From positions 17,112,001 to 17,176,000 of the forward strand of contig NC_047069.1 in NCBI RefSeq assembly GCF_902459465.1: a stretch of DNA of 64,000 nt, in the 5' to 3' direction. The notes beneath the pieces are model-generated. The model was not told the DNA's origin and ran no database searches. It was given only the letters and a program-made list of their open reading frames with translations. Made by a program: the position numbers and the translations under genes. How positions within the stretch are numbered: the first letter of the stretch is position 1; the number at the start of each line of letters is the position of its first letter. This DNA comes from Asterias rubens. Lineage: Eukaryota. Positions 1 to 64,000 of this stretch are shown piece after piece.

Positions 1-75
1 CCCCCGGAAATTCTATGCCTGTTTGGGACATAATCGCTTTAAACTTGTCGTTTACTTTAAGGGCTTCCTTGGTAA

Positions 76-507
76 CTACCGACCCACCCTTGCATAGAAC
101 AGGGCCCCCGTGATAATTGCAGATGGCAAGTTCATTGTCCGAAAACAGCTTCGATGGTCAAGCACCAAGTACTTCGGTTCGGGCTTGTCGTCTGCAATGC
201 CTAGGTGTTTCTTAATCCTTGACACATCTCCTGAGAGTTTTTTAAGTTCAGCCAAAATTAACTGGAGGGTTGCTGGTGGCACTTGGGATTGTGGGGCCTC
301 TCTGTCATCCAGGCCTTCCTGGGCTGGGTGGATCCCGGTTGCTTCCGGGGCAGCATGGGTTGGGGGGGGAGCTGGATTGGCTCCGGGCCTTCCTGATACG
401 GGGGGAGCTCGATTGTTGTTGCATGTCCAAACCTTCCTCGGCTGGGGGGAACTCGATTGTGTCCAAACCTTCCTCGGCTGGGGGCAACTCGATCTCCGTG
501 CCAGCAT
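76..507 (-). pseudogene. Fragment of an unknown protein with PAEEGLD/PAQEGLD peptide repeats followed by a short coiled coil; frameshifted, probably continues off the window edge
   Basis: ORFs 76..507 and 305..487 encode repeats of (P)PA(E/Q)EGLD in different frames, then LQLILAELKKLSGDVSRIKKHL. No family recognised. Confidence 0.35.
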
Positions 508-560
508 GGGGTGGGGATAGCTCGACTGGTTCTAGACCTTCCTGGGCTGGGGGGAGTTGG
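310..560. repeat. Degenerate ~35-40 bp GC-rich minisatellite (ccttcctcggctggggg core)
   Basis: Near-identical units gtccaaaccttcctcggctggggg at ~425 and ~461; related units at ~310, ~385 and ~536. Confidence 0.7.
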
Positions 561-777
561 GTCGGTTCCGTGGCGAGTTGGGTCGGTTCCGGTGCGAGTT
601 GCGTCGGTTCCGGGGCAGCATGGTGTATTATCAGTGTTTTATTTTATTATTAACAGAAGCCAAAACGTTAACACAATTGTAAAAATAATACCCTTAGTTG
701 AAAGGATTTATCAGGCCACTTGAAAATATAACCAGAATGCCCTCATAATTAATAAGCGGGCCACTTAAAAAGACGTG

Positions 778-873
778 TCAAGAATAAAATAACTAAGATC
801 GAGAAACGCATCATGTTCAAACAAGGGTTTAAAAATTAAACGACCTATCAAGAATAAAATAACTAAGATCGAG
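778..873. repeat. 26-bp perfect direct repeat, 70 bp apart
   Basis: tcaagaataaaataactaagatcgag at 778-803 and 848-873. Confidence 0.85.
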
Positions 874-1093
874 TACGGATCTAATCCTTACACTGCAATG
901 ATAACATGTACCGTTTAAGGTTGATCTTTAAGTAATTCGCTAACAACATAAAAATCATGCAGTTAAGATACACCCGCTTTAGAGTGAACCACAAACTCGG
1001 GAGAATAATAAATCTAATCAATACGTTTGCACCTTCAAACAAGAGATTCAATAAAATACTAAGAATAAGAAGAAGAAAAAATTCAAGTCTTAC

Positions 1094-1345
1094 CTGTTCA
1101 AGTGACGATTCGTGAGGCGGTGTCTCTGGTATGACGTTGGGTTCTGATGCGGTGGACGGGCCAGCCGTTGCTTCATCCTCCATCCTGTCGATCAGCACAA
1201 GTTGTGAGGATGTAGGGGGAGGCGAGTTAAATGGGTAGTACCCATCAACGGTGGCATCCTCCTCCATGTTGGAAATAGCAACAAGGTGGGAAGGTGTCGG
1301 GTCCGGCGAACCAAACGTTTGGTCATCGTAGCAGTCGTTCGACAT
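1094..1345 (-). CDS. Probable first exon of an acidic low-complexity protein with an internal peptide duplication
   Basis: ATG at 1345; SHLVAISNMEEDAT / SQLVLIDRMEDEAT duplication; donor CAG|gtaaga at 1094/1093. Confidence 0.35.
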
Positions 1346-1498
1346 TGTGAAAACGTAGAGCGTTGAATCAGACTACCTTGGAGAGGACTTCATTTCTGTT
1401 TGATATGCTCGTCCCTTTCGGCATTTTTAAAGGCCCCTGAAGTTATTTTGGGCATAATCCTTTGGTCGATTGATAAGAGAGGGGTACCTAAAACACTA

Positions 1499-2844
1499 TG
1501 CCATAATTTGTCGCCCCCTCTTATATATATATATATATATTTTTTTTTCATGATACCTATGAAAAACTATAGACGGGCCAAAAACAATATTCTTTTTCAT
1601 CAAATAGTACAAATCTTTGTTTTGCTGTCAATGAGGGAAAAATATGTGTCGTCGGAAAAAGTCAGAAATAAGTAGTGCAGTGAAAGACCAGGTACAGATA
1701 TGGCACACTTACACTGTAAACAATATCCATGCTGTGTTCCTAGAACTCGAAACGTTTTGGCAACAGCACTCAAAAATGGAACCATGTCCAAATTATTGGA
1801 CCAAACCATATTCCCGCATAGTTTGCACTCTATCACCTACACACTTTTAAAACAATCCTTTTGACTGTGTTGGATCACTTGGTATATGTGTTGTACTTCA
1901 ATTCCAATGGATAAGTACCACTGGAGAAGAGGAGTCGCCAACAAAAACATTTTTCCCCAAACATACTCCTTATTAAACTCTTATGAGGAGTCTTCAGGAG
2001 ACCTTCCCCCTCAATCTTGCATATGATCACCGATATTATTTTTACTGAAAAAAAACCAAGCTTTTTTGAAGATTGGTGTCATTTCTTCAAACACTTCTTT
2101 TAATGCTGGATGAACACGCAAATCACATTCTACCAAGCCAAACATCAATCCCTTAACAATGAAATGCAGGATCTCACGCTGGGTCATCCTTTTTTGGTCG
2201 AAGTGTGTGGGACGGATTGTCTTAAAGAATTTTCTCAAATCTAAGTTTCCCTTGATTTCTGTTTCCCATTGGCATTCAGTTATCTCAATAAGGTTATATC
2301 CCTGATCCTTGATGTAAGACAACATTTTTTTCCGTCTCTACTTGTAGCTGTGCATAGCTCTTTTGTCTCATTTCATTATAATTTGTTTTGTTGAGGAAGC
2401 AGTTGTGTTCTTGCCAGAAACACCATGAAATTAGTAGACGGTTTGAGTCTGATGACAAAAACCGTCTGCAGGAATGTTTCTTGCCCCTACTCGTTTTTCT
2501 TTTCCATTGAATTTGTTTAGGATATGTACACCTTGCGCTTCTGACTCTCAGCATTCTGTGGCCCTTATCCCATACTTTTGACTCTGTGTCGGCTCACAGT
2601 TTTCCTTGGCTTTTCGTCTAACGAAGGCACCAGTTGGCATATTTTGCATTAGTGCCCACAAATATAAGGCATTGGCAACAAAGCCTATTACCTTTATGCA
2701 TAATTTGTCGCCCCCTCTTGTATGTTTTTTTTTTTTTTCTCATGATACCTATGAAAAACTTTAGACGGGCCACCAACAATATTTTTTTTCATCAAATAGT
2801 ACAAGTCTTTGTTTTGCTGTCAATGAGGGAAAAATATGTGTCGT
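1499..2844 (-). pseudogene. polB: Polinton/Maverick-type protein-primed family B DNA polymerase fragment, ~1.1 tandem units (locus 1)
   Basis: Translated pieces AISVPGLSL.YLF, K.NIVGGPSIVFHR, VIGFVANALYLW (motif A with D>V), GLVECDL, MTPIFK. Several frameshifts; the sequence repeats with a 1197-bp period. Confidence 0.85.
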
Positions 2845-2989
2845 GCAGAAATGAATGGAAAGCTTTGGGATATTCGTCATATTGAAGCCTTGGGCAATCA
2901 CATCCAGATTGTGTATCAACATCTACTTTTAGACATAGTGACATTACTTATCAAAGATAGACATGAAGCAGACCTTCCCCCAAGTCAAT

Positions 2990-3960
2990 CTGATAAGAAA
3001 GTACCATTATCCAAGGATGAATGAGAATCTAGTGGGAAGGTTGCCATCATCTCCTCATCAAAACCCATCATTGCCTCCTTTATGGTTGACTCTTGCTTGA
3101 GCTCGAGAGAAACACTTTCCTTCTCCAACAGTGCGGAAATCTTTGCTTGTAGAGCAGTATTGGAACGTCTCGGGGCTCTTCTCTCGGCAGAAAGTTGATG
3201 TGCCTTTTGTTGCAGCTGCAACACTGACAGACTGCAGTTTGGAATCTTGGATGATGCAGTAATGATGACTCCTTCCTTCGCCTTCACTCGATACAACATG
3301 GCAGAAAGATCACTTTGATGACAGATGCATCGCATCGAGTGACAGATGGCCCGGTGAGTAGTAGTCTGCATCTAAGGTGCCGGATGGTTCCCTCTACCAA
3401 AGAATCTTGAGGTGTTATAAACATCGGCACCTGCCCATCGTTTCCCGTCTTTGATAGCACCAGCTCTTGGAAGTCACTATTCCCCTCACAAATGACCCCA
3501 CTTGATATCGAAGAGCAAAGCCGCTCACAGTCATCTTTCCTCGATATTTCTGGAACTTGAAGTGCGGGACAACTAGAATCATCCACCACAACACCTGCTA
3601 TTTTTAGCTTCCACGAGAAATCTGAAAACACACTCAGATACACAGCTACGTAACCCTCGGCCCGGTCGTCATAATCTGAAGAAAATCATTCCCGAACCAA
3701 GTCAGAAGCCTTGATCTCTGGGCTGCAGCCTCATAATCACTGAGCAAAGATTTTATAGATGGAGATTTTGCTCTGCAGCGGTCACATTCGGTCGATTCAA
3801 ACACTGCTACATCGATGTTGCATATGGCAAACCTGTTGTTCTTCTTACTAAAACTCTTCCACCACTGCCTCACCTTAACTTCACACAATTTGCAGATATA
3901 CGGAGGATAGATATCTGCATCTTCTACGAAGGCACTCTGAATGAAGAAGCATTCTTGAAC
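2990..3960 (-). pseudogene. N-terminal half of a RAG1-NTD-like/P-element transposase family member (paralog of 48386-52162)
   Basis: EDADIYPPYICKLCEVKVRQWWK, LSVFSDFSWKLKIAG, ICEGNSDF, TIRHLRCRLLL and ALQAKISALLEKESVSL align in order with THPPFLCHNCFKKLDLW, LSIFNDVSWRVDVCG, VCTGNGDY, TIRHRKCSLLV and ALQEKVRLMIEGDSITL of the 628-aa ORF. Confidence 0.8.
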
Positions 3961-5245
3961 CTGTCAGCACAAACAAATATTTGTTATTTTTATAATAGTA
4001 AATGATAGTTAATGTTTGATTTAAATTTGCACTTAATTTAGTAACAAAATCTTTATCTATTCCCAAACCCAAATTGGCCCATGCACAAGGGCTAACAACA
4101 CCAAGGAGAGCTTTAAAATTAGTTTAAAAAGCAGTGACTTCACGAGCGAGGGGTGAGGGAAATTAAATATGAACTTAATTAAAAAGAAAACGTAGAAATA
4201 AAACAGAATATTAATCTCGTAAAACTAAAAGTTGTACTAAATAGTGTCTATTAAAATTAAAAATTAAAATAATGGGTTTTTTTTGTAAGGCATAGTCAAT
4301 TGGTAGGGAGATGGGGAGGTCCAGACTGTGTAGAGAAATATTATAAATGCACACTGCACTGGTGAGGCACATAAACAAAAACAACCAAACTAAAATCGAA
4401 ATAATTCTTTAAAATCATACAAATTATTTTTAAAATGGTTGGACAAGCCCCCCAAAAAAACGAGTGGACATGAAAGACCTCTGAATCTGATAATCTTACC
4501 TATCCTACCCAAACTAAAAAACGAATAACACTAGGTTTATGAATTAAAATCCAAGTTAAAAAAGTAACATATCAAAAATATAAGTTCCCATATTAACAAC
4601 ATTAAAAGCGATAAATCGATGGTTAAAAAAAAAAATCCCATAACTTTTGTGTTAAAAAATCGTAAAGAGTTGAGCATCCTCATATCAGAAAGAACAAGGA
4701 CGTATGCTTCTAAAAATACCAATTTCCAACGCCGACGAACACCGGAACACCCTGAAAACCCATTTTTAATATTATCATAATATATAGTATTTCATACTTT
4801 ATCCAGAATTGTAATCATGTACTAACCTTGGTGGAAAAGGTCGAAAATTTTCGATCAAAACATTGTTGCAATCAGAATTTCACGCAGAATCGTTTGGAAA
4901 AGATGGCGCATAGAAAAGCGGCTTGTAAACACTACTGCGCATGTGAAAACTGGTTGTTTTTTGATTGTATGTGCAGATCATGTTTACTCCAGTATTGCTT
5001 GAACGATGACATATGCGTGTCCTGTGAACGAGATCGCGGCACTGGACACTGCACACAGAAGACGTTATCGCGGTCGTAAACCTGGTGAGCTCAGCCAGTG
5101 GCCCCATAGGTTTAGTGCAGGATAGCCAAAGGCGCTAATGGGATTAATTGGCTGTGGTTTTTCGTTCCAACTCCTTCTAATTCAACCTCCATGCTGTAAC
5201 TACCCGTTTTTCTTTTCCATTAAACTTGTGTAGAATATATACAAA

Positions 5246-6540
5246 TTGCGCTTCTGACTCTCAGCATTCTGTGGCCCTTATCCCATACTTTTGACTCTGT
5301 GTCGGCTCACAGTTTTCCTTGGCTTTCCGTGTAACAAAGGCACCAGTCGGCATATTTTGCAACAAAGCCAATTACCTTTTTGCATAATTTGTCGCCCCCT
5401 CTTATATGTTTTTTTTCTTCATGAGACCTATGAAAAACTATAGACGGGCCACCATCGATATTCTTTTTCATCACATAGTACAAATCTTTGTTTTTGCTGT
5501 CAATGAGGGAAAAATATGTGTTGTCGAACAAAGTCGAAAATAAGTAGCGCAGTGAAAGACCAGGTACAGATATGGCACACTTACACTGTAAACATATCCA
5601 TGCTGTGTTGTTCCTAGAACTCAAAACGTTTTGGCAACAGCACTCAAAAATGGAACCATGTCCAAATTATTGGACCAAACCATATTCCCGCAAAGTTTGC
5701 ACTCTATCACCTACACACTTTTAAAACAATCCTTTTGTCTGTATTGGATCACTTGGTATATATGTGTTGTACTTCAATTCCAATGGATAAGTACCACTGG
5801 AGAAGAGGAGTCGCCAAAAAAAAAAAAAAAATTCCCCAAACATACTCCCTATTAAACTCTTATAAGGAGTCTTCAGGAGACCTTCCCGCTCTGCATTATC
5901 TTGCATATGATCACCGATATTATTTATACTGATATAAGCATTTTTGAAGATTGGTGTCATTTCTTCAAACACTTCTTTTAATGCTGGATGAACATGCAAA
6001 TCACATTCTACCAAGCCAAACATCAATCCCTTAACAATGAAATGCAGGATCTCACGGTGGGTCATCCTTTTTTTGTCGAAGTGTGTGGGACGGATTGTCT
6101 TAAAGAATTTTCTCAAATCTAAGTTTCCCTTGATTTCTGTTTCCCATTGGCATTCGGTTATCTCAATAAGGTTATATCCCTGATCCTTGATGTAAGAAGA
6201 CATTTTTTTCCGTCTCATCTTGTAGCTGTGCACAGCTCTTTTGTCTTATTTCATTATAATTTGTTTTGTTGAGGAAGCAGTTGTGTTTATGCCAGAAGCA
6301 CCATGAAATTGGTAGACGGTTTGAGTCTGTTGACAAAAACCGTCTGCAGGAATGTTTCTTGCCACTACTCGTTTTCTTTTCCATTGAATTTGTTTAGGAT
6401 ATGTACACCTTGCGCTTCTTACTCTCAGCATTCTGTGGCCCTTATCCCATACTTTTGACTCTGTGTCGGCTCATAGGTTTCCTTGGCTTTTCGTCTAACG
6501 AAGGCACCAGTTGGCATATTTTGCATTAGTGCCCACAAAT
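5246..6540 (-). pseudogene. polB: Polinton-type PolB fragment, ~1.1 tandem units (locus 2)
   Basis: Highly similar in DNA to locus 1; ORF 5721..6233 GYNLIEITECQW...TPIFKNAY...; internal period ~1164 bp. Confidence 0.85.
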
Positions 6541-7400
6541 TTTGGCTAGTTGTAGCTGATCGAGTTTACCAGAATTAAGATCCCTGTACCAATCATGCTG
6601 TAATGTAGCAGTAGTTCTTATTCAGCTAGATGTAGCTGATTGAGACTGCCATGCTTATTTCAGCAAACCTAGTCATAAGGATGTGTAGTTTATAGATGTA
6701 GCCAATTGAGTTTACCAGAAGTGAGATACCAAATTCCAATTAAGACCCATAATACCTGCACCAATAATGCTGTACTGAGTGGTAGTTCTAATTCAGCTAG
6801 ATGTAGCTGATTGAGACTGCCATCCTTATTTCAGCCACTCCAGTCATAAGGACAGTTTATATATATTATACAACAATATCCTGAAATGGAAGGCCTGGCT
6901 ATCAGTGGCTGTGGCTTAATCATCCTTTGAACAGCGGCTGAAGTATAGGTTGCCCACAGCAACACTCTTAGCCATAACATAGCGACAGCCATCAACTCAA
7001 ACACCACTATGTTCCCATTTGCAATGTAGTGGTATACTAGTTTGGCCAGGTGTGGCTGAATGAGAATGCCACAAATACATGCAAAGACATTGCTTTGATG
7101 GATCATTTGGATGTAAGACTAGTGAATTTTAATGGCATGCTAGTTTGGCTAGATGTAGCTGCATGAGTGTGTCATTAAATAAGGAAACCGATGTCCGTTA
7201 ATTTGCATCATTTAAGATGTAAGAAGTTACAGGTGCAAAAAACAGTCATTACTGACATTACATTTTACAAGTAAGCTGTAATTGTTACGGAGATGTAATT
7301 GTGAACACACATTACCCAAATTATGCATACTATGTTGAAATGTGAATTGTTAGGGTTAAAGAGGTTGATTTGTAGGATAGGTTGGTTGAAACTTAAATTT
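6541..7400. repeat. Non-autonomous repeat module with multiple GCTAGATGTAGC(T/C)(G/A)ATTGAG motifs (copy 1, partial)
   Basis: Motif at ~6546, 6625, 6695, 6794 and 7147; colinear with 8700-10440 and 60460-62331. Confidence 0.75.
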
Positions 7401-7749
7401 TTCAAGAATGGATGGTAGTTATTATTCCCTAGATGCTAACAGGAATAACGTCCTTGTCTGTCTGATGTAGGGATGATATTGTCGCAACTGGTGGCATTGG
7501 TCAATCTATCAGGGATAGAGCCTTAGCCTACTTCGTCGCTGATTGGTTGTTTGAGTGATGGACATGGAATGATCCGGGTTTGCTTGTTGGCCATCAGTAT
7601 GCATCCTCTCTCAAAGTGCACATTGTTATGACATCTCCAGAGTTGTAATGTTGGCAGATGTTGTCATATGTGACACACCTTATAGCTCCTGTCTGGTCTG
7701 CTAAACTAAGTTGATGTGCCTTGTCGATTTTGAGCATTTTCACAATTTG

Positions 7750-8300
7750 AGCTCTTAGTGCTTTTGGATACGGCTCTTTTTTTGGAGGATGTTCCACTAG
7801 ATCCGGCAAGGATGCACTGCTTCAGCCGAAGTTCAGCAAATTTTGAAAATCCAACTTTCAGATTAGGATTTTTTTCTTTGAAAAGTTCAAACACTTCTTT
7901 CAGATTACAAAGAACAAGATGTTTCTGGAGATGTTTCTTCTCACCGTCAACAGTAACTGATACAAAGTCTTTCATCCCTGGCATTTGTCTGCTGACGGAC
8001 TCAGATAAATAAAAGTCTCTCACAGTTTTCCAGCCTTAGGATTTGGAATGGAAAGTATTCCAGCCTTAGGATTTGGAATGGAAAGTATTCCCTGCTCATT
8101 CACCAGTTTCTTTGCTTTTCTTGCCATGTAGTTTGATGCTCCAAATTCATCTGCTATTCTTTTGATACTCCAACTCACTGGTAAGACAGTCAAGACTTGA
8201 ACTTTTTCACTTTTCTTGGTCAAGGAATGAAACTTTTGTTTCAACTGAGTTATCATCTCACTTTAATCATCACCGAACTGTTTTCCTGTAACGGTTTCCA
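7750..8300 (-). pseudogene. Fragment of a DNA-transposon protein (uncharacterised family, possibly CMC/Chapaev-3-like)
   Basis: Motifs VLTVLP.SWS.KRIA.EFG.S.YMARKAK, DFY...SR.MPG.KDFVSV, QKHLVLCNLKEVF..FK and GFSKFAELR.KQC..AGSSGT. Includes a 30-bp tandem duplication at 8028-8087. The superfamily call is tentative. Confidence 0.55.
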
Positions 8301-8699
8301 GTTTCTGCTTTATTGTTGTCTCTATTCGCTTAACTTTGTTTTCCATGTAACTTCCATGAGCTTAGTAGTTTGTGTACTACCCCTGACTACTACATTAAAA
8401 GAGCTGGGTTCTAAAAAGTTGTTACATTTTGTTTAGTCTAGTCAATTGAGCAGACAACAAATATTGTTGATGAATTGAAGAACTACATGTACACTGTAGA
8501 AAGTGTCTGGAAGTTATGATATGAGTACCAGAGTTGCCAACAGAAATTTCCATGAAAAAAAAAACCAATCAATCTGCCAATGTTCTGCGTGAACAATTTC
8601 CAAATTATCCCTGGTGATTAATTTGTCCATTATATGTTGATCAAACCATCTCCCTTATTGTTGTAGAAAATCTCCTTGATTTCAAGATATTGGTAGCTC

Positions 8700-10440
8700 T
8701 GGAATAATATAGGGCAGAAGGTATTTTATGTTGACCTGATGTAGTCAACTGAATTTGCCTGAATTTATTTTAAAATTTGTAAATCTTGGTTTAGCTTTCA
8801 TTGTTCTTGTGAAAATCTTTCAGGTCTTTATGTAAGTTAAGTTAATGTGTCCTAAAATATCTACATACATTTCTATGCAAGAATGGTATTCATTCTACTT
8901 GAATATGATATCAGATTTGTTTTGCCCTTGGGAAAATATGATTTTTTTTTCTTCAAAATAAATAACCTGAAAAGTCTGTGTAAGCCAACACCATTGGCAT
9001 TTGGTTCATCCCTTGTACACCAAGGGCCAAATACAATGCCTGCAGTCTGTCTATGTACATTGTATGTGAGTGGTGTGCTATGCAGGCTAGATGTAGCCAA
9101 CTGAGTGTGCCATAACTATTTGATGGACACCAAACCCCACTTTAGTGTAAGCACTGTACCTGTCATTGAGAATATAGTGGGAATTCTAATTTGGCTCATA
9201 CCCAACTCATACATGTAGACAGATACATGTACATGTGCAAGACACACATTTTTCTTCAAACGTATCTGTAATTACAGAATGCTTGTAACTTGGCTTCATA
9301 GATTTAACCGATCCAGCAAGCAATCAAAATCAGAGATAAAATTGAAAGTTCAAAATAAAATTGTTGACAATGCAAAAGGGACACATCCCTGGTAATCTAT
9401 TTTGGCTAGATGCAGTCAATTGAGTTTACCAGAAGTGAGAAACCGAATTCCAATTAAGACCCATTATACCTGTACCAATAATGATGTACTGTAGTGGTAG
9501 TTCTAATTCAGCTAGATGTAGCTGATTGAGACTGCCTTGCTTATTTCAGCCACTCTTGTCATAAGGATGTGTAGTTTAAAGATGTAGCCAATTGAGTTTA
9601 CCAGAAGTGAGATACCAAATTCAACTAAAGACCCACTGCACCAATAATGCTGTATTGTAGTGGTAGTTCAAAGTTCAGCTAGATGAAGCTGATTGAGACT
9701 GCCATGCTTATTTCAGCCACTCTTGTCATAAGGATGTGTAGTTTATAGACACAACATCATCCTGAAATAGCAGGCCATCAACTCAGACATGCCCAGATTG
9801 TGGGCACCACCGTGTTCCCTTCTGCGATGTGGTATGCTAGTTTGGCCAGGTGTGGCTGAATGAGAATGCCAGAAAACATAAAGAAATTGCTTGCTGGATG
9901 CTAGACTAGTGAAGTATCTATAAATGACAAGCTAGTTTGGCTAAATGTAGCTGCATGAGCGTGTCATTAAAGATAAGGACATCAATGTCCATTAATTTGC
10001 ATCATTTAAGATTTAAGAAGGTACAGGTGCAATAACCAATTATCACTCAAAAAATGAAATCTTTTTTGGGACCAGATGAAATTGGGTTTGAATTCCTTGT
10101 TCATAAAACATTGGCTTGCAAGACACTTGATTTGAATAACTTTTTCATTAGGTTTCACACAAACTCAAATTACAAGTGCAAACTCTTAGAACTTTGCGTG
10201 CCTTTCAACCTGATTTTATCTAAACATGATCTGAAATATTTCAAAAAGTCCAATGAGAGCCAAATCAAGATTTCAAGAGGGCTTAGACGCTCCCATTCAT
10301 CATACAATTGAAGAAGACTTGGTTATTTTTGACTGAGGCAATTATATGCCTTCCAAGGATACGATTGTGGATCCAGCGGCAATTTATTCTTAGTTGAAGG
10401 AATAAGTGTCGTTGAATCTTGCTTAGGCACATTAATCAGT
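8700..10440. repeat. Non-autonomous repeat module with GCTAGATGTAGC motif array (copy 2); TTAA-flanked end
   Basis: Seven to eight motif copies between ~8736 and ~9960; ends ggaataagtgtcgttgaatcttgcttaggcacattaa, like 62290-62326. Another partial end at ~10742-10830. Confidence 0.75.
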
Positions 10441-10523
10441 AAAATGTATGGGTGCTCGGCAGACTCCTTTTGATCTGCCATCAATTGCACTCAATATTTT
10501 GAGTAGGAGCACCAGTGGTGGGA

Positions 10524-10699
10524 CAGGCCTGATACTTCACGGAGGCAACGAAGGCAATTGCCTCCGTTGCCCCTGGTCATTGCCTTGGTGCCCGTGAAAT
10601 GCCACAGTAGAAATTTACAATCCCTTATAGGTTGCCCTTTACCTAGGAGAAAATGCCTTGGTCCCCTTGCCCTTTCAAAAAAGGAAGCATACAGGCCTG
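10524..10699. mobile_element. MITE with CAGGCCTG termini (hAT-like)
   Basis: Starts caggcctga and ends tacaggcctg; gtggga is duplicated on both flanks (6 bp, or 8 bp tggtggga if the ends are shifted). Confidence 0.7.
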
Positions 10700-11789
10700 G
10701 TGGGATCAACGAAATTTAAGGAGTGGTTTACTGTGAGATATTTAACAATTCCTGACTGAGGCAATGATAGGCTTTCCAACAGTCCGATATGATTGTGGAT
10801 CCAGTAGCAACATATTCCATAGTTTACTGGAAATAATTAACAAATATATATGCAAGTTCAACTGATGAGTCATGAATTTGACGAAAGGGCAATTAGCAGC
10901 ATTCAAGGTTAACAACAAAAAAACAGACAATTTATGGCATTCTTGTCATATTTTTCCATATTTTTCAAACTGAAAAAAAAACTACCACTCAATAAGTTTG
11001 TATAATTTGAAGAAATTGTAGCAGCCCAAAATTTAAAGGGCTTAACAAGCTGCTGATTGGCCTCTTGAACAGTGTATACTGATGTTCAATTTATTTGTTT
11101 AACTAAGTTAATAACAAACCTTATTTCTATGGAAAGTGCAAAATATGGAGACTGCAAGCTTAGACTGATGAGGGAAACCTCTTGCCCAGTACAGTGGATG
11201 TAATACCTGCTGAAACCAATTGGCAGCAAAGTGACTGTTTAAACTCTGTAATAATTGATACCAGAGCTTAGTGACATATTTCAGTGTAGGTCAAAATATT
11301 GTATAAATGCAATTTACATAATCCCCCCCCCCCTATCACTTCTGCAAAAATGAATAATTTATTGTTGACCAGTGGTTTTTATAGTAATGTTTTCTCCACT
11401 TATCGTACATGAAGGAAACAAAATGTAAGACATCCTAATAATTTTTTTTTAATTTGTAAAATTTGTAAAAGTGTACACAGTGCATTTTTCCAATGATGTT
11501 TATCATCCATTTTCATGATGTGTATCGTCCGTTTTCATGATGTTTAGGGACCCAAGACAGGGTCAAAGGTGAAGAAGAGGTTTCATCATTCCAAAGGTGC
11601 TGTTACTCATCAATGGTTTGAAAGACTTTAAATCAGATAGGAGCATTTAGACCAAGAGGATTACACTGAGAGGTGCAATCGATCCAGACTTGAAGGTATT
11701 CGGGGATTACGATTCATATGAAAACTTTTATTTTTAGCAAGTAGATACACACTGTTATCACAAACATATTGATACCTGACCATGCAATG

Positions 11790-12129
11790 CCTCAAATCCT
11801 ATATTTTATTTTCTACTTTATTATATGATTAAAAAATATATCAATGGGTGCGTTCGTTTAGCTTCCCTGGGTCACCCCCCGTGTGAGGTTTTTTTTTTTT
11901 CCCAGGACGAATGTGGGTTATTATTTGCACACGTTCGTCCTGGAAAAAAAAAACCCACACACCGGGGTCGACCCAGGGAAGCTAAACGAACGCACCCATT
12001 ATAAACCAAAAGGGAAACTCACTGGGTAAATTTTTATGTGATATTTTGGACTTGTAAAAAGAATTGACTAGAGTGGGATTTGAACCAACGACCTCCAGAT
12101 TAATGTGCCGGCGCTCTACCAACTGAGCT
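11790..12129 (-). mobile_element. tRNA-derived SINE, interrupted by a MITE; truncated second copy at ~12150-12310
   Basis: Minus-strand head agctcagttggtagagcg (A box) ... ggttcaaatccc (B box) at 12068-12129; the body is duplicated downstream. Confidence 0.7.
11846..11997. mobile_element. MITE with long TIRs (Harbinger-like)
   Basis: gggtgcgttcgtttagcttccctgggtc ... gacccagggaagctaaacgaacgcaccc; the neighbouring SINE copy shows the empty site. Confidence 0.8.
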
Positions 12130-12919
12130 TTCCCCGAATGATACCTCGCAATACAATGTCTTAAGTCCTATATTTTATTTGTTACTTTATTATAAATAGA
12201 AAAAAAATAAATACCAATATTAACCACAAGGGAAACTGACTGGGTAAATTTTTATATGATTTTTTGGCTTGGACAAAGAATTGATTAGAGTGGAATTCGA
12301 ACCAACCTCATCCCTTAATCAAATAATCTACATGAAGCCAGTTGATCTTACATACATACTTCTTTTAGGAATCTTAAGTTCCATTGTTTTTTCTAACATT
12401 GTCACCAATCTGAACTTGGAAGTAGAGGTTTTGCTTTAACAAATTGTGGCATAATAGAATTATTCAAATTTGCTTCCAAGATAAATATTTTGTATTTTTT
12501 TAAATTAATTAAGAATTATTTCACGAAATGATTGCATCAGATAAAAGGTTGACACTTTAAAAAAATTATCCGAGTTTGCATTAACATCTTTATAATTGGT
12601 TTATTAGCGAAATTGTTCTTTAAAAAAAATTCAGTATGTGTTAAAAGAAAGCAGGCACACCTCGTGATTTATTTTTATAAAAATTAGGATTGTGGGCGAT
12701 AGCGGTGTGTGGAATAGCGGTGTGTGTGGGGCTGCGTACAATGTACAGGCGCTTAGTGTGTGCGTGAGAGTGCGGTGTGCTTTTCTTTTTAGAGTCAGTC
12801 GGGGGGACTGGTTGTATCGCATTCGGGCGGCTGAGGTTTATCCTTGCTCTATGGTTTTAGCTAGAGTAATTGTCTACACAGCCTTGATCAAGGCTATGTT
12901 TGAACAGATATTCATAAAT

Positions 12920-13260
12920 ACCTAAGACAATTTATCCATTCTGATTGGTCAAGAGGGCATCACGAGGTGTTGTTTGATGCACCTGTGATGATGCACCTGT
13001 GCGTATAAGACAGTTTCTTCATTCCATTATTTTGGTCGAGAGCAACGGCTGAAACAGTTGTGCCACATCACGCGTTACATGCGACGCGCACAGCATCTCC
13101 TTATAAGGAGTTGTTTACCCGAGGACCTAACCATTTTGGTAAAATTATCAAGAACCAGGCCTCGTTGGGGCATCTTTTTACACAAGCTCACAGCTTCAAA
13201 GTGAAATAATTTGTTTAAACGCCACAAGAGTGATTACCAAATGTATACCGTTCCTTTAAA
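12920..13260. mobile_element. Short interspersed non-autonomous element with a TTAA/AGG-type end (Kolobok-like)
   Basis: Ends gtataccgttcct+ttaa; resemblance to such elements is from memory only. Confidence 0.3.
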
Positions 13261-13439
13261 CCACATTCTTTAAAGGGTTGTCACTATAAAGACTATTTTA
13301 GTGTCTACAAGTTTGTTAGTGTTAAAGATTCAAAAGTTTATTAATAGCTTATTATTATTATTATTATTTATTTATGTTTTCCCCTCTTCTTTTATTTTAT
13401 TTTATTTTTTAGAATTTGCAACTTTTGAAAGTTATGCAA

Positions 13440-13740
13440 ATATTATTCTTGCTACATACTAACTAAATAAGGCATATGGATGATGAAAGGATGATGCAGT
13501 TGCAGAGTTGAGATAAAAACTATTACTGTGGAGCCTTCCCCAGAGGTAAGGAAGATAAGGTACGCTGAATATCATCAACTGAGAAGTTAATACTAGACAG
13601 AGCTGGAATGGGAAAATCACATGTGGGTCTTGACAAACGGACATCAGCAGAAAAAACTAAAGCAAAATAAGTATTAAAAGCACAAGCTATTTCATGTGGG
13701 TTGACTAGTGTTTGGGCACCATGTTTAAAAGACAATGGGT
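13440..13740 (-). pseudogene. Non-LTR retrotransposon (CR1/L2-type) ORF2 fragment, linker before the RT
   Basis: IACAFNTYFALVFS...LSSINFSVDDIQRTLSSLPLGKAP matches the A..FN.YF..VF...L..L...KA.G pattern. Confidence 0.6.
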
Positions 13741-15389
13741 AGGTGATCGTTTTCTACTATCTCGATCTTTACAAACATTTACCTGAAAGGAGTACAGATT
13801 GCTGTCCTGGTTAGTCAGTTTAAAATGTCACTACATAAAGTTATGGAGATTGTTTTTGTTTTGTTTGGATACATTGGAATAAATGCAAACAGAACTGGCA
13901 CAAAGAATCTGACTTGTTCATATTTAATTTAACAACAGAATCTCAAAATCATAGTTTTAGTACAAATTTATTGCATATTATTGTTATGCAAATGGTGGTC
14001 AAATGCATATTGTTATGCAAATGGTGATGGTCGAATATACCTTTGTTTGACACTGATAAAAAACAAGTGAGTTTTTATTTTGCGCATCATAATGATTATG
14101 TAAACACCTCTTACTGGACTTTTCATGTAAGCTCAATAATCATTTTGATGTCTAGACTTGCTTTTTTAAGTGTTTCCTTCCACTTAAGTGTTTCCTTTAA
14201 GCCTATCTGTGTTCCTTGTTCAGCGCCTTGTATCCTTTGGCAATTTGGCGCTTTCTAAATACTGTTTTATTATTATTGAGTCGAACGTCAGGCCATTAAC
14301 TATTTTTTGCATTTTTACCATCAGTCCATTTGGTTGGTAATTGTTTGCAACAGCTAATTCTGTTTTCTCCCTTTTATTCTTGTCCCTTTTCCCGTTATTT
14401 TCTGTTTTTAGTCCAGTCTCTTGTCGTCAAAACAAGGCCTGGATCTGGATCGATACTGCATGCAATCAGTACTGTAATACCTAACACAAAAATATAAAGC
14501 AACTGCTGATCGGGATTTGCCTCCGTTTCCTTAATTAGTTTTGTATGGTTACTTGGTTTGATTGTAATTGTATGACTATATTTATTGTACTTGTGAAATG
14601 GAAATGGATTGTGATGGAAGTGAATTTTTTGAGAAGATCGATCGTGATGCCCAACACCACTAAACATATCTAGCGCCCTCATACGGTAGCCTCATCAACA
14701 ATTCACTCATAGGTTGGTATCCAGACGACTTGAGAGTCACTCCTATGCAAATAACCATAATATTTAGAGGCACCCGACTAAATACAATGTTAGGCACGCG
14801 CACATGTGGCATCCTGCAGTTTGCGTTCGTTACGAATTGACGTGATTTGTCGATTGCCTGTGCAGTGTTAGTGTTGGTTTGTACGACACCAAAAGCCATA
14901 ACTTCTAAAATGGCTGCCTCTCTTCACGATAAAGATAGTTGAGTGAGGGGTGACGAACCGGTAACTGGAGTCTGGCCCTGGAACTTGGAAGAAGATTCAC
15001 ACAGTCACACAGAACAGAAGCGGCGACCACCCTTCGTCGTGCCCGCCCTGGAACGGGATGTTTCACACGAATCAGTTGCTTCATTATTTTTCGAGATGTC
15101 CGCGAAGGGGAATTTCCGAAACGGTGATCCAGTGACCACCCAGCAATATATGTAGTTTCTGACTGAATTTTCGTCTGACCAGTGACTAGTTGGGTAAGTC
15201 ATATTTACCAGTTTACACATTCAAGACATTGCTTGACTTGATATGTGTTTTATTATTTGTCTTCTCTTTTGTTTTGTATTGTATTTCCGTTGTTTGTGTA
15301 GTGCCAGTTGAAGCACTGCCCACTGCCGGGAGGACTGTATATACCATGCCCGATATGGGTCATAAACTCAGAGGCATGCTCTGTGTTAG

Positions 15390-17075
15390 TCTAGGTTCCT
15401 AGACTCAGTGTTAACACCCTTTTCAGAAATTTTCACACACAACCAACCCAACACGTCTTTAGATTGTATACTTTTGGTTTTTAGGACGGTATGTTTCATG
15501 TTGTGGAGTATTGGGCTGGTGTGAATTAGGTAAACATTTTTCAATGACAGACTGTCTGCTACAGCTTTCCTGTCAGTACTGCTGGCTGTGGCAGTCATCG
15601 CAATCAATGGCGTATCCATTTGGAGGCGACTCCGCAGTTGTCCAATGTTCCCATATAACTTTCGGAATGCTGCTGTTTTCCCTGCAGATTGGCCCCTGTA
15701 AAATACCAATTAGAAAACGTGCAAGTTACTGATACATTCACCGACAGGAGGATTTTATATTTAGTGGATCGTAGTTTGTAGTAATAATCCAATTGTGCAT
15801 TGTAATATACAATTGAAGAATTCATTTCATTGTTGCAGTCCACCTCACATAAACAATGCAATGTGCAATGTTAAAACTTTGAAACTGAATGTTAACCTTG
15901 TCCTTCGGGCCATTAAATTTGTTCATTGCTAGGCTTGTCCCGAGGCTCTTTACTTTATGCAAGCACCCACTTTGAACTCACTACTTAGCATGAACAACAA
16001 TACTGGCACGGTACCACTGATATACCGTAACCGTGGGTGTTAAAGAATAATTTTTCAACCTCGTTTACGAGCCAAAACAGGCTTAAGCTTCATTGTACCT
16101 GGTTGAAAAACAATATTTCAACCCCATCTCATACTGTGCATATGAAGTCTTGCAGTACTGTGCCAGTATTTTATGCAGTTCGTCGCCCAATGTTTGATTC
16201 ATGCAAATTTGACGACAAATTGAGTTCAAACTTCCACAGACCTATGCATACCTATGTTGAGATAGGCCTACACCAAGTGCGCGAAATGAGAAGACTGGTC
16301 TTTAGTGAGACAATTTTTGGCTTTACAATTACAAACTGACAAGTGTCCAGTACCTATTTTGAACATGTTTAATTTTTTTAATAATAATACTATTGACTTG
16401 AGTATTATTATTTAGTATAGACTATATTTATATTATACTTATACTTTATAGTTAGTAAATAGTAGTAGGGCCCTATTGTCTGTTTATACTATTTAAAGCA
16501 CTGTGTGGTCTATATAATAATGAATGGAATGGTGCTATAAAAGCCAGTGTATGCTTTGGACTTACCATTTAGTAATGGCTTTCGTCAATGAACAAGCCAC
16601 ACACCCTACTGTACACAGATTGAAGTTGCAGCAACTCAGTACCTTTGACACTCAGCACAGCCTCCGGGCTGGCAAACAATACAGAGTATTTTCCCTGACC
16701 AGCACATTCTAAAACCTCATCCGAAATCTCTGCAATTGCAGTGGCAGCTTCCAGACCAATCGCCTGACATGGTTCCAATTGGTTCATGGCTAAGGACTTC
16801 AAGGGGACAACAACTATGGCCAGAGATTTTGGAATGTTCGAATCATCTGGGACAACATTGTTGCCGTTTAGGAAGTCCCAACACATCGGCGCTGCTTGGA
16901 ATACAACACTCTTTCCAAAGCCAGTAGGGAGGCAAATAAATACGTCGTGCCCGCGGAGATAGGCATCAAGAGCTTCAGATTGTTGTTTCTTGAGAGCATT
17001 CAAGCCCAAGCGACTGCAGGCATGTTCTTTAGCTTGAAATATATCGGCCTCACTTAGTTTCACGGACGCCGCCAT
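15390..17075 (-). pseudogene. RecQ-like SF2 helicase, two exons (17075-16566; 15695-~15390), truncated; AcademH-type cargo candidate
   Basis: LPTGFGKS (Walker A), VVPLKSL, FASPE, FIDESH (DExH), AMTATAS. The intron atg|gtaag...ttttacag|g rebuilds KWG..AFRK.Y. A small deletion after DESH creates a stop. Confidence 0.85.
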
Positions 17076-17269
17076 GATGATTGTGATGATATGTGTACAC
17101 GTGCACACTACTACACGTCGTAACACAGCAACGCGTAACCTTTGACTCCATCCAGTTTGAATAGTCACCTTCAACCCGTCACGTGATATGAATATTGCAT
17201 GCATTACGAGTCATTTGCATAGTCTGGCCACGCCTTCAATTTGCAAATGTGCTAGACCTTTTGAGCACC

Positions 17270-17449
17270 GGAAATCAGAGAAACAGAGTGCCCGCTCGCG
17301 TTCGTTCATTACAAGCGTGTACAGTTTTTGCCGTGCATAATCGGAACGTTCGTTGTGTGTGACCACGCAACACCAATGGTCTAGGAACCTGGAAATCAGA
17401 GAAACAGAGCGCCCGCTAGCGTTCGTTCATTACAAGCGTGTACAGTTTT
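17270..17449. repeat. ~59-bp direct repeat pair upstream of the helicase
   Basis: ggaaatcagagaaacagag.gcccgct.gcgttcgttcattacaagcgtgtacagtttt at 17270-17328 and 17391-17449. Confidence 0.85.
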
Positions 17450-17613
17450 ATTGTATTGTAGATACCATGTTAGTGAAATACAAATAAATCCTATCCATGG
17501 CAGCTTCGGAGGAAAACATTAAATCAAAATTTAAAAAAGGTACACATTTTAGTTTTTAATACAACTATAATTTACAATGCAATGTTTCGTGAAGTATCAT
17601 ATAAAATGTAGCA

Positions 17614-18030
17614 TCAATTCTTGATGATCAGATCCCCCTTTTTAAGATCCATTAATAATGGGAAATAATACGTATCTTCTTGGAAATCATCATAGACTAT
17701 AGCATACACTGTGTTGAGAACATTTGCTTTTCTAGCACCCATATCTGTTACTTTTGCACTGAACCATTCTACAGTGCCATCATCCTCTCTCGTCCTGTGT
17801 GTGACACTCTTTCCCACTAGTGTGTGTGGCTCTTCACATAATTGGGGAAGCAATGTCTGTTGTTGCTTTGCTTTTAATTGTTTTCTCTGTGTTGCAGTCA
17901 GCGCGCAGCCCACTGAAAAGTGCTTCCGTTTGTTTTTTACGTATGCACGTTCCGTTGGGCTGTGCATATTTAATGAGCTTGGCGACCCCTTTTTAAAAAC
18001 CTTGTAACTGTCAAAGTTTTCAGTAGAATT
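17614..18030 (-). pseudogene. Terminal exon with a Spindlin/Tudor-like domain
   Basis: LVGKSVTH...WFSAKV....Y.IVYDD...YYFPLLMDLKKGDL.I resembles the Spin/Ssty pattern; a probable acceptor (ttccaaataattc context) lies upstream. Confidence 0.55.
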
Positions 18031-19189
18031 TGGAATTATTTGGAATGCAAATACAAAAATATACAAGATTTTTATCATGAACAAAATAATAGTGGTAGGG
18101 TGTACATTACGTGAGATTTTGTAGCAAAAACATTTGCATTTTCGTGAAAAAAAAATGCACTTGTAAAAAGGCTTCAAACGTTGTCTCATCTATTCACCGT
18201 AGACATGAATTATATACGAATCTAAAGAGTAGACATTTCTTCTTACAAAAATCATGTATTCTGAGCATCAAATACCGTGAAACAGTCAGGAGCAGTCAAA
18301 ATGTTCACCCTAGTTTCTCGGACTGCAACGAACCACGAGTTTCAGCCTGCGGGTCCGATTTCAACAGAGCGCAAGTATGGTTGGTCAACGTACGTACACG
18401 GTCAGCCGTCTGCAGCCAAAAACAGCCAATCACGTGCTGCGATACAGCACACAAGGCAGTTGGGTTAACAGACTGCATAAGCGGGAATCAACACAAAATT
18501 CGACGGCATGGAGCAACCAGACTATTATATTTGCCTCGTACACTTTGCTGTGTGTAAACAAACCGCGACACTTGACTAACTTGAAACGCAATGAAGTGAG
18601 TATGGAAAATGTTTCTAATTATGCTTAAACAGACAATTCGTGACTGATTTTTCATAATGTATGTCTGCTTAATAATGTCTGATCGTTTTAAATAAGATTT
18701 TTGTTTGTAATGACTTTGAGCCAATTTTTTTGAAGAAGGGGTTGTGTAAAAAAAAAAATAAAAAAAATTAGGTATGTGTGTCAATCATTTATACATCAGT
18801 CCAGCACTCAGCAGTAACTATTAATAATAATAAGTCATAATAAACACAGTCAAACTTCTTAAGCGATATAACAACAATTTATTTCAACAATATATATGTT
18901 TGAACTTGTAAACATCATAACAAATATGTAAACAAATTATAGCACCTTATAAAATACTTCATTTAAAAAATAAATGAGAAAAACAACTAAAAATGTATGT
19001 ATGCAAAAAAAAAAAAAAGTACTAGTACATACACTAGGATTTCCTTCATACTGTTTGTTTGATATATCAATCTAAATTGCAAGGTCATAAAATATTGCAT
19101 AGTCGAAATAAATTGCCCTTGTGTTCTAATACAAAAACAAAGACCTGTGTAAATACCCAACTTTAGCATAATAAGAATTAACATTTGGT

Positions 19190-20290
19190 CTTACTTTTTA
19201 TTAAAAAATGGCAGTTTATATAAACAGTTTGGCAGCTTTCGGTATTGACAAAAATACCTGTGTGTATAACTTTTTGGATATATAATATTAATAATAAAAC
19301 AATACAAAGACCCGTTTAAAAACATTAATATAATAATATTAATAATAGTACAATATAAAAAAATTAATTGACAGATGTAGGCAAGGAACTGTCCAAACAA
19401 CTTATACCAGTTCAATATAGCGATGGAATGTAACAGTTCAATCGTATATAAAATGCCCACACTTAGATTAAACACTACAACCAAAACTAAAACAATCACT
19501 ATTTAAAGAAGCTGGACGCTTTACACCTAAACAAAATAGCTGTTGTAAAAAGTAGAAAAGTATTTACAAGTTGTGGATTTACACTCTAAGGTCTGTATGT
19601 ATAACTTGTTGGATATACATAATACATGTTTAATACTAATAGTACACGAAAGTATTGTTTTAGTACAAAGACCCGTTTAAAAACAATACTTTAGCATAAG
19701 AATCAGCATTATTGCAATTGTCTTACTTCTTTTAAAAAAAATTGCAGTTTATATAAATAGTTTTGCAGCTGTTGGTATTGATAACTATACACAAGACCAA
19801 AATGCAAACACATGTACATGTGTAAGTCCTTTGTGTATAACTTGTTGGATATATAATAGTACATGAAAGTATTGTTAAGTACAAAGACCCGTGTAAATAC
19901 ATGTATCATACTTTAGCATGATAAAGAATCAACATTATTACAACTAACTGTCTTACTTCTTTCACATTTACAAAATTTGGCAGTTTATATAAAACAGTTT
20001 GGCAGCTTTCAACATTGATAAAATACACAAACCCAAAATGAAATATTGGATATATAATATAAACTAAAAGTACAATATAAAAATAAATAACATTACAGAT
20101 GTAGGCAAGGAACTGACCTAACAATTTATCAGTTCAACATTGCGGTGGAATGTAGAAGTTCAATCGTATCAAAAATGTCCAAACCAATACTACAACCAAA
20201 ACATTCACTTAAGAAACTGGACATTTTACACATAAATATCTGCTTTAGAAAATAGAAAAACATTACAAGTGGTGGATACTAAAAACGGTG
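19190..20290. repeat. AT-rich degenerate tandem duplications
   Basis: ggcagtttatataaa(a)cagtttggcagctttc at ~19210, ~19743 and ~19979; agatgtaggcaaggaactg at ~19372 and ~20097. Confidence 0.6.
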
Positions 20291-20489
20291 GAGAACGAAA
20301 TGTTGTTCTATAAAGGCAAGTTACTGACCTTAATAAATAAAGTAAAACAATTGTATACATGTAGTTATATTACATAATGTCCTAACCACACAATTTGTTT
20401 GTTCTTTTCAGGAGGCACAATAGGACTTGGCCGAAATGAAGAAAACAAAACCAGCTGCAATATGAAATATATGAACACACAAGAAATCA

Positions 20490-21117
20490 TCACATTGTTT
20501 CTGTGTAATTATCAGTGAGGGATGTGTTGTCATCACACTGTCTCTCTTCTGCATCGTTTTGAATATCATTGACATCCGTACTTAAAAATTCTTCATCATC
20601 TTCAAAACTGCTATCGTCACTTACGACAGAACTATTGTCACTATCGACATCATCACATTCTACATTTATCACACTTTCATTTTCATTGGCATTAGTCACA
20701 GCAAATAACACATTTTGGCATTCCTTACAGGAACACCCTGGCCCACATGAACGGTTAGCCTTTTTACAGGCACATTGGATAAGGCACATACTACTCTCTT
20801 TTTTTTACGGGATTTCTCTGGTGTGTATTCAGGATTGGTTTGTTTTTTTGTAACAGAAATTTTACAAGCCTTACAAATAAAGTCAGTGTCACTCAACTTG
20901 GAGTTTGTTTTGAACCACAGTTTAACCTGCTCATTTCTGAATGACTGCACTTGCATAAATGAAAAACATTCTCTTCCACATCTTGCGCATTTTACCTGCC
21001 CTTGTGGAAGCGGTTTTTCTCTCTGGGCTCTTCGCTTTACCCCTGCAATGGTTGATTGTCTTTGCTGTACTTGAATGACATTGATGAAGGTTTGCCACAT
21101 GGCCAGGCAGCCAGCAC
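20490..21117 (-). pseudogene. Cys-rich fragment: CxxC...CxxC finger, then a tesmin/CXC-like domain and acidic tail
   Basis: KCARCG...FICKACK; CACKKANRSCGPGCSCKECQN; frameshifted. Confidence 0.5.
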
Positions 21118-21558
21118 CTAGAACGGAAAAATAAGTATGTAATGTAATAAATTATCTTCATTTTAAGTAGCTTTGTGCAAGAAATCTTTGTTTACAAGTC
21201 ATACATACAAAAATATGTTGAAATTGTTCTCCTTTTCAAATTTTGTTTAAATAGGTGGCAGTTGGAAATAGTTGGAAAAACATTTAGGCAACAGTGGATT
21301 CAATTTTTTTCAAAATCTAATGCCTTTACCCTTGTACTGATGACATCATGGTTTGTTTATCACGTTCCAGAAGAATGGAACCCCATTCATTGTGTACATG
21401 TATGTTTACGACTGTCAGAAAAGTGCCAGTAAAGTTACAGCACTTAAGGAATGTTACAAAAAAAAAAAAAAACATCATCCGTAAGGGGGCCTATTGAACT
21501 CGTGACAGTACAAAAGCTTATAGTGAATTGTTGGTTAAAAGAATCCATTGTGAAATAC

Positions 21559-22576
21559 CTTTCGATTTTTCTTTTTCCTCTTCTTCCTTGCCTGGGCCAT
21601 CCTCCGCCTCTTCTTCACTCCAGCTTTTTTACGCTGAATGTATGGCGTGGGTTGTTGTGGGGGACGGACACATGATGACGACATCACATGCAGCTTGTGG
21701 TGGTAAACCATCACCTGCATTGGCAGACACATAGGCTGGAAAACTGGAAGGGAGTAGGGGTCAACTGATGGACAGGTGAATTTACACCCAACCTGCTGGA
21801 ATCCATCACTGTCGACTGCAGCACTTCTCTTTTTTCCTGATGGTTGCCTTGGATGTTTTCTCGTTGCGTTCTCTTTGAGTTGTGTTTCCGGTGTTGATGG
21901 AGATGGGGGTCCGGATGAGGGCGAGGATTGGGGTTTCGAAATGGGCTCTTTCTTCCTTTTTTTCTTTCTGACAAGCAGCTGCAGTTCTTTTGGAACGAAC
22001 CGATTGGTAGAGCTTGTACGAGAGCCTGGAATTACTCTGATGAGTAGGGATGTGGTGACGTCAGTGATGACATCCGCCAACCTTCGAATGCCATAATGAT
22101 TCAGATGAAGTCCATCACAAGAGAAAAGTTCTGGAGGAAAGTTCTCTGTTAGATCAATGAATATGCAGCCTACCTTCTTGCAAAGCTTAGCAAGGTGCAT
22201 ATTTAGAATGATGCCCTTCTCGTTGAGGATTTTGAAGTCAGAACGTGGCAAGATGGAATTTATTATGATTTTAGCCGATGGAAACGTTTCCTTTGCCAAT
22301 GAAATCAGCTGCTCAAAGTTCTGGAGGTCTTTGTGGAGAACACTCTCATCCAGATCGTTGGTACCCACATGTAGGACAACAACATGCGGCTTCTGTCCAG
22401 TACCATTGCGATCTGCATGTAACTTTTTCAACAACGAAACCATACGACGTACAGTGCATCCTGGCTTTGTAATAGTATCTGCCAAAAACCAAGGACTTTC
22501 AAGGTGTACGTACCTCGTCAGGGAGTCTCCCAAAATCTTCACGTTGAAGTAGGGGAGGTCATCTTGACTGCTGGGC
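21559..22576 (-). CDS. SGNH/GDSL-hydrolase-domain exon with a basic C-terminal tail
   Basis: Blocks GDSL, KPG, HVGTND and DGLH all intact in an open 1-kb frame; acceptor cacag| at 22577/22576 and donor AAG|gtattt at 21559/21558. Confidence 0.75.
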
Positions 22577-23186
22577 CTGTGATTGTCAACGGATGTAAAA
22601 AAAAAATACAGATGAGAGGGGAAGGGTGGACTAAGTGTTTGCAAACTATTTGGCTAAGCTGCGCATAAAACTATGCAAAGAATCAATCACTCTCATGTAC
22701 AATCTACAATGTAAAAACTATACATGACAATCGATTTAAAATGTCTACAGAAAGAAGGAATGGCCATCATGTTACATGGCCATTGCCTTTGTATACAAAA
22801 CACTTCACACACAAGTAGTATTTAGTTACTTAGTAATTTAAATTAAGTATATTGTTGTTTACATTTGTCAACTCTCAAGGCAAGGGAACAAAATAAGCAC
22901 ATTCCGGTAAGTTCTAAAGAATAAATTGAGTGAATAAAGAACAAGTTCTGTCCGTTCCTGTTTTATGACTATTTTGCAAAACTAAATCGACAGAGAAAAT
23001 ACGAGCTGCCATGATTATGGCCATGACGAACGGAATGTAGTGTACTGGCTTTTGTTCTTGTACTTTGTAGAGTGTCTGCATTATTGTATTGAAATAAAAT
23101 TTAATAATAATAGTATTTACTGAGTATTTATTCATATTATCAGGTTGGAAGAGCAATTTTGTTCACACTTGCTAAAAAAAGTTGGG

Positions 23187-23410
23187 AATTTTATCACGAA
23201 ATTGGTAATGCACGATGCAATACATCTCTTTTTCAGTTTGTTCAAGCCAAGGATTTTATCATGAAATTGGTAATGCATGATGCACTTCTTCTCTTTTTTA
23301 GTTTAATAAAGCCCAGTATTTTACCACAAAATTGTTGATGCACGATGAAATACATCTCTATTGGCAGCCCAAGGCTAGGATTTTATCACGAAATTGGTGA
23401 TGCACGATGT
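23187..23410. repeat. Four copies of a ~64-bp tandem repeat
   Basis: ttttatcacgaaattggtaatgcacgatg at ~23190, 23255, 23318 and 23381. Confidence 0.8.
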
Positions 23411-23869
23411 ATAGTTGCACACGTAAAATTATTGTACGTGACGTCACACACTTCGAGAGTAAATACGCCCGAAATCGAAAAAACGGACATTTTCAAACTT
23501 AAAAAAGAGAACAAATCCCTGATCCCGTAGAAATGAAAATGGTGTGAAACAATCGCAAAACTTGCATTGTCAACAAATACCGACATCGTTTTCGAGCCCG
23601 TTTATCGAAACAGTCAGGAGCACTTAAAATTCTGAGGTACATTTACGAAGGAGCATATTTTGAAGCAAATTTTGAAGGCATAATTTTCCGTTAAAATGTA
23701 TTTAAAAAGATGAAAAAACGGGGTTTTCATAGCGTGTAATGTAATGATTGTACTTACCAATCCATCTTGGCTCAGCGAGTGACCTTAGGGGTTTCCCGTG
23801 ACCCTTTTCAGGGGTAGCGCTCAACTCTCGTCTTTTCTCGCAAATTTCCAAAACGCCCGTGAACGGGTT

Positions 23870-25790
23870 TCACTTGCAAACAAATCTGTTGAATAGTCTC
23901 ATTATATCGTAGGCTGCGCGCTGACTGGTTGCTATTTTTTCATGCAGATTGACTTTACTTTGTTGGACATTTGATTTTGATTTTTCTTGAGTATGATATT
24001 GAAGGTTGGCAACGGTACCTTCTTGAACAGTTTCAGTTGTAATTTCGTTTAGTTCTAACACAGTTTTTAAATTATCTATCAACGTTGCCTCTTGAAAGTC
24101 TACACGTGCCTAGATTTATTAAACAATCTATGGTCTCCTTTGGAGTTAAGAACCTTCTTGTGATACTTGAGTTGTGCAATTAGTGCAGCCTTTCTTTTTT
24201 GTGTACTCAGTGACTCCAATTTTCTTGCTACCTCATCCAACTTCCATACTCCACCAAACTCAACAATGGCATCAGTTGCCGCAACTTTATTAACTATACT
24301 TCTTTGCTCTTGTTTGTCTTTTTTAGACTGTTTTACCCTTAGGGATTCTAAGTGTTGTTGTTTGAGTATATCCTTCCTTATTAGGTACTGTGCTCTTATT
24401 GAGCCGTAGCGATGCCTGGCCTTATCCAACAGAGCACTCTTCTCTACAGGATCCATTTGGTCCAGCCACTCACTTGGTTTATTGTTAAGCCATAGAATGT
24501 AAATTTCATATGCATGGGACGATGCAGCTGGCTTCAGTCTGACTAATATATCTAAAATGGCGAAATCCCGCTCTGACACTGTGTTGGTGGTTGGTACATT
24601 CTTGGCAGATTCTTGCTGAGTTGGGGTTGGGTTAAAGTACTTTCCACCCTCGAGCTGGTCTTTCGCTTGTCGCTCAAGAATTAAAACAATCCCTGTCAGT
24701 ACCATTTCTAGTGCAACTTGGGTGTAAGTTTGGAAGTCGGCATCTTGCTGGTCTGCAAAGAGTTCATTATACATTGCGTCTTTATGGATATCCATATAAC
24801 GAAATAGCGGTTCTTGTTCTAAAAGTGGCGTAGCATCTACTGACCATTTTTTTTTTAGAGTTTCTAACATGTGTGAAAGTGGCCCATTCAAATCCAAGAT
24901 GCTGGCGGTGCCTTCTACCAAGCGCCAGAATGGTCCTGTGACCACCTTATCCACCATCCCGAGAGCGCGTATGTGGGACAAGTAAATCTTCTGCTGAATA
25001 TCGTAAAGAACTGCTTTCAATAGATTGTTGGGGTCTGGCAGGGAAGAGATAAAATCAAAAATGTGGTGCCTATGAAAATATGTGGCAGCTGCATCTTAAA
25101 AAAGAATGTTAAAGCGGTTGGCTCTGTATGACACAAGATAATTGTTAATTGATAACTCTTCAAGATATCTCAGCCAATGAGATGAAACTCCGGACATGTC
25201 ACAACCACGCTCAGTCAATGCCTTTGCAGTTGTGCGGATGAGTCTTGCAGCGCCACTCTCTGACCCAAATGCGAAGGGGTTTTTGCCTGCTGCGATTATG
25301 TCTGCTTCGTTGATTTTGAGCACTTTGTCAGACTCGGTGGCGAAATTGACCAACAAATGCATCTTGCAAAAATAATTGCCCATATCGGCAATTGCTTCCT
25401 GAGACTTGGTGTCCAATGACTCCCATTTATCAACAACCTTGGGAAGCAGCTGTTCCCGGAACTCTTTAACCTGCGAGTTAAATTGTTGGTTAGTGGGCCC
25501 TTGATCACCCATTGTGTTTTTTAGGGAGGTGACAAGATTTGCAATGCTTTGGGCTTTATCACTATTTGTACCAGTAACAGCTTCTGCAATGTCACCGATT
25601 ACGGATTTGAAGGCCTCCATGTATGTGTTGGCGTCACCAGAACCAACTTCAACCATCCCTATCGTCATTTGTTTTCCATCTCTCAGGGTTGTCTGGAAGC
25701 CCTGATAATGATGGTGGAACTTTGTGGTGGCATCCGAATGCAGGGTATTTCCGGTTAAGTTGGACGGATCACCCCCCCCCTCCTCCAAGC
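23870..25790 (-). pseudogene. hAT-like (CxxH) DDE transposase, interrupted by an in-frame stop at 25096-25098
   Basis: TLHSDATTK (D), NTMGDQGPTN (D), FCKMH (CxxH), NRFNILF, PTTNTVSERDF (hAT-dimerisation-like E). The frame continues through the stop as DAAATYFHRHH...PDPNNLLKAV. Confidence 0.7.
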
Positions 25791-26301
25791 ACTGGTATAT
25801 TTCTCAGGGCTATGGTATCGGCATTTCTATACGTTTGTGTACATGATCGCAAAGCTGAGAGTTCAAGCTTTCCGTTCGTATAAAAAATTTCGCAATTGAA
25901 TAATGTTTTATTTCTTTTTCAACGAGTTGAAAACATGATATTTTATGCTAGATGAGGTGGTCTGTGTGCGTGCGTGTCTTCACTTTGCAGTGGAGAGCTG
26001 AAAACCCTATATACAAGAGACAATTATCATAAATCTATTTAACTACAATTGTTATTGGAAACACAATCCATCATGTTTTTTTAATTTCTTTTTGAACATG
26101 GTCACCTGAAAACAAGTATAGGCCTCCTATACGTTCAAATTTAAACACAATTTCTGTTGAATGGCTTTTCAGAAGGAAATTTTTCTCAATTAGTTTTTAA
26201 ACAACACATTCATTTAAGCAGCTATTTCAAAGTGTTCTAATCAACATTAGGTCCAGCATTTTTGTTTTTACCAACCAACCTGTACACAGGGCCACTCTGT
26301 C

Positions 26302-28438
26302 TCAACTTTCATGAGCAATTTTAGAGCATGTATGTTTGTTGTGGCCTTTTACACCACACAAACTACAAGTAACGCTGAATTTCATCAAACGTTCACATTC
26401 CTCAAGATCTTCAATGCGGTTTTGTTTCTCCATTATTTGTTTTAAGGCAATCTCCTTATGATTAGTGCCTCGAAAAAACCAGCGTGTTACACAGTCATTC
26501 AGTTTTTCAAGTCCCTGCTGGCTGAAAAGTGCGATATTACCATTCAGTCGGATTGATTCCCCAATATGATTTGCCAGTATATGCATATAAGGAGTCGCAT
26601 CTTTGGTGGGGTATATGTTACAGAACAGTTCTAACCAAGATCTTGCACTACATTCAAATGCTTTCAAAGCAACTTCATTTTGATTAGACAAACCTGATAT
26701 TTCTGTTATCAAAAGTTTGAAGTTACTCCAAAGTTGTTTCAGACTAGGAAGTTTGGTGAATGATGTACCAGCCAAGAAGTAGTCTAAATCGATTGAATTG
26801 AGAATCCGCCAGTGCTCTGGTCCAGTGAAGTCTCTGTAGGTTAATTTACCAGATCTATCAACTATAAAACACCACTCGATGTTCATTGACTGTACAAAGG
26901 TTTCAAACTTGTCTATGTTTGGAGATTGTTTAGCATGTGCAATTCTTACTTCATTATCATACTCCCTAAGGATTGATATCAAATGCCCAACAAGTTGATC
27001 AGAGATTCTCAAAAAGAGATGCAATGTGTCTGGAACAATGCGTATTATAGGTATTGAGGTAAAAAGGGGCGGATTTGAACAATTTGTACTTGTTCTTTTT
27101 TTGCCTCGCATATTGTGTGATTGATTCAATAGTTCGAGCACCACTGGCTTGGTTTATCATTGACCACTGCTTTCTGTGGTCCCATCTATCAGATTTTGAA
27201 CAATGACACCACAGGCAGCTGTATGTTGAGCTACAAGCATCCAGTCCTGTCATAACATTCAAGAACTTCAAATCTCCACCAAGGAAAAATACAATATCAA
27301 ATACTCTACCATTGATGACAATAGTCTGCATTTCTGATACTTCACAAAGGATAGGGTTTAACGCATCTTTTAGTGACTGGTACTTTTCCCTGACTTTGAG
27401 GATTGAAAGTATGTGGTTACCTGTTACACTCTTACAGTTGGCTTCATTCATAACACTAAACACAATATTAACAACATGTATTCTCTTCCCCAAGCATGTA
27501 CCATCTCCAAACAGTTTAACTTTAATAACAGAATCTGTCATTGGGTTATTATTGGTCAGTTTATTGATCCTAGTTGTTAAACGTTCTCTCAATGATTGAA
27601 AAACACCTATGCCTCCAGGTAATTCCTGAATGTTGTAACTTGCATTGAGTTGGTTGGCATACAACTTCACTGAACGTAATTTTGGAAACTTTGCTGAAGA
27701 AAGAGCCAATTCATGGTACGTTTTGTCAGAAATACCATATCGATCTTTGAGATACAATGCCTTTTTGTCACTGATGTTCAAGGTACCTTTTCCTGTGACC
27801 ATGATGTTTATCATTTTTTTACCTTTTGTTTCAATGGAAATTCTAACAGGCTCATCTCCATCAGAACCAAAGAGTGGAAGTGCCTGCAGGATTTGCTTAA
27901 ATCCTTTCAATCTGTGCCTCCTTTGTGTTCGTTTACTAGCATTTGGTTGCAAGAACACTCCATTTTTGTTTTTCCGTTTGTTTTTGTGACTTTGAAGCTC
28001 TTTTTCAGCTTCTAATCTGAGAGATATTTGAGTCTGTAGGTCTCTTTCAAGTTTGGACTTCAACGCCCCTGGGCTTCTGAAAGTAAGTCTCAGTTTATAT
28101 GAACTTGTTCTCCACTTTGTAAGTAGTAGGTCTCTCGATTTTCCACCTGCAGATCTCTTTGGCTTTGCTTTACTGAGCATGTGCTTGGCTTTGGATTGAA
28201 GTGTCTTGAGGAGGGGTTTCACAAGTAGCTGCGGCATGTCAACATCATTTTCCATGCAAATGAACTCTAAAATTGATGTCAAATTGTCTGGTTCATTAAT
28301 TGGAGATTGTAGACCTTTAAAGAGCTCATATAACACATAGTTGTTGATAGATGCACACCATTCATTAACAGGTTTGGCAATAATGGGAAGGGGCATAAAA
28401 TCTAAAGCCAACAACACTGCAAATGTTGAAAATGCCAT
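26302..28438 (-). mobile_element. Transib/RAG1-core-like DDE transposase, copy A (one frameshift near 27081)
   Basis: Ordered motifs KVKLFGDG, LGGDLKFL, CLWC, PDTLHLFLR, TPYMHILANH and FSQQGLEKLND parallel RAG1 KESCDG, GYDEKL, CTLC, DALH, NYFHKTLAH and SEGNES. C-terminal knuckle CSLCGVKGHNKHTC. Confidence 0.75.
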
Positions 28439-28491
28439 AATGTACACTGAACTTGTCTGATTAAATTTTGGGACTTTTGTTTAAAAATCCC

Positions 28492-29875
28492 TCACAGTAC
28501 AATGTCCATGTCAGTTTTGTTTCCTGTACCCTTTACAAACGTTAACACAAACATAAAACCTCTTTGCAGACATGTTGGTTTCAATTCTTTGGAAAAAGTC
28601 TTCAACACCCTTCTCTTGTAGATATAATATGTCAATGTTGCCTTTTTTACATATGCAAAGTCACCGTTTGAATTACTGATACGGTACCACCAGCCGAACT
28701 CCAGGAAGTTTTCAAAGTTTTTAGGTTGATATTTAACACGCTTTGATGAGCAGTTGATTTTCTTCCCAATATGTCTGATTGCAGTGAACGTTTCTTCTTG
28801 AATGGGTATCTTAATAGTTACTTGGCTGTCACGCTTTCTAGCCAAGCTAAGTTTCTCCTGAATGGAAGTTATAAGGGTTGTCCTAAAAAAAAGCGAAGTG
28901 TTATCTTGTGTTGCTGTCGTATCCCTTTCAACTATCTCACCGATTTCTCTCCATTCATCAAAGGAGTGTGGCCATCCAATGTAGTGCACCAGGGACTCTG
29001 TCTTTTGTAATGTAACTCTTTGGTCGAGTATTTGAACGTCAAACAAAGTGTCTGTTGACCATCTGCGGGAATTTTTTTCCGACTGTGTTGATGCTTTACA
29101 CCCGAGTTGTTGTTCACAACGGCCAAATAGTCTAGTCTTTTGAGCTTCCGGAGCTGTGAAAACAACATAAATTATACATAAATTAATAGACATAGGCTTA
29201 TTTTAATATTGATAATCAAATTTATGTTACTTTTTAGGAAGGGTGTTTTTATTTTATTTTCAAATTCAAGTAGGCACATAATTGTACTAAATGTGAGAAG
29301 GCACGACATAGTCAGATAGGCCTAGTGACGTTAGGCTATTTCGACATGTTGTTTCCAAATTGTTTATTTATTTATTAAATTATTTGTTTATTTTTTGTGT
29401 ATGATTGCAAGGCTAAATTTCTTGCTGTCTGTGTACTGAATGGATTGTAGCTGTACTATTAATATCATATTACTATTTAGTATTAGCCCTACCTTTACAA
29501 AATGAAGGCTGCTGCTGGAGTAAGTCTTAGCCTACCAATTTGTTTTTCAGTTTTACAACGTTAGCCCAAGTTCAATTTATTAAGCCAAACAGAACAGACC
29601 TAGCACGACTCTCCGATTGAACTTGGTTGGTCGACGAATGGACTTGCCCAACCACAAAATGGTATTGTCTAATGTACACACGGAAAAATAAATTAAAAAC
29701 TTGTGTGACAGGCGTTTTTTGTTTCGCCCTGTTACAGTCATTCTTACTTGAAAAGTTACGAATTTTATCACAAAATGTTCTATATGAGTACCTTATTCTA
29801 ATAACATAAAAGTTAAGGGTCAAAGACCCTTTTTATGATTAAACTTACCTTGTAAACTTTGCCAGCGGGACCCAT
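28492..29875 (-). CDS. Two-exon chromo-barrel (Tudor-knot) protein gene (exons 29875-29849 and 29153-28492); 1-nt slip in an A7 run
   Basis: Exon 1 ATG...AAG|gtaagt and exon 2 ttcacag|CTC give MGPAGKVYK-LRKLKRLDYL. Downstream is LVHYIGWPHSFDEW (MOF/MRG15-like VHY.GW...DEW). An A8 at 29072-29078 would join the frames. Confidence 0.7.
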
Positions 29876-30444
29876 GGAAGCGACGACTGACAGTACATAC
29901 ACTTCACACGTTACACACGGACGTACACCCAAACTCTGTGTTTCCGCGCGCGCGCCTGACTGTCAGATAGTTGTTGATAACAACTTAATTGTTATTGGCT
30001 ATCAAAAGTACGGTTCTAAATATCCTCCAATCAACAAGTGCTTTAAATGACTTCAAGGGAGATTCCTTAATACATCTAATACCGCTTGAACTGTTGAAAT
30101 CGGCCGAGGGGTGGCGCTGTTTCACTTTTCTAAACAAAGCAATGCAATCAAAACGGCGGATCGCGCAGCGTAAAAAGAGCTGCTGGACTGTTTTTAAATC
30201 GCCGAAGTCCGGTTTTATTTTATATTTAATTCTTTTTAAATTTATATGATATAAACATGGATACTTTTTCAATATAACTGTGTTTGAACTGTGCAGATGA
30301 GTTCATGTGGATCGGATTATATTGGGCTTTATGTGCACAACTTGTAGAAAAGGGTTCGGCGCGTCATGTTTAAAATCATTATCAAACGTTTTGGCCGCAA
30401 CGTTTTCATATGACAATATAATTTTAACCCTTCTTTTGGATAAC

Positions 30445-30562
30445 TTTCCGTATGGCGCCACCACTTTTTCACTCATTTTTACAAAAAGGGATATATCAAT
30501 CAGGTAAATTAGATACTATATTATTTTATTTCGAATGAAAAAGTGGTGGCGCCATACGGAAA
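30445..30562. mobile_element. Small MITE/hairpin with a 27-bp perfect inverted repeat
   Basis: tttccgtatggcgccaccactttttca (30445-30471) / tgaaaaagtggtggcgccatacggaaa (30536-30562). Confidence 0.8.
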
Positions 30563-30574
30563 CTTTTCCCTTCT

Positions 30575-30770
30575 TTTTTGTAGACCCTACTCCATAAGAC
30601 ACAGTGTTAAAGGAACCCTACACACACTCCAACTCGCCAAGAAAACCCTACACGCATCTAATGTACGTAAATGAAAATCAGCATTTTCCTACCCATCTCA
30701 TTTTGTAGACCCTACAACCCTACTCCATTAGACACAGTGTTAAAGAAACCCTACACACACTCCTCATATG
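30575..30770. repeat. ~133-bp-period direct duplication containing CACAGTG
   Basis: ccctactccat.agacacagtgttaaag.aaccctacacacactcc occurs twice. Confidence 0.75.
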
Positions 30771-31884
30771 AATTTGTTACCCCCTGTTTTGTTCACCTAA
30801 CTTGACTGTTTAATTCATACCATGTGTGTACTGAACACAGTGACTGGGCTCACTGAGAGGATTAGCACTATCTCTGTGTGGGTGTGCGTTTGTCTGTGAA
30901 CCCTGACTTTGGGATCTTCCATTCACAAAATGGGTAAAGCCTTTGTTAAATCCTTATACATGTACACCACTGACAACAGTGATTAATCAATGATAATGAG
31001 ACACAGTATTTCAAAAAGAACTTACTACTTGTATTTATTTCTCATTACAAAACAAGTTACAGTGTCACTTGTTAATGATACATTACATTATATACATTAT
31101 ATCCCAAAGTGCATCACTATTAATATTTATATGTTAAAAAAAGAAGCTGGAAATAAACAAAATACAACTGAATGCTAAGGTATCTCACTTGGAAAAAAAA
31201 TCTGTAAATTTCTCAAGGAAAGGGGTATTCTGATAAATAAACAGAAAACAAAACTAATTACTTTGAACACAGGAACGTTTATTGTGGCCTTCATTGTCAC
31301 AATTACTGCAAGTTATCTTGTGCTTTAGTTCACGCTTGCAACTTGGAGAAAGATATTCGATTCTATTCTGTTTGTTCATTAACTGGGTTAAACAGGCATG
31401 CAACTCTTCCGCGTTTCCGCGGAATTCCGCGTTTTTAAAAAACTGATTAGCACTAAGAAAAACATTCCGCGGTTAGCGCGATCTTAAGACAATTTACAAC
31501 AATGCATCGTAACGCATGGTCTGGCCTCTGCCGCGGCACGCAATCCATTCTACTGCATGGTCAATCTAAAGCCCACAGCAAGCAATGCATACGTTTACAC
31601 ACTGCGTGCGGTCATTAATAGCCGTGTGTACGGTCAAAGAATCTCAAACAGTGGAACGCACCCCGTGGCGCAGGCGAGTTGTGTGCTAAACCAAGTTATT
31701 ATACAGCCTTGAAATGAGTCTAAGGTCATGTCTTCGTCTGGTCCCGCTATTTTGCAATAGTATACACGTTGTGTACATGTACTGTGTGTGTGTGAGTTAG
31801 TTACCAAACGTACATGTATACTGCTGCTGTGTGCGAGTCTCACATTGCGCTACGAAACAGTCGCATCTTCAAACGTCCGTCAAA

Positions 31885-32165
31885 ATGACATCCAAAAGAA
31901 ATGATATTTTAGAGCGGGGCCGAGTGGTACCTGGCCAAATTAAAGCCATAGATAAAGGAGTAAAAAATACCTGGAAGTGGTTCTGGTTGGAAAAATAAGA
32001 CGTAGACGGTAAACTGCTCTCCGAAACCGTCCGGAAAGTGGACAAGCCAGGAATGGCATATTGTGATGTGCAAGACGGCAAGCGGGGACAAGTGGCTCTC
32101 ACCGACCATTGTAAGGCGGCAAAGCATCAGGAGTTGATTAAGTTGAGGAAAACTAACTATTGTTT
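31885..32165 (+). pseudogene. N-terminal fragment of a hAT-type transposase (zinc-finger region)
   Basis: IDKGVKNTWKWFWLEK*...VRKVDKPGMAYC...RG..AL.DH....KH; internal stop and deletion. Confidence 0.55.
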
Positions 32166-32360
32166 CCCAGGTAGTTATGAAATTTGCATAAAATTATTAT
32201 TCCACCCCCCAAAAAAAATCAAAAAAAAAAATCTGATTATTTTTTTTTTTTTTTTTTTTTGGGGGGGGGAAATAATAATTTTATTCAAATTTCATAATTA
32301 CCTGGGAAACAGTAGTTAGTTTTCCTCAACTTAATCAACTCCCAATGCTTTGCCACCTTA
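32112..32360. repeat. Fold-back inverted duplication, ~110-bp arms
   Basis: taaggcggcaaagcat..gagttgattaagttgaggaaaactaact...tcc.ccccc is mirrored by gggggggga...agttagttttcctcaacttaatcaactc..atgctttgccacctta. Confidence 0.85.
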
Positions 32361-32521
32361 GAATTACGGTGCATACATGATACATAGGCAAGGTGTTTTT
32401 CCATGTTATTTTAGTTGTATAAAACACTTCACTTTGTCTTTGCCATACATGCTAAGATTGATCCTAAGAGTACACTTTTTAGGGTACCATTGTGGGTCTC
32501 GAAAAGTTTCCTCTTTTTTTT

Positions 32522-33055
32522 TCATCGGGCAGTTGCATGCCTGGTTAAAGCATCCAAAATGTGATGATTGGTGGCTTTAAAGTACCAACTTGTTATACGA
32601 TCATTCAACTTTTCAAAAGTTTGCTGAGAAAATTTACTTAAGTTACCATGCATTTCAATTGAGCTTTTCACATGCTTTGCAAAAACATGCATATACAGAG
32701 TTACATCGTTGGAAGTGTGCACTCGATAGTAATCATCGACCCAAGATTTTGTTTTGGATCCAAATTGTTCTAGTTGTTCATGATCCATATCCGTTTTCAT
32801 TTCCTCTTTCAATTCTACGAATCGTGACCATAGACTTTTCAACAATTCTAGTTTTGGGTGATCTCTGCCATAAAAATTGTCTAGACATATAGCTTTCTGT
32901 ATCTTTTCATGTTGTAGCATTTGTTTCCTCAGAAATGTCAACCTAAGAACGGTTTTTAATTCCACTGGTACAGTGCTAAAAAGCCATGCAAGCACAGACC
33001 ACAGGATGTCAGTGGGGGATCTCGAGATAAACGTTTGCCTTATGGGTGAAACCAT
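32522..33055 (-). pseudogene. Transib/RAG1-core-like transposase, C-terminal fragment (copy C)
   Basis: TLYMHVFAKH, FSQQTFEKLND, FKATNH. Confidence 0.7.
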
Positions 33056-33771
33056 TCATCGAGAAAAGGGGTGCACATAAACTTTTGTGTGAGGGTGTGC
33101 ATTATATGTGTACAGCCTTTTCCTTAATGATTATACAGTACATTATTAAGAAAAGTGGACATACACAACATAATTTCAAATTGAACTCTTCCGAGCAAGA
33201 ACAAATTTATTTAAACAGAAAAAGAAAGTTTGATAAAACGAAAACAATTATGTACACTGCTAGTGCTACTATTCCTACAGTGATGAAAAAAAATATACAT
33301 GTACACAGGTAAACATATTTTGTCTGTTACATGAAACAAGTTCCATTGGCAAAATTCACTTGTAAAAGTTGTACTTAACCCACCTCTTTGATCAAAATGA
33401 GGAACTATAAAGGCAGTCAAAATCATCTTGTTTGAAACAACATTTTTATCAAACAGCACGTGATTGGTTTTGGAATGGATGCGTTCATCTAGTTTAAGAA
33501 GTATATAAGTTAAAACAAACTCAAGAATGAATGTCATCAGCTGTTGGCGTCTAATACTATAATTTCAGATACGATGTTTTTGCATATGACAGACTGGTTT
33601 TTGTATGAACTTCACAAACATTAAGATTTAAAAAAACTTCTACATACAATAACAAAGTTGTTTGTATCGAAACTAACATTTTTTCGAACATACATACATT
33701 AAATACATTAATTAAAAACTGTTAGAATATGCATCCTTGTTAAATTGGATACGTCAACATTAAACATCAAC

Positions 33772-35956
33772 TCAATCCAGGGCTCCTTTCTGTAGTAAAA
33801 GAGGAACATTTTGGCTTACAGAGCAAGATGGCTTGTAATGTCCTTCATTTCCACACTTAGTACAGTGTGCTGTGTTTGACTTTCTATGACAAGATGGGTA
33901 CAGATAAACAATTCTGTTGGCCTTTTGAATGATCTGTTCCAGGGCTTGTAAGTTTGATATTTTGTGATTTGAGCCTCGAAAATAACTCTTTGTAATCTGG
34001 TCATTCAGTTTTTCAAAACTCTGTTGTGAAAATCGGTTCAGGGAGCCATGGTTTGTTAGCACTGCAGCAACATGTTTTACCATGACATGCATATAATATG
34101 TGATGTCCCTTTTCTGGTAAACAGTGGAATATAACTTAACCCATGCTTTTGCTTCGTTCTGAAATTTCAAAATTCCATTTACATCCAAGTCCTGTTTCAT
34201 TTGCTCCATTAATTTAGGAAAGTCATGCCATAATTTTCAATGTCACTCAGCTTTTTATGCCATGGCATGAGGTTTTTTAGGTTGATTTGGAATTGAATTG
34301 TTTTATGTTCAGGACCTGTGAAATCTCGATATTCAAGCAATCCGGTTTTGTCGGTAAAGCAGGTCCATTTAATACCAATGCCGGTGATGAATAATTCAAA
34401 CTTTGCAAGATTCTGCTGCTGCTTGTCATTAGTTTTAGAATTTTTGATTATATTATCCTGGGTCTTCAATTCGAGAATTAATTTTCGAATGAGCTGATCT
34501 GAAATTCGAAGATATAAATGAAGTGTATCCATAACAACATTGCTGTAGTCAATAGAGAACATCGGTTGGTTAACACAAGCAAAGAACTTTAATCTGCTTT
34601 TACCAGGCATCTTTGCAAGTTTGCGGGTTTCTTCCAAACTTCTTAATTGACAATCAGCTTCCACATCAAACAACAGTATTTACTTGAACAAGCACCAATT
34701 CCCATCATTTCATTCATAAATTTTAAATCTGCACAAAAGCAAAACTGAAGAGTCAATGTTATCGCCTTAAAATCAAATGTATTTGTACTGGAAATGAAAT
34801 TTATTGTATCATCAAGTACAGGTTTCAGCAGATGGTATTTTTCTGGACATGTTGTGATGGCTAGTACGTGATCAGTTGAAACAAAGTTTCCAATTATAAC
34901 CACAAATCCAATGTTGGTGACTTTTAGTCGTTTCCCACAGGTAGTTCCATCCCCAGTTATTTTTACTTTGACAATGTCTTTGTCTTTCAGTGACAGTTCT
35001 TGGTGCAAAGCCTGCATATGCTCCAGTGCCAAAAAGAGCTTGTCCTCCAACCTCTCTGTCACGGCATTTGACTCTTCAAGTTTTTGAACTTTAAACATTG
35101 AATTTATTGCTTTGGCTCTCGTCTGTATTGACAACAAGGGTGGCATCAACCCATTGCTTTCCAATGCATATTCACGATAAGTCACATCGGGAACACAGTG
35201 TCTGTCTTTCAAAAACAATGACTTATCAACAGACAATTTAGTGTGCTCACATTCATTTTCAATTGAGCCGGCCCTGTGTATATTTCCGTACTTGTCTCCA
35301 AGAACTAGGTGTTTAGGAAGAAATCCTTCCTGGAGAAGAAAATCCCATGTAACATTCACTTCATTTTGTAACTGCTGTTTTTGTTTGGATTTCCATTGCC
35401 TTGAATACGTTCCCTTAGATTTCACACTACGCTTTGTTCCTACCCTCCTCTTAATGATCCTGGAGAGCAAAGTGTGGGCTTTCTTAGTTTGTTTTTTGCA
35501 TTTCTTGGCTTCATTACTGACCTTTTTAGCATGTTCTTCCGCAATCTTCCTTTTTTTCCATTCATTTTCAATCTCATGCAGAATTTTTCTTTTTGCACCA
35601 CAAAGTTTAAGTTTATAAATTTGTTCTTTGAATGCCGACACTTGCCTGCCTCCCTGGTTTAGCACAACTCGAAATTTACCAATCAATTTCTTAAGTTTAG
35701 AACGAAGGGCATTAACTGCCCGAGTAAGATGGACATATGACAGATCAATCTTGTTGCTTGCACACAGGTTTTCTAAGACTGATTTGGCAGCTGACTCGGT
35801 GCGAAGTGCATGTCCACTAGATTTTGCTAGTTCATGAAGAGCAAAATTGCTTACTTCAATTACCCAATCATCATTTGGATTTGACAGAGCCAAGTTTTTT
35901 ATCAAAACCATTGACAGTAAAACAAACAGCACAAACCAAAACTTAACAAGTGCCAT
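33772..35956 (-). pseudogene. Transib/RAG1-core-like DDE transposase, copy B (at least two lesions)
   Basis: KVKITGDGT, CADLKFM, MDTLHLYLRISDQL, RDFTGPEH, YYMHVMVKH, FSQQSFEKLND, CTKCGNEGHYKPSC. Confidence 0.75.
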
Positions 35957-36109
35957 GTTAACTATTATCTGAGAATTTAGCAAGAGTTAGCAAAAGTTAA
36001 ATCTGGAAAACAAAGTACCAAGTTATCACATTTTACGACCCTTGTGCTATATTTGATTTGGCTAGAGTTTAAATACAATGTATGTATGTATACCTGTTAG
36101 TGTTACATG

Positions 36110-37760
36110 ACAGGTTCCCTCAAAATGTTTCAAAATGGTTCCAGTGCAGGTTTCCGCAGGTGCGATGCTTTGAAGGTGTTCGATACATTCAGGCAGTCGA
36201 AAAATTTGTCAAAAAACTCAACAAATACAACTGATGCTACAACTGATGCTACAACTGATACTACAACTGATACTACAACTGATACTACAACTGATACTAC
36301 AACTGATACTACAACTGATACTACAACTGATACTACAACTGATACTACAACTGATACTACAACTGATACTACAACTGATACTACAACTGATGCTACAACT
36401 GATGCTACAACTGATGCTACAACTGATGCTACAACTGATGCTACAACTGATACTACAACTGATACTACAACTGATACTACAACTGATACTACAACTGATA
36501 CTACAACTGATACCATGGCTTTCTTGTTGAACTGTTGGTTAAAAAGAAGTATGTAATTACAATAACTGTATATTGCCTTAAATATAAAAGGTTTTTAAAA
36601 CACACAGTTGACAATAACATTTGAAAATAGCAATTGAATGTCACTTCACCGTTATTTTTCAAGTTTAAAAGATTGGAAGAAATGCAAAGTTTGACATCAA
36701 CAAGTTTGTGATCTTGTGAACCCAAAAAATTACAACAGGACTTACACAAAGGGTCTTGGTCTAACTGTGATATCCGGAGTTCTCCCAGTTGTTGCGAGTT
36801 GTCTTGACAAGATGAGGGACGTCGCAGATGAAGAAAACATGACGGTCAGGATCGCAAGGATTGGCAGTGAAGTACGTAGCCTCTGCGGTTGCTTCTGAAG
36901 AATGCAGTCGATAAAACTTCCGGTTCGGTGATGCGCCGTCGGAAACCAGGGCACGTACCTGAAAGCCGGCCAACTCAAGGAAAACAATGGCCTCCCACAT
37001 GCATGGATACAGTTGGTCACTGCTGACGCCTGTACTCGGGTAGTATCCAACTGGTGCATGGAGTGCACTGAAAATTCCTAGAACCATGAGGGTAAGCACA
37101 TGACTGGCCACTGCCGGCTCCGACTCCCCACGACATTTCCTTTCAAAATCGGCCACCTCATTTGCTAAACTTCCCACATCAGTAAACCGAAGTACCTTTC
37201 CCGACCTCACTGAAAAGGCCAGACCCGCCTTGACTTTCATCTCATCAAACAGCAATGAAACATTCCTCTCATGAACCGGGCAAGACAAAATATAGTTATC
37301 TTGCACAACCCTGTTGAGCATCGCTGCATTAAACCCGGTTGTTGGATCGGCAAAGTGGGTATATGGATGCAGTATGCTTGGATGAGGCAACTTCAAAAAC
37401 CCACTCTGCCGAAGAAGATTAAAGAAGTTGAAGATTTACTTTGAAGGGCAATGCACCAACGTATGATTGCTGGGTGCCAGCAGATCTGCTGGCCCTTCGC
37501 AATGGCTTCTTTTTGTTGTTCCCACAACAAATCAGCTGCTGACCCCTTCTCAATGGTGTTTCCGAGAACTTCTTCACACTCAGCAAAGGTTCACTTTAGT
37601 TGGTCATTCTGCTCGTCAGAGACACAAAACGCCTCTCTTGTCATCAGCTCCGAGACTTTCTCCTGAAGCAGAACCCCACGACACTTTAAATTTCTTTTTT
37701 CCTTCTGCAGGAGTTACACCTTTTCCTGCAGCTGTCTTGACGTCAGTCGGATATTTGGCG
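36110..37760 (-). pseudogene. P-element/THAP9-type transposase remnant (central and partial C-terminal)
   Basis: LLWEQQK, WHPAIIR, LFDEMKVK (D), LVSDGASPNRKFY (D), CDVPHLVKTTRNN, FFDCLN. Confidence 0.85.
36228..36513. repeat. 12-bp tandem repeat caactgat(a/g)cta, ~24 copies
   Basis: Direct reading; translates to (TTDT)n on + and (SVVV)n on -. Confidence 0.95.
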
Positions 37761-37868
37761 TGGAGGCAATGGAAACATCTTGCCTTTTCTTGGCGCGTTC
37801 TTGCGAAACCATCGACATCAAGTCACCGCGATGCACCATGCATATGTCGCATCTCACCTTCCCCTCGG

Positions 37869-38400
37869 TCATGAGCTGGCAATGCTGGTGTTGTATGACT
37901 CGCCAACAAGGTAGTTCACCTGCTGTGTAACCCCTTCACAGTGGACACCAAAAATGCCAAGTTTCCTTGGTGTCAGAAAGTAGACGGGGCCAGGCTGCAT
38001 GGGGTCCGATGGGTAATGCACTTGCTGTGCAAAGTCAAAAGAATAGTGCATAGCGATGCGTCTGCTACATGGGTCGTTTTGGCCAAGTCGAACTCCTTCT
38101 CGCTCTGCTGTTACCTTCGACTCTTTCACCAGATCCCAGTAGAAGGCCCTCTCCGTGGCCACATTGGTCAGATGATCCTGTTGTTTTCGACATCGCCCCT
38201 GCTTCTGGTCATCTGGAAGGTTGGCAGACTTGTAAACCAAGTTATTGTTTTTCTGACATTGCCAGCAAACATCCGACATTGGTTTGCAGCACACAATGAA
38301 GGGACAGACCACATTCCAGATCTTTCGAAATGTTGTCAGAGCAACCACCCTTGCATCATTCTTAAAGGTTGAGTTTGGCTGACACGTAAGTCGCTGATTT
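37869..38400 (-). pseudogene. Sola1-type transposase fragment
   Basis: KPMSDVCWQC, SFDFAQQVHYP, QPGPVYFLTPRK.GIFGV.CEG..QQVNYL. Confidence 0.75.
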
Positions 38401-38896
38401 TTGCACACGGCCACGTCGTCGGGTCTACTGTGCGCATGACCAACAGCGTCTTGTCCAGTCACAGTCCTTTATTCTATGCACGTGATCCGCTAACTACGTC
38501 ATCCTTAGCAACAAGGGTAGTTTGTTTACCACTTTATTTCGTTCATTACTCGTTTGGATTTGACCTATGCCCTTCAATATACCCAAATATGGATAGAGGA
38601 GACGTCAAGCTTTAAGACCATACTACGTTTTATCTAAGGGGGGTTTATCATGACTTTGTGAAAGAAGGGGGAAAATGTGTCACTTTTTCTGTTTCATGTA
38701 AGAAAACTAGATCGATGCAAGAGAACAACAAACTCAAAAATGATGGGTTTTTTCACTTTAATCAATCAAATCAACATTTCTGTAAATAAAATCTGAAACT
38801 TAAAACATTAAAGATATTATATAATTTTTTGTTTTCACCCTCTCTACGTGGAGCGGCCTATTACACGTTAAAGCATAGCGCGACTTATGTCACCTT

Positions 38897-39504
38897 TTAC
38901 CAGAGTGGGTCACATGTTTCAAATGAATGGCTGGATGCAGCAGGTTTTAGTCTCACTAGAACATCAAGGATTGCGAAATCTCGCTCAGAGATTGTGTTTG
39001 TTGTAGGAACATTCTTAGCAGACTCCTGGAGGGTTGGGGTTGGTTGGAAGTATTTTCCTCCCTCAAGCTGATCTTTGGCTTGTCTTTCCAAAATCAAAAC
39101 AATACCGGTCAGAATCATTTCCAGTGCAACCTGTGTATACGTATCAAAATCAGCATCTTGTTGATCAGAGAATAGTGCTTCGTACATCTCATCTTTGTGG
39201 ATTTCTACATCGGGAAATAATGGTTCTTCTTCCATCAGAGGTGTAGCATCATTAACCCACATCTTCAACTTCTGTAGCATCTGATTAAGTGGTATATTTA
39301 GGTCAAGTATGCTGGAAGTACTTTCTGCCAAGCCCCAAAATGGACCATTAACAACTTTTCCACCATGCCCAGTGCTCTAATTTGGGCAAGGTAGATCTTT
39401 TGCTGGACATCAAACTGGACGGCTTTTAGGAGGTTGTTTGGGTCTGGCAACGTAGATATGAAGTGGCAAATATGGTGTCTGTGAAAGTAAGTGGCGGCGG
39501 CATC
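38897..39504 (-). pseudogene. Second hAT-like (CxxH family) transposase fragment, fused to PolB DNA
   Basis: Closely matches 24500-25090 (PTTNTISERDF, QAKDQLEGGKYF). Confidence 0.8.
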
Positions 39505-41600
39505 ACCTATGAAAAACTATAGACGGGCCACCAACAATATTCTTTTTCATCAAATAGTACAAATCTTTGTTTTGCTGTCAATGAGGGAAAAATATGTGTC
39601 GTCGGACAAAGTCAGAAATAAGTAGCGCAGTGAAAGACCAGGTACAGATATGGCACACTTACACTGTAAACAATATCCATGCTGTGTTCCTAGAACTCGA
39701 AACGTTTTGGCAACAGCACTCAAAAATGGAACCATGTCCAAATTATTGGACCAAACCACATTGTCCCGCATAGTTTGCACTCTATCACCTACACACTTTT
39801 AAAACAATCCTTTTGTCTGTATTGGATCACTTGGTATATGTGTTGTACTTCGATTCCAATGGATTAGTACCACTGGAGAAGAGGAGTCGCCAACAAAAAA
39901 ATTCTCCCCAAACATACTTTCTATTAAACTCTTATAAGGAGTCTTCAGGAGACCTTCCCCCTCAATCTTGAATATGATCACCGATATTATTTTTACTTAA
40001 AAAAAAGAAGCTTTTTTGAAGATTGGTGTCATTTCTTCAAACACTTCTTTTAATGCTGGATGAACACGCAAATCACATTCTACCAAGCCAAACATCAATC
40101 ATCAATCCCTTAACAATGAAATGCAGGATCTCACGCTGGGTCATCCTTTTTTGGTCGAAGTGTGTGGGACGGATTGTCTTAAAGAATTTTCTCAAATCTA
40201 AGTTTCCCTTGATTTCTGTTTCCCATTGGCATTCGGTTATCTCAATAAGGTGTTATATCCCTGATCCTTGATGTAAGACGACATTTTTTTTCGTCTCTAC
40301 TTGTAGCTGTGCACAGCTCTTTTGTCTCATTTCTTTATAATTTGTTTCGTTGAGGAAGCAGTTGTGTTCATGCCAGAAGCACCATGAAATTAGTAGACGG
40401 TTTGAGTCTGATGACAAAAACCGTCTGCAGGAATGTTTCTTGCCACTACTTGTTTTTCTTGTCCATTGAATTTGTTTAGGATATGTACACCTTGCGCTTC
40501 TGACTCTCAGCATTCTGTGGCCCTTATCCCATACTTTTGACTCTGTGTCGGCTCACAGTTTTCCTTGGCTTTTCGTCTAACGAAGGCACCAGTTGGCATA
40601 TTTTGCATTAGTGTCCACAAATATAAGGCATTGGCAACAAAGCCAATTACCTTTATGCATAATTTGTCGCCCCCTGTTATTTGTTTTTTGTTTTCATGAT
40701 ACCTATGAAAAACTATAGACGGGCCACCAACAATATTCTTTTTCATCAAATAGTACAAATCTTTGTTTTGCTGTCAATGAGGGAAAAATATGTGTCGTCG
40801 GACAAAGTCAGAAATAAGTAGCGCAGTGAAAGACCAGGTACAGATATGGCACACTTACACTGTAAACAATATCCATGCTGTGTTGTTCCTAGAACTCAAA
40901 ACGTTTTGGCAACAGCACTCAAAAATGGAACCATGTCCAAATTATTGGACCAAACCACATTGTCCCGCATAGTTTGCACTCTATCACCTACACACTTTTA
41001 AAACAATCCTTTTGTCTGTATTGGATCACTTGGTATATATGTGTTGTACTTCGATTCCAATGGATTAGTACCACTGGAGAAGAGGAGTCGCCAACAAAAA
41101 AATTCTCCCCAAACATACTTTCTATTAAACTCTTATAAGGAGTCTTCAGGAGACCTTCCCCCTCAATCTTGAATATGATCACCGATATTATTTTTACTTA
41201 AAAAAAAGAAGCTTTTTTGAAGATTGGTGTCATTTCTTCAAACACTTCTTTTAATGCTGGATGAACACGCAAATCACATTCTACCAAGCCAAACATCAAT
41301 CCCTTAACAATGAAATGCAGGATCTCACGCTGGGTCATCCTTTTTTGGTCGAAGTGTGTGGGACGGATTGTCTTAAAGAATTTTCTCAAATCTAAGTTTC
41401 CCTTGATTTCTGTTTCCCATTGGCATTCGGTTATCTCAATAAGGTTATATCCCTGATCCTTGATGTAAGACGACATTTTTTTTCGTCTCTACTTGTAGCT
41501 GTGCACAGCTCTTTTGTCTCATTTCTTTATAATTTGTTTCGTTGAGGAAGCAGTTGTGTTCATGCCAGAAGCACCATGAAATTAGTAGACGGTTTGAGTC
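39505..41600 (-). pseudogene. polB: Polinton-type PolB fragment, ~1.75 tandem units (locus 3)
   Basis: acctatgaaaaactatagacgggcc recurs at 39505 and 40701 (period 1196 bp); same motifs as loci 1-2. Confidence 0.85.
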
Positions 41601-42052
41601 GGGAAATAATGGTTCTTCTTCCATCAGAGGTGTAGCATCATTAACCCACATCTTCAACTTCTGTAGCATCTGATTAAGTGGTATATTTAGGTCAAGTATG
41701 CTGGAAGTACTTTCTGCCAAGCCCCAAAATGGACCAATAACAACTTTGTCCACCATGCCCAGTGCTCTAATTTGGGCAAGGTAGATCTTTTGCTGGACAT
41801 CAAACTGGACGGCTTTTAGGAGGTTGTTTGGGTCTGGCAACGTAGATATGAAGTCGCAAATATGGTGTCTGTGAAAGTAAGTGGCGGCGGCATCACCTAT
41901 GAAAAACTATAGACGGGCCACCATCGATATTCTTTTTCATCACATCGTACAAATCTTTGTTTTTGCTGTCAATGATGGAAAAATATGTGTCGTCGGACAA
42001 AGTCAGAAATAAGTAGCGCAGCGAAAGACCAGGTACAGATATGGCACACTTA
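41601..42052 (-). pseudogene. Repeat of the hAT-like/PolB chimeric junction
   Basis: 41601-41894 copies ~39212-39504; 41895-42052 is PolB again. Confidence 0.85.
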
Positions 42053-42346
42053 AGCCCTTTTCACACGACAAAGTCAAACTAGGGTCCTTGGTCTCAGGCG
42101 CCAGTTGTCTTGACCAAGGACGTTGGTCTCGCTCGAACACGACCTTTCACACGGCGCAGAAACCAACGTCCCGTGTCTCAGAGCCTTCGTCATTTGGGGT
42201 GTCAAAGGTCAACATTGTTTATGGTCCCTTTCGCTGGTATCCGCACATCTAGCATAACACATCACGAATGTATGCTGTTTACCAACTATTTTCCCGCGCT
42301 GTTTGTGCATCACTCTGTCACTGTTTTCCCACTCACTGGTGTTAAA

Positions 42347-44543
42347 ATGGCGAACCGTAATACCGACGTAGAATCTGTAATTTTTGGCGAGCTTTCGTCA
42401 AAGAAAACAAAACAAAAAAGAAACACCTGGACGTTCGATGAAACTGTCCGATTGATTGCAGTGGTAGGATCCACCGATGTCCAGGAAAAGTTGGACGGAC
42501 TTGTCCACAAAGACGTGGCAGGAGCGTTGGAGTCCAGGCACTCGGCCGAAAAGTGCCATGATAAATGGAACTGCCTCAAGAGGAAGTACCGAGAGGTCAA
42601 GAAAAAAAATAACAAGAGTGGACGGGGGAGACACACATTTATTTTCTTGAACGAAATGGATGACATTTTGGGTGAGTAAAGTATTGAAAAGTACCACCAA
42701 AAATCTACACGATGCTTGCAGTTGTACTGTAGTAGCTACGGAATTCCAAGAACTGAACGGAAACCAGTCGACTCGTCCCCCAGCAAAGTTGCACACTTTA
42801 AAGTCGCCCCAAACTAAGTCACCCCTTTATTGGGGTGGTAGTAATCAGGATGGTTATTTACTTTGTTTACTTGTTTTTTAAATTTAAAATAATAGATGTT
42901 TACACATTCTTAAATTGTTGAACTTTATATTATTTTTTGCTTTTACTATATCTTTTGGACAAATATTTTTATTTACTTTAGGGGGCGACTTTGCTGGGAG
43001 CGAGTTGACTGGCATCATCCAACTAAGCAATGTTAATATCATTAAAGTGTAACAATTTCATGCTGCAGATGGAAAGTCATGCACTAAGTTTAACTAACAG
43101 TAACAGTTTGCATAATTCAATATTTTTTAAATTATTTCGTTTAGGTCATCGTCCCATGATGGACAAGGCAAACCATGACCACCTGGACAGCGCCAGCCTC
43201 GCTGCAGCAGTTGCACCCATGGATTCAGACAGCGATAGAGACATCATCAGTGATATCGATGAAGCCTCTCCAGAAGAACTGGGAAGCGAATCCACACTGA
43301 CAGTGTCCACAAGTGAGTTTTAAGCCTTCCGCTTATATTTTTTGACACAAGCAAGTGGCCAAAAAAAGCTCTTCACTTTAAAAAAACAAAATATTGACCA
43401 GACCTTAAGAGCATTATTAGGTTCTAGACCTGAGCAACTAGTTAAGTTTACTATTCGACTGGTCGCGACTTTGACACTAGTCGCGACTAATTTTTAATTC
43501 CCAAGATATATTGCGGCATATTGTTTGCCGCAGGCCCAATAGTAAAATTCATGCTTAAAGGATTGAAGGATTGTGTCACTGATGTCTGTTTTTGTTTCGT
43601 TAGTAAATTATGTTGTCGTGAATAGTAGTAAGCGACACAATTGGTTCACCAAGCAGGTAGTCGCAACTTCTTTGGTAGTAGTTGTGGCGGCACAATTAAC
43701 TGAATAGTTGAAAAACAGTAGTTACGACTCGACTAAGCAATCAGTAGTCGCAACTTCGACACTATTCACCAAGGCTTATTAGGTACTGTACTATTTTGAA
43801 CAACACTATGTTTACTTTGTTTTGTCTTCCAGATTCTTCTTTTGATGGAAATAACGACACGACGGATGAAGTCCAGAGACCATCACAACCGCCAGCACCT
43901 GCTTCCCAGAAAGCCAAAAAGAAAAGTCCCTATGGTACAATTTATTTTCATGTTTTCATTCGCAATTTCAGATTCCTCTTTCAATTTTCTCATTAAAGAC
44001 AGTCCCTGCAAATGACTCGATTTTATCCGTTTGTAGTAAACTCAAAAAACCAAAGCAATTATTGAATGTTCTGATATTATTGAAATCTAGTCATAGTAAT
44101 AATAATACTCATAAATAGTGGCTTCTTATGTGATGTGGCACAATATCACAATATGTTGCCAAAGAAAACACAACAGTGTTCTTGAAAGCCAGTAATATTA
44201 TTCATTTTTGTTTATTTCCTGTACAGGAAAAGGAAAAATAAATCGTAGTGCGAGTGGTGCGCTCGAAAATGCCATGTCGTCCCTACATGAGCTGTATGAC
44301 AGAATGGAAACAAGAGATGAGAAGAATCTTCAGAAGATAGAGGAAAGAGAGGAGCAAAGACGAAGAGAAGATATTGATGTACAGGAGAAGCGAGATCGAT
44401 GGGAACATAAACAGGAGGAAAGACGAATCAAGGAGCATCGGGAATTTATGATGCAGATGATACAGATGATGCGTCAACCTGTGTACCCACCAAATTACCA
44501 ATCTCCTGATAACTGGAGTGGCCCATCGTTCACTATCCTGTGA
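42347..44543 (+). CDS. Harbinger Myb/SANT (trihelix/MADF-like) DNA-binding protein, 4 exons (42347-42671, 43145-43312, 43833-43934, 44227-44543)
   Basis: WTFDETVRLI...KC.DKWNCLKRKYR...F.FLNEMD.ILG|HRP; all GT-AG introns are phase 1 and keep the frame. Confidence 0.85.
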
Positions 44544-44989
44544 AATATCCTGATCCAGTAGCAAAACTTGCAATCCATAACAATTACTCAAACTAAATAA
44601 ATAACCAAAAAATCATTTGCAATGATGTTTTATTCTGTGAAACCAATTGTTGGAGGGTGGGAACACAACCAAATACAAGTTGAAAAAAAATCACAGGAAA
44701 TATCCCAAACTGTTTAAACTTACCAACTGAAAACATTTTTTGTAAATAAAAACCTTGCCTGGGAAGTAGTTCGATACTTTGTTCTTAAACACTTACATGC
44801 TATATAATTTCTTTACTTTTTATTCAACTCAAGTATTTATTCCTTTTAATTAAGCGCATTCTGTTCATATTATGTGATACTTTTGTCCATGTATCAAATT
44901 TCAAACTTGTAACTTGTTCTATTTGCCATGAACCCACCTTTGCAAAATGAACTTTGATTACAGTTCTCAGGTTATGTTTTTTTGTCCAT

Positions 44990-45750
44990 GAAGTAATTGC
45001 AATATTTGGGTAGTTCATTTTTTTATTTTTAAGTTTGAGTTCACTTTTAAGAAAACAAACTATGACAACTCTCATTTGACTTTCTCTTTGCCATGAATTT
45101 ATTATAATTTGAGTAGTTAAGTTCATTATTTCATTGATAGGTCTGTGTTAACTGTTACACTTTTAAGAAAATCAGACATTGAATGCGCTACTGTTCAGTA
45201 GTCCACTTTATTTTTGTTAAGTTATGGCATACACATCTATATGAAATATTTATTTGTAGAAGCAGCTGATAAATTAAAGTTAACTGTACACAAGGTTTAG
45301 TTTAATGTGTACATGTCGTACATGTCAACCCTGGCAACTTCAGAAAAGATCACCGCCATGTTTTTACTATTGCAGTATTATTTAATGTTCTCTTTGCCAT
45401 GATGTATTTGCAATATTTGGGTAGTGTAGTTCATTATTTTATTTTTAAAGTTGTGTTTACTTTGACACTTTTAAGAAAAACAAACAATGACAACTCTCAT
45501 TTTTTGTTCATTTTGCCATGATGTAAGTGCAATTTGAGTAGTTAAGTTCATTATTTCATAATTGGGTTTCTGTTATTACTTTTACCATTACACTTTTAAG
45601 AAAGACAAACATTGGATGTGCTACTTACTGTTCAGTAGTCCCCTTTGTTTTTGTTAAGTTATGGCATACACATTTATATGAAATATTTATTTGTAGAAGC
45701 AGCTGATAAATTAAAGTTAACTGTACACAGAATTAGTTCAATGTGTACAT
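44990..45750. repeat. Imperfect ~430-bp tandem duplication between the Harbinger genes
   Basis: Blocks gcaatatttgggtag, gacaactctcattt and ttgttaagttatggcatacacat...actgtacaca each occur twice. Confidence 0.75.
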
Positions 45751-46168
45751 GTATCTATACATACTTTTTAAATAATTTTTAAATAATTCTTCAGTTTTTT
45801 TATTTTTTGGTTCACATACATTACCTGTACATTTACATGAACTTGGTTATCAATAATTTGTACATGTATTTTTTTATCATAATGTACTATCAAAAAAGCT
45901 GTTTTGCAGGGAGTTATATTTCTATTAAAGTTTGATTTGAAAAGGTATTTGGAAATGTCTGGTTTATTTTACTTCATACTTATGTCCCTCTTTAAACATT
46001 AACAATGACAGTACATGTACATAAATGTGAAAACACCTATCATGAGATTTGAATAGTGAAAACAATTGCAATTCAATATACAATGTATAATAGTAAATTA
46101 GGTCTTACATGTACATTGTACACTGTAGTAAGTTTGGTCAAAAATACAGAAGGTGTGGGCAACCTTAA

Positions 46169-46204
46169 AGGCACTGGACACTATTGGTAATTGTCAAAGT
46201 GCCT
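46169..46204. mobile_element. 36-bp miniature TTAA-flanked element (Kolobok-like MITE remnant)
   Basis: ttaa|aggcact...agtgcct|ttaa: 7-bp TIR plus TTAA duplication. Confidence 0.65.
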
Positions 46205-46232
46205 TTAACAGTGGTATGATGGTACTTGCAAA

Positions 46233-48103
46233 TTATTTACTGATAAATTTGCAAAGGGCATTACGAATTGTGGACGCTTCTTTATGAATACAATGTCGCT
46301 GGTCATTAGTAGCAACAGTTGGTTGGGCAAATTCTTCCTCCTCTTCCCAGTGTGCTGAATAAGTCTCACGCCATGTCTCACAAAAGTTGTGGAGAGCCAC
46401 GCAAGCACCTACAATGTGGGGGATATTCAAAATGTCGCTTTCATTTTTTTTCAGGAGGCATCTCCATCTGTTTTTCAGACGGCCAAAGGCATTCTCGACA
46501 ACCATTCTACTTCGGCTGTGTATGTAGTTGTATCGTTTCTGTTCTTCAGTAAGGTTCCCGTATGGATAAGGCTTCATAAGATAAGTTTCCTCACCATACG
46601 CAGAGTCCCCAAGAATCAGAACGGGAACATCAACCCCTTCAATCGACCTGGTACTAGTGGGGAAAAAAGTACCTGCCATGAGTTTGTCCTTCAAAGATGA
46701 CTGCTCAAACACCCATGCATCATGGCACTTTCCGGGCCATCCAATGTCGAAGTCCAAAAACTTGTACTTGTAATCTACAAGTCCTTGCAGGACAACACTA
46801 TACCAACCCTTACGATTGTGGTAGTCAGTACAGTATGCGCTGGGTGAGGTAATCCGTATATGGCTGCCGTCTATTGCGCCACCACATTGGGGAAATCCCC
46901 ACTTTTGCTCAAATCCGTCCATGATCTTTCTTGTGTCTGCTGCAGAGGGTGCCTTTACATACAGCGGTATTAACACCTTGCAAATTGCTCGACAAACCTC
47001 AAGATAAATGGTGCAGACTGTGGATATACCGACCCCAAACAAGTTCGATATTGCTCCAAGATCGGCATTTTTGGCAAGTCGGAACAGTGTTATAGCGACT
47101 CTCTTCTCCACACTTATGGCCTTGCGCATGTTTGTGTTTTTCTTTGCGATGTGGTCACGTAGTTGGAGGCACAAGAGGCTGAACGTATCCCGAGTCATTC
47201 GAAATGATTCATAAAATCTTCCATCATCGAATGTGTCCATCATGTCCAGCTTCCAGAAATCTGTTTGACGTGGAAGGGACCAAGTGGTTCTTCCAAAACT
47301 TTGATGTACTTCTGTATTTAATAAAAACAAACAAAATTTTTGTTGTCAGTCAAAGAAGGTTTGTTGAGTTTGAAGTACAGAATATACCAATTGTTAAATA
47401 AACTTGTCTCATAATCTATTTGAATGTTCTGCTTGTTTAATTGCGAGCTCGCTGTATCATGTATATGTAGCAACACTACATAGTACATGTCAGGTTTAAG
47501 CCAAAAATCTGACATTTTTTCCACTTGAATTTGTCATAATTTATTTACACTCACGATCTGCATCTTGCATGACTTCATCTGTCCCTGGGGTCCCCATAGG
47601 GCATAGTACATATAGGCCCCTACTAAACAAGATTTAATTTGTTTAACTTTTAATTATTTTTAATTTATCATGTTTATGAAGAAGAATTGTATTGTAATTT
47701 GTGGTCCTGCCTGATGCTGGAAACTCTCCGTATCGTGCCCTCTTTTTTTACCTCATTTTTACAAAAAGGAACACCTCTATTGACAAAAAATCAATACTAA
47801 TTGATTTAATAACGAATGAAAAAGTGTGACAGTACGGAAACATTTCCTTGTTGTAACTGGGGAGTTGAAATTCTTACCGCTGAACGTTGTCATCATGAGT
47901 AACGCTGAATGAACGATCGTTTTGGCACATTTCCTTTGCTTCAACAGAAGTCTTCGACGGTAGAACATTGCCTGCTTTCTATAGCGTTGGTTTATGCCTC
48001 CAATTGCTCTTCGTGCGTTGTCATGGTTGTTGTTTTGACGTTTTTTACTCAAAAAACTTAGGAATGAAAGCATCATTAACGTTAGCTGTTCGATCGCCGC
48101 CAT
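46233..48103 (-). CDS. Harbinger (HARBI1-like, DDE_Tnp_4) transposase, 2 exons (48103-47878; 47311-46233), apparently intact
   Basis: F...FRMTR.TF, GAIDGSHI (D), LGDSAY (D), VVENAFGRLKNRW (E); the phase-1 intron G|gtaaga...tacag|AA restores the frame. Confidence 0.92.
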
Positions 48104-48385
48104 CTTGGTTGTCGTGTGGGTTTTTTGTGCGCATGCGTGGTAGCTCCAGCTACACCAGGGTCCTTCGTTACGCAAGCAATGTTCATTCACACAGCACGCA
48201 CGGACGATCGTGGTATAATTTACACAACGTTGTGTTTTTAAGACGGAGGTCTCGACCATGGTCTTAAAAGGACCAGGGACCCGTGCCTATTTAAGCAGAG
48301 GTACATTTCACACGATGTGGATTAAACAACGTTGTGTTCTTAGGACCAAGGACCCCCTGCTTATTTTGCTCGTGTGAAAAGGGCT

Positions 48386-51300
48386 TTTGTCACCTTCTGT
48401 GTTTTTTTGACAATTTCCACGTTTGGAGGCTTTGGTGCATGATCTTGAAACATGAAAAGCCATCATGTTATGGCCAAACTGTTCAGCAGTGGGATTGTCA
48501 CTGGTCCCTCCTGCCGATCTCTGCTTTGAAAAGTACATCTCGAGTGGATCTTGATTGAAGCGATCGCTTAGCAAATACTCCACTCCCGGAATTCGCAGAA
48601 GGACTTTACCCAATTTTGTGAAGGAATTCACTGAAACTAAAAGAAACGTTGATGATATGTTAAAACAAACTAGATTCAGGTCCATTGGTTCCAAATCAGC
48701 TATCTGAATTGTAGGTTGCTGCTGTGAACAATTCATGTATACAATTTTATCTTCAAGTATGCTCTCATCCTCCAATCAGATTTGTGGAAATACAAACAAA
48801 TATATAGCATCTGCGTCCCATATCCAACTCGCCTCAGTGTTGTGAACAATATTATACTGGATTCTTTGAGTCTCCAAAAAAAATTGTCTTGTTGCTTCTT
48901 TGTGTTTCTCAAAGTTCCCCGGTTAATTTAATTTTAAGATTTGTAACTTTGTGCTAGACATACATGAACATGAACCGCAATAAAAATAAAAATGCAATAA
49001 ATAATTACCAGTAATTCGCAATCCTTCAAGTGTCTCTCTGCTTATGCACATCCTCTGCTTCACTTCCTTTGTTACGTTTTCCAGGCTCTCAGATTCCTTT
49101 TCCCAGCTATCAAGAAAGTCCAAGAAGTCATCTTGAAGCCACTGGTTAAAAAAAGATAACATTAGGCCTATAATATTTTTATAAAATCATCAAATGGGTG
49201 GTTTTATCTGTGGGGTGGGTTTCAGGGGACATTCTTTGTTACAGGATGGCTTTGTAGAGGTGCTGGTCACATGTTCCTCCTCACCACTCACTGGCTTGGT
49301 ATTTTTAGCTATTTTGCTTCTTTGTTTCTTTATGGATCGATTTATATATTTACATTTTTATGCCAGTGTTGAGTCTAATAAAACTAAACTTAACTTGTCG
49401 GTGCAGAATGGGGGGGGGGGGGGGGGGGGGAGGATGCTCTACATATACTTTGCAGTAAGAAACCACACACTTAAAATCAGTTGAAAATTTAACTTCTTTT
49501 CCGTTTGGGGGGGGGGGGGTAAAACCTTAAATGTGACTGAAATTACCTTGAAACGCCAATCATCTACGCTTGTATATGGAGCAAGAGCTGGTTTGAGTTT
49601 GTGTGCTGACTTGTGGGGATTTCCAACGTTCAAACAGTCAAAAAAACTGGTCAAACTTTGAGACAAACAGCTGAGTTGAAGAAGTATCATGACAGCCAAA
49701 TGCCTTAAAAGCATTAGCAACAGTAATGCTCAGAACCTGAAAATAATGTGATACATTATAAAAATTGTTACGTCTGCCAAAATTCATAACTAAAAGGTAG
49801 GTTCCTTTGCCTTCATCGATCCTGGCTCTGCTCTACATTTTACAATGTCAATGCTTAGATGACAGTTGGTGTTTGTTATTCATTAACATTTATAAAACAA
49901 CAATGTACTTGTGTGGCCATATAGACTCGCATCCTCAAAGTTGGGGTTAGATGCAGATGTTCATACGTGATCTTGTATAGTCGTCGGAGGCCTGGAGAAG
50001 ATCTGTTCTTCCCGATGTCCCAGTCATACAACATCAGCAAATGTGTCCACTTAATATCTTGCTTCTGAAACTAACATGAGAAAAACATATGGGTCACATG
50101 TGAGCTTTACATTGACTAATTACATACAAGTGTACGGCGTAACACACAGTGTTTCTTGTAACAAATTATCAATTGTCGGTCAAGGATGCAAAAAGGGTTT
50201 TTGTTTTTCCATTGAATATTGTTACATTTTCTATTAACAGTTAAAGTTTTCTGCAATTTAAAATAGTGTAAAATTTTAGCAGTTGTAAAATATTTCAACA
50301 CTAAACAGTTGTATCAACAAACTTGCATGCAAGTTTCTGGTCATGTTGTTAAAGCCTGAATTCTCCCAGTTGTTTCTTGTTGTCTTCATGAGATGAGGGG
50401 CATCACAAAAGAAGAAAAGGTCTCGCTCTGCTGCAGGATGGCTCACTGAATGTGTGAAGGAGTTCCGGGGTCCATGGATCCTGTAGAATTTCCTGTTGGC
50501 CGATGCCCCATCTGATGCCAGTGACCTCACGATAAACCCCACTGCCTCCAGAAGATTAATAGCCTCCCAAATGCAGGGGTACAGCTGATGGCTAGAAATG
50601 CCAAGGCTAGGGTAGTACCCAATTGGTGAACGCAACGAAGTAAATATACCCCGAATCATCAGAACCAACACATGACTAGCAATTGGAACCTTCCCTCCTT
50701 TACATTTTACCTCAAACTGGAGGATTTCATTGGCAATTGAGCCCACATCAACAAAACCAACAACAGCGCCGGAACGAACTGAATAAACCAATCCCGCTTT
50801 TATTTTCATCTCATCGAACATGATTGTGATGTTACGCTCATGTTCTGGAAGTGAATAGAGATTGATGTCCTCAACAATCCTCAAAACCAGATCTGAATTA
50901 AAACCTGCAGTCGGCTCACCAAAATGAGTGTAAGGGTGAAGGGTGTTGGGATGAGGCAGCTTGAGAAAGCCGCTTTCACGAAGAAGGTCGTAGGTAGCCG
51001 ATGACTTGCTCTGCAGAGCAAGGCAGAATCTTATGATGGCTGGGTGCCACCTCATCCCTTTGCCCTTCTGGAAAGACTTCTTCTGCTGTTCCCAAAGCAA
51101 CGCTGCATAGGAGTGCTCAGGGACAGCAGACATGAAGGCAGATTCCTCCTGCTCCATTGCTTGATGAACCAGAGTGCTAGTACCGACAGGCAAAGTGATG
51201 CTGTCACCTTCGATCATCAGGCGTACCTTTTCCTGGAGGGCTCCACTCCTTCTCTTCAGAGATTGAATCTCAGCTTTCATCAACTTCATCTTTCTTTGCA

Positions 51301-52162
51301 GGTTGCTGTTTGATAGGACATCATTTCGCACTGTTGATGATGTGAGAACTGCAGCCGGGACATTACTAAGTCTTGAAGACAAGACACTGAGATCTACCCT
51401 CAGAAGTTGGCATAAATCGCATTTCATCTTCGGTTTGGATACCAGCAAAGAGCACTTTCTATGCCTGATGGTCCGATATGGGTGAATTTGGAATGTATCC
51501 CTGCCAGTAATGGTAACTGGGATTTGACCAGCCGAACCTTCCTTCGATTTTACTAAAAGCGGATAGTCACCGTTTCCCGTGCAAACGTCATTCTCGCAGA
51601 TTATTCTTACCACACCTTCAACATCTGCATACCCTAATGATGCCGGAACATCCACAAACAAAGAACAACCTGAACCTGTTACATCGAATCCACACACATC
51701 AACCCTCCAAGAAACATCATTGAATATACTCAACTCCACTTCAGGGTAGCCACTCTCCCCGAACTTCATGACTTTCAACCTGTCGGGACCACGCCATGTC
51801 ATGCACCCATGTTGACTGGCCAATTCGATGACCCTGTTGCAAATTGAAGAGAGATCATCAAGTGAGAGATGGACAACAGCACAGCCTTGTGAACACTCAT
51901 GTTCAAAAAAGGTAGCAACCTTGATGTTGCATGAAGTTTGCTTTTGGAGTTTTAAAGCTTTATGCCACAGGTCTAGCTTCTTGAAGCAGTTATGGCAGAG
52001 AAATGGGGGATGGGTGCCAAGGACATCCTGACTGACATCCAAATCCAAGGCCTGAAGTATAACATCTCTATACTTTTCTTTATTGTGGGGTTTTCTCCTA
52101 TGCAGACCAGCGGCTCCCTTCTCTCCACATAGCCTGCAAACATCCCGTAGACATTCAGCCAT
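48386..52162 (-). CDS. P-element/THAP9-type transposase with a RAG1-N-terminal-like zinc domain; 5 exons (52162-~50330, 50070-49909, 49736-49547, 49141-49009, 48630-~48386); 1-nt frameshift in a T7 run at 49640-49646
   Basis: N-terminus CRLCG...DVSQDVLGTHPPFLCHNC. Catalytic FDEMKIK, SDGASAN and QDPLE. Splicing gives RNLH|FQKQDIKW, MATQ|VLS, RFK|WLQ and RIT(V)NSF. The 3' end is cut by the Harbinger TIR. Confidence 0.85.
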
Positions 52163-53149
52163 GGTTCAGACCATCACAACTTCTTCCTTGCAGACCATAG
52201 AGTCCTTTCTCTATGTTAAAAAAAGCTGAATATTGGAAAAAGCAAAATTGAAAACTATAAATACAAATGAGATGAGATAAAAATAGATGATAAACAATTT
52301 GGAAAATTCTGACATAAGCAATATTTACTTGAAAGGGAGCCCTACCACTTCCAGAAAATTGAAGATAATAATACTAATTAATTCAATTATTAATTAAGAA
52401 TTAAAAATTAACGATTAATTAAATTATAAACAAGGATAGGTCCTTGAAGTAAGTGGCTGCAGTTTCTACACTTGTGGTTACTTGGCTCAGTTAAATAAAA
52501 ATAAAAAAATGTTACAAAAAATTTAAACCAAGGTGTTGTTGAATCATGATGACAAACGAACATCAACTCTATGCCTATTTTTTTTTTACATCATGTAAAT
52601 GATACAACGAATTAAAAATCCAGGTAGCCTATATAGCATGCATGACAAACTGTGTGTTTAAAAAGCCTTCCAAGGCGTTTTCATGCAGTATAATTTCTGA
52701 AGATTCTATTTTATCTGTCAATTTTATTTTCATATTAACATAATATTTTTTGCTAAACACCACCCCTGTTTTCATACCGAAACATCAAGCGACCCAGTTT
52801 GTGTGTGCACAGCCCGGTCGGCTGAATATTTTGTGCGCATGTGTAACCTGCCTAGTAATAGGAAGTCAAATTGTAACACAATGGGAATGGCAAAAATGGC
52901 TCTTGAAAAACTCATGAGTTACATCTCCAAACAATGGAATGGTAATAAGGGTAGCGCCAAAAAAGAAAAATTTAAATTAGTAGGCGTGGAGGGAGGTGCA
53001 GGGTACCTTATCCTTCCCCCTACACAGTAATCTATACCATTAAATGTTACAGGTAACATTATCTTTGGCCATGATTCAAAGCATAGAATAAGCAATAAAC
53101 AGTTTCACAAACCGCAAATTCCTCAAGTGGTTTTGGTACTTTTCACGAC

Positions 53150-53510
53150 TGGGAGCACTGGGTTGTAGCCTTGCATATAACATTGTTCTGCGTAGCAAAT
53201 GTCTGCTCACAACTGAAGGTGTTATCGGATTCTTTTAGATGATCATTTGGGTTATAGAGAAGCTTACAATTTGGATCAACATGGTTGCGAAGATGCAGTC
53301 TGTCGGTGCACTTGTCTACGGATAACCACATGTCGCACCATGGGGAAGGTAGAGGAAGAAGCTTTCTTGCAACACACATGTTATCAACATGACACATGTT
53401 GTCGTATACGATAGGCAGTGAACACCATTCACTTGGAGGCAGTGCGGTCAAATGTATTCTGAGCCATGCAAGGAGGATCAGAAAAACTTGAGAAGGTGAT
53501 TCAGAGCTAC
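53150..53510 (-). pseudogene. KDZ (Kyakuja-Dileera-Zisupton)-type transposase fragment
   Basis: SESPSQV, YDNMCH, DRLHLRNHVD..C, NTFSCEQTF. Confidence 0.7.
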
Positions 53511-54309
53511 AAATAAAAAAAGCCACAATTAATAAAACCAAACACAAACAAAAACTCTGCCGCAGACATCAAGTAAAAGTGTATTTTGAATTGTTTTTAA
53601 TCTGCCGATACAAGGCGCTCTTACATTTGGTGACATCATTTTTATTAAAACGAGAGCTTTTCCCGATCTTTGCAAAACTTGTATTCTTCAATGGTACAGC
53701 ATCAAAAGGTGTAAATCAAACCAAAAAGGCCATTAAATAACACTTTTCCAAAGTATTTTACAGGTACTTTCAGTTTAAATAGGTCAAAGGTCAACAGAAG
53801 GTCACCGACATATCCATTTTTGTGATGTATGTCCAGCCCTTTCATATGATGTATAGATTGTCAAAATGGCTGATGTGGTTGATTGAGGAAATAGGAATTT
53901 ATACATTTTGACGACTGTAAAAGAGATTACTAAACCAAAAGGAAAATGTATGTGGAAAACGCCTTTAACACAGACTAGCGCAATCACTGTAGCGTGACTA
54001 TGCACTGCATACTACATGTGTTGTACATGGACATGTAAAATCTTTTTGCACGACCAATGGGGGAAATTTGTAGTTCTTTAGACATGAATTTTTTTAATGT
54101 TCAACACCCATTTTAAACCGGAAGACAAGGTCAAAATGGGGTCAAGTCTGTAAGTATGGGCAACTGAAAATATTAAAAACCTGTATTAATTTTAAATCTG
54201 AATGGTTAGTTTGAACCTAAAGTGTGATTATTAGACCTTGACAGATGGTCTTCTATTACAGTGAGTTCAACATCATTGACAAAATGTGATTAGGTCAAAT
54301 TAAGTCATT

Positions 54310-55360
54310 TAAACAGCTTCGTCCTTGTAGAGACATACATCTTCTTGGTTTAGATGGGTCGAGCGATATACTTTACGAAGAAAGAAAAAAAATTCAAAAT
54401 TTCCTTTAACTTCTGTTCCTATCCTCATCAGGAATCAAAGCAAGGAAATTGTCAACCTTGGTCTGGTTAAACAGGTCACGAGCAAAGTTGCCTGGCATCA
54501 TTAACTTGGGCACTAACCCAATCGTCTCCATTAAGTGATCGTTAAACTTCTTCTCTGCATCATCAAACATGGGTTTGAAGTCTCGAGTGGTGTCCCAGCT
54601 TTGGAAGCAGGCAATTTCACATATTATGACTTTCTTGAAGAAATTACCCAAATTGATGTCGGCATGGGTTGCATCCAGGAGCTTGTGTTTGGGGTGAGAC
54701 CTAAGAACTGGGTAAGACTGTACACCCCTGGCAACTTCTGACAGCTCAGCAGCTGAAACATTTTCAGGGTTGACCTGGAGGTATTGGGCAGTGGCTTTTG
54801 TTTCTTCATAGCTTCGTGAAATGCAGAAAGTGCCCAACTAGCTCTTCGCCGTCTCCTTTCTTCTATGTTGTAGAGTGCAGACGTACCTTGATCCACTCCC
54901 CTGTAAACTAAACTGCCCTCTGCCCGGTCCAGCTTCTCGTCGATCATGCTATTGAAGAACTTCTGCTTATGTTTCCTCCATACAGAATAAATATTCACTG
55001 AAAGCTCTTTTCCGTAAAGCACCTCCTGATCATGCTCCATGCCTTCAAGTAGTACAACAGCAGACGATCTGTTGTTCTCATCCCCTATTGCCTCAATGAG
55101 GGGCCGAGTTATGAAAGTGGAATCAGGTTTATCGGGCTCATACACCGTTACTCTCTCCCCATCCTTCTCCACCTCCCACTTGATGATCGCAAAGGCTGCC
55201 CAGAAGGCCTTGTCTGGCAATAGACGATCCCTCGCTGTCTTGATGATGGAAACAACTCCCATTCCATGTGCCCCGTCCTTCACAGTTGTGAGGATACAGT
55301 GATCTTCTTCAGGGTTCAGTCCTGCCTTGTTCATGCCCTCAATATTAAGTACACTGGGCT
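54310..55360 (-). pseudogene. RAG1L: RAG1-like (RAG1L) transposase core fragment, decayed
   Basis: IEGM...TTVKDGAHGMGVVS (RAG1 ILEGM...VVVKESCDGMGDVS), PDKAF, VYEPDKP.S, IGDENN, MIDEKL, GSRYVCTL (other frame), LDATHADIN, PKLMMPGNFARDLF, LIPDE, LKEILNFF..LRKVYRS. Frameshifts; the region with the third catalytic residue is missing. Confidence 0.85.
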
Positions 55361-55637
55361 TGGCTGTACAGGATCCACAGGGGGATGGACCTGCTGAGCA
55401 TAGTCAACTCAATTCAATAACTTATTTGTCCATTAAAAAGATAAAAACGGAAAAATTTACATGTCAAAACATTGAAAAAAGCTCCAAGGCAGAAACAAAT
55501 ACAGAAATATGTATAAAACTATGATTTAAACATACCCAGCATAGATATGTCTTTGTTCTGGTCGGCAAGACAAAGGGGCACTACTGGAGCCACAGCTTTG
55601 AGAAGGTCCATCGCTTCGCAATGAAGAACTCTGGATC

Positions 55638-55657
55638 ATAATAATAATAATAATAAC

Positions 55658-55703
<46 letters not shown>
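55638..55703. repeat. (AAT)n microsatellite, the 3' tail of the L2 element
   Basis: Direct reading; follows ggcgcattataaatg on the minus strand. Confidence 0.9.
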
Positions 55704-55704
<1 letters not shown>

Positions 55705-57062
55705 ATTTATAATGCGCCATCTATCTAGTGTACAAGACCGAAGCGCAGAACAAAAAAAACAATACATACAACAAAAAAGAAATGTAGAACATAATAATAA
55801 AAATTATACAATGAATAATCTACTGTCTACTGTCAAGACATGTAACGAGCTAAGTGTAAGAGGATTCAAATAAATGAGTTTTAAGCAAGTTTTTAAACAA
55901 TGGAAGAGAACTACAGCACCTGATGTTATTAGGTAAAGCGTTCCAAAGTTTAGTAGCACAAGCGGAAAAGGCACGATCGCCATACGATGAGGAAGTTCTA
56001 GGAATAGTTAAAAGGGACTTAGCAGAAGAACGAAGAGTGCGAGAGGGGGCATAAGGTACAAGGAGATTTGCAATATAAGACGGAGTCATGCCGAACTGAG
56101 ATTTAAATGCAATAAGTAGAATTTTGAATTGAATTCGTTGTCGAATGGGTAGCCAGTGAAGTTCCTGCAATATAGGTGTAATATGATCATGTTTTTTAGA
56201 TTTTGTTAAAACACGAGCGGCAGCATTTTGTAAAAGTTGTAGTTTGTGGAGCTGGTGTTTGGTAATAGGGAATTACCATTGTCAAGGCGAGAAGTGACCA
56301 AAGAATGTATGATAGTAGCAGCAGTTTTATGTGATAAGGTTTTTCGAATGGTATTAACAGTTCTTAAGTAATAGTATGTCGATTGACAGATTCTGCTGAC
56401 ATGTTTATCCATGGATAGTGTGTTATCAAAAATAACTCCCAAATTACACGCACAAGGTGAGGCGTGAATAGATGTCTGGGAGTTATAATGAGAAATTCAG
56501 TTTTATCATCATTTAGTTTTAGCTTGTTAATTGTCATCCACGACTTAATCTCAGATATGCAGGCTTTGGCACACTGGCGAGCCGATTCCTCACTATTGGG
56601 TATGTTTAAATCAAATGGTAAATAGAGCTGTGTGTCATCCGCATAGGCATGTACCCGCAAGCCATGTTTACGAGCAATATTGGCAATTGGGCTAGCATAG
56701 ATTGTAAAAAGCAACTGCCCCAGAACTGATCCTTGGGGCACGCCGTAAGGGAGTGGATCAAAGTCAGACAGGACACTAGCAATGTTCACTGACTGGGTCC
56801 TGTTACTGAGATATGATTGTAGCCACTTCAGAGCTGAGCCCTTGACACCAATTGATGCAATGCGAGAATAAAGTACGTCATGGTCAATGGTGTCAAAGGC
56901 TGTGGAAAGATCAAGAAGAATAAGAAATACACCAAATTTATCATCCAGTTCACATAAAATATCATTTTGTACCCTCAATAAAGCTGTTTCTGTACTGTGG
57001 AATTTTCTGTAAGCTGATTGAAAGTGTTCATATAGGTTGTGAGAAGATAAAAGATAAAACAA
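55640..57062 (-). mobile_element. 5'-truncated L2/CR1-clade LINE (RT domain and 3' end)
   Basis: QSAYRKFHSTETAL, LDLSTAFDTIDH, GVPQGSVLG, YADDTQLY, LHWLPIRQRI.FK; (TAT)n tail. Confidence 0.92.
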
Positions 57063-57689
57063 TTAATTATAAAATACCATGTTATGAAACAAAGAAGTAT
57101 GTACATAAAAGTGTGTAGCCAGACGCTGCTCAGATATTATGTCTGTGTCCAGTAAGAGGTATCCGTCACTGTTTCCTGGTACCATTTCTATGCTTCTGCT
57201 GATATCAGATACACTTATTCTGTATACATCACAAGTTTATTTTACTAGCGTTATTGTGTTGTGTACAACAAAAACAATTACCCTTTATTTCTATCCATTA
57301 AAAAGAATGTTACTATCAATGAAACATACTTGTACCCAAAAGTTTCCATGTCAAGTTCATACCTCCCAAGTAAGCCTTGCAACAATGTGTTGTCCAATCC
57401 TGGCTACCATCAACAATGAGTACAGCTCCTGTCTTCCTCTTTCTTGTTAATTCTCTGAAAATCAGAAGAAGGTAGTTCACATGTTCTTGGATGGTCATCT
57501 TGTAAAACTTTGATGACCATGGTCACATTAGATGGTTCCAGTTCTGGGGATGAAGAAATGGGGATATCCAATTCATCTTTCACACTCTTTGGGGCGTCAT
57601 CCTTTCTGGTCAGTTCCATGTAACCACATGGGGTGACAAGATAAGCCTGATCCTTGAGGGAAATCATGACCGGGACATATAGGCGAGTC

Positions 57690-57990
57690 GTTCAGCTGTC
57701 TTAATCAGATGGGGAACATCCGAGAAGAAGAAAACATGCCGTGAATAATCGACCGTACTGAGTACACAGTAGACATCCTTACTCTTGTCGTCCTCTTCAC
57801 GGCACATACGGTAAAACTTTCTGTTCTGCGATGCACCGTCAGAGACCATCGCTCGTACAACAAACCCTGCTGACTCCAACATAATAACAGCATCAAGAAG
57901 CAATAGATAGAGCTGATGACTAGTTACTCCAATAGTCGGATAATAGCCAACAGTTTCTTGTGGTCGGCTGAGGCAGGAAACTACTGGCGG
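57690..57990 (-). pseudogene. P-element-type transposase fragment (fourth piece)
   Basis: VGYYPTIGVTSHQLY, LESAGFVVRAMVSDGASQNRKFY, FFSDVPHLIKT. Confidence 0.8.
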
Positions 57991-58539
57991 ACTTCTGAAC
58001 TTTATGCATAGCAGAATGAAGATCCGTACGATGAATTTTACTCACATCATACCTGGTCTGAGGCTTGGAGATGAGCAGCGCACACAACTCGAATTGTGGT
58101 CACCAGATGTGTCTGAAACAAATCTCTGGGAGTGTTTCGCATTCTCACAACACCTGGTCACGAAATCATCAATGCGCTCCCCATTCCTCTGACTTTAACG
58201 CATTAATTCTAAGTGGTGGACACAAAAATTTACTTTAACATGTAGCTGATCATCAAACAATGCCCAAATTTTGGAGGGTCAAGTTGAGCCTTTTCAGCCC
58301 TTGAGTGTCCAGCTCTGTCTTTTGTTGCCGGAAAAGCACTGTAGCACCCCAGTTCATTTCTGGACAAGTCTTGAGTAATAACAATTGTCCAAACGTTAAT
58401 TTCCACTCCCGAGGAGTAAAAATTTATTCCGGTAACTTTAGCACCATAACGGCTGTTGGCTGATGATGTCTCGTGTTTGTTGATATAGTCGACATGTATG
58501 ATTTTTGACTGCGGAATAATGATGCGTACCATTTTCCAA

Positions 58540-59071
58540 TATTAGTTTATTATGGCTGGCATCATGTGCACGCTCTAGTTGCGTGGCAGTTTTTAGCCCG
58601 TCGGGCAGAGTTGTGGCGCCACATTCATGCACCTTCAGCTGAAGATATGGAGATAAACCGGGGACAAAACGGCGGAACAGTTCGCCATCGTTCGCCTCCT
58701 TACCATAGGTAGAGAATGCTTCGTGCACTAGGCGGGTTATGTCTGCGGCAAAAACCTCAAGGGCTTCACCGGGGAGCCGGGGGCGGGCATTTATGCATGA
58801 CTGAAATTTTGTGTGATGGTGCACAAATACAGATTTCAACTCTAATTTGACTTTGTCATAGACGTCCTTTGTTGTCATGGGCAAACTGTCCCATAAGGTA
58901 AAAGCCGCTCCGCTCAGTTTGGCGGGCAGAATGGTGGCGAGTTGGGGATGTTGGACCTTATTTGAGTCGACGGCACCAGATGCCATCACCAGAGAATGGG
59001 GCCAGAAGATCCGTTTTAAAATAAAGGGAAGGGGGAGAGGAGCTAGAGGCAGGGCATGGAGGGTTAGCCAT
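58540..59071 (-). pseudogene. Ty3/Gypsy-type gag fragment
   Basis: APFSGDG..W.RR (upstream frame), LPAKLSGAAF.LWDSL, R.PGEALEVFAADI.RLV..AF, RRFV.GL...LQ.KVHE. Confidence 0.65.
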
Positions 59072-60459
59072 GGCAAAGTCAAACCACAATACTATGTGTA
59101 CCAAAACAATTTAAAATGACTAAGATGTCGGTGTGGACAATAGTGATAGGATAAGAGTCTCAACCATAATGAGCAAAATACACCGATAATGTGAGCACCA
59201 CTAAAAAAGTTTAAAAGATATACATATATAGACAATAAGATTGGTAAAGTGTGACTGCCTCAATAGTACAAATGCTTTTAAAGAGCAATAATGCAACAAT
59301 AGAAATCAAAAGTGAGAAGAATACAAAATATAGGGGACCAATACTTTAGAGTATAGTATGTACATAAAAATTGATGCGAAAGAGGACACAAATATCAAAA
59401 TATGCCAGCCACTATGCATGAAGTGAGAAATGGTTCCTGACCATTAATTTAGGACGGGTGATACTCTTTGAAATACCATTCACTTAAAAAAATATATTTT
59501 TATTGTTTGGGGCCAAAAATCTGACATAGCATCTTTAAAGCCTCTTTCCAGTCAGTATGAAATGTACCAGAAACTAATGATGAGTTTATAATGTTGGTAA
59601 TTACTGGAAGCAAAACATCAAGGCACTATCTGGAAATGAATCCCTGATTTTCTTAACACAGCAACTAGGAATAGTACTCTATTTCCAGCACCTGGCCTAC
59701 CGTGGTGCCACAGCACAGTGCTAAAGTTGAATCAAGTTCATCCACTGAAATGCTTATCGGAGTACTGGTAAATAAAGCGAAGGCTTCTTGGAAGACCTCT
59801 GGAGTGACTGGTGATCGTATCACACACTCTGGATTGATACTCACTGTCAGTTTTCCTTTGATAGCCAGTTTTAACACCGCCCTCAAATGATCTGCTGACC
59901 CAGGATCAGAGTGCATGTCATTCTTAGTCATGATTTTAATCTGAAATGTAAGATCAAATGAATATTTTTTTTTTTACAAACCTTGGCCTCTGGAATGCAC
60001 ACTTGTGAAAACCAGTTTCTAAGTTAACTTGGATGTTCTTCATCCCTTGGAGTTTTTGACTTCAAAACGGCATTGTTGCAATGGTGTTTTAATGGGCACA
60101 TCTACGAAGCATTGCCAAGACAGTTTCCTTCATGCTTGCCATTCCATTGTCATGTTTACTGACCATCTTATCCAGATGGAAGTCACACACAGGTACAATT
60201 CACATTCTAAACACAATCAATCAAGACAGAAACAATAATCAGTCGTTAAAAAAAATTTTATGCAGCAAAATAACATTTACTCCGACAAGATTGAGAAATT
60301 CAGCATGTTAAAAAACAAAACTTCTTTTCTTATGTATCTAATCGATTCAAAAACTAAATACAACCTGTACAGTGTACATGATAGATATCCCTAATAAATG
60401 TACATAATCACCCTGATTGAAAAATACTGACAGCACTGGTATATTGCAAAAGGTATGTT

Positions 60460-62331
60460 ATGTTGACTAGATGTAGTCAACTGAGTTTGCCTGAATTTAT
60501 TGAACAAAGGTGAAAATCTTGGTTTGGCTCTCACTGTTCTTGTGAAAATCTGTTAGTTTTTTATGTAAGCCATTAAAGTCAAGTTTATGTAGGCCTACAA
60601 TCACTAGAGTATTTAATTTTTAGAAGTCATGATTGGTGTCTAGAAACGATACATGTACATTTTATGCAGGCATGATATTCTTCCTACTTTGGTCTGATTT
60701 ATAGATTTTTTTATTGCCCTTTTTTGGAGAAAAAAAATGAAACTATAGTGATTAAAAACCCTGACAAATCTGTTTATAAGCCAATCCCATTTATGACATG
60801 CATGTCAAACATTGTCAGATTGTACTTAATAAAAGGTTCCTACTTTTAGGGCCAAATTTCATTTCCGTTATGTAAGTGAGTGACCATGCTATTTTGGCTA
60901 GATGTAGCCAGCTGAGTGTGCCATATAACTATTTGATGGACACCAAATCCCACTTTAGTGTAGGCACCTGTGCCTGTCATTGAGAATATAGTGGGAATTC
61001 TAATTTGGCTCCTACCCAACTGAGAATGCCATTCTGAATACATGAACCTTAGCTAGTAGAGGTAACCAATCCAGCGAGCAATCCAAAATATTTAATAGAT
61101 ATTCAATTTGCATCGGGATAAAGAATATGCATTTTGGTTTTTACCTATATATACACCGATGTCTGTTACCTTGGTATACTCAGCACTCATTTTACTCGAG
61201 TTCTGTGAAAAAATCACAGGCATGTTACTTGGGTGGGATGCGAACCCATGACCTTTGCAATTCTAGAGTAGTGTCATACCAACTAGACCAACAAGATTGC
61301 CCGGTAAATCAATCCATAATGCCAATAATAAAATGGGACACATCTCTGGTAAGCTGTTTTTGCTAGATGTAGCTAATCAAGATTACCAGAATTAAGATTC
61401 CTGCACCTATAACGCTGTACTGTAGTGGTGTTTCTAATTCAGCTAGATGTAGCTGATTGAGACTGCCATTGCTCATTTCAGCCACTCCATCTGAAATGGC
61501 AGGCCATGGTCTGAATCTGTGGCTGTGGCTTATCATCCTTCAAACAAGGGTTGTGGGATAAGTTGCCCATAGCAACATCCTAAGCCACAAGATAACCACA
61601 TCCATCAACTCAGACATGTTCATACCGTGGCAGGATATGTACACATACATGTAGCATCACAAACTTGTGGTCGCCACTGTGTTCCCTTCTGCATTGTAGT
61701 GGTATACTAGTTTGGCCAGGTGTGGCTGAATGAGAATGCCAATAATACATGCAAAGAAATTGCTTGCTGGATCATCTGGATGTTAGACTAGTGAAGTATC
61801 TATAAATGACATACTAGTTTGGCTAAATGCAGCTGGATGAGCATGTCATTAAAGATAAGGATACCAATGTCCGATAATTTGCATCATTTAAGATTTAAAG
61901 AAGGTACAGGTGCAAAAACAGTCATCACTAAAAGAAATATAAAAAGAAAAATTGTTTTTTTTTGGACCAGATGGAATTGGGTTAGAACTTCTTGTAAGTG
62001 AAACATGCCTTGCAGGCAGTTGATTTGCACCATTCTAATCTTTATTTAGGATTTACACAAATTTCATGTGCAAAATCCTAGTATTGTACATGTGGCCTTT
62101 CAAACTGATTTTACTAAAACATGATCATAAATATTTCAAAGAGTCCTATGGGAGCCAAATCAAGATTTCATGAGAGCTTGGATGCACCGATTTGAAATAC
62201 TTTGAAGAAGTTTTGAAATTTTACTGACTGAGTCAACCCTGTCAGTTCGATATGATTGTGGATTCAGCTGCAACATATTCTTTAATTCAGGGAATAAGTG
62301 TCGTTGAATCTCGCTTAAACACCTTAATTAG
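60460..62331. repeat. Non-autonomous repeat module with GCTAGATGTAGC motif array (copy 3)
   Basis: Colinear with 8700-10440, same orientation; ends gtgtcgttgaatctcgcttaaacacc+ttaa. Confidence 0.8.
61130..61310 (-). mobile_element. tRNA-derived SINE inserted in the repeat module
   Basis: Minus strand ggtctagttggtatgacac...ggttcgcatcccac (A/B-box-like); absent from copy 2. Confidence 0.6.
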
Positions 62332-62889
62332 AATTTATGCTTTCCCTTATGATTAGTTGGTCTCTTCTTTCATAATTCCTCTACCACATAAGTTATTTTG
62401 ACAATCTGTACATCAAATGAAAGATATACTTACAAATTTCTGCATGACATCACCATGGATAAGTCTACTAACTTTCATTAAAAACCTGAACACCTAGTGT
62501 TTGTAAATTAACAAACACTACATTTCAAGTTCCTCAGCGATGGTCAAGCCGGTGTCTCATTTTAGTGTGTCTACAAAGGAGAGACATCGTCTCCCTACAC
62601 AATACATATACAATACACTATACTAGAAAACACGTCTTGTCCGAGTTCGTCCACTAATCACACTGATCCGCTTGTCGCTACACACTACATGTAGCCGCCT
62701 GGTGCCATGCCTCTACACATGCGGTCTTAAATCCCCAACTGCGCACCTGCACCCTGCCGGTCTGGGTCAGCGTTACGCTCCGCTCACTTGCATCGCCCAG
62801 TCACGCAGCAAATACCTGCATAAAACACATAGGCTAAAATAGACAGTCACATGTCCGTCACATGCATTTCTGCTATAATATGTTTAAAA

Positions 62890-63593
62890 TATTGATATAT
62901 AAAAGGCACAAAGGTCTGACATGGAGGCCAAGGCGGTGTCCATCTTTTTGGACTGAGGGGGCATGTTGCCGTTTCTGATGGCGTCATTTAGTTTGGTTAC
63001 AAGTTCTGTTTCCATGTGGGTTAACATACGTATGGCAAATTTGTCAAACTTATATGAGCTTGGCACTTTGTAAAGGTCATAAACTGCCAAAATCAAGTTG
63101 AAAAATGAAGAAACCTTCTGTGGGCTTCTTGGCGTTCAACGGGAGCAGGCCGGAAACATTGGGGAGTCAAAATAAGGAAACGGTCTAACAGCCCTTGGCC
63201 TTCATCCATTGTCACCAGCAACTTCGTGAGTGGTTGAACTTGGGTGCTTCTGAATATGGAGAAGGGGGTTCCAGCTGGTATTTTCCTATCTTTCTGGGTA
63301 CCTAGAGTTTGCAAAGCTTCCTCTCAAGAGAAGAGGTCACAGAACAGTGAGTCTGTATTATTAGGGCCGTCGTCTGTCTTGATCAGTTTGGAAATGACAT
63401 CATAAATTTCTGCCGACAACAAAAAGCTTTTTTTGTCACTTGATAATTTGTTGAACAGTCCGAAGGGAGTTGCTTTCTCAATGAGAAATGAAATTAGTTT
63501 CTTGTCATCCATCAGTTGGTCTCGAGGCACCAATCTTGATGGCTTGGGAAAGTCTGAAGCTGGTCCTGAAACTATGGGATTGTGTACTGCCAT
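62890..63593 (-). pseudogene. DUF3987/YfjI-like P-loop ATPase (helicase-like) fragment
   Basis: Frameshifted GPAS..(K)SQAI, LLSAEI, LFCDLFS, PFSIF.STQ.QPL, GQGLLDRFL...P. Confidence 0.55.
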
Positions 63594-64000
63594 GGCTTAG
63601 AACTGAAGCCGAATCTTCAATTTCCATAATTGTCAGAACAATCTTATGTTGTCCATAATCCAATGAATAACACTCAGAGAGAATTTCTCGATTTACACTA
63701 TTAGTTTATTAAATAAAACAATCCTCTATATATGCACAACACTTCCAATACAAATTACGTCTCAGGCTAAGGGTCAGTATGACTATGTACTAATAATTGC
63801 AATTCAAATAATAATTTCACCTGGTCAAAAACTGAGAACTCCTTCTTCGTATAGGAATAGTGATTCAGTAAATTGTTAAAACAACCTAACCACTTCCCGA
63901 CGAAAAAACGACAATGAATTGTTATCTGTATTTCTAGGTCCTCGGTTACACTTCAAAACCAAACAAAAATCCAATCACTCCCCTCAATATTACAATGAAC

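Follow-up and report, generated by a model that had tools for sequence, protein, structure and literature searches.

Features of the locus

The window, that is, the whole 64-kb stretch of DNA analysed here (Asterias rubens LR699099.1:17,112,001-17,176,000), contains a zone of at least 58 kb without host genes, in which at least 14 separate coding remnants from at least eight unrelated families have the minus strand as their sense strand (Table 1). The families are P, Transib-like, RAG1-like (RAG1L), hAT-like, Harbinger, a TIR element carrying a GDSL gene, a RecQ-like fragment and a reverse transcriptase, and the remnants span the range from nearly new to heavily decayed.

Table 1. Coding remnants and repeats in the window (positions within the 64 kb)
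Feature	Position	Strand	Evidence and remarks
P-like transposase remnant 1	3012-3927	-	N-terminal half, ~aa 50-400 of relatives
Non-coding repeat family R2	6540-7253, 8708-10436, 60440-62328	mutually direct	self-blastn, 78-90% identity
RecQ/BLM-like DEAD-box helicase fragment	16572-17210	-	Pfam DEAD 2e-13; no gene annotation
hAT-like transposase element with C-terminal Spindlin/Tudor-like domain	17455-25758	-	split by nested insertion
6.03-kb TIR element carrying GDSL/SGNH gene	17895-23927	-	TIR CAGTCAGCGCGCAGCC, 4-bp TSD; nested in hAT-like element
Transib-like (RAG1-fold) transposase 1	26314-28462	-	full length, 1 frameshift; tblastn with 725-760 aa relatives
236-aa ORF	28495-29202	-	no Pfam match
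Transib-like transposase 3	31263-32914	-	C-terminal fragment; colinear tblastn and profile matches 31263-31457, 32564-32914
Transib-like transposase 2	33805-35956	-	full length with frameshifts; 25-47% aa identity to copy 1
P-like remnant 2	36124-37935	-	aa ~212-775; Pfam TNP-like_RNaseH_N 6e-19; tblastn
hAT-like fragment 2	38900-39516	-	profile match
1.2-kb tandem repeat R1	39505-42052		self-blastn
Harbinger Myb/SANT partner gene	42347-44543	+	annotated, 303 aa, in L001; Pfam Myb_DNA-bind_4 1.7e-12
Harbinger/PIF DDE transposase gene	46233-47597	-	annotated, 356 aa; Pfam DDE_Tnp_4 4e-33
P-like element 3	48356-52165	-	Pfam TNP-like RNaseH_N 4e-24, RNaseH_C 8e-10; tblastn
RAG1-like (ProtoRAG-type) remnant	54409-55403	-	Pfam RAG1 1.5e-8 and 8e-11; amphioxus RAG1L 6b40 3e-25
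Reverse-transcriptase remnant	55853-57062	-	Pfam RVT_1 1.9e-22 on 56367-57062; adjacent minus ORFs
P-like fragment 4	57613-57984	-	Pfam TNP-like_RNaseH_N 4e-6; tblastn

P-like remnant 1 is 29-45% identical to echinoderm P/THAP9-like proteins (tblastn) and has paralogue matches to the 629-aa P ORF. Remnant 2 holds a 12-bp tandem repeat in 24 copies (36226-36513; TRF), and element 3 is annotated over 49638-52162 as LOC117293214 (698 aa; P0016 is 100% identical), with further C-terminal exon-like matches at 48356-49654. The AF2 model of P0002, a protein 62% identical to Transib-like transposase 1, has a pLDDT of 77 and matches RAG1 (1e-17), BbRAGL (6e-14) and HzTransib (1e-11) in Foldseek. Transib-like copy 3 is interrupted by ~1.1 kb that includes a fold-back at 32108-32364. 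Since amino acid identity is only 34-58% among the P copies and 25-47% among the Transib-like copies, each group comprises different lineages rather than local duplicates.

One young element is nested in another, alongside older, frameshifted copies of P and Transib elsewhere in the window. The hAT-like element's own sequence consists of 17455-17895 and 23925-25758, with profile matches at 23873-25803 and 17617-18189; the model of the relative P0075 (AF2, pLDDT 89) matches Hermes at 8e-7 in Foldseek, and the tail matches Spindlin at 31-35% identity. The element inserted into it carries the GDSL/SGNH gene LOC117293625 at 21037-22443 (Pfam Lipase_GDSL_2 4.6e-12; P0223 is 100% identical). Comparing the element with another of its copies revealed its TIRs, and an inverted-repeat search of the window for the TIRs of Transib and other elements gave only noise. 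A second copy of the GDSL element (L003; 99.5-99.9% identical) is found 2.4 Mb away, at 19.56 Mb of LR699099.1, where it lies antisense in an intron of a 973-aa host gene. Two uninterrupted copies of the hAT-like element (L004 and L005), 97.8-99.5% identical to that of the window, both contain the empty site of the insertion.

The top PDB sequence matches of the RecQ-like fragment are BLM and RecQ (2e-5). A recent segmental duplication of hAT-like fragment 2 accounts for the hAT-like piece at 41448-41906, which is not counted separately: both pieces begin at position 462 of the A4 profile, and 39210-39661 is 97.8% identical to 41599-42052. Further R1 arrays occur at 1497-2860 and 5199-6540, all direct to the array in Table 1 and 93-98% identical (self-blastn). 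The window also retains fold-backs and palindromic MITEs. Other minus-strand ORFs of at least 140 aa bear no family label (884-1372, 47780-48286, 53146-53568 and 58441-59091); PDB sequence searches of unlabelled ORFs returned nothing, or weak chromo-barrel-like matches (0.006). ENA contigs with identical ORFs were rejected as transcripts, as they are marine metagenome DNA.

The original prediction, made from the letters alone, had assigned more families. Its four P and three Transib-like remnants, RAG1L, the hAT-like transposase with a Tudor/Spindlin tail, the RecQ-like fragment, the SGNH/GDSL gene, the Harbinger element with its Myb partner and one reverse transcriptase were recovered. PolB, KDZ, DUF3987, Sola1, Gypsy gag and a second LINE found no Pfam support at E<=0.01 in nearly all ORFs of at least 80 aa, and its SINEs were not reproduced, as tRNA and Rfam scans of the window gave no matches.

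Strand bias

The extreme minus-strand bias that had been claimed for these unrelated remnants is borne out. At a threshold of 150 aa, the window has 28 stop-to-stop ORFs on the minus strand against 4 on the plus strand; the figures are 14 and 0 at 200 aa, and 6 and 0 at 300 aa. A first-order Markov simulation gives a chance expectation of ~0.5 ORFs of at least 150 aa per strand. Plus-strand ORFs of at least 100 aa that do not shadow a minus-strand ORF number ~10, against 11 for the simulated plus-strand total. All 12 Pfam-positive minus-strand ORFs are of transposon type, and the sole Pfam-positive ORF on the plus strand (Myb_DNA-bind_4, 42083-42676) belongs to the Harbinger element's partner gene, the only plus-strand coding feature of the window and one of the two exceptions named beforehand. 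The plus-strand Pfam scan took in 30 of the 31 ORFs of at least 100 aa, together with shorter ORFs, 31 in the 80-100 aa range and 38 in the 60-80 aa range; no other domain appeared in the scanned ORFs of at least 60 aa, which rules out hidden plus-strand genes or remnants among them. A compositional artefact is likewise ruled out, as the long minus-strand ORFs hold real transposase domains and far exceed the simulated number.

Copies within the window point the same way. All but one of 133 paralogue matches in a window-against-window tblastn share the strand of the query, and the lone opposite-strand match is the fold-back at 31912-32365. Where dispersed DNA repeats are separated by more than 3 kb, 23 pairs are direct (7523 bp) and one is inverted (44 bp). 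Homology-supported, separately inserted coding remnants stand at 14 to 0 (two-sided binomial p ~1e-4), and p falls to ~8e-6 once two non-coding repeat families are included, which contribute four more comparisons; these p values carry some selection effect, because the window was picked by a scan. The bias begins at ~0.9 kb and is still present at 59 kb, and the window contains no boundary to it. By three independent measures (ORF length, homology and copies), minus-strand co-orientation is thus confirmed as real.

Gene annotation and transcription signals

As predicted, no host gene is visible: NCBI protein-coding annotation over 11.0-32.4 kb and 39.6-62.2 kb of the window holds four transposon genes only and no gene spanning the region. 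A spanning gene does appear in the annotation where one exists, as at L003. Look-ups of ten window ORFs gave no annotated gene near the window ends. A CpG-island search of the window found nothing convincing, and no promoter-like island or cluster boundary. The plus strand shows no clear shortage of polyadenylation signals (AATAAA, 56 plus against 82 minus, z -2.2; AWTAAA, 112 against 126), and poly-A and poly-T runs, 11 of each, carry no information on the direction of transcription.

Comparison with uni-strand piRNA loci

In Drosophila, small-RNA sequencing has validated uni-strand piRNA clusters that had been predicted purely by the strand bias of their transposons (PMC10643416). Like flamenco and flam-like clusters, the starfish locus is free of host genes and packed with nested remnants of many families and ages, nearly all in one orientation; those clusters measure tens to hundreds of kb, and the starfish zone at least 58 kb. 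The window has what a flamenco-type trap presupposes, being dense in transposons without a host gene, with many families, independent nested insertions of differing ages and near-total co-orientation.

The analogy is imperfect, because the bias takes in every class and no LTR element could be confirmed. Gypsy elements alone account for the strand bias of flam-like loci (van Lopik et al. 2023, PMC10643416). Carriage of the bias by Gypsy/ERV elements, a feature specific to Drosophila somatic clusters, is absent from the starfish locus: scanned ORFs of at least 80 aa yield no gag, integrase or LTR-type Pfam match, and the bias extends over P, Transib/RAG1L, hAT-like and Harbinger elements, a TIR element with cargo and a reverse transcriptase, instead of Gypsy-type endogenous retroviruses. 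The original prediction of a flamenco-type piRNA cluster is therefore partly supported: the window agrees in the sequence features listed above and departs from the model in that the bias covers DNA transposons and one reverse transcriptase. The host also differs, being a deuterostome invertebrate.

In mosquitoes, endogenous viral elements in antisense orientation are enriched in uni-strand core piRNA clusters (bioRxiv 10.1101/2022.08.22.504762). The likeness would lie in one-strand source loci with antisense captured sequences, A. rubens having one-strand piRNA-like RNAs from integrated parvo-like sequences; the mosquito clusters, however, depend on read-through from neighbouring genes, and Pfam detects no viral fragment in the starfish window. 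The piRNA pathway of A. rubens is active, with 5'U-biased small RNAs derived from transposons and 5'U-biased strand peaks at 29-30 nt, and its integrated virus-like (parvo-like) sequences give almost exclusively one-strand piRNA-like RNAs (PMC6085071). The literature searched held no echinoderm piRNA cluster architecture for comparison.

Origin of the co-orientation

Because cut-and-paste transposases do not choose their orientation, the pattern would reflect which insertions were kept and not how they landed. We put at roughly 0.5 the probability that insertions were retained by orientation within a long non-coding unit transcribed from the plus strand, for which a uni-strand piRNA source is the likeliest candidate. 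The most likely filter would be a long non-coding RNA polymerase II unit read on the plus strand. Insertions sense to its transcript would cut it short through their polyadenylation and splice signals and yield only sense small RNAs, whereas antisense insertions would allow read-through and their sequence would become antisense guide RNA. Among such units, the uni-strand (flamenco-type) piRNA precursor locus, which acts as a transposon trap, is the best known; primary piRNAs read from its plus strand and carrying a 5' U would silence the families represented there. We infer transcription, piRNA processing and silencing at the locus, and the piRNA reading is offered as the leading interpretation and not as a finding. 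The features that would define it are a long precursor read on the plus strand and 1U small RNAs from one strand only.

Somewhat more tentatively, the locus could be the first echinoderm example of a flamenco-like uni-strand piRNA trap to be recognised, with a filter acting on all transposon classes, mainly cut-and-paste elements including relatives of RAG1 and Transib, and not on retroviruses. If so, orientation-selected traps would be an old and general animal genome defence and not an insect speciality. Source loci of piRNAs have been mapped thoroughly in flies, mosquitoes and vertebrates; for echinoderms almost nothing is on record, despite the abundance of transposon-derived piRNAs in starfish. 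At stake are the existence of uni-strand, orientation-filtered traps in non-chordate deuterostomes and the policing of DNA transposons, including relatives of the RAG1 recombinase. A prediction with exact coordinates in a chromosome-level assembly can be tested directly and cheaply against the public small-RNA libraries of the same species (PMC6085071). Should the small RNAs be absent, a new account would have to be sought of why unrelated transposons are co-oriented almost without exception.

A similar filter could operate without any link to piRNAs if the region lay in a giant intron, or in the body, of a long host transcript of the plus strand (for instance an unannotated gene or a lncRNA), from which sense transposons would be purged through their disruptive polyadenylation and splice signals. 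This would be an extreme form of the antisense bias that intronic transposons ordinarily show, and we regard it as improbable, if the best of the alternatives. Such a filter would be blind to transposon class, as is the bias in the window; the L003 copy of the GDSL element does lie antisense in a host intron, and a CpG o/e of 0.58 with an excess of TpG/CpA, a window value without a genome baseline, is consistent with a transcribed region that is methylated in the germline. However, no annotated protein-coding gene crosses the annotated intervals given above, and the scanned plus-strand ORFs offer only the Harbinger Myb gene. Although intronic antisense bias shares with the starfish locus a purge of insertions sense to a long transcript, here the bias is essentially complete and includes DNA transposons; known intronic biases lie far below 14 to 0 and are weak for DNA transposons.

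Slightly less probable still is a mechanism on the minus strand or at insertion: a shared minus-strand read-through transcript, an effect of replication direction, or the purge of unstable inverted repeats. Several elements have long or intact minus-strand ORFs that could be expressed, and the near absence of inverted repeats (one short dispersed pair against 23 direct) would agree with such a purge. Instability of inverted repeats, however, acts within a family only, not across eight unrelated ones, and fold-backs and palindromic MITEs have survived in the window. No eukaryotic cut-and-paste family is known to favour one orientation through a coupling to replication or transcription.

The least probable account holds that the orientations are not independent, whether through one composite or giant (Polinton/Maverick-like) element, local tandem or segmental duplication, or chance among the windows scanned. 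The giant element, which the original prediction had itself raised as a danger and which its PolB at three loci would favour, is rejected by the lack of PolB, integrase, capsid, ATPase and DUF3987 domains in scanned ORFs of at least 80 aa, by the GDSL element's own TIRs, TSD and independent copy, and by the uninterrupted hAT-like element (empty site) elsewhere. Duplication did copy one hAT-like fragment along with the 1.2-kb repeat, and the 1.2-kb and R2 repeats are multi-copy, but colinear high-identity copies are confined to that repeat and that fragment; other paralogues are 25-60% identical in amino acids yet keep long ORFs, which duplication in situ followed by neutral decay would not give. 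As for chance, tiling the A. rubens genome of roughly 0.4 Gb in 64-kb windows would give about one such window at the p value of the 14 events, but the non-coding repeat families lower that value to the level given above.

Strand asymmetry

The minus-strand bias in the window is real. Stop-to-stop ORFs of at least 100 aa number 55 on the minus strand and 31 on the plus strand; the corresponding counts are 28 and 4 at ≥150 aa, 14 and 0 at ≥200 aa, and 6 and 0 at ≥300 aa. In first-order Markov simulations, each strand carries by chance ~10 ORFs reaching 100 aa and 0.5 reaching 150 aa. The plus ORFs of ≥100 aa are mostly antisense shadows of minus ORFs, and the ~10 that are not compare with a simulated plus-strand total of 11. 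Twelve minus ORFs have Pfam matches, of transposon type, whereas 30 of the 31 plus ORFs of ≥100 aa yield a single one, Myb_DNA-bind_4. No Pfam match was found for plus ORFs of 80-100 aa, for 38 plus ORFs of 60-80 aa in the inter-element gaps, or for minus ORFs of 80-100 aa. A composition artefact is ruled out as the source of the bias by the domain matches. In window-versus-window tblastn, all but one of 133 paralogue matches share the strand of the query, a small fold-back (31912-32365) accounting for the odd one, and DNA repeat pairs separated by >3 kb comprise 23 direct (7523 bp) and 1 inverted (44 bp). ORF lengths, Pfam, paralogues and repeat pairs therefore agree with the extreme bias of transposon remnants in the original prediction, and plus-strand exceptions are limited to the two that it named, the Harbinger Myb partner and a hAT piece in the fold-back. 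The bias spans ~0.9 to 59 kb of the window, which has zero N and a G+C content of ~39%, and lies at LR699099.1:17,112,001-17,176,000 (21.7-Mb chromosome; assembly GCA_902459465.3), its plus strand being that of the record (fetched loci, base-for-base alignment).

Features of the window and their strand
Feature	Position	Strand	Basis or remark
P-like transposase, four loci	3012-3927, 36124-37935, 48356-52165, 57613-57984	minus	Pfam, tblastn
Transib-like, long ORFs	26.3-28.5 kb (26314-28462), 33.8-36.0 kb (33805-35956)	minus	Pfam-negative
Transib-like fragment	31.3-32.9 kb	minus	same family as the two longer ORFs
RAG1L remnant	54409-55403	minus	Pfam RAG1; top match amphioxus RAG1L, 3e-25
hAT-like ORFs	23.9-25.8 kb (23873-25803), 17.6-18.2 kb (17617-18189), 38.9-39.5 kb, 41.4-41.9 kb	minus	one very large family
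TIR element	17895-23927		6.03 kb
GDSL/SGNH gene		minus	Pfam; inside TIR element
DEAD-box helicase fragment		minus	Pfam; closest to BLM/RecQ
Reverse transcriptase, single		minus	Pfam RVT_1
Harbinger DDE transposase		minus	Pfam, annotation
Harbinger Myb partner	42083-42676	plus	Pfam, annotation
ORFs without family assignment	884-1372, 28495-29202, 47780-48286, 53146-53568, 58441-59091	minus	
1.2-kb unit in tandem	1497-2860, 5199-6540, 39505-42052		93-98% identity
Palindromic MITE-like elements (n = 2)	11839-12003, 30438-30569		
Fold-back	32108-32364		124-nt arms
12-bp unit, x24	36226-36513		98% identity
Dispersed inverted pair, the only one	53839-53882 / 62380-62423		44 nt, 86%, 8.5 kb apart

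Independence of the insertions

Whether the bias means anything depends on whether the insertions are independent events. Amino-acid identity is 34-58% among P copies and 25-47% among Transib-like copies, and several keep ORFs of 200-630 aa. Judged by these identities, the paralogues are old, distinct lineages; duplication in situ followed by neutral decay would not leave such low identity alongside such long ORFs. Segmental duplication of 38900-39516, together with the 1.2-kb repeat, accounts for the hAT-like piece at 41448-41906, and the two pieces were counted as one insertion. Separate coding insertions (P x4, Transib-like x3, RAG1L, reverse transcriptase, Harbinger transposase, hAT-like x2, GDSL element and RecQ-like fragment) are thus 14 minus and 0 plus (two-sided binomial p ~1e-4). 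At roughly 0.4 Gb, the A. rubens genome corresponds to about 6,500 windows of 64 kb, so this value alone is not decisive. Four further comparisons come from two non-coding repeat families, in each of which three loci are mutually direct, and bring p to ~8e-6, which is decisive against ~6,500 windows.

The insertions also differ in age. No transposase is recognisable in the TIR element, which has perfect 16-bp terminal inverted repeats (CAGTCAGCGCGCAGCC), is flanked by a 4-bp target duplication and carries a GDSL/SGNH esterase gene. Elsewhere on this chromosome, at a distance of 2.4 Mb, a copy (8516-14210 of locus L003) has a different 4-bp target duplication and is 99.5-99.9% identical, so the element moved recently. 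The element interrupts a hAT-like element whose uninterrupted site is seen, at 97.8-99.5% identity, in L004, which lies on another chromosome, and in L005, a marine metagenome scaffold. A very young insertion therefore lies inside a fairly young element, adjoining much older frameshifted remnants, and all share one orientation.

A candidate piRNA source

To our knowledge, cut-and-paste transposases insert regardless of orientation; co-orientation that is blind to class and spans ages therefore points to insertions having been selectively kept. Among known regimes of selection, the one giving such co-orientation is a long transcript obliged to read through the region. Sense insertions would bring terminators and splice sites into it and, in a piRNA source, would also give useless sense guides, while antisense insertions would be tolerated or favoured. 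TE-derived piRNAs of A. rubens are 5'U-biased and peak at 29-30 nt; integrated virus-like sequences yield almost only one-strand piRNA-like RNAs, and the authors suggest that these integrants sit in or near piRNA-generating loci (PMC6085071). Drosophila flam-like loci were found by strand bias, then confirmed by small-RNA sequencing (PMC10643416). Given the retention argument and these precedents, the most likely reading is that the window is a plus-strand uni-strand piRNA source (probability about 0.5). Counting against it, plus-strand polyadenylation signals show no clear depletion in the window, within which no promoter or locus border was found.

Such a source would need a long non-coding plus-strand unit. 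The window might instead be an intron of a host gene. However, protein-coding annotation of 11.0-32.4 and 39.6-62.2 kb lists four genes only (GDSL, Myb, Harbinger and P-like), all transposon genes and none spanning, in line with the original view that no host gene is visible; a spanning host gene does show in the L003 annotation. A single giant element, which the original prediction named among its refuters, is rejected: no Polinton-type or virus-type domain was found in the ORFs of ≥80 aa scanned, and the component elements carry ends of their own and occur elsewhere as independent copies.

Judged by its sequence, the window as a piRNA source would behave like a flamenco-type trap. In flam-like loci the bias is confined to Gypsy elements (PMC10643416), a Drosophila-specific feature, whereas that of the window is not so confined; this too counts against the reading. 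The searchable literature yielded no account of how piRNA clusters are organised in sea stars or other echinoderms; if confirmed, the window would give this phylum its first described flamenco-type trap.

Constituent families

Several family labels of the original prediction were recovered: P-type at four loci, RecQ (BLM/RecQ similarity), SGNH, and both Harbinger components by Pfam. A single reverse transcriptase was found. PolB, KDZ, DUF3987, Sola1, Gypsy gag and a second LINE gave no match at E≤0.01 among nearly all ORFs of ≥80 aa, and no tRNA-like or Rfam match supports minus-strand SINEs.

The P-like gene LOC117293214 (698 aa, 3 exons as annotated) matches the 629-aa minus ORF 50279-52165 at 100%. 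Its 860-920-aa relatives match three more exon-like blocks (49529-49654, 49010-49141, 48356-48637), so the gene model looks truncated and the transposase gene has introns. In many relatives the N-terminus matches the importin-binding zinc-finger region of RAG1 (PF12560). The 12-bp repeat (TACAACTGATAC), within the second P-like remnant, has open frames on both strands.

The three Transib-like loci belong to one family of ~750-aa proteins present in echinoderms. A relative with 62% identity, modelled by AlphaFold (pLDDT 77), matches RAG1 (1e-17), amphioxus RAG1L (6e-14) and Helicoverpa Transib (1e-11), which bears out the original label of three Transib-like loci. This RAG1/Transib-fold family (P0002-P0015) is invisible to Pfam and conserves the motifs SGDGT..GKR, LGGDLKF and CLWCKC; a Holothuria leucospilota member named 'Proline-rich transmembrane protein 1' is probably a chimeric gene model. 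The RAG1L remnant is separate and far nearer amphioxus ProtoRAG RAG1L than this family, and no RAG2-like partner is seen adjoining it. The dispersed inverted pair flanks the RAG1L, reverse-transcriptase and fourth P-like remnants, and could be an old element's termini or two short opposite-oriented repeats.

At E≤0.001 the hAT-like family (relatives P0075-P0222) comprises 1640 representative clusters; with its Tudor tail, it has no Pfam model. One member (structure model, pLDDT 89) matches the Hermes hAT transposase (8e-7) and, in its C-terminal ~70 residues, Spindlin Tudor-like repeats (31-35% identity), which verifies both labels; the tail might tether the hAT-fold transposase to methylated histones. 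At 39505 and 41895 the 1.2-kb unit joins a hAT-like fragment ending at an identical truncation point.

Both TIR-element cargo genes (LOC117293625 and LOC117293708) are ordinary host genes in the NCBI annotation. In L004 (1230-1361) the 30.4-kb MITE recurs at 97.7% identity, inserted with an 8-bp duplication. Scaffolds in marine metagenome assemblies ERZ23498486 (ENA; SOLA22-1 METAG scaffold_29399, L005) and ERZ23498375 are 98-99.5% identical to A. rubens transposons, so these environmental samples contain starfish DNA.

What the first reader, a model, noticed from the sequence alone, without database searches (positions are those of the whole stretch)
1499..42052. One 1.2-kb circularly permuted PolB fragment inserted at three loci in three different phases
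All copies share an unnatural head-to-tail junction (at ~1820, ~5690, ~39760, ~40960) that joins the C-terminal KDCFKS..GDRVQTMR segment back to the more N-terminal VWSNNLDMVPF segment. Periods are 1197, ~1164 and 1196 bp. Locus 1 starts near GGDKLC, locus 2 near SEAQ and locus 3 at FHR. Where the motif survives (loci 1 and 3) motif A reads VANALY (D>V); locus 2 has a deletion there. This suggests one ~1.2-kb circle or satellite monomer carved from a Maverick polymerase and re-integrated by rolling-circle/eccDNA or satellite spreading.
Basis: partly seen in the sequence, partly recalled or inferred. Interest (0 to 1): 0.7.

Follow-up and report, generated by a model that had tools for sequence, protein, structure and literature searches.

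The report
Dead Polinton repeat in transposon trap
A dead 1.2-kb piece of a Polinton (Maverick) polymerase gene forms head-to-tail repeats whose joint occurs only at this spot of the genome, likely because one tandem array was broken up and recopied locally, not because a DNA circle inserted three times, and it sits in a 164-kb block of same-strand open reading frames, many from transposons, that is likely a piRNA-type transposon trap.

Summary
In detail: three loci carry 1.13, 1.15 and 1.75 units of a 1,197/1,164/1,196-bp Polinton pPolB fragment joined head to tail. Open pPolB frames and linear relics elsewhere in the genome lack the joint, and contigs of other studies bridge it. The mechanism proposed is not supported. 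The joint occurs 4 times in the genome, all in the window. No locus has a target-site duplication or rejoining flanks, and no linear donor with the copies' lesions was found. All copies share a stop and a frameshift where they cover the site, so the monomer was dead before it multiplied. Locus edges are set by other elements: a Harbinger end, a young Polinton inserted into the array and recombined with a monomer, deletions, and a 2,389-bp second duplication. Unrelated neighbours are duplicated the same way. Best reading: one old tandem array, broken up and recopied locally. This is a candidate unistrand piRNA cluster; small RNAs could not be tested.

The parts
1497..2844 (-). Array piece 1: 1.13 units of the dead pPolB monomer (period 1197); joint at 1827/1828
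2845..3963 (-). Truncated P/THAP-like transposase relic that abuts piece 1 without a target-site duplication
   Evidence: 3329-3909 is 34-38% identical to the TNP-like ORF 50279-52165; same edge seen in contigs of X3 and X6
5199..6540 (-). Array piece 2: 1.15 units (period 1164); joint at 5701/5702; 29-bp deletion over motif A; its right edge and the next 101 bp are shared with piece B, 13 kb upstream of the window
38917..39504 (-). Unrelated coding relic X (71% to 24504-25095; no Pfam hit for that homolog), cut off by the array at 39504/39505; 39210-39504 is recopied at 41599-41894
39505..41600 (-). Array piece 3: 1.75 units (period 1196); joints at 39779/39780 and 40978/40979; units 3a and 3b differ by 1 substitution in 895 aligned bases plus 4 indels
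41599..42052 (-). Second copy of a 2,389-bp higher-order tandem duplication (relic X plus the first 158 bp of the monomer), cut by a Harbinger end
   Evidence: 97.8% to 39210-39661; period; Harbinger edge seen in X1 and X7 contigs
42053..48385 (.). PIF/Harbinger element: terminal repeat after TTA at 42053, matching reverse repeat ending near 48385; Myb/SANT ORF on +, DDE_Tnp_4 transposase on -; sets the right end of locus 3
1..64000 (-). Window part of a roughly 164-kb strand-biased cluster of mobile-element relics (from about 100 kb upstream to the window's end); candidate unistrand piRNA cluster, whose precursor would be read from the + strand (inferred). Upstream parts outside the window (array pieces A and B, young Polinton arm) are listed under Noticed in passing

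Best explanation
The repeats are fragments of a dead 1.2-kb Polinton polymerase segment with one shared head-to-tail joint, and they likely come from a single tandem array that was later broken up and recopied locally inside a strand-biased cluster of transposon relics that likely serves as a piRNA source. Steps: (1) a VSR-type Polinton pPolB relic decayed (shown: shared stop, frameshift and motif A change; 11-15% from the C7 relative); (2) one joining event made a head-to-tail array (joint shown; tandem duplication in place inferred); (3) insertions (Harbinger, a young Polinton of the same family), deletions and direct duplications of kb-sized blocks scattered the pieces over 61 kb on one strand (edges and duplicates shown; order of events inferred); (4) the young Polinton recombined with a monomer and lost its right arm (single switch shown; recombination inferred); (5) a + strand precursor across the cluster would yield piRNAs antisense to these elements (inferred, untested).
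For: The joint is confined to the window: 4 of 4 genome matches. All array-type matches lie within C8 -18.9 kb to +42.1 kb on one strand; the only other matches are linear relics on C7 and C22. The stop is present in 6 of 6 array pieces that cover it, the 1-bp deletion in 6 of 6 and the motif A change in 3 of 3; C7 lacks all three. No target-site duplications; flanks do not rejoin. Piece B and locus 2 share the same right edge plus 101 bp. B switches once, 26/26 then 43/43 sites. Inside the cluster, 41 of 42 alignments of at least 400 bp are direct, and 27 of the 42 involve no PolB, e.g. 8.4-11.7 kb is copied at -89 kb and 9.0-14.9 kb at -51 kb, at 90-98%. Cluster: 39 of 39 ORFs of at least 200 aa on minus versus 4 plus and 4 minus in the 200 kb upstream (19 blocks, p = 4e-6); a common 400-bp repeat 2 in 164 kb versus 35 in 200 kb and 8 in 60 kb. 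X3, X6 and X7 hold spliced mRNA contigs, so they are RNA-type, and they cover 30, 25 and 29 of 30 bins of 36600-40700.
Against: No old-type parent flank (ExoI/II or motif B/C) is left beside the array, so duplication in place is not shown and needs later deletions. The tree of the pieces is unresolved, so their order of origin is unknown. Only 15 of the 39 long ORFs have a clear Pfam hit (10 transposase, RT or packaging ATPase), so the others are transposon relics by inference. The Harbinger Myb/SANT ORF (198 aa, just under the cut-off) lies on +. The 4 long ORFs downstream, among host genes, are also on minus. RNA contigs show no strand or level, and the same runs hold a few intron contigs at depth 2.6-4.5, so pre-mRNA or DNA carry-over may explain the cover. 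No small-RNA data were laid.
Confidence: 0.7

Rival explanations
1. The first array arrived once as a rolling-circle concatemer of a 1.2-kb chromosomal circle cut from a decayed Polinton relic, and was then broken up locally as in the best explanation.
For: A circle joint and a tandem-duplication joint look the same. The joint is blunt against the C7 sequence. No old parent flank is next to any piece.
Against: No donor with the derived lesions was found in the genome: C7 and C22 keep the motif A aspartate. Flank loss by deletion is common here, since array edges abut truncated elements.
Confidence: 0.17
2. One circle or satellite monomer re-integrated separately at three loci in three phases.
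For: The joint is shared and the start phases differ.
Against: The joint is absent from the rest of the genome. All pieces lie within 61 kb on one strand. There is no target-site duplication and no rejoining flank. Edges coincide with a Polinton terminus, a Harbinger terminus, or the edge of another duplicate. Lengths are 1.13-1.75 units, not one. X1 contig depth over the unit is about 3-10 times that of the neighbouring single-copy DNA, which gives no hint of a large collapsed satellite (a rough figure, not a copy number).
Confidence: 0.06
3. The array history is as in the best explanation, but the strand bias reflects purifying selection in a long intron of a + strand host gene or a neutral low-recombination graveyard, not piRNA production.
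For: Low-depth RNA cover fits pre-mRNA. Neighbouring host genes are also on minus.
Against: Long-ORF density is about six-fold higher than upstream (39 in 164 kb versus 8 in 200 kb), and the common 400-bp repeat that fills the flanks is about 14-fold depleted. This points to a distinct, fast-turnover domain. No flanking + strand gene spanning the block was identified, though I did not search for one specifically.
Confidence: 0.3
4. The tandems are misassemblies.
For: Units 3a and 3b differ by only 1 substitution in 895 bases. Two small indels of 3a (at 40093 and 40250) are missing from contigs of all four runs laid, so local base errors are likely.
Against: Contigs of other studies bridge the joint, and their loose ends reproduce the edges of piece A, locus 1 and the Harbinger. 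X1 and X7 contigs branch at 39210 with doubled depth, as the 2,389-bp duplication predicts. Other copies differ by 3-11%.
Confidence: 0.04

Closest known systems
Polinton/Maverick with VSR-containing pPolB2 (bioRxiv 10.1101/2023.08.22.554363; passages read)
   Same: pPolB motif order, a VSR-like insert after motif A, terminal inverted repeats, 6-bp target-site duplications and a packaging-ATPase relic in the related family of this genome.
   Different: The window holds only a dead 400-codon internal piece in tandem. It has no termini of its own and cannot move by itself.
flamenco and flam-like unistrand piRNA clusters of Drosophila (PMC10643416, PMC10495008; passages read)
   Same: A block of over 100 kb rich in transposon fragments with strong one-strand bias, bordered by host genes at least on the right.
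   Different: flam-like clusters are enriched for Gypsy LTR elements and measure 227-1,085 kb in the passage read. Here the identified content is mostly DNA transposons (P/THAP, Transib/RAG1-like, Harbinger, a DDE_Tnp_1_7 transposase) and Polinton. piRNA output is not shown.
eccDNA-mediated duplication (PMC7188851; abstract and section 6 read)
   Same: Permuted order relative to a linear relative.
   Different: Those cases are permuted copies of 20-130 kb with a closely matching paralogue (95-97%). Here there are 1.1-1.75 tandem units, no matching donor, and edges made by other elements.
Antisense piRNA-like RNAs from endogenous DNA-virus copies in a starfish and a sea anemone (PMC6085071; passages read)
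   Same: Precedent for negative-sense 5'U small RNAs from DNA-virus-like sequences in non-arthropod invertebrates, which the authors ascribe to possible integration in or near piRNA loci.
   Different: Those are parvo/denso-like sequences, and no genomic cluster was mapped in the passages read.

Membership tests
Polinton/Maverick pPolB relic | Protein-primed family B polymerase homology | tested here: met
   Window pieces mostly 35-74% identical to natural frames L045/L046/L048; L046 hits DNA_pol_B_2 at E 3e-13
Polinton/Maverick pPolB relic | VSR nuclease insert (pPolB2 subgroup) | tested here: inconclusive
   L046 aa 459-533: Pfam Vsr E 0.011, below the cut-off; PDB 1VSR E 0.012. Position fits, score weak
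Polinton/Maverick pPolB relic | Parent family has terminal inverted repeats and 5-8-bp target-site duplications | tested here: met
   AGTAGT termini at 8 places; 6-bp duplications GCACCA (C11) and TATGTT (C20); the C7 copy links this terminus to a polB 82-90% identical to the array
Polinton/Maverick pPolB relic | Packaging ATPase gene | tested here: met
   Pox_A32/Adeno_IVa2 hits, E 3e-7, in the C7 and C8 arms
Polinton/Maverick pPolB relic | Integrase, protease and capsid genes | not tested
   Not searched for specifically; none turned up among the ORFs scanned
eccDNA re-integration | Permuted order against a linear relative | tested here: met
eccDNA re-integration | Closely matching linear donor elsewhere | tested here: not met
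   Best linear relatives are 80-90% identical and keep the motif A aspartate; the genome search scores only the best candidates
eccDNA re-integration | Flanks rejoin to an empty site or show a target-site duplication | tested here: not met
   0 of 3 window loci; piece A's edges were printed and read by eye, also none
Satellite DNA | Long, high-copy head-to-tail arrays | tested here: not met
   4 joints genome-wide; longest run 1.75 units
Unistrand piRNA cluster (flamenco-like) | Large block dense in transposon fragments with one-strand bias | tested here: met
   39 of 39 long ORFs on minus in 164 kb; control 4 plus and 4 minus; six element types by Pfam
Unistrand piRNA cluster (flamenco-like) | Long precursor transcript antisense to the elements | tested here: inconclusive
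   RNA-type contigs of three studies cover the 4.1 kb tested, and one X7 contig runs from relic X through PolB into the Harbinger end; strand and level cannot be read
Unistrand piRNA cluster (flamenco-like) | Uniquely mapping 24-32-nt 1U piRNAs from one strand | not testable with these tools
   All 24 runs offered are Logan contigs
Unistrand piRNA cluster (flamenco-like) | Gypsy LTR enrichment (flam-like definition in Drosophila) | tested here: not met
   Pfam hits of mobile-element type are DNA transposases, one RT fragment and a Polinton ATPase

The most novel reading that the evidence does not exclude
A 164-kb flamenco-like unistrand piRNA cluster aimed at DNA transposons and Polinton viruses in a non-insect animal. 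In it, tandem and block duplication multiplies antisense template against the Polinton polymerase, and the dead array also disarmed a newly arrived Polinton by recombination.
Probability: 0.35. Interest if true: 0.62.

Novelty: new member of a known kind. Interest (0 to 1): 0.37.

Why it matters
As a repeat, this is ordinary decay. It is a useful caution that permuted copies in different phases can come from one broken tandem array and need no circles. The surroundings matter more. A block with 39 of 39 long ORFs on one strand, near exclusion of the genome's common short repeat, and a Polinton caught inside a relic of its own polymerase is what a transposon trap should look like. If small RNAs confirm it, it extends unistrand clusters from Gypsy control in flies to DNA transposons and Polinton viruses in another animal group. 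It would also show that such clusters can be predicted from ORF strand bias alone.

Tried and rejected
Natural order across the joint: rejected by the C14, C19 and C7 copies. Genome-wide satellite: rejected. Target-site duplications and rejoining flanks: none. The left flank of locus 1 is unique in the genome and that of locus 2 only touches a short dispersed repeat, so no empty-site copy was found. C22 relic as donor: rejected, as it keeps the motif A aspartate and is 80-88% identical. C11 and C20 Polinton derivatives hold no polB match. A tree of six segments left all three inner branches open; 3b and 2a were left out as too short. Rfam: 0 matches in the window. Tandem Repeats Finder cannot see the unit because its longest period is 500. 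Earlier scan notes: nothing returned. In the host-gene control dispersed repeats swamped the depth table, so intron versus cluster cover could not be quantified. X3 and X6 contigs run across 39210 without a branch, a weak hint that the 2,389-bp duplication is polymorphic; contigs do not show absence. Paper searches: 'piRNA cluster + Polinton + echinoderm' gave 0; 'Maverick + Polinton + satellite DNA + tandem repeat' gave 11 listings, none on Polinton-derived arrays by title; some searches gave the papers cited. No supplements were opened, and subscription journals are mostly not covered.
Full report
Observation. Self-BLAST shows three same-strand loci (1497-2844, 5199-6540, 39505-41600) and a 158-bp piece (41895-42052) at 91-98% identity. 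Periods are 1197, 1164 and 1196 bp; joints are at 1827/8, 5701/2, 39779/80 and 40978/9. The window lies at G000:C8:17112001-17176000 of a 417.6-Mb genome in 150 contigs. Negative coordinates below are upstream of the window.

What the unit is. A protein search of the genome gave 20 matches, among them long open frames on C14 and C19. Against the C14 frame (DNA_pol_B_2, E 3e-13; weak VSR hits) each unit covers about aa 275-675: ExoIII, motif A, the VSR-like insert, up to just before motif B. It then returns to aa 275. A linear relic on C7, 82-90% identical, runs on into motif B/C and ExoI/II. It shows that the joint is GDR|QTMR, blunt against C7, with a net 27-bp loss beside it in the array. 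The C7 element ends in an AGTAGT terminal repeat found at 8 places. The C11 and C20 members have 6-bp target-site duplications, and C7 carries a packaging-ATPase relic. The parent family is therefore a Polinton. VSR-containing pPolB2 is described for marine nematode and mollusc Polintons (10.1101/2023.08.22.554363, passages).

The monomer was dead before it multiplied. Array pieces differ from each other by about 3-5% (2a by 9-11%; 3a versus 3b by 1 in 895) and from C7 by about 11-15%. A stop is shared by 6 of 6 pieces that cover it, a 1-bp deletion by 6 of 6, and the motif A change by 3 of 3; C7 has none of these. This argues against amplification of a working viral gene or of a freshly cut viral circle.

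No spreading. The joint 30-mer (up to 2 mismatches) occurs 4 times in the genome, all in the window, and the control pattern 0 times. The unit search gave 16 matches: 9 on C8 between -18.9 kb and +42.1 kb, and 7 in linear relics on C7 and C22 (only the best candidates are scored). No other match lies between -300 kb and +124 kb.

The phases are break points. No locus has a target-site duplication, and no pair of flanks hits one element. Locus 1 abuts a truncated P/THAP-like transposase. Locus 3 abuts an unrelated coding relic on the left. It contains a 2,389-bp higher-order duplication of that relic plus array, and ends at a Harbinger terminus. Upstream piece A (-18880 to -18212) ends exactly where a Polinton AGTAGT terminus begins. 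That arm is 99.4% identical to C7 over 3.3 kb, and its polB switches once, near -13.5 kb, from C7-type (26 of 26 sites) to array-type (43 of 43). It then ends at the same base and with the same 101-bp flank as locus 2. The simplest reading is inferred: a young Polinton landed in the old array and recombined with a monomer. Local direct duplication is general here. Of 42 alignments of at least 400 bp inside -100 to +64 kb, 41 are direct and 27 involve no PolB, including 8.4-11.7 kb copied at -89 kb and 9.0-14.9 kb at -51 kb, at 90-98%. Against duplication in place: no old parent flank survives, so a one-time concatemer insertion stays open. Published eccDNA duplications are permuted copies with a 95-97% identical paralogue (PMC7188851, abstract and section 6).

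Not an assembly artefact. I laid 4 of the 24 runs offered on 36600-40700. X6 and X7 contigs bridge the joint. Loose ends in X3 and X6 reproduce the Polinton edge of piece A and the right edge of locus 1; X1 and X7 reproduce the Harbinger edge. X1 may be the source sample and is not independent. Two small indels of unit 3a are missing from contigs of all four runs and may be base errors.

The surroundings. From -100 to +64 kb, 39 of 39 stop-free frames of at least 200 aa are on the minus strand (19 blocks, binomial p = 4e-6), against 4 plus and 4 minus in the 200 kb upstream; 4 of 4 downstream are also minus. Fifteen of the 39 have a clear Pfam hit, 10 of them transposase, RT or ATPase: P/THAP, RAG1/Transib-like, Harbinger, DDE_Tnp_1_7, RVT_1 and A32. 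One exception falls just under the cut-off, the 198-aa Harbinger Myb ORF on +. A common 400-bp repeat occurs 2 times in 164 kb versus 35 in 200 kb and 8 in 60 kb. Host genes (C2H2 zinc finger, F-box/WD40, TBC/kinase) resume from +74 kb. X3, X6 and X7 contain spliced contigs of the F-box gene and are thus RNA-type. They cover 30, 25 and 29 of 30 bins of the cluster stretch, and one X7 contig runs across three unrelated elements. Contigs show neither strand nor level, and a few intron contigs occur at similar low depth, so this is weak support. The layout resembles flamenco-like unistrand clusters (PMC10643416 and PMC10495008, passages) but with DNA transposons in place of Gypsy. Antisense piRNA-like reads from DNA-virus-like sequences, probably endogenous, are reported in a starfish and an anemone (PMC6085071, passages), and mollusc piRNA clusters are described (PMC6128900, start of abstract and 4 passages). 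piRNA output here is untested; I put it at about 0.55.

Verdict. Best explanation: one tandem array of a dead Polinton polymerase piece, broken up and recopied locally in a strand-biased transposon cluster (0.7). The repeat is ordinary; the cluster is worth a small-RNA check. Interest 0.37.

Noticed in passing
G000:C8 about 17,012,000-17,176,000 (window -100 kb to +64 kb): All 39 ORFs of at least 200 aa on one strand and the common 400-bp repeat about 14-fold depleted: candidate unistrand piRNA cluster. The left edge was not mapped finely; direct repeats at -104 to -95 kb may mark it.
   Followed up: partly
L025:1120-1788 (G000:C8:17093120-17093788): Array piece A, 18 kb upstream of the window, same strand; it ends where a Polinton terminal repeat begins.
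   Followed up: yes
L025:1789-6990 (G000:C8:17093789-17098990): Young Polinton arm (99.4% to C7 over 3.3 kb) inserted in the dead array and switching to array-type sequence (piece B); it shares a frameshift before motif B and an inverted exonuclease fragment with the C7 copy.
   Followed up: yes
L096 (C20, 8.4 kb) and L097 (C11, 5.9 kb): Elements with Polinton termini and perfect 6-bp target-site duplications but no polB match: likely non-autonomous derivatives with unexamined interiors.
   Followed up: partly
window 24100-35986 (-): Run of long ORFs without a meaningful Pfam hit (331, 235, 283, 493, 236 and 447 aa); the first two have larger relatives at -80 to -67 kb (up to 723 aa). Probably unclassified DNA transposon proteins.
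   Followed up: no
window 54627-55403 and L022:7505-8781 (-): RAG1-like (Transib/RAGL) transposase relics, best E 2e-35.
   Followed up: no
window 21538-22653 (-): GDSL/SGNH esterase ORF of 372 aa inside the cluster, possibly a retrotransposon ORF1 relic (recalled association, not tested).
   Followed up: no
window 15386-17210 (-) and L023:4731-5033: DEAD/DEAH-box helicase fragments that look RecQ-like (label from memory) among the transposon relics.
   Followed up: no
L026:5579-6373 (window -4421 to -3627): N-terminal piece of a second, more distant pPolB (44% to L046 aa 1-87) beside a zinc-finger ORF, also on minus.
   Followed up: no
window 36226-36513: 12-bp minisatellite, 24 copies, 98% matches.
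   Followed up: no
window 11843-12000 and 32108-32364: Near-palindromic stretches of 160 and 258 bp (85-89%), possibly MITEs.
   Followed up: no
window 39210-41598: X1 and X7 contigs branch at 39210 with doubled depth while X3 and X6 contigs pass through: the 2,389-bp duplication may be polymorphic.
   Followed up: partly
L071:1633-4830 (-): 1,066-aa stop-free frame with no Pfam hit, about 198 kb upstream.
   Followed up: no

Follow-up and report, generated by a model that had tools for sequence, protein, structure and literature searches.

A two-gene DNA transposon of Asterias rubens encodes a RAG1-fold transposase and a partner protein with a predicted histone-reading chromo barrel

A 64,000-nucleotide stretch of the Asterias rubens genome (NC_047069.1, positions 17,112,001 to 17,176,000; hereafter the window, numbered from its first base) contains a copy, now dead, of a cut-and-paste DNA transposon with two genes. 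The copy occupies positions 26103-30412, its outer limits being candidates, and consists of a partner (accessory) gene of about 225 amino acids (28492-29168) and a transposase gene of about 715 amino acids (26302-28438), both on the minus strand and both where the original prediction had placed them. The bounds given in that prediction, 26302 and 29875, match exactly the end of the transposase and the start of a putative exon. The stop codon of the partner lies at 28492-28494 and the ATG of the transposase at 28438, confirming the 53-nt spacer (28439-28491) that had been read between them, and the same spacing recurs in a 95%-identical copy from another sample. With one frameshift per gene, decay of the window copy appears slight; since both genes are broken, it is inactive now. 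We are confident that these two genes form one mobile element with a RAG1-fold enzyme. The window is crowded with other mobile elements, and it holds a second transposase copy (33772-35983) with no partner upstream.

The transposase is carried by two ORFs (26999-28447 and 26302-27144). Comparison with an intact 725-residue relative (P0002), of which the window protein spans residues 3-722 in tblastn, located the frameshift as one extra A in the run 27083-27085. The DDE triad is present, with D at 27503-27505, D at 27272-27274 and E at 26506-26508, and is accompanied by the motifs CxxC (27206-27217), D-x-L-H (27019-27030) and H-x4-H (26566-26583). This catalytic core (26506-27505, minus strand) aligns with the catalytic and zinc-site segments of RAG1. 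Among 50 relatives, no variation is seen at D324, D401, C420, C423, L484, H485, H631 or H636 and almost none at E656; the motifs CLWC, D-x-LH and H-ILAN-H are likewise invariant. The spacings D-19-C and H-20-E, seen in the window transposase itself, equal those of mouse RAG1 in an alignment to that protein; their mouse counterparts we take to be D708-C727 and H942-E962. A C-terminal CCHC zinc knuckle (CSLCGVKGHNKHTC, CX2CX4HX4C; 26326-26367, minus strand) gave weak matches to Pfam zf-CCHC, and its columns C705, C708, H713 and C718 are invariant in close relatives. Both the RAG1/Transib motif order and the terminal knuckle that had been noticed in the original prediction are thus present in the window. 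The N-terminal 230 residues are helical and contain no Cys/His cluster; the N-terminus itself is an odd hydrophobic stretch, and the region downstream of it is conserved at the protein level.

Searches with single sequences were too weak to be decisive (E 0.014 for Pfam RAG1, E 0.2 for RAG1 in the PDB), so profiles were needed. A 50-sequence transposase profile was searched against the PDB. Its best match had an E value of 2.7e-10, and every chain matched down to E 6e-4 was RAG1 or RAG1L; it did not reach the HzTransib chains by sequence. The structural comparison, proposed earlier as a test of the fold, was run on a model of P0002, which is 62-67% identical to the window transposase (AF2 pLDDT 86.8). 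In Foldseek, RAG1 was the best match (E 1e-15; TMt, the target-normalised TM-score, up to 0.68 over 560-670 columns), followed by amphioxus RAG1L (BbRAG1L, 2.5e-11) and HzTransib (1.6e-10). The next fold was that of the P element transposase, at 9e-4.

The partner ORF extends from 28492 to 29193 on the minus strand, and an in-frame ATG at 29168 gives MLFSQLRKLKRLDY... The gene was assigned from its ORFs, a 95%-identical intact relative (P0010) and a profile match (E 8e-75). P0010 reads ...KKIPRRWSTD... across the site where the window partner changes frame, which places a 1-nt loss in the C-run 29067-29069. A single 1-nt slip in each gene, as originally read, is therefore sited in both cases by comparison with an intact relative. 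The encoded protein comprises a basic N-terminal motif, a chromo barrel of the MRG/Eaf3 type and an orphan C-terminal domain. It was first read as spliced, with a short leader exon. The signals for this exist (ATG at 29875; a putative first exon MGPAGKVYK at 29849-29875 of the minus strand, inside the proposed element; a GTAAGT donor at 29848; an acceptor AG at 29155-29154), but this leader is not needed, for in homologues the basic R..R....(N/D)Y motif sits 2-12 residues after the Met within a single ORF. The partner gene of a scallop relative does carry introns.

The chromo barrel (28930-29046, minus strand; LFDVQ...VHYIGWPHSFDEW, cage residues F, Y, W and W) had been recognised by eye in the original prediction, and profile and structure comparisons bear it out. 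On its own, the window ORF gave weak Pfam matches (Tudor-knot, E 0.013; MSL3 chromo-like, E 0.046). A 19-sequence partner profile matched the chromo barrels of MRG701, Eaf3, MRG15 and MOF with E values of 1e-6 to 1e-3; for MRG701 and Eaf3 the value was 1e-6 and the cage columns were aligned. Foldseek matched the barrel to the chromodomains of MRG2, CDYL2 and CBX7 with probability 1.0 and TM-scores of 0.72-0.75. In the alignment to MRG701, the cage residues (F/Y, Y, W/Y/F, W) fall at its LY, HY, GW and EW positions, and the aromatic cage was found in 14 of 22 families, three partners being cut by contig ends.

The barrel is absent from the partners of G1/L057 and L015, and apparently also from that of L068. 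G1 is a family of at least seven copies that are 99-99.9% identical. Because the barrel is missing in this multi-copy family and in L015, histone reading cannot be essential for movement, and its loss in two lineages indicates that the barrel probably serves regulation or targeting and is not the part that the partner cannot do without. G1 shares its genome with a barrel-bearing family, G2, whose partner it could in principle borrow. The C-terminal alpha/beta domain (28495-28893, minus strand; about 135-140 residues) was conserved in 19 of 19 homologues and is kept in every family, including those that lost the barrel. It carries the motif GWWYR..N.NGDF...RGF.F..FVKG.G and was modelled with a pLDDT of 76-92 over most of its length. 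No match to this domain was found in Pfam, among PDB folds or among viral folds, and the partner as a whole matched neither a kelch propeller nor a PHD finger, and neither an MRG domain nor any other complex-docking domain.

The original prediction held that the two genes should occur together elsewhere, and they do: of 83 related loci, 68 contain the partner gene as well as the transposase, and the pairing spans at least 26 families, a family being set apart by more than 10% difference in protein sequence. The claim that the partner lies directly upstream holds for the clade of the window and not for most relatives. Convergent genes are the commonest arrangement (62 loci, against 6 in tandem like those of the window), and further tandem pairs were found in Holothuria leucospilota (two) and Argopecten irradians. 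Three ENA contigs show an identical layout of neighbouring genes. In a distant transposase clade, made up of soil records and four proteins, no partner was seen. Partner and transposase identities co-vary closely (r = 0.90; Mantel 0/2000). Between families L034 and L055, dN/dS was 0.09 (partner) and 0.10 (transposase), against about 0.9 within a family. Judged from these sequence comparisons, both genes are under purifying selection, and the partner is an accessory subunit co-inherited with the enzyme across many families.

The ends of the element became visible only by comparing multi-copy relatives. Two relative families, with 7 and 11 independent insertions, consist of copies that are 95-99.9% identical over 3.8 kb, and in such multi-copy relatives sharp terminal inverted repeats enclose both genes. 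Together with the co-occurrence described above, these shared ends uphold the earlier inference that both genes belong to one element. Tips of the CATATCAAAC type (CAT...ATG) are common to at least 12 families, those of the relatives being CATATCA or CATGTCA. The ends are bipartite: a second motif starts at position 16-19 from the 5' end and at 27-29 from the 3' end, an asymmetry of 10-11 bp that resembles 12/23 spacing in the relatives and is not clear in the window copy. A 5-bp target site duplication had been anticipated and was not found. Across the 18 insertions of the two related families only one base was repeated (in 15 of them, with 4.5 expected by chance), and duplications of 2, 3 or 5 bp and palindromic target models did not fit. 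An apparent 1-bp target duplication is unlike that of any described relative.

For the window copy, the inverted repeats looked for since the original prediction are represented by candidate motifs. The proposed left end is CATATGAAAAC (minus-strand reading; 30402-30412), which matches the family end motif CATRTSAAAA exactly. The proposed right end is GTTTTCAGGTG (reverse complement CACCTGAAAAC; 26103-26113, minus strand), 189 nt beyond the stop codon of the transposase. When the 3' candidate is reverse-complemented, it agrees with the 5' candidate at 9 of 11 bases, or 11 of 13 with two flanking bases, and the 8-mer TTTAAACA occurs at both candidate ends, at position 39 counted from one tip and 38 from the other. 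The candidate tips read CATATG... and ...CAGGTG, and only the 3' candidate begins with CAC. These limits give an element of 4310 bp; relatives measure 3.8-5.9 kb. No target duplication was seen at the candidate ends. A generic repeat search around the window element, a comparison of flanks between window copies and L001, and an inverted-repeat search in the Holothuria locus each found no ends.

We propose that the transposase, built on the RAG1/Transib/Chapaev architecture (RNase H fold, Cys2-His2 zinc site, long N-terminal helical region and CCHC knuckle), would pair two unequal ends, cut at the CA...TG tips and reinsert the element. In relatives the second end motif lies one helical turn deeper at one end, as with 12/23 signals. 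The conserved C-terminal domain of the partner would be its required part and may bind the transposase or the end complex. The chromo barrel may dock on a methylated histone tail, and so steer or license the reaction in particular chromatin. It would then play the part that the RAG2 PHD finger plays for RAG1, here in an unrelated protein. Physical interaction, histone reading and the cleavage chemistry are each steps that we infer. We find this explanation as a whole, a two-gene transposon with a chromatin-reading partner, somewhat more convincing than its competitors combined; the role of the partner as a chromatin-reading cofactor, taken by itself, we put slightly short of an even call.

Among other readings of the partner, one would make it a DNA-binding or architectural accessory that reads subterminal motifs or imports and assembles the transposase, in the manner of TnpA of En/Spm or the Myb-like protein of PIF/Harbinger, with a barrel that binds nucleic acid or has no chromatin role. 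The basic N-terminus (R..R....NY) would suit such a protein, as would the universal retention of the C-terminal domain rather than of the barrel; the second conserved end motif must be read by some protein, and Pfam calls the family of this barrel 'RNA binding activity-knot of a chromodomain'. However, the four aromatic-cage positions kept in most families are a methyl-lysine-binding signature, searches of the partner turned up no known DNA-binding fold, and in RAG1 and Transib it is the transposase itself that reads both end motifs (PMC1131882), so we regard this reading as unlikely, though the strongest of the alternatives. Less probable still is a service to expression or host relations, whether by recruiting MRG-type acetyltransferase complexes to counter silencing or by acting as a brake on transposition. 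Chromo barrels of the MRG/Eaf3/MSL3 type do belong to histone acetyltransferase and deacetylase complexes, and in plants two proteins derived from Harbinger are reported to work as a pair against silencing (PMC5339849). Against this, the partner has no MRG or other docking domain for such complexes, and its tight co-divergence with the transposase at equal strength of selection is more what one would expect of a physical partner than of a generic factor aimed at the host.

The tandem clade also allows the two ORFs to be read as one gene, a chromo-barrel-transposase fusion made by splicing, readthrough or reinitiation. Gaps in this clade are very short, at 53 nt for the window, 10 nt for L001 and roughly 20-30 nt for Holothuria, an acceptor-like TTTGCAG lies just inside the transposase ORF, and the hydrophobic stretch at the N-terminus of the enzyme is odd. 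We nevertheless hold a fusion to be very improbable: the genes are on opposite strands in most families, where it is impossible, the partner always has its own stop codon after the conserved C-terminus, longer relatives of the transposase contain no partner-like domain, and the N-terminal region past the hydrophobic stretch is conserved as protein. Finally, a host chromo-domain gene or a different element might have come to lie beside a transposase insertion by accident, in a window dense with mobile elements where neither the original prediction nor the generic repeat search found inverted repeats. Recurrence of the pairing in 68 of 83 loci from many sources, co-divergence of the two proteins and their position inside shared ends in multi-copy relatives refute this, leaving it a negligible chance.

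We file the family of the window element as a distinct lineage of the CMC/Transib assemblage. The name 'Transib' given at first stands in the broad sense of the fold; it does not fit the ends and the target duplication, which differ, and one member meets the Chapaev model. The hallmark 5'-CA...TG-3' termini of CMCT elements are found in relatives, as CAT...ATG in at least 12 families. Like canonical Transibs (HzTransib, Transib1-5), the elements measure 3-4 kb and encode a transposase of about 700 residues with a matching fold, and bipartite ends with the 12/23-like asymmetry of Transib (PMC1131882) are seen here in relatives. They differ in having two genes rather than one (PMC4411706), and the 5-bp duplication and CACAATG heptamer of Transib (PMC1131882) were not seen in relatives. 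Both duplication length and tips are labile in Transib according to a preprint (10.64898/2026.08.26.747230), so these differences do not settle the matter. With Chapaev and Chapaev3 of the CMC group the family shares an animal host range and the C(2)C, LH and H(4)H motifs (PMC4079192). One of 50 members (P0047) passes Pfam DUF1280 (PF06918; 30.6 bits against a cut-off of 25), a family equated with Chapaev transposases and grouped with RAG1 (PMC3985635); the window pieces and P0002 fall below the cut-off. In contrast to Chapaev, we saw no 3-4 bp duplication (TWA in Chapaev3) or invariable CAC...GTG tips (PMC4079192), and the Cys/His-rich N-terminal 'Chapa' zinc-finger domain (PMC4411706) is not visible; the Chapaev literature examined mentions no second gene.

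CACTA elements are members of the broad CMC/Transib assemblage (PMC12730594). Membership in CACTA or Mirage was rejected, since the 50 members gave no match to Transposase_21 or DUF1258. An accessory protein beside the transposase, and co-inherited with it, is a likeness to En/Spm (CACTA; TnpA and TnpD) and to PIF/Harbinger with its Myb-like protein. The accessory proteins of those systems are DNA binders and are not known to carry a chromo barrel. Tethering by a chromatin reader is known from the integrase chromodomain of chromoviruses (Ty3/gypsy) and from the PWWP domain of LEDGF with HIV integrase. We draw this comparison as an analogy: a methyl-lysine reader of the Royal family works with a DDE recombinase in the choice of chromatin. 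Those systems join the reader to the enzyme in one protein or take it from the host, whereas the predicted reader here has a gene of its own within the element.

The closest comparison is with RAGL elements (RAG-like, ProtoRAG, 'TransibSU'; RAG1L and RAG2L). Both have a RAG1-fold DDE enzyme with equal zinc site and motif spacing, and both encode separately a second protein with a histone-tail reader, predicted in our case. Most relatives resemble RAGL in having convergent genes a few hundred bases apart between short inverted ends (PMC10629977, PMC4411706), and the ends are likewise unequal by about one helical turn. The partner here differs in combining a chromo barrel with an orphan alpha/beta domain instead of a kelch propeller with a PHD finger. 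The enzyme lacks the RAG1-type N-terminal zinc domain and falls below the Pfam RAG1 (PF12940) cut-off of 25 bits (14 for the window piece, 19.6 for the best relative). Tips are CAT...ATG rather than CAC...GTG, the target duplication looks like 1 bp rather than 5, and the window clade is tandem, as are the Holothuria and Argopecten copies. In the literature searched, with Repbase Reports outside its scope, no chromodomain partner was described for Transib, RAG-like or CMC elements.

[quoted passage not shown] The present family offers an independent natural experiment, with the same enzyme fold, mostly the same gene geometry, similarly unequal ends and an unrelated partner, and some of its lineages have shed the reader module and kept the rest of the partner. 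Because there are intact copies of 3.8 kb that were active recently (identities up to 99.9%), experiments can address directly whether the partner is needed, which pairing rule the ends obey, the odd 1-bp duplication and any chromatin preference, and the family could be of use as a compact two-component transposition tool. Only tentatively do we suggest that a RAG1-fold transposase needing a separate chromatin-reader subunit, with convergent genes and 12/23-like end pairing, exists outside the RAG1-RAG2 lineage. If so, the design of enzyme, histone reader and unequal ends arose twice or predates RAG2, and the orphan domain at the C-terminus would represent a novel type of cofactor for a transposase, the functional equivalent of the RAG2 propeller. 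RAG1 needs RAG2, and RAG2 brings the histone reader; given its predicted reader role, this element may be a second, unrelated case of an enzyme allied with a chromatin reader, the kind of partnership that underlies the rearrangement of antibody genes.

The chromo-barrel gene (the partner) and the RAG1-like transposase gene were both found on the minus strand of the window. The partner reading frame (28492-29193, -) contains VHYIGWPHSFDEW; an in-frame ATG at 29168 starts MLFSQLRKLKRLDY and the stop codon lies at 28492-28494 (-). Its two reading frames join at a C-run (29067-29069). An intact relative from another sample (P0010, 95% identical) has no frame break there (...KKIPRRWSTD...), and because it reads uninterrupted across this point we attribute the break to the loss of one nucleotide in the window copy. 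The transposase ATG (28438, -) follows 53 nt past the partner stop. Its reading frame is in two pieces (26999-28447 and 26302-27144, -), and alignment to an intact 725-aa transposase (P0002, 62% identity by BLASTP) traced the break to an additional A within 27083-27085. All the transposase motifs whose order the original prediction had described were located in the window, together with the C-terminal zinc knuckle (CX2CX4HX4C). It had also included an upstream mini-exon in the partner gene; the sequence of this exon exists (ATG 29875, GTAAGT donor, acceptor 29155) but is not required. Homologues carry the basic motif, R..R....(N/D)Y, 2-12 residues past the Met in a single reading frame, so no additional exon is needed to supply it. 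The exon may still be used here: its position falls within the proposed element, and introns are present in the partner gene of the scallop. The transposase itself begins with a hydrophobic stretch of about 20 residues (28381-28438, -; MAFSTFAVLLALDFMPLPIIA...), also seen in the related proteins P0002, P0005 and P0006. Such a stretch is odd in a nuclear enzyme, since it resembles a signal peptide or membrane anchor; its character is kept while its sequence is not. Alternatively, it might come from an intron or an untranslated region rich in pyrimidines.

The two genes belong together. The tandem layout was repeated in close relatives from other samples, and also at two Holothuria leucospilota loci and one Argopecten irradians locus. 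A scan of JGI metagenome records gave 80 loci, whose six-frame reading frames were searched with the partner and transposase profiles. The partner was convergent with the transposase (tail to tail, with a gap of 55-2100 nt) at 62 loci and in tandem with it at 6. At 15 loci the partner was undetected by the profile, and most of these were cut short or belonged to a distant soil clade. Merging copies more than 90% identical left 19 convergent and 6-7 tandem families. Co-inheritance is further supported by three results. Pairwise identities of the partner and of the transposase co-varied across 22 families (r = 0.90; Mantel 0/2000). Between families L034 and L055, dN/dS was 0.09 (partner) and 0.10 (transposase). 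Within a single family, copies differed from each other at a dN/dS of about 0.9, as is usual for mobile elements whose genes come under selection only when the element moves. In the transposase tree the tandem families of the scanned loci grouped in a single clade with good support, and both window copies belonged to it. The scallop pair is tandem and falls outside this clade, and for this reason we claim neither layout as ancestral.

Several individual loci had features of their own. A lone partner gene (L004:8001-8714) is followed at about 9535, some 0.8 kb past its stop and in the place expected for the transposase, by a terminal motif resembling that of the multi-copy family G2 (CATATCAAAACT); the locus is probably a derivative that kept the partner alone after an internal deletion. 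In the scallop (L085, Argopecten irradians CM084264.1) the partner (2277-5897) is annotated as multi-exon, with at least three coding pieces over 2.9 kb, directly upstream of an intact 717-aa transposase (6001-8154) that is named 'uncharacterized protein isoform X1' in RefSeq. The scallop pair could be expressed or domesticated. The GenBank model P0005 ('Proline-rich transmembrane protein 1'; L002, Holothuria leucospilota CM055961.1: 10001-30464) is a chimera, in which splicing joins the front of this family's transposase to a CD225-family gene about 20 kb off; in the genome the full transposase frame runs on to about 12225.

Single-sequence searches with the transposase gave hints at most (Pfam RAG1 E 0.014, PDB RAG1 E 0.2). 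The family is large, with 6284 cluster representatives at E <= 1e-3 in a profile search. In a 50-member alignment D324, D401, K403, C420, C423, D482, L484, H485, H631 and H636 were invariant and E656 nearly so. When the profile of this alignment was searched against the PDB, RAG1 and amphioxus RAG1L chains alone were retrieved down to E 6e-4 (best 2.7e-10), through two collinear stretches corresponding to the second-D/CxxC segment and the H-x4-H/E segment. The AlphaFold model of P0002 (mean pLDDT 86.8) matched RAG1 structures at E 1e-15, with TM up to 0.68 across 560-670 columns, followed by BbRAG1L (2.5e-11) and HzTransib (1.6e-10); the next fold was that of the P element transposase (9e-4). 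To our knowledge no structures exist for the other CMC-Transib lineages, hence these could not compete in the fold search. The window transposase has 19 residues from the second D to the CxxC and 20 from the second His to the E, as in mouse RAG1 (D708-C727 and H942-E962). Taken together, the profile, fold and spacing results establish a RAG1-type core. Four distant relatives (P0080, P0107, P0093 and P0099) gave weak Pfam matches to a SAP or Ish1-like helix-extension-helix in place of the CCHC knuckle, suggesting that the C-terminal nucleic-acid-binding modules of the family are interchangeable.

Searching with a 19-sequence partner profile, we found chromo barrels first in MRG701 and Eaf3 (E 1e-6) and then in MRG15, MOF, ARID4A and PHF20. 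In the alignment, the partner has F/Y, Y, W/Y/F and W at the cage positions LY, HY, GW and EW of MRG701. MRG and Eaf3, the nearest barrel relatives, read H3K36 methylation. The AlphaFold model of the partner (pLDDT 78.8) gave a chromodomain match with probability 1.0. Its remaining 135 or so residues were modelled as an alpha/beta domain (pLDDT mostly 76-92), for which no relative was found in Pfam, PDB folds or viral folds. The barrel is missing in two lineages, the multi-copy family G1 with L057, and L015, and may also be absent from a third (L068). The barrel-less partners (L026:10156-10764, -, and L015:1605-2186, -) still have both the C-terminal domain and the basic motif at the N terminus. 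Barrel-less G1 still has at least seven insertions at 99-99.9% identity and has clearly moved recently, which argues that the reaction either does without the barrel or can obtain it from G2 of the same genome.

One assembly (records WLWD01...) carries both many-copy families. G1 (copy identity 99-99.9%, 3807-3812 bp) has the ends CATGTCAAAAAA...TTTTTCATATG, and G2 (95-99.7%, ~3795 bp) has the ends CATATCAAAACC...GGTTTTGATATG, which form a 12-bp inverted repeat without mismatches. Elements of the two families lie at L026:7102-10908 (G1) and L016:7326-11120 (G2). In both families, copies lose similarity at the identical base, the flanks are unrelated and both genes are enclosed. The CATATCAAAC-type tip was found in at least 10 further families, among them L003, in which a convergent pair is bounded by a 14-bp inverted repeat and the whole spans 5.9 kb. 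The ends, as read in L016, L003, L033, L043, L015, L022, L034, L037, L067 and L072, are bipartite, with a second motif, G(G/A)ACATTT (GTCAAAT in two families), starting 16-19 bases from the tip on the transposase side and 27-29 bases on the partner side. Four families had both ends together with a clear motif, and in these the two sides were offset by 10-11 bp; if the first 7 bases are taken as a heptamer, the spacers of L003 and L033 are about 11-12 and 21-22 bp. At 18 independent G1/G2 insertions we detected no 5-bp, nor 2-4 bp, target duplication. The last left-flank base equalled the first right-flank base in 15 of the 18 (binomial P about 3e-7 at p = 0.25), an apparent target duplication of 1 bp. 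Among these insertions (L016-L056 in G2, L023-L073 in G1), several right flanks start with CAT, also the element's own first three bases.

Guided by the family motif, we located candidate ends of the window copy at 30412-30402 (-; CATATGAAAAC) and 26113-26103 (-; GTTTTCAGGTG). These match as an inverted repeat at 9 of 11 bases and have TTTAAACA in common (positions 39 and 38, counted from the tips). In L001, the nearest relative, the 3' end is typical (CATATGGAAAAC) and GGACA is found at position 27. With these candidate ends the window element would span 26103-30412 (4310 bp). No target duplication is visible at them and a single copy was available for setting the boundaries, so they stay candidates. 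Direct repeats of ~100 bp occur in the 1.2 kb that separates the transposase stop of L001 from its 3' end (L001:2758-3565); they may be subterminal binding-site arrays.

The window contains three related transposase copies within 10 kb, in the same orientation. The second, divergent copy (33772-35983, -; pieces 34643-35983, 34209-34673 and 33772-34209) is 28-43% identical to P0002 and P0006 and was placed in the tandem clade. No partner gene was detectable upstream of it; a tandem repeat and a P-element-like fragment are found there instead. The repeat (36107-36556) is long, with a 12-nt period, and both of its strands have open frames, coding for (TDTT)n or (VVSV)n; the fragment (36761-37396, -) is P-element/THAP9-like (Pfam TNP-like_RNaseH_N, E 5e-19). 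The third copy (31263-31448 and 32549-32914, -) is a fragment of a related transposase that spans its C-terminal third with a CCHC knuckle; it is interrupted by about 1.1 kb with a 124-nt near-perfect palindrome (32108-32364). At 24100-25788 (-) and 38897-39331 (-), reading frames of 306 and 230 aa had no Pfam match. Part of the 306-aa frame is repeated at 38897-39331 (...QDADF.TYTQVALEM.LTGIVLILERQAKDQLEGGKYF...), and this is probably another uncharacterised mobile element on both sides of the gene pair.

We place the transposase in the RAG1/Transib/Chapaev part of the CMC-Transib assemblage. All of the CACTA-Mirage-Chapaev-Transib assemblage shares the C(2)C/H(3-4)H signature and a remote homology of the RAG1 type (PMC12730594), so a RAG1-type core does not prove membership of Transib proper. 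Among the 50 alignment members, 8 matched Pfam RAG1, all under threshold, none matched Transposase_21 or DUF1258, and one (P0047) passed for DUF1280 (30.6 bits), a family that has been treated as equivalent to Chapaev transposases and placed with RAG1 (PMC3985635). Unlike canonical Transib, these elements have neither a 5-bp duplication nor CAC tips nor a single gene; unlike RAGL, they lack a RAG2-like partner and do not reach the Pfam RAG1 threshold; and unlike Chapaev, they lack the 3-4 bp duplication, the CAC...GTG tips and the Chapa zinc finger. Duplication length and tips vary within Transib (preprint 10.64898/2026.08.26.747230), which makes these differences compatible with a deep relationship. 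Literature searches turned up no paper describing a chromo-barrel partner for Transib-, RAGL- or Chapaev-type elements; such families may be curated in Repbase or its Reports.

We propose a cut-and-paste element whose RAG1-type enzyme would synapse two unequal ends. The partner would be a co-evolving subunit, with the orphan C-terminal domain and the basic N-terminal motif as its invariant part, and the chromo barrel would be an add-on, kept by most families with its methyl-lysine cage intact. The intergenic gaps of the tandem clade are tiny, suggesting a single transcript, which would be translated by reinitiation or from an internal start. For understanding how the RAG system evolved these elements are of high interest, and the existence of intact copies makes them readily testable. 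The 10-11 bp offset between the ends of the relatives amounts to an asymmetry of one turn, of the type on which the 12/23 rule is based and which some Transib families display (PMC1131882). In RAG2 the propeller is the core cofactor, while the PHD finger reads H3K4me3 and tunes the place and strength of RAG1 action (PMC10629977); the organisation proposed for the partner mirrors this.

What the first reader, a model, noticed from the sequence alone, without database searches (positions are those of the whole stretch)
48386..52162. P-element-type transposase with a RAG1-N-terminal-like zinc domain instead of THAP, nearly intact
The N-terminus CRLCG-(~30 aa)-ILQALDLDVSQDVLGTHPPFLCHNC matches the RAG1 N-terminal pattern CRICG...[25 protein letters not shown] (RAG1 recalled from memory). 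The C-terminal two-thirds is a full P/THAP9 core with D, D and E intact across four clean introns. Canonical P transposases use a THAP domain, while this zinc module is known from RAG1, Chapaev and N-RAG-TP. Its presence on a P core shows the module shuffling between superfamilies and bears on how RAG1 got its N-terminus. Only a 1-nt homopolymer slip and the Harbinger-cut tail disable it. I cannot exclude that the family is already catalogued.
Basis: partly seen in the sequence, partly recalled or inferred. Interest (0 to 1): 0.85.

Follow-up and report, generated by a model that had tools for sequence, protein, structure and literature searches.

The report
P transposase with RAG1-like zinc domain
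This is a broken starfish copy of a P-element-type jumping gene whose enzyme begins with the two-zinc domain that heads the immune recombinase RAG1 rather than the usual THAP domain; the family is widespread, looks recently mobile in other animals, and is not described in the papers I could search.

Summary
On the minus strand at 48387-52162 lies Asterias rubens LOC117293214, a five-exon P/THAP9-type transposase gene. D450, D551, the C/D-x2-H motif and the catalytic E are present. A 7-T run in exon 3 shifts the frame, and a 6.3-kb Harbinger cuts the 3' tail at 48386.

A profile of the family's N-termini hits the solved mouse RAG1 N-terminal zinc domain (NZD, PDB 21WB) at E 9e-10, against 5e-4 for ZAD. 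It retrieves true sea-urchin RAG1-like proteins from 1.8 billion sequences (E 1e-14). It aligns to RAG1L NZDs with 99.5% hhalign probability. Both AlphaFold models hit all eight Swiss-Prot RAG1s first. All eight zinc ligands are conserved in the family; this copy has a variant second site.

NZD-bearing cores form one well-supported clade of the P superfamily, found in all five echinoderm classes, amphioxus and hydrozoans. Patiria and Clytia carry near-identical copies with 29-35-bp TIRs and 7-bp TSDs. Published work says only RAG1/RAG1L and Chapaev carry this domain.

The local copy is a single-copy fossil. Exaptation is not excluded, and NZD function is inferred, not shown.

The parts
50327..52162 (-). 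Exon 1, 612 codons and uninterrupted. Holds the NZD-like domain, a conserved middle region, a coiled coil, the HTH and RNase H N-half.
   Evidence: ORF. Maps to P0009 aa 65-665. Ends ...TRNLH before a GCAAGT donor.
51872..52162 (-). NZD/Chapa-like zinc domain, aa 1-97. ZFa ligands are C9, C12, C56 and C59. The variant ZFb candidates are C4, H88, C90 and C94.
   Evidence: Pfam on the isolated domain gives RAG1_imp_bd 2e-5 (above the gathering score) and zf-AD 1.9e-5 (below it). The profile hits 21WB at 8.9e-10. The AF2 model has pLDDT 83.5 and its top 8 Foldseek hits are RAG1.
50936..51091 (-). P-element-type HTH domain, aa 358-409.
   Evidence: Pfam Tnp_P_element at E 1e-3. Aligned to 6P5A.
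50477..50908 (-). RNase H-like catalytic domain, N-terminal half, aa 419-562. Contains D450 (50813-50815) and D551 (50510-50512). The C586-D587-x-x-H589 motif follows.
   Evidence: Pfam TNP-like_RNaseH_N at 4.3e-24. Alignment to the P element FDEMKV and SDlgtgN motifs.
50071..50326 (-). Intron 1, GC-AG.
   Evidence: The RefSeq model P0001 joins ...NLH to FQKQ.
49909..50070 (-). Exon 2, 54 codons; start of the GTP-binding insertion domain region.
   Evidence: 69-78% identical to P0009 and P0007. P0001 carries PF21788.
49737..49908 (-). Intron 2, GT-AG.
   Evidence: An RNA contig of run X15 skips 172 nt here.
49547..49736 (-). Exon 3, 190 nt. The reading frame shifts inside it.
   Evidence: Two tblastn pieces in different frames meet at 49641-49645. 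Translations.
49640..49646 (-). Homopolymer run (7 A on the plus strand, 7 T on the coding strand) where the frame shifts by one base.
   Evidence: X3 contig 49598-50909 covers it with 0 gaps. The RefSeq protein ends ...FDQFF here.
49142..49546 (-). Intron 3, GT-AG. Contains a high-copy short repeat around 49202-49307.
   Evidence: Read depth of hundreds to thousands.
49009..49141 (-). Exon 4, 133 nt.
   Evidence: 50-55% identical to P0009 and P0007..
48631..49008 (-). Intron 4, GT-AG. Contains a high-copy repeat around 48746-48831.
   Evidence: Spliced RNA reads of run X23 join 49009 to 48630..
48387..48630 (-). Exon 5, RNase H C-terminal half with the catalytic E (48539-48541, in NQDPLEMYF). 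Truncated about 12 codons before the family's normal end.
   Evidence: Pfam TNP-like_RNaseH_C at 7.9e-10. Maps to P0009 aa 826-910 of 922.
42052..48386 (.). Harbinger/PIF element inserted into exon 5. Not part of the P-type gene, but it is the lesion that cuts the gene's tail.
   Evidence: Perfect 17-bp TIRs at 42052-42068 and 48370-48386. DDE_Tnp_4 at 3.9e-33 and Myb_DNA-bind_4 at 1.4e-12. X12 and X15 contigs diverge from the window at exactly 48386.

Best explanation
The locus is an immobile, decaying copy of a DNA transposon of the P superfamily. It belongs to a distinct clade, here called NZD-P. In this clade the transposase carries an N-terminal two-zinc NZD/Chapa-type domain, homologous to the N-terminal zinc domain of RAG1/RAG1L, in the position where canonical P and THAP9 transposases carry THAP.

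**Intact relatives.** These encode an 860-930-aa protein with this order of parts: NZD, a conserved middle region, a coiled coil, an HTH, and an RNase H-like DDE domain split by the GTP-binding insertion domain. They sit in 9-10-kb elements with 29-35-bp TIRs and 7-bp target-site duplications. These elements also carry a convergent second gene.

**Mechanism.** The elements presumably move by P-type cut-and-paste. The NZD most likely takes the role THAP has in P elements, namely recognising DNA at or near the element ends. Its basic helix after the second CxxC may also serve nuclear import. This step is inferred from position and analogy, not shown.

**The A. rubens copy.** It keeps the DDE residues but cannot make full-length transposase. 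A one-base frame shift in exon 3 and a Harbinger insertion in exon 5 break it. It has no recognisable ends, and the companion gene is missing.
For: **P core**
- Pfam hits RNaseH_N at 4e-24, the HTH, and RNaseH_C at 8e-10.
- PDB 6P5A scores 1e-6 for this copy. The intact Patiria relative P0007 scores 2.2e-15, with the FDEMKV, SDxxxxN, DxPHLxK and NQDxxExFF motifs aligned.

**NZD homology**
- The family profile hits PDB 21WB at 8.9e-10, against 5e-4 for ZAD.
- Pfam RAG1_imp_bd matches 14 of 16 members, best 2e-11.
- The profile retrieves RAG1 core-bearing proteins from 1.84e9 sequences: P0077 (Diadema setosum RAG1-like) at 1.3e-14, P0130 and P0087.
- hhalign gives 99.5% probability and E 2.8e-22.
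- Ligand columns are conserved in 74-85 of 85 domains. 72 of 124 domains show the RAG1-type one-N-plus-three-C ZFb pattern.
- Foldseek finds all eight Swiss-Prot RAG1s first: E 1e-6 to 1e-4 and TM 0.53-0.65 for the P0014 model, E 2e-3 to 2e-2 for the A. rubens model. ZAD structures cover only residues 11-78, the ZFa part.

**Clade.** All 29 NZD-bearing cores fall in one clade with SH-aLRT 99. THAP-bearing cores fall in another with support 100.

**Mobility in relatives**
- Patiria copies L003 and L004 are 97-98.6% identical over about 9 kb on different chromosomes. They have a 35-bp TIR starting CATGG and a 7-bp TSD.
- Clytia copies L005 and L006 are 99-99.7% identical. They have a 29-bp perfect TIR and two different 7-bp TSDs.

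**Fossil state here**
- Frame shift and Harbinger insertion.
- Three further decayed family fragments lie in the same window, one with an NZD remnant at E 3e-14.
Against: - No TIRs or TSD could be found for this copy, so its transposon nature rests on its relatives.
- The gene body has single-copy read depth and is spliced and transcribed in relatives.
- Listed coding differences to close relatives are 8 synonymous to 6 non-synonymous. Both indels of a 2.3-kb RNA contig fall in the intron. This hints at constraint that a dead transposon copy should not show.
- This copy lacks the N-terminal His ligand and has H-x-C-x3-C instead of H-x3-C-x2-C. The recently active Patiria transposase lacks ZFb ligands altogether. 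So the second zinc site is not essential to the family.
- DNA binding by any NZD has not been demonstrated.
Confidence: 0.72

Rival explanations
1. The locus is, or until recently was, an exapted host gene derived from an NZD-P transposase. A fixed single-copy gene is kept by selection in the Asterias lineage. It may act through the N-terminal part (NZD, HTH and half an RNase H domain) as a DNA-binding regulator or repressor, in the way truncated P-element products repress transposition. On this view the frame shift and the Harbinger insertion are recent or haplotype-specific lesions.
For: - Read depth over the gene body is single-copy.
- Contigs of relatives 2-3% diverged are collinear through exons, introns and the 5' flank, and lack the Harbinger insertion.
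- Spliced RNA joints are seen in two runs.
- Listed coding differences are 8 synonymous to 6 non-synonymous.
- Contig 13 of X15 has both of its indels in intron 1 and none in about 2 kb of exon.
- The 612-codon exon 1 is intact, whereas later exons are damaged.
- In Patiria, the nearest relative P0003 is an intact 614-aa single-exon ORF with no downstream exons.
Against: - No shared neighbours were found with the Patiria P0003 locus within the window.
- The surroundings are a transposon graveyard.
- The reference copy is broken, and X3 confirms the frame shift.
- The difference counts come from a truncated table of 14 sites.
- Echinoderm heterozygosity could make the 'relatives' mere haplotypes.
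- Sister lineages are plainly mobile.
Confidence: 0.2
2. The N-terminal domain is just a ZAD-type single-zinc domain (zf-AD). On this view the resemblance to RAG1 reflects the shared ZFa scaffold only, and nothing specific links it to RAG1 or Chapaev.
For: - Pfam zf-AD matches 16 of 16 members, best 7e-8, and scores about the same as RAG1_imp_bd on this single copy.
- The best solved-structure matches are ZAD domains, with Z 5-6 and Foldseek E 0.5.
- This copy and Patiria P0007 have degenerate ZFb ligands.
Against: - The family profile prefers RAG1 NZD over ZAD by five to six orders of magnitude. The alignment runs through the ZFb ligands H102, C210 and C213.
- The ZFb His, His, Cys, Cys columns are conserved in 74-83 of 85 domains.
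- Domains without the C-terminal His more often have a Cys at position -5: 8 of 17 against 8 of 84.
- ZAD structures align only to residues 11-78, while RAG1 models align over 2-120.
- hhalign against RAG1L gives 99.5%.
- No C2H2 array follows the domain.
Confidence: 0.05
3. The architecture is an artefact: a chimeric gene model or assembly that joins an unrelated zinc-finger exon to a P-type pseudogene.
For: None specific. The region is rich in transposon debris, and a RAG1-like core fossil lies 2.2 kb upstream.
Against: - The zinc domain and the RNase H N-half lie in one uninterrupted exon.
- An RNA contig of another run covers 49910-52223 in one piece.
- The same architecture recurs in dozens of proteins from echinoderms, amphioxus and hydrozoans.
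Confidence: 0.02

Closest known systems
Drosophila P element transposase and vertebrate THAP9 / Pdre (P superfamily)
   Same: - RNase H-like DDE domain interrupted by the GTP-binding insertion domain.
- The HTH before it and the [C/D]x2H signature.
- Coiled coil upstream of the HTH.
- TIRs plus a 7-bp TSD in mobile relatives, within the 7-8 bp I recall for the superfamily (own knowledge, not checked here).
- Introns within the transposase gene.
   Different: - No THAP domain; an NZD/Chapa-type two-zinc domain sits at the N-terminus.
- Relatives are 9-10-kb two-gene elements with a convergent ORF2.
- The cores form a clade separate from THAP-bearing cores.
RAG1 / RAG1-like N-terminal zinc domain (NZD; PDB 21WB; Pfam PF12560 region)
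   Same: - Same ligand pattern: H-x7-CxxC ... CxxC ... H-x3/4-CxxC.
- 25-31% identity to sea-urchin RAG1L NZDs, nearly gapless.
- Predicted helices correspond to H1, H3 and H4. H2 is absent, as reported for invertebrate RAG1L and Chapa domains (preprint 10.64898/2026.01.24.700457).
   Different: - Attached to a P-type core, not a Transib/RAG1 core.
- No RING/ZDD follows.
- Function in either context is unknown.
Chapa domain of Chapaev transposases (CMC superfamily)
   Same: - An N-terminal NZD-like domain on a DDE transposase.
[quoted passage not shown]
- An extra C-terminal helix is predicted.
   Different: - Different transposase superfamily.
- I could not compare directly, because no Chapaev sequence was available from the tools.
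ZAD (zf-AD) domain of arthropod and vertebrate C2H2 zinc-finger proteins
   Same: The ZFa module (C4 zinc site plus two helices) superposes with Z 5-6 over residues 11-78.
   Different: - ZAD has one zinc and dimerises.
- ZAD precedes C2H2 arrays.
- Here an interlocked second site is conserved, and the partner is a transposase.
N-RAG-TP of Aplysia (Panchin and Moroz 2008, as cited in PMC8355894)
   Same: A mobile element with a RAG1 N-terminal-like sequence that lies outside RAG1.
   Different: - It is described as having no RAG1/Transib core.
- Its relation to P-type cores was not stated in the text I could read, and it was not tested here.

Membership tests
P superfamily transposase (P element / THAP9) | RNase H-like DDE catalytic domain with family-specific sequence | tested here: met
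   PF21787 at 4.3e-24 and PF21789 at 7.9e-10. 6P5A at 1e-6. D450, D551 and E aligned to D230, D303 and E531.
P superfamily transposase (P element / THAP9) | GTP-binding insertion domain splitting the RNase H fold | tested here: met
   PF21788 is precomputed on the RefSeq product P0001 and on relatives. Exons 2-4 align to that region of P0009 and P0007. In this copy the frame shift lies inside it.
P superfamily transposase (P element / THAP9) | [C/D]x2H signature after the second D, and an HTH upstream | tested here: met
   CDAPH at aa 586-590. Tnp_P_element HTH at 1e-3.
P superfamily transposase (P element / THAP9) | N-terminal THAP zinc domain (C2CH, AVPTIF) | tested here: not met
   No THAP hit with Pfam at E up to 1. 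A THAP profile built from THAP-bearing relatives hits none of the NZD-bearing proteins.
P superfamily transposase (P element / THAP9) | Element with TIRs and 7-8-bp TSD | tested here: inconclusive
   Not found for this copy. Met in relatives: Patiria L004 8629-17780, with a 35-bp TIR and a 7-bp TSD, and Clytia L005/L006, with a 29-bp TIR and 7-bp TSDs.
RAG1 NZD / Chapa-type zinc domain | ZFa: four Cys as two CxxC pairs | tested here: met
   C9, C12, C56 and C59. These columns are conserved in 83-85 of 85 domains.
RAG1 NZD / Chapa-type zinc domain | ZFb: N-terminal His plus C-terminal His-Cys-Cys interlocked with ZFa | tested here: inconclusive
   In the family: His 74/85, His 74/85, Cys 82/85 and Cys 83/85. 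In this copy the N-terminal His position is the start Met, and the C-terminal part reads H88-x-C90-x3-C94. C4 is a possible substitute ligand.
RAG1 NZD / Chapa-type zinc domain | Significant sequence similarity to RAG1/RAG1L NZD | tested here: met
   21WB at 8.9e-10. RAG1L proteins retrieved at about 1e-14 to 6e-12. hhalign 99.5%. This copy alone scores PF12560 24.8 bits against a gathering score of 23.3, and 21WB at E 0.047.
RAG1 NZD / Chapa-type zinc domain | NZD fold (H1, H3, H4 plus two zinc modules) | tested here: met
   AF2 models have pLDDT 83.5 and 86.9. The top eight Foldseek hits in Swiss-Prot AFDB are RAG1 with probability 1.0, and TM by query is 0.47-0.65. Both sides of the comparison are predictions.
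RAG1 NZD / Chapa-type zinc domain | Two zinc ions per domain | not testable with these tools
   Needs ICP or NMR on recombinant protein.
ZAD (zf-AD) | Single C4 zinc site, dimerisation, N-terminal to C2H2 arrays; Pfam PF07776 above the gathering score | tested here: not met
   PF07776 scores 21-25 bits against a gathering score of 28. No C2H2 array follows. A second ligand set is conserved. Dimerisation is not testable.

The most novel reading that the evidence does not exclude
NZD-P elements are an undescribed, still-mobile, two-gene lineage of P-type transposons reaching from cnidarians to deuterostomes. In this lineage the RAG1-type NZD is the element-end (or chromatin) targeting module.

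The same module also sits on RAG1L, on Chapaev and on Crypton-type (DUF3504) proteins. On this reading the NZD is a promiscuous transposon head domain, and RAG1 took its N-terminus from that pool.

Near-identical Patiria and Clytia copies with intact ORFs and known ends would then give the first tractable system for finding out what the NZD does. The convergent companion gene, PHD-bearing in sea stars, would echo the RAG1/RAG2 arrangement.
Probability: 0.35. Interest if true: 0.85.

Novelty: new variant of a known kind. Interest (0 to 1): 0.7.

Why it matters
**The open question.** The origin and function of the non-core N-terminus of RAG1 are unresolved.
- The 2026 NMR preprint of the RAG1 NZD (10.64898/2026.01.24.700457) states that Chapaev is the only lineage besides RAG1/RAG1L that consistently keeps such a domain. 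It describes other hits as sporadic and not a coherent group.

**What this finding changes.** A large, coherent clade of P-superfamily transposases carries the domain, and at least one Crypton-type protein does too. So the module is portable among unrelated recombinase classes.

**Why that is useful.** Because near-identical copies with intact ORFs and defined TIRs exist, the NZD's role becomes directly testable outside the RAG system. Candidate roles are DNA-end binding, nuclear import and chromatin targeting. Echinoderm genomes hold RAG1L and NZD-P side by side, which is the right setting to ask who donated the domain to whom.

**Limits.**
- The proteins are already in public databases under uninformative names: 'uncharacterized', 'THAP9', 'ZAD domain-containing'. 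Some carry precomputed PF12560 hits, so the novelty is one of recognition.
- Repbase could not be checked.

Tried and rejected
- **Inverted repeats around the gene.** Only chance-level pairs turned up; there are no TIRs for this copy.
- **Patiria TIR start searched in the window.** No match.
- **Sequence that relatives carry beyond 48386.** It was not found in the window. The DNA below the Harbinger's other end is therefore not the gene's original tail, and the 3' end cannot be reconstructed from this window.
- **Synteny with the Patiria P0003 locus.** Nothing is shared except the gene. This is inconclusive, because the A. rubens flanks are all transposons.
- **Foldseek and VIA-align against solved structures.** They returned only ZAD domains over the ZFa part. 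21WB did not appear and is probably not in that structural library, so the structural link to RAG1 rests on AFDB models.
- **Comparing exon and intron substitution rates.** Abandoned, because the table shows only 40 of 261 differences.
- **ORF2 of the related elements.** Pfam found weak PHD hits only, the Atlas found nothing, and sequence homologs are all unnamed.
- **Literature searches for a P-type transposase with a Chapa/NZD domain.** None found.
- **Idea that the upstream RAG1-like fossil supplied the zinc exon.** Rejected. The architecture is ancient and shared across phyla, and the fossil's own N-terminus would lie on the far side.


Full report
**What is there**

The window comes from Asterias rubens. 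The 628-aa ORF at 50276-52162 (minus strand) is 100% identical to RefSeq LOC117293214. I mapped the full-length relatives P0009 (Acanthaster, 922 aa) and P0007 (Patiria, 864 aa) onto the window and checked the splice sites. This gives five exons:
- exon 1: 52162-50327
- exon 2: 50070-49909
- exon 3: 49736-49547
- exon 4: 49141-49009
- exon 5: 48630-48387

Intron 1 is GC-AG; the other three are GT-AG. RNA data from close relatives show the exon 2/3 joint (run X15) and the exon 4/5 joint (run X23).

Two lesions break the gene.
- A run of seven T at 49646-49640 shifts the frame between ...FDQFF and DCLNV.... A contig of an independent run (X3) spans this place without a gap. The RefSeq protein stops there.
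- A 6.3-kb Harbinger element at 42052-48386 cuts exon 5 about 12 codons before the normal end. It has perfect 17-bp TIRs, DDE_Tnp_4 at 3.9e-33 and a Myb-like ORF. Contigs of relatives 2-3% diverged (X12, X15) leave the window at exactly 48386, so the insertion is absent there.

**The core is P-type**

Pfam finds TNP-like_RNaseH_N (4.3e-24), the P-element HTH and TNP-like_RNaseH_C (7.9e-10). The Drosophila P transposase structure 6P5A is the only strong PDB sequence match: 1e-6 for this copy and 2.2e-15 for the intact Patiria relative.

The motifs FDEMK (D450), SDGAS (D551), CDAPH and NQDPLEMYF align to the P element residues D230, D303, the D339 motif and E531. The catalytic roles of those residues are documented in PMC8230255. 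No THAP domain is detectable.

**The N-terminus is an NZD/Chapa-type domain**

The solved mouse RAG1 NZD has two zinc modules (preprint 10.64898/2026.01.24.700457):
- ZFa: C110, C113, C175, C178
- ZFb: H102, H206, C210, C213

The evidence that the family's N-terminus is the same kind of domain runs as follows.
- **Profile against PDB.** A profile of 16 family N-termini (alignment A1) hits that structure's sequence (21WB) at 8.9e-10. It hits full-length RAG1 at 2.7e-5, aligned from residue 101 to 218 through H102, C110, C113, C175, C178, C210 and C213. The best ZAD scores 5e-4.
- **Pfam.** RAG1_imp_bd matches 14 of 16 members (best 2e-11). zf-AD matches 16 of 16 (best 7e-8) but stays under its gathering score on this copy.
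- **Search of 1.84 billion representatives.** The profile finds 1619 proteins at E up to 1e-3. Among the long hits, 18 have a P core. Three are true RAG1-like proteins with the RAG1 recombinase domain (PF12940 at 4.5e-70 and 3e-78), including Diadema setosum 'V(D)J recombination-activating protein 1-like'.
- **Profile against profile.** Comparison with these RAG1L NZDs gives 99.5% probability and E 2.8e-22 over 102 columns.
- **Ligand conservation.** In 85 aligned domains the eight ligand columns are conserved in 74 to 85 sequences. The commonest pattern (72 of 124 domains) is H-x7-CxxC...CxxC...H-x3/4-CxxC, the type I scheme of RAG1. Domains lacking the C-terminal His more often carry a Cys five residues before the first CxxC (8 of 17 against 8 of 84). 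That is the kind of ligand exchange described for type II Chapa domains (preprint).
- **Structure models.** The A. rubens model has pLDDT 83.5 and the Apostichopus model 86.9. Both put all eight Swiss-Prot RAG1 entries first. For the Apostichopus model E is 1e-6 to 1e-4, TM is 0.53-0.65, and residues 2-120 align to RAG1 about 99-237. ZAD proteins follow at E of about 0.2 or worse.
- **Solved structures.** ZAD domains match only residues 11-78, the ZFa part. That is the relation the preprint describes between ZAD and NZD.
- **Predicted helices.** They correspond to H1, H3 and H4 plus a C-terminal helix, without H2, as reported for invertebrate RAG1L and Chapa domains.

This A. rubens copy itself is atypical. 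The N-terminal His position is occupied by the start Met, and the C-terminal part reads H-x-C-x3-C, with C4 as a possible substitute ligand.

**A coherent clade, mobile elsewhere**

A search with the core alone finds relatives in all five echinoderm classes, amphioxus, hemichordates, hydrozoans, molluscs and others.

In a maximum-likelihood tree of 118 cores:
- All 29 NZD-bearing proteins fall in one clade (51 rows, SH-aLRT 99). It includes echinoderm, Branchiostoma, Clytia and Hydractinia sequences (names).
- The THAP-bearing proteins fall in a separate clade (support 100).
- A third clade has other N-termini.
- The tree is unrooted, so the direction of the domain exchange is open.

Two species carry near-identical copies.
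- **Patiria miniata.** Copies on different chromosomes are 97-98.6% identical over about 9 kb. L004 8629-17780 has a 35-bp TIR (34 of 35 positions match) beginning CATGG and a 7-bp TSD.
- **Clytia hemisphaerica.** Two copies are 99-99.7% identical. They have 29-bp perfect TIRs and different 7-bp TSDs.

Both elements carry a convergent second gene whose roughly 340-aa domain is conserved from Clytia to sea stars (34% identity, E 2e-30). In sea stars it starts with a PHD-like finger.

**The local copy**

No TIRs could be found. The DNA beyond the Harbinger is not the original tail. The companion gene is absent.

The same window holds three more decayed fragments of the family:
- 3012-3963, which includes an NZD remnant at E 3e-14
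- 36133-37926
- 57616-57951

A RAG1-like core fossil lies 2.2 kb upstream (PF12940 at 8e-11). The setting is a transposon graveyard, and the simplest reading is a fossil copy.

Some data pull the other way:
- Read depth is single-copy, and the locus is collinear in close relatives.
- Transcripts are spliced.
- The listed coding differences are 8 synonymous to 6 non-synonymous.
- Indels are confined to the intron.
- The nearest Patiria relative is an intact exon-1-only ORF.

I therefore keep an exapted-gene reading at about 0.2.

**Known or new**

Only two papers in the searchable library mention the Chapa domain.
- The 2026 preprint says Chapaev is the only other lineage that consistently keeps it, and that other hits do not form a coherent group.

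I found no paper describing it on a P-type core. Public annotations call these proteins 'uncharacterized', 'THAP9', 'P transposase' or 'ZAD domain-containing'. Some carry precomputed PF12560 hits. I could not search Repbase.

**Shown and inferred**

Shown:
- the gene model and its lesions
- the P-type core with its catalytic residues
- homology of the N-domain to the RAG1/RAG1L NZD
- a single clade of NZD-bearing cores
- TIRs, TSDs and near-identical copies in two other species

Inferred:
- that the NZD replaces THAP functionally as the element-end binding domain
- that the elements are currently active
- that the domain moved between superfamilies rather than being ancestral to several

Noticed in passing
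window 54406-55334 (-): RAG1-like recombinase core fossil. Pfam PF12940 hits two overlapping ORFs at 8e-11 and 3e-7. It lies 2.2 kb upstream of the NZD-P gene on the same strand. Adjacency looks coincidental, but RAG1L and NZD-P remains lie side by side.
   Followed up: partly
window 3012-3963 (-), 36133-37926 (-), 57616-57951 (-): Three more decayed fragments of the same P-type family. The first keeps the second half of an NZD (E 3e-14). The second is 66% identical to the Patiria and Acanthaster subfamily.
   Followed up: partly
L004 15435-17628 (-); L001 16337-18954 (-); L006 16171-17199 (-): The mobile NZD-P elements carry a convergent second gene. It has a conserved, unnamed domain of about 340 aa (Patiria vs Acanthaster 52%, vs Clytia 34%). 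In sea stars a PHD-like finger exon precedes it; in Clytia a C2H2-like motif does. Function is unknown. The arrangement loosely recalls the convergent RAG1L/RAG2L pair.
   Followed up: partly
proteins P0135, P0026, P0033, P0035, P0043, P0140 (one search hits): The NZD profile also hits other architectures. One is a Branchiostoma protein with DUF3504 and QRICH1 domains (Crypton-type). Another is a Branchiostoma protein with three tandem NZD-like domains. Several 780-1040-aa proteins have unidentified cores, possibly Chapaev.
   Followed up: partly
window 42052-48386: Complete-looking Harbinger/PIF element with 17-bp perfect TIRs, a DDE_Tnp_4 ORF (46233-47330, -) and a Myb-like ORF (42110-42679, +). 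It is absent at this site in contigs of runs X12 and X15, so the insertion is young or polymorphic.
   Followed up: yes
window 48746-48831 and 49202-49307: Short segments inside introns 4 and 3 have read depth in the hundreds to thousands, with many loose ends. They are probably high-copy MITE- or SINE-like repeats.
   Followed up: no
window 51817-51970: In run X3 one contig of high depth (241) joins 51817 to 51970, skipping 152 nt inside exon 1 with non-canonical ends. It may be a deleted paralogous copy or an assembly effect.
   Followed up: no
L002 10001-11845: Patiria LOC119725265, the closest named relative of this copy (61% identical), is an intact 614-aa ORF equal to exon 1 only. No downstream exons were detectable within 10 kb.
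   Followed up: partly

What the first reader, a model, noticed from the sequence alone, without database searches (positions are those of the whole stretch)
54310..55630. RAG1L transposase fossil
About 330 codons align motif by motif with the RAG1 core, from the ILEGM region through KDGAxGMGxVS, DEKL, the zinc-binding CTL, DATH and GNFAR to LRKVYRS. The first catalytic Asp is mutated to His and the distal catalytic region is deleted. A weak PLCLA/RTKTYL match at ~55540-55600 may be a nonamer-binding/dimerisation-domain remnant cut by the L2 insertion. The KDGADG-type and LDATHADI motifs differ from vertebrate RAG1, so the copy may inform RAGL family diversity. No RAG2L or TIR was found in the window.
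Basis: partly seen in the sequence, partly recalled or inferred. Interest (0 to 1): 0.72.

Follow-up and report, generated by a model that had tools for sequence, protein, structure and literature searches.

The report
Decayed RAG1-like transposase fragment, starfish
This is a dead 1-kb internal piece of a starfish RAG1-like (family B) transposase gene, an ordinary fossil of a known kind, but tracing its relatives turned up full-length copies in Asterias that still look able to jump.

Summary
On the minus strand, 55341 to 54306 (1,036 bp, about 345 codons) is RAG1-core coding sequence. It matches amphioxus RAG1L (PDB 6b40) at E 5e-24 and 1.5e-26, against about 1e-9 for vertebrate RAG1. It is 85-87% identical in DNA to the intact RAG1L genes of Asterias rubens and A. 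amurensis.

It lies wholly inside exon 3, at residues 391-735 of 847. It carries:
- a 5-bp insertion and two 1-bp deletions;
- TAG and TAA stops;
- His in place of the first catalytic Asp;
- Gln in place of the second zinc Cys.

The C-terminal catalytic Glu and ZnH2 region are missing.

The stretch 55342-55630 is not RAG1L, so the proposed nonamer-binding remnant is not supported. The window holds no RAG2L and no family TIR. A tree places the fragment as sister to Asterias RAG1L, inside family B with ProtoRAG and apart from RAG1/RAGL-A. Starfish RAGL fossils are already published, so the fossil is a new member of a known kind.

One by-product lies outside the window. The Asterias source genes sit in three 11.7-12.9 kb elements. 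Each has CACAGCG... TIRs, a perfect 5-bp TSD and open RAG1L and RAG2L. I found no paper describing this.

This scan had earlier notes on Transib and Chapaev relics in this genome, but none on a RAG1L+RAG2L element.

The parts
54306..55341 (-). RAG1L (family B) fossil fragment. It corresponds to residues 391-735 of the 847-aa Asterias RAG1L: the end of pre-RNase H, then RNase H, ZnC2 and the start of ZnH2. All of it lies inside exon 3.
   Evidence: blastn gives 87.0% to L003:12491-13523 and 85.2% to L004:10354-11386 over 1,038 columns. Alignment A3, exon map, coordinates.
55266..55268 (-). CAT (His) where intact Asterias and Patiria copies have GAT, the first catalytic Asp (the Asp that aligns with mouse RAG1 'CDGMG').
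54939..54941 (-). Second catalytic Asp retained (GAC, in MIDEKL).
54910..54914 (-). 5-bp insertion (AGTTT on the coding strand) that shifts the frame.
   Evidence: Alignment A3.
54868..54870 (-). Second zinc-binding Cys of CTLC replaced by Gln (CAA). The first Cys, at 54877-54879, is retained.
54838..54840 (-). In-frame TAG where the intact genes have GAG (Glu 557).
54391..54416 (-). Two 1-bp deletions, between 54416/54415 and between 54392/54391. Each shifts the frame.
54309..54311 (-). TAA where the intact genes have AAG (Lys 734). Homology ends 3 bp further on.
55342..55637 (.). It includes a short high-copy repeat at about 55409-55480.
   Evidence: No alignment above shuffles. Contig depth of 200-680 against about 5 nearby.
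55638..55703 (-). (TTA)n microsatellite on the minus strand, read as the 3' tail of the neighbouring LINE (inferred).
   Evidence: Sequence read directly.
56364..57062 (-). Reverse-transcriptase ORF of a non-LTR retrotransposon upstream of the fossil. The clade was not determined.
   Evidence: Pfam RVT_1, E 1.9e-22.

Best explanation
The stretch is a dead internal remnant of the RAG1L gene of a family-B RAG-like (RAGL-B) DNA transposon. This is the starfish lineage that Kapitonov and Koonin called TransibSU. An older copy of the element was inserted here. It lost everything except about 1 kb of exon 3 through deletions and nearby insertions, and it has since drifted. It encodes nothing functional.

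Shown:
- homology, extent and lesions;
- family placement;
- absence of RAG2L, TIRs and the rest of RAG1L;
- non-syntenic position;
- single-copy status.

Inferred:
- that the source was a transposon insertion rather than another kind of duplication;
- that the flanks were lost by deletion;
- that the window comes from Asterias rubens or a very close relative.
For: - **Family.** The best matches are RAG1L 6b40, far ahead of vertebrate RAG1. The PDB search returned no non-RAG1/RAG1L chain apart from one chance kinase hit at E 0.03, so no Transib chain appeared. In the tree the fragment is sister to the three Asterias RAG1L proteins (100/94*), then Patiria, then a sea urchin. All of these sit in a group with Branchiostoma RAG1L (93/93). 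The clade holding turtle RAG1 and a Ptychodera RAG1L is separate (96/95*).
- **Decay.** There are three indels, two stops, Asp to His and Cys to Gln.
- **Truncation.** Nothing of residues 1-390 or 736-847 is found at E up to 0.01 anywhere in the window. The only exception is a 25-34% identical N-terminal zinc-domain match that belongs to another element.
- **Not the host locus.** No RAG2L, PRP18 or RRM neighbours are present.
- **The source really is a transposon.** Asterias RAG1L+RAG2L pairs lie in 11.7-12.9 kb units at three unrelated sites. They share sharp ends, have 19-bp TIRs that begin CACAGCGAAA, and carry perfect 5-bp TSDs: TCGCG, CCTAG and CTGAG.
- **Another fossil exists.** A. rubens holds a younger truncated copy (L006, 92-95% identity).
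- **Not amplified.** Contig depth over the fragment is like the single-copy flanks.
- **Age.** A contig of a related organism (about 93% identical) crosses the 55341 boundary, so this truncation predates that split (record 6).
- **Selection.** A parsimony count gives a window-branch dN/dS of about 0.21, against 0.18 on the gene branch. Most of the 13-15% divergence therefore built up while the ancestor was still a selected coding sequence. The neutral phase has been short.
Against: - No TIR, TSD or non-coding arm of the element is left at this site, so insertion by transposition cannot be shown directly here.
- Both ends fall inside exon 3 next to unrelated sequence. A captured or filler fragment would look the same.
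- The dN/dS estimate is rough. Thirty ambiguous codons were skipped, and the outgroup is saturated at silent sites.
- Organism names of the sequencing runs are coded, so the species is only inferred. The basis is the 85-87% match to Asterias and a TE of more than 6 kb shared with an A. rubens locus at 90-98% identity.
Confidence: 0.8

Rival explanations
1. The 1-kb piece never was a full insertion. It was copied from a RAGL element into this site as filler DNA during double-strand-break repair, or it was picked up and dropped by another mobile element.
For: - Both ends lie inside exon 3, and the sequence immediately next to them is unrelated.
- Short high-copy repeats lie within 70-200 bp on both sides.
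- The window is packed with other transposons.
Against: - The depth over the fragment is single-copy, so it is not carried by an amplified element.
- Contigs of a related organism break exactly at 54306. One 97%-identical contig continues for 368 letters unlike the window. That fits a longer copy there and a later deletion here (records 1 and 2), although I could not read those letters.
Confidence: 0.12
2. It is a decayed segmental duplicate of a domesticated host RAG1L gene, not a transposon relic.
For: Published work treats echinoderm RAG1L-RAG2L pairs as possibly domesticated and without TIRs (10.1101/2023.08.20.553239, PMC4411706).
Against: - The nearest intact genes sit in TIR- and TSD-bounded units at three unrelated sites.
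- The window shares no flanking gene with those loci.
Confidence: 0.05
3. It is part of a working gene, either an exapted exon or a protein-coding remnant.
For: - ORFs of 236 and 143 codons survive.
- There is a GT...AG-like pair upstream, at about 55537 and 55395.
Against: - Three frameshifts and two stops, with loss of a catalytic Asp and a zinc Cys.
- The putative upstream 'exon' has no homology.
- In Asterias the whole region is one exon.
- No run on record as RNA holds the stretch.
Confidence: 0.02
4. It is a plain Transib transposase or an unrelated protein.
For: None beyond the general RAG1/Transib kinship.
Against. The fragment is 78-85% identical in protein to annotated Asterias RAG1L, which is paired with a Kelch+PHD RAG2L.
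Confidence: 0.01

Closest known systems
Asterias RAG1L genes (A. amurensis XP_071810411.1 and XP_071807748.1; A. rubens XP_033635628.1)
   Same: - 85-87% DNA identity and 78-85% protein identity over residues 391-735.
- Same motifs.
- Sister position in the tree.
   Different: Those genes are open three-exon genes. They are paired with RAG2L and bounded by TIRs and TSDs. The window copy is a truncated, frameshifted piece with none of that.
TransibSU-1_PM fossil RAG transposons of the bat star Patiria miniata (Kapitonov and Koonin 2015, PMC4411706; Morales Poole et al. 2017, 10.1101/100735)
   Same: - The same kind of object: a fossil RAG1L copy in a starfish.
- The Patiria locus L001 is a frameshifted RAG1L, 69.5% identical in DNA.
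- L001 carries the same 13-bp TIR (CACAGCGAAAAAT) as the Asterias elements.
   Different: The Patiria copy keeps the N-terminal exons, the C-terminal catalytic region and both TIRs. The window copy keeps only 1 kb.
Amphioxus ProtoRAG RAG1L (BbRAG1L, PDB 6b40)
   Same: - Family B.
- Best solved-structure match, at E 5e-24 and 1.5e-26.
- Shares KDGADGMGDVS-type and DATH.DIN motifs.
   Different: About 38% identity to the Branchiostoma lanceolatum RAG1L. ProtoRAG is an active element with its own TIRs.
Vertebrate RAG1 and RAGL-A
   Same: Same core fold and motif order (Pfam PF12940).
   Different: E is only about 1e-9. The tree separates the clade holding turtle RAG1 from the family-B group.

Membership tests
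RAG1/RAG1L core (Pfam PF12940) | Significant sequence match to the RAG1 recombinase core, with motifs in the right order. | tested here: met
   29.4 and 41.2 bits against a cutoff of 25. PDB RAG1L and RAG1 hits.
RAGL family B (ProtoRAG and echinoderm RAG1L) | Groups with family-B RAG1L rather than with RAG1/RAGL-A in a tree. | tested here: met
   Starred nesting inside the starfish and sea-urchin RAG1L clade. That clade groups with Branchiostoma RAG1L (93/93). The clade holding turtle RAG1 is separate (96/95*). The family labels A and B were inferred from named members, not taken from published reference sets.
Functional RAG1L transposase | Intact DDE catalytic triad. | tested here: not met
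   The first Asp is His, the second Asp is kept, and the Glu region is absent.
Functional RAG1L transposase | Uninterrupted reading frame and the zinc-binding C2H2 site. | tested here: not met
   Three indels and two stops. CTLC has become CTLQ. Both His residues lie beyond the truncation.
RAGL transposon (complete element) | Convergent RAG2L (Kelch + PHD) gene next to RAG1L. | tested here: not met
   No match in the window to Asterias RAG2L by tblastx or tblastn.
RAGL transposon (complete element) | CAC-initiated terminal inverted repeats and a 5-bp target-site duplication. | tested here: not met
   The family TIR gives 7 hits at 3 mismatches or fewer, against 7.8 expected by chance, and none lies near the fragment. 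The feature is met in the related Asterias loci L003, L004 and L005.
Transib proper | Single-gene element whose transposase is closest to Transib transposases. | tested here: not met
   The closest relatives are RAG2L-paired RAG1L genes.

The most novel reading that the evidence does not exclude
The fossil is an early casualty of a RAGL-B transposon family that is still whole, and has moved recently, in Asterias. Three full-length copies were found, two in A. amurensis and one in A. rubens, of 11.7-12.9 kb each.
- They have 19-bp CACAGCGAAA... TIRs and perfect 5-bp TSDs.
- RAG1L and RAG2L are open and under purifying selection (dN/dS 0.07 between the A. amurensis and A. rubens copies over the aligned RAG1L core).
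- The flanks are unrelated.
- The two A. amurensis copies are 98.3-98.9% identical.

If this is unpublished, it would be the first candidate transposition-competent RAG-like transposon in an echinoderm. The 2023 MBE paper says none was known. It would also give a second native RAG1L/RAG2L/TIR system, beside amphioxus ProtoRAG, for biochemical study.
Probability: 0.55. Interest if true: 0.72.

Novelty: new member of a known kind. Interest (0 to 1): 0.4.

Why it matters
On its own the fragment only adds one more dated relic to the already published picture of RAG-like transposon fossils in starfish.

Its value is as a pointer. It shows that this genome has taken insertions of the family over a long period: this copy at 85-87% identity, a copy at 92-95% identity on another chromosome, and an intact copy. 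It also led to TIR- and TSD-bounded full-length elements in Asterias.

The RAG field currently describes echinoderm RAG1L-RAG2L pairs as TIR-less and possibly domesticated. If the Asterias elements are confirmed as mobile, that picture changes. Questions about how RAG transposition was tamed could then be tested in a second invertebrate system.

Tried and rejected
- **Upstream exon and intron.** I looked at the GT at about 55537 and the AG at about 55395, with the ORF starting MDLLKAV.... Rejected: there is no homology, and in Asterias the whole matched region lies inside exon 3.
- **Nonamer-binding or dimerisation remnant at 55540-55600.** There is no hit even at E 10-20.
- **Link to the RAG1 N-terminal-like zinc domain at 52165-51875.** Rejected as part of this copy. 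It is only 25-34% identical, against about 80% for the core. It also lies on the C-terminal side, and it belongs to the P-element-like transposase noted earlier.
- **Synteny with the intact RAG1L-RAG2L locus.** None found.
- **Other pieces of the element in the window.** None by blastn at E 1e-6.
- **Family TIR in the window.** Chance level only.
- **Transib outgroup from the PDB.** The lowest-scoring library hits (P0112, P0141) still match RAG1L and RAG1 only, so the tree is unrooted.
- **Expression.** No holder is on record as RNA. The one run guessed to be RNA holds only diverged contigs, so nothing can be said.
- **Two starting hits gave no usable context.** The contig of P0001 could not be fetched because the file was too large. 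The Diadema locus showed only its own RAG1L fragment gene and one short DNA match to the fossil.

Full report
**What is there.** Read on the minus strand, the region holds ORFs of 236 and 143 codons (54624-55334 and 54406-54837) and a 39-codon ORF. The first two hit Pfam RAG1 (PF12940) at E 3e-07 and 8e-11, on model positions 213-339 and 368-500. Against solved structures the best match by far is amphioxus RAG1L (6b40), at E 5e-24 and 1.5e-26. Vertebrate RAG1 chains follow at about 1e-9 to 1e-10. Apart from one chance kinase hit at E 0.03, no chain of another protein family appears.

**Relatives and host.** The word search found a 222-aa Patiria miniata protein (76% identity) and other echinoderm fragments. 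Because that search cannot see full-length kin of a short query, I ran the profile search. It returned 305 proteins at E of 0.001 or better. Cluster look-ups named the top ones as 'V(D)J recombination-activating protein 1-like' of Asterias rubens, A. amurensis, Diadema setosum, Amphiura filiformis, Branchiostoma lanceolatum and Ptychodera flava, with turtle RAG1 further down.

The window fragment is 78-85% identical in protein to Asterias RAG1L. In DNA it is 87.0% identical to A. amurensis and 85.2% identical to A. rubens over 1,038 aligned columns. An earlier scan note says the genome is a starfish. A TE of more than 6 kb is shared with an A. rubens locus at 90-98% identity. Together with the sequencing-run results, this makes A. 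rubens or a very close relative likely. Run organisms are coded, so the species remains an inference.

**Exact anatomy.** Homology runs from 55341 to 54306. Asterias RAG1L has three exons. The fragment lies wholly inside exon 3 and equals residues 391-735 of 847. Relative to the intact genes it has:
- a 5-bp insertion at 54910-54914;
- TAG for Glu at 54838-54840;
- 1-bp deletions at 54416/54415 and 54392/54391;
- TAA for Lys at 54309-54311;
- CAT (His) for the first catalytic Asp at 55266-55268;
- Gln for the second Cys of CTLC at 54868-54870.

The second catalytic Asp is kept. The catalytic Glu and the two zinc His residues lie beyond the 3' break.

Upstream, 55344-55640 aligns to the upstream RAG1L region no better than shuffled sequence, and the same is true downstream. 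Permissive tblastn finds nothing there.

A LINE lies upstream. It has an RVT_1 ORF at 56364-57062 and a (TTA)n tail at about 55638-55703. About 295 bp of unrelated sequence separates it from the fossil, so it cannot be said to have cut the gene.

**Family placement.** I built a maximum-likelihood tree (LG+C20, 42 rows, 348 columns). The window copy was read through with X at every break. The tree puts it sister to the three Asterias proteins (100/94*), then the Patiria pseudogene (99/95*), then an unnamed protein from an ENA assembly, then Diadema. This echinoderm clade groups with Branchiostoma RAG1L (93/93). Turtle RAG1 with a Ptychodera RAG1L, and a second Amphiura RAG1L, fall in a separate clade (96/95*).

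This is the published family B versus family A split (10.1101/2023.08.20.553239; PMC7204232). The tree is unrooted, and I assigned the family names from named members.

**Context.** The window has no RAG2L, no PRP18 or RRM neighbours of the intact locus, no other piece of the element and no family TIR above chance. The RAG1 N-terminal-like match at 52165-51875 is only 25-34% identical and lies on the wrong side. It belongs to the P-element-like transposase noted earlier.

Contigs from other runs were laid on the stretch.
- They are near-identical in two coded organisms.
- In a third organism a contig about 93% identical crosses the 55341 junction, so that truncation is old.
- Other contigs, 86-90% identical, stop exactly at 55341 or 54306. 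These are the paralogous gene.
- A 97%-identical contig and a flank contig both break at 54306 and continue with unlike letters. This hints that the related species keeps more of the copy there. I could not read those letters.
- Depth over the fragment is single-copy. Only about 54100-54150 and about 55409-55480 are high-copy.

**How it evolved.**
- Pairwise dN/dS is 0.068 between the A. amurensis and A. rubens genes.
- It is 0.13-0.16 between the fossil and those genes.
- A parsimony count gives about 0.21 on the window branch and 0.18 on the gene branch, which are not distinguishable (Fisher p = 0.65).

This estimate is rough. It suggests that the copy descends from a once-selected coding lineage that split from today's Asterias elements before the two species split (dS 0.43-0.57 against 0.17). 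The copy seems to have been drifting for only a small part of that time.

**Where the source genes live (outside the window).** In A. amurensis the two RAG1L genes lie 11 Mb apart on one chromosome. Each has a convergent Kelch+PHD gene. A. rubens has the same pair.

The three loci share a unit with sharp ends and unrelated flanks:
- L003, 8473-20330 (11,858 bp);
- L005, 9489-22357 (12,869 bp, including a 1,025-bp insertion);
- L004, 6364-18025 (11,662 bp).

L003 and L005 are 98.3-98.9% identical. Both ends begin CACAGCGAAA[T/A]ATC[C/A]CCCA in inverted orientation. Each copy is flanked by a perfect 5-bp duplication: TCGCG, CCTAG or CTGAG. All three RAG1L exons, and the 292-codon last exon of RAG2L, are open in all three copies.

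The Patiria pseudogene locus carries the same 13-bp TIR at both ends. That matches the '13-bp identical TIRs' of TransibSU-1_PM (PMC4411706). A. rubens also has a younger truncated copy, L006.

[quoted passage not shown] My literature searches found no later report. The library lacks most subscription journals, and I did not open any paper's supplementary files, so priority is not settled.

**Verdict.** The finding is real and correctly interpreted. As a fossil it is ordinary, because starfish RAGL fossils are already published (PMC4411706; 10.1101/100735). The best explanation is a decayed internal remnant of an old RAGL-B insertion (confidence 0.8). A captured or filler fragment is the main rival (0.12). 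The more interesting result is the by-product: apparently intact, recently mobile RAGL-B elements in Asterias.

Noticed in passing
L003:8473-20330, L005:9489-22357 (A. amurensis CP134953.1); L004:6364-18025 (A. rubens LR699102.1): Three full-length RAGL-B elements of 11.7-12.9 kb. Each has 19-bp TIRs starting CACAGCGAAA, a perfect 5-bp TSD (TCGCG, CCTAG, CTGAG), unrelated flanks, and open RAG1L and RAG2L. The two A. amurensis copies are 98.3-98.9% identical. I found no paper describing this. A 2023 paper says no intact RAGL element capable of transposition was known in echinoderms.
   Followed up: partly
L006:6944-10908 (A. rubens LR699099.1): A second, younger RAG1L fossil. It is 92-95% identical to the intact elements, truncated at both ends, and has a 404-bp internal deletion. 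NCBI annotates a 177-aa C-terminal product from it.
   Followed up: partly
L001:4089-13876 (Patiria miniata JADOBP010000017.1): A frameshifted RAG1L copy without RAG2L. It is bounded by the same 13-bp TIR (CACAGCGAAAAAT) as the Asterias elements, and its flanking 5-mers do not match. It is probably the TransibSU-1_PM copy of Kapitonov and Koonin 2015.
   Followed up: partly
window 51875-52165 (-): A RAG1 N-terminal zinc-domain-like stretch, 25-34% identical to residues about 10-100 of several RAG1L proteins (E 1e-5 to 4e-6), at the start of the P-element-like transposase noted by another agent. It recalls the published N-RAG-TP elements (from memory, not checked).
   Followed up: partly
window 53143-53547 (-): A 134-codon ORF with a Cys/His-rich pattern (...YDNMCHVDNMC...RLHLRNHVDPNC...) and no Pfam hit. 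It may be a remnant of another DNA-transposon transposase.
   Followed up: no
window 8965-15386: A large repeat, collinear over more than 6 kb and 90-98% identical to L006:13294-19559, next to a piggyBac-type (DDE_Tnp_1_7) gene in A. rubens. It is a young TE family shared with that genome.
   Followed up: no
window 26320-27448 and 33811-34197 (-): Weak matches (20-30% identity) of the RAG1/RAG1L C-terminal region to two other Transib- or Chapaev-like transposases in the window. They are distinct from the RAG1L fossil.
   Followed up: no
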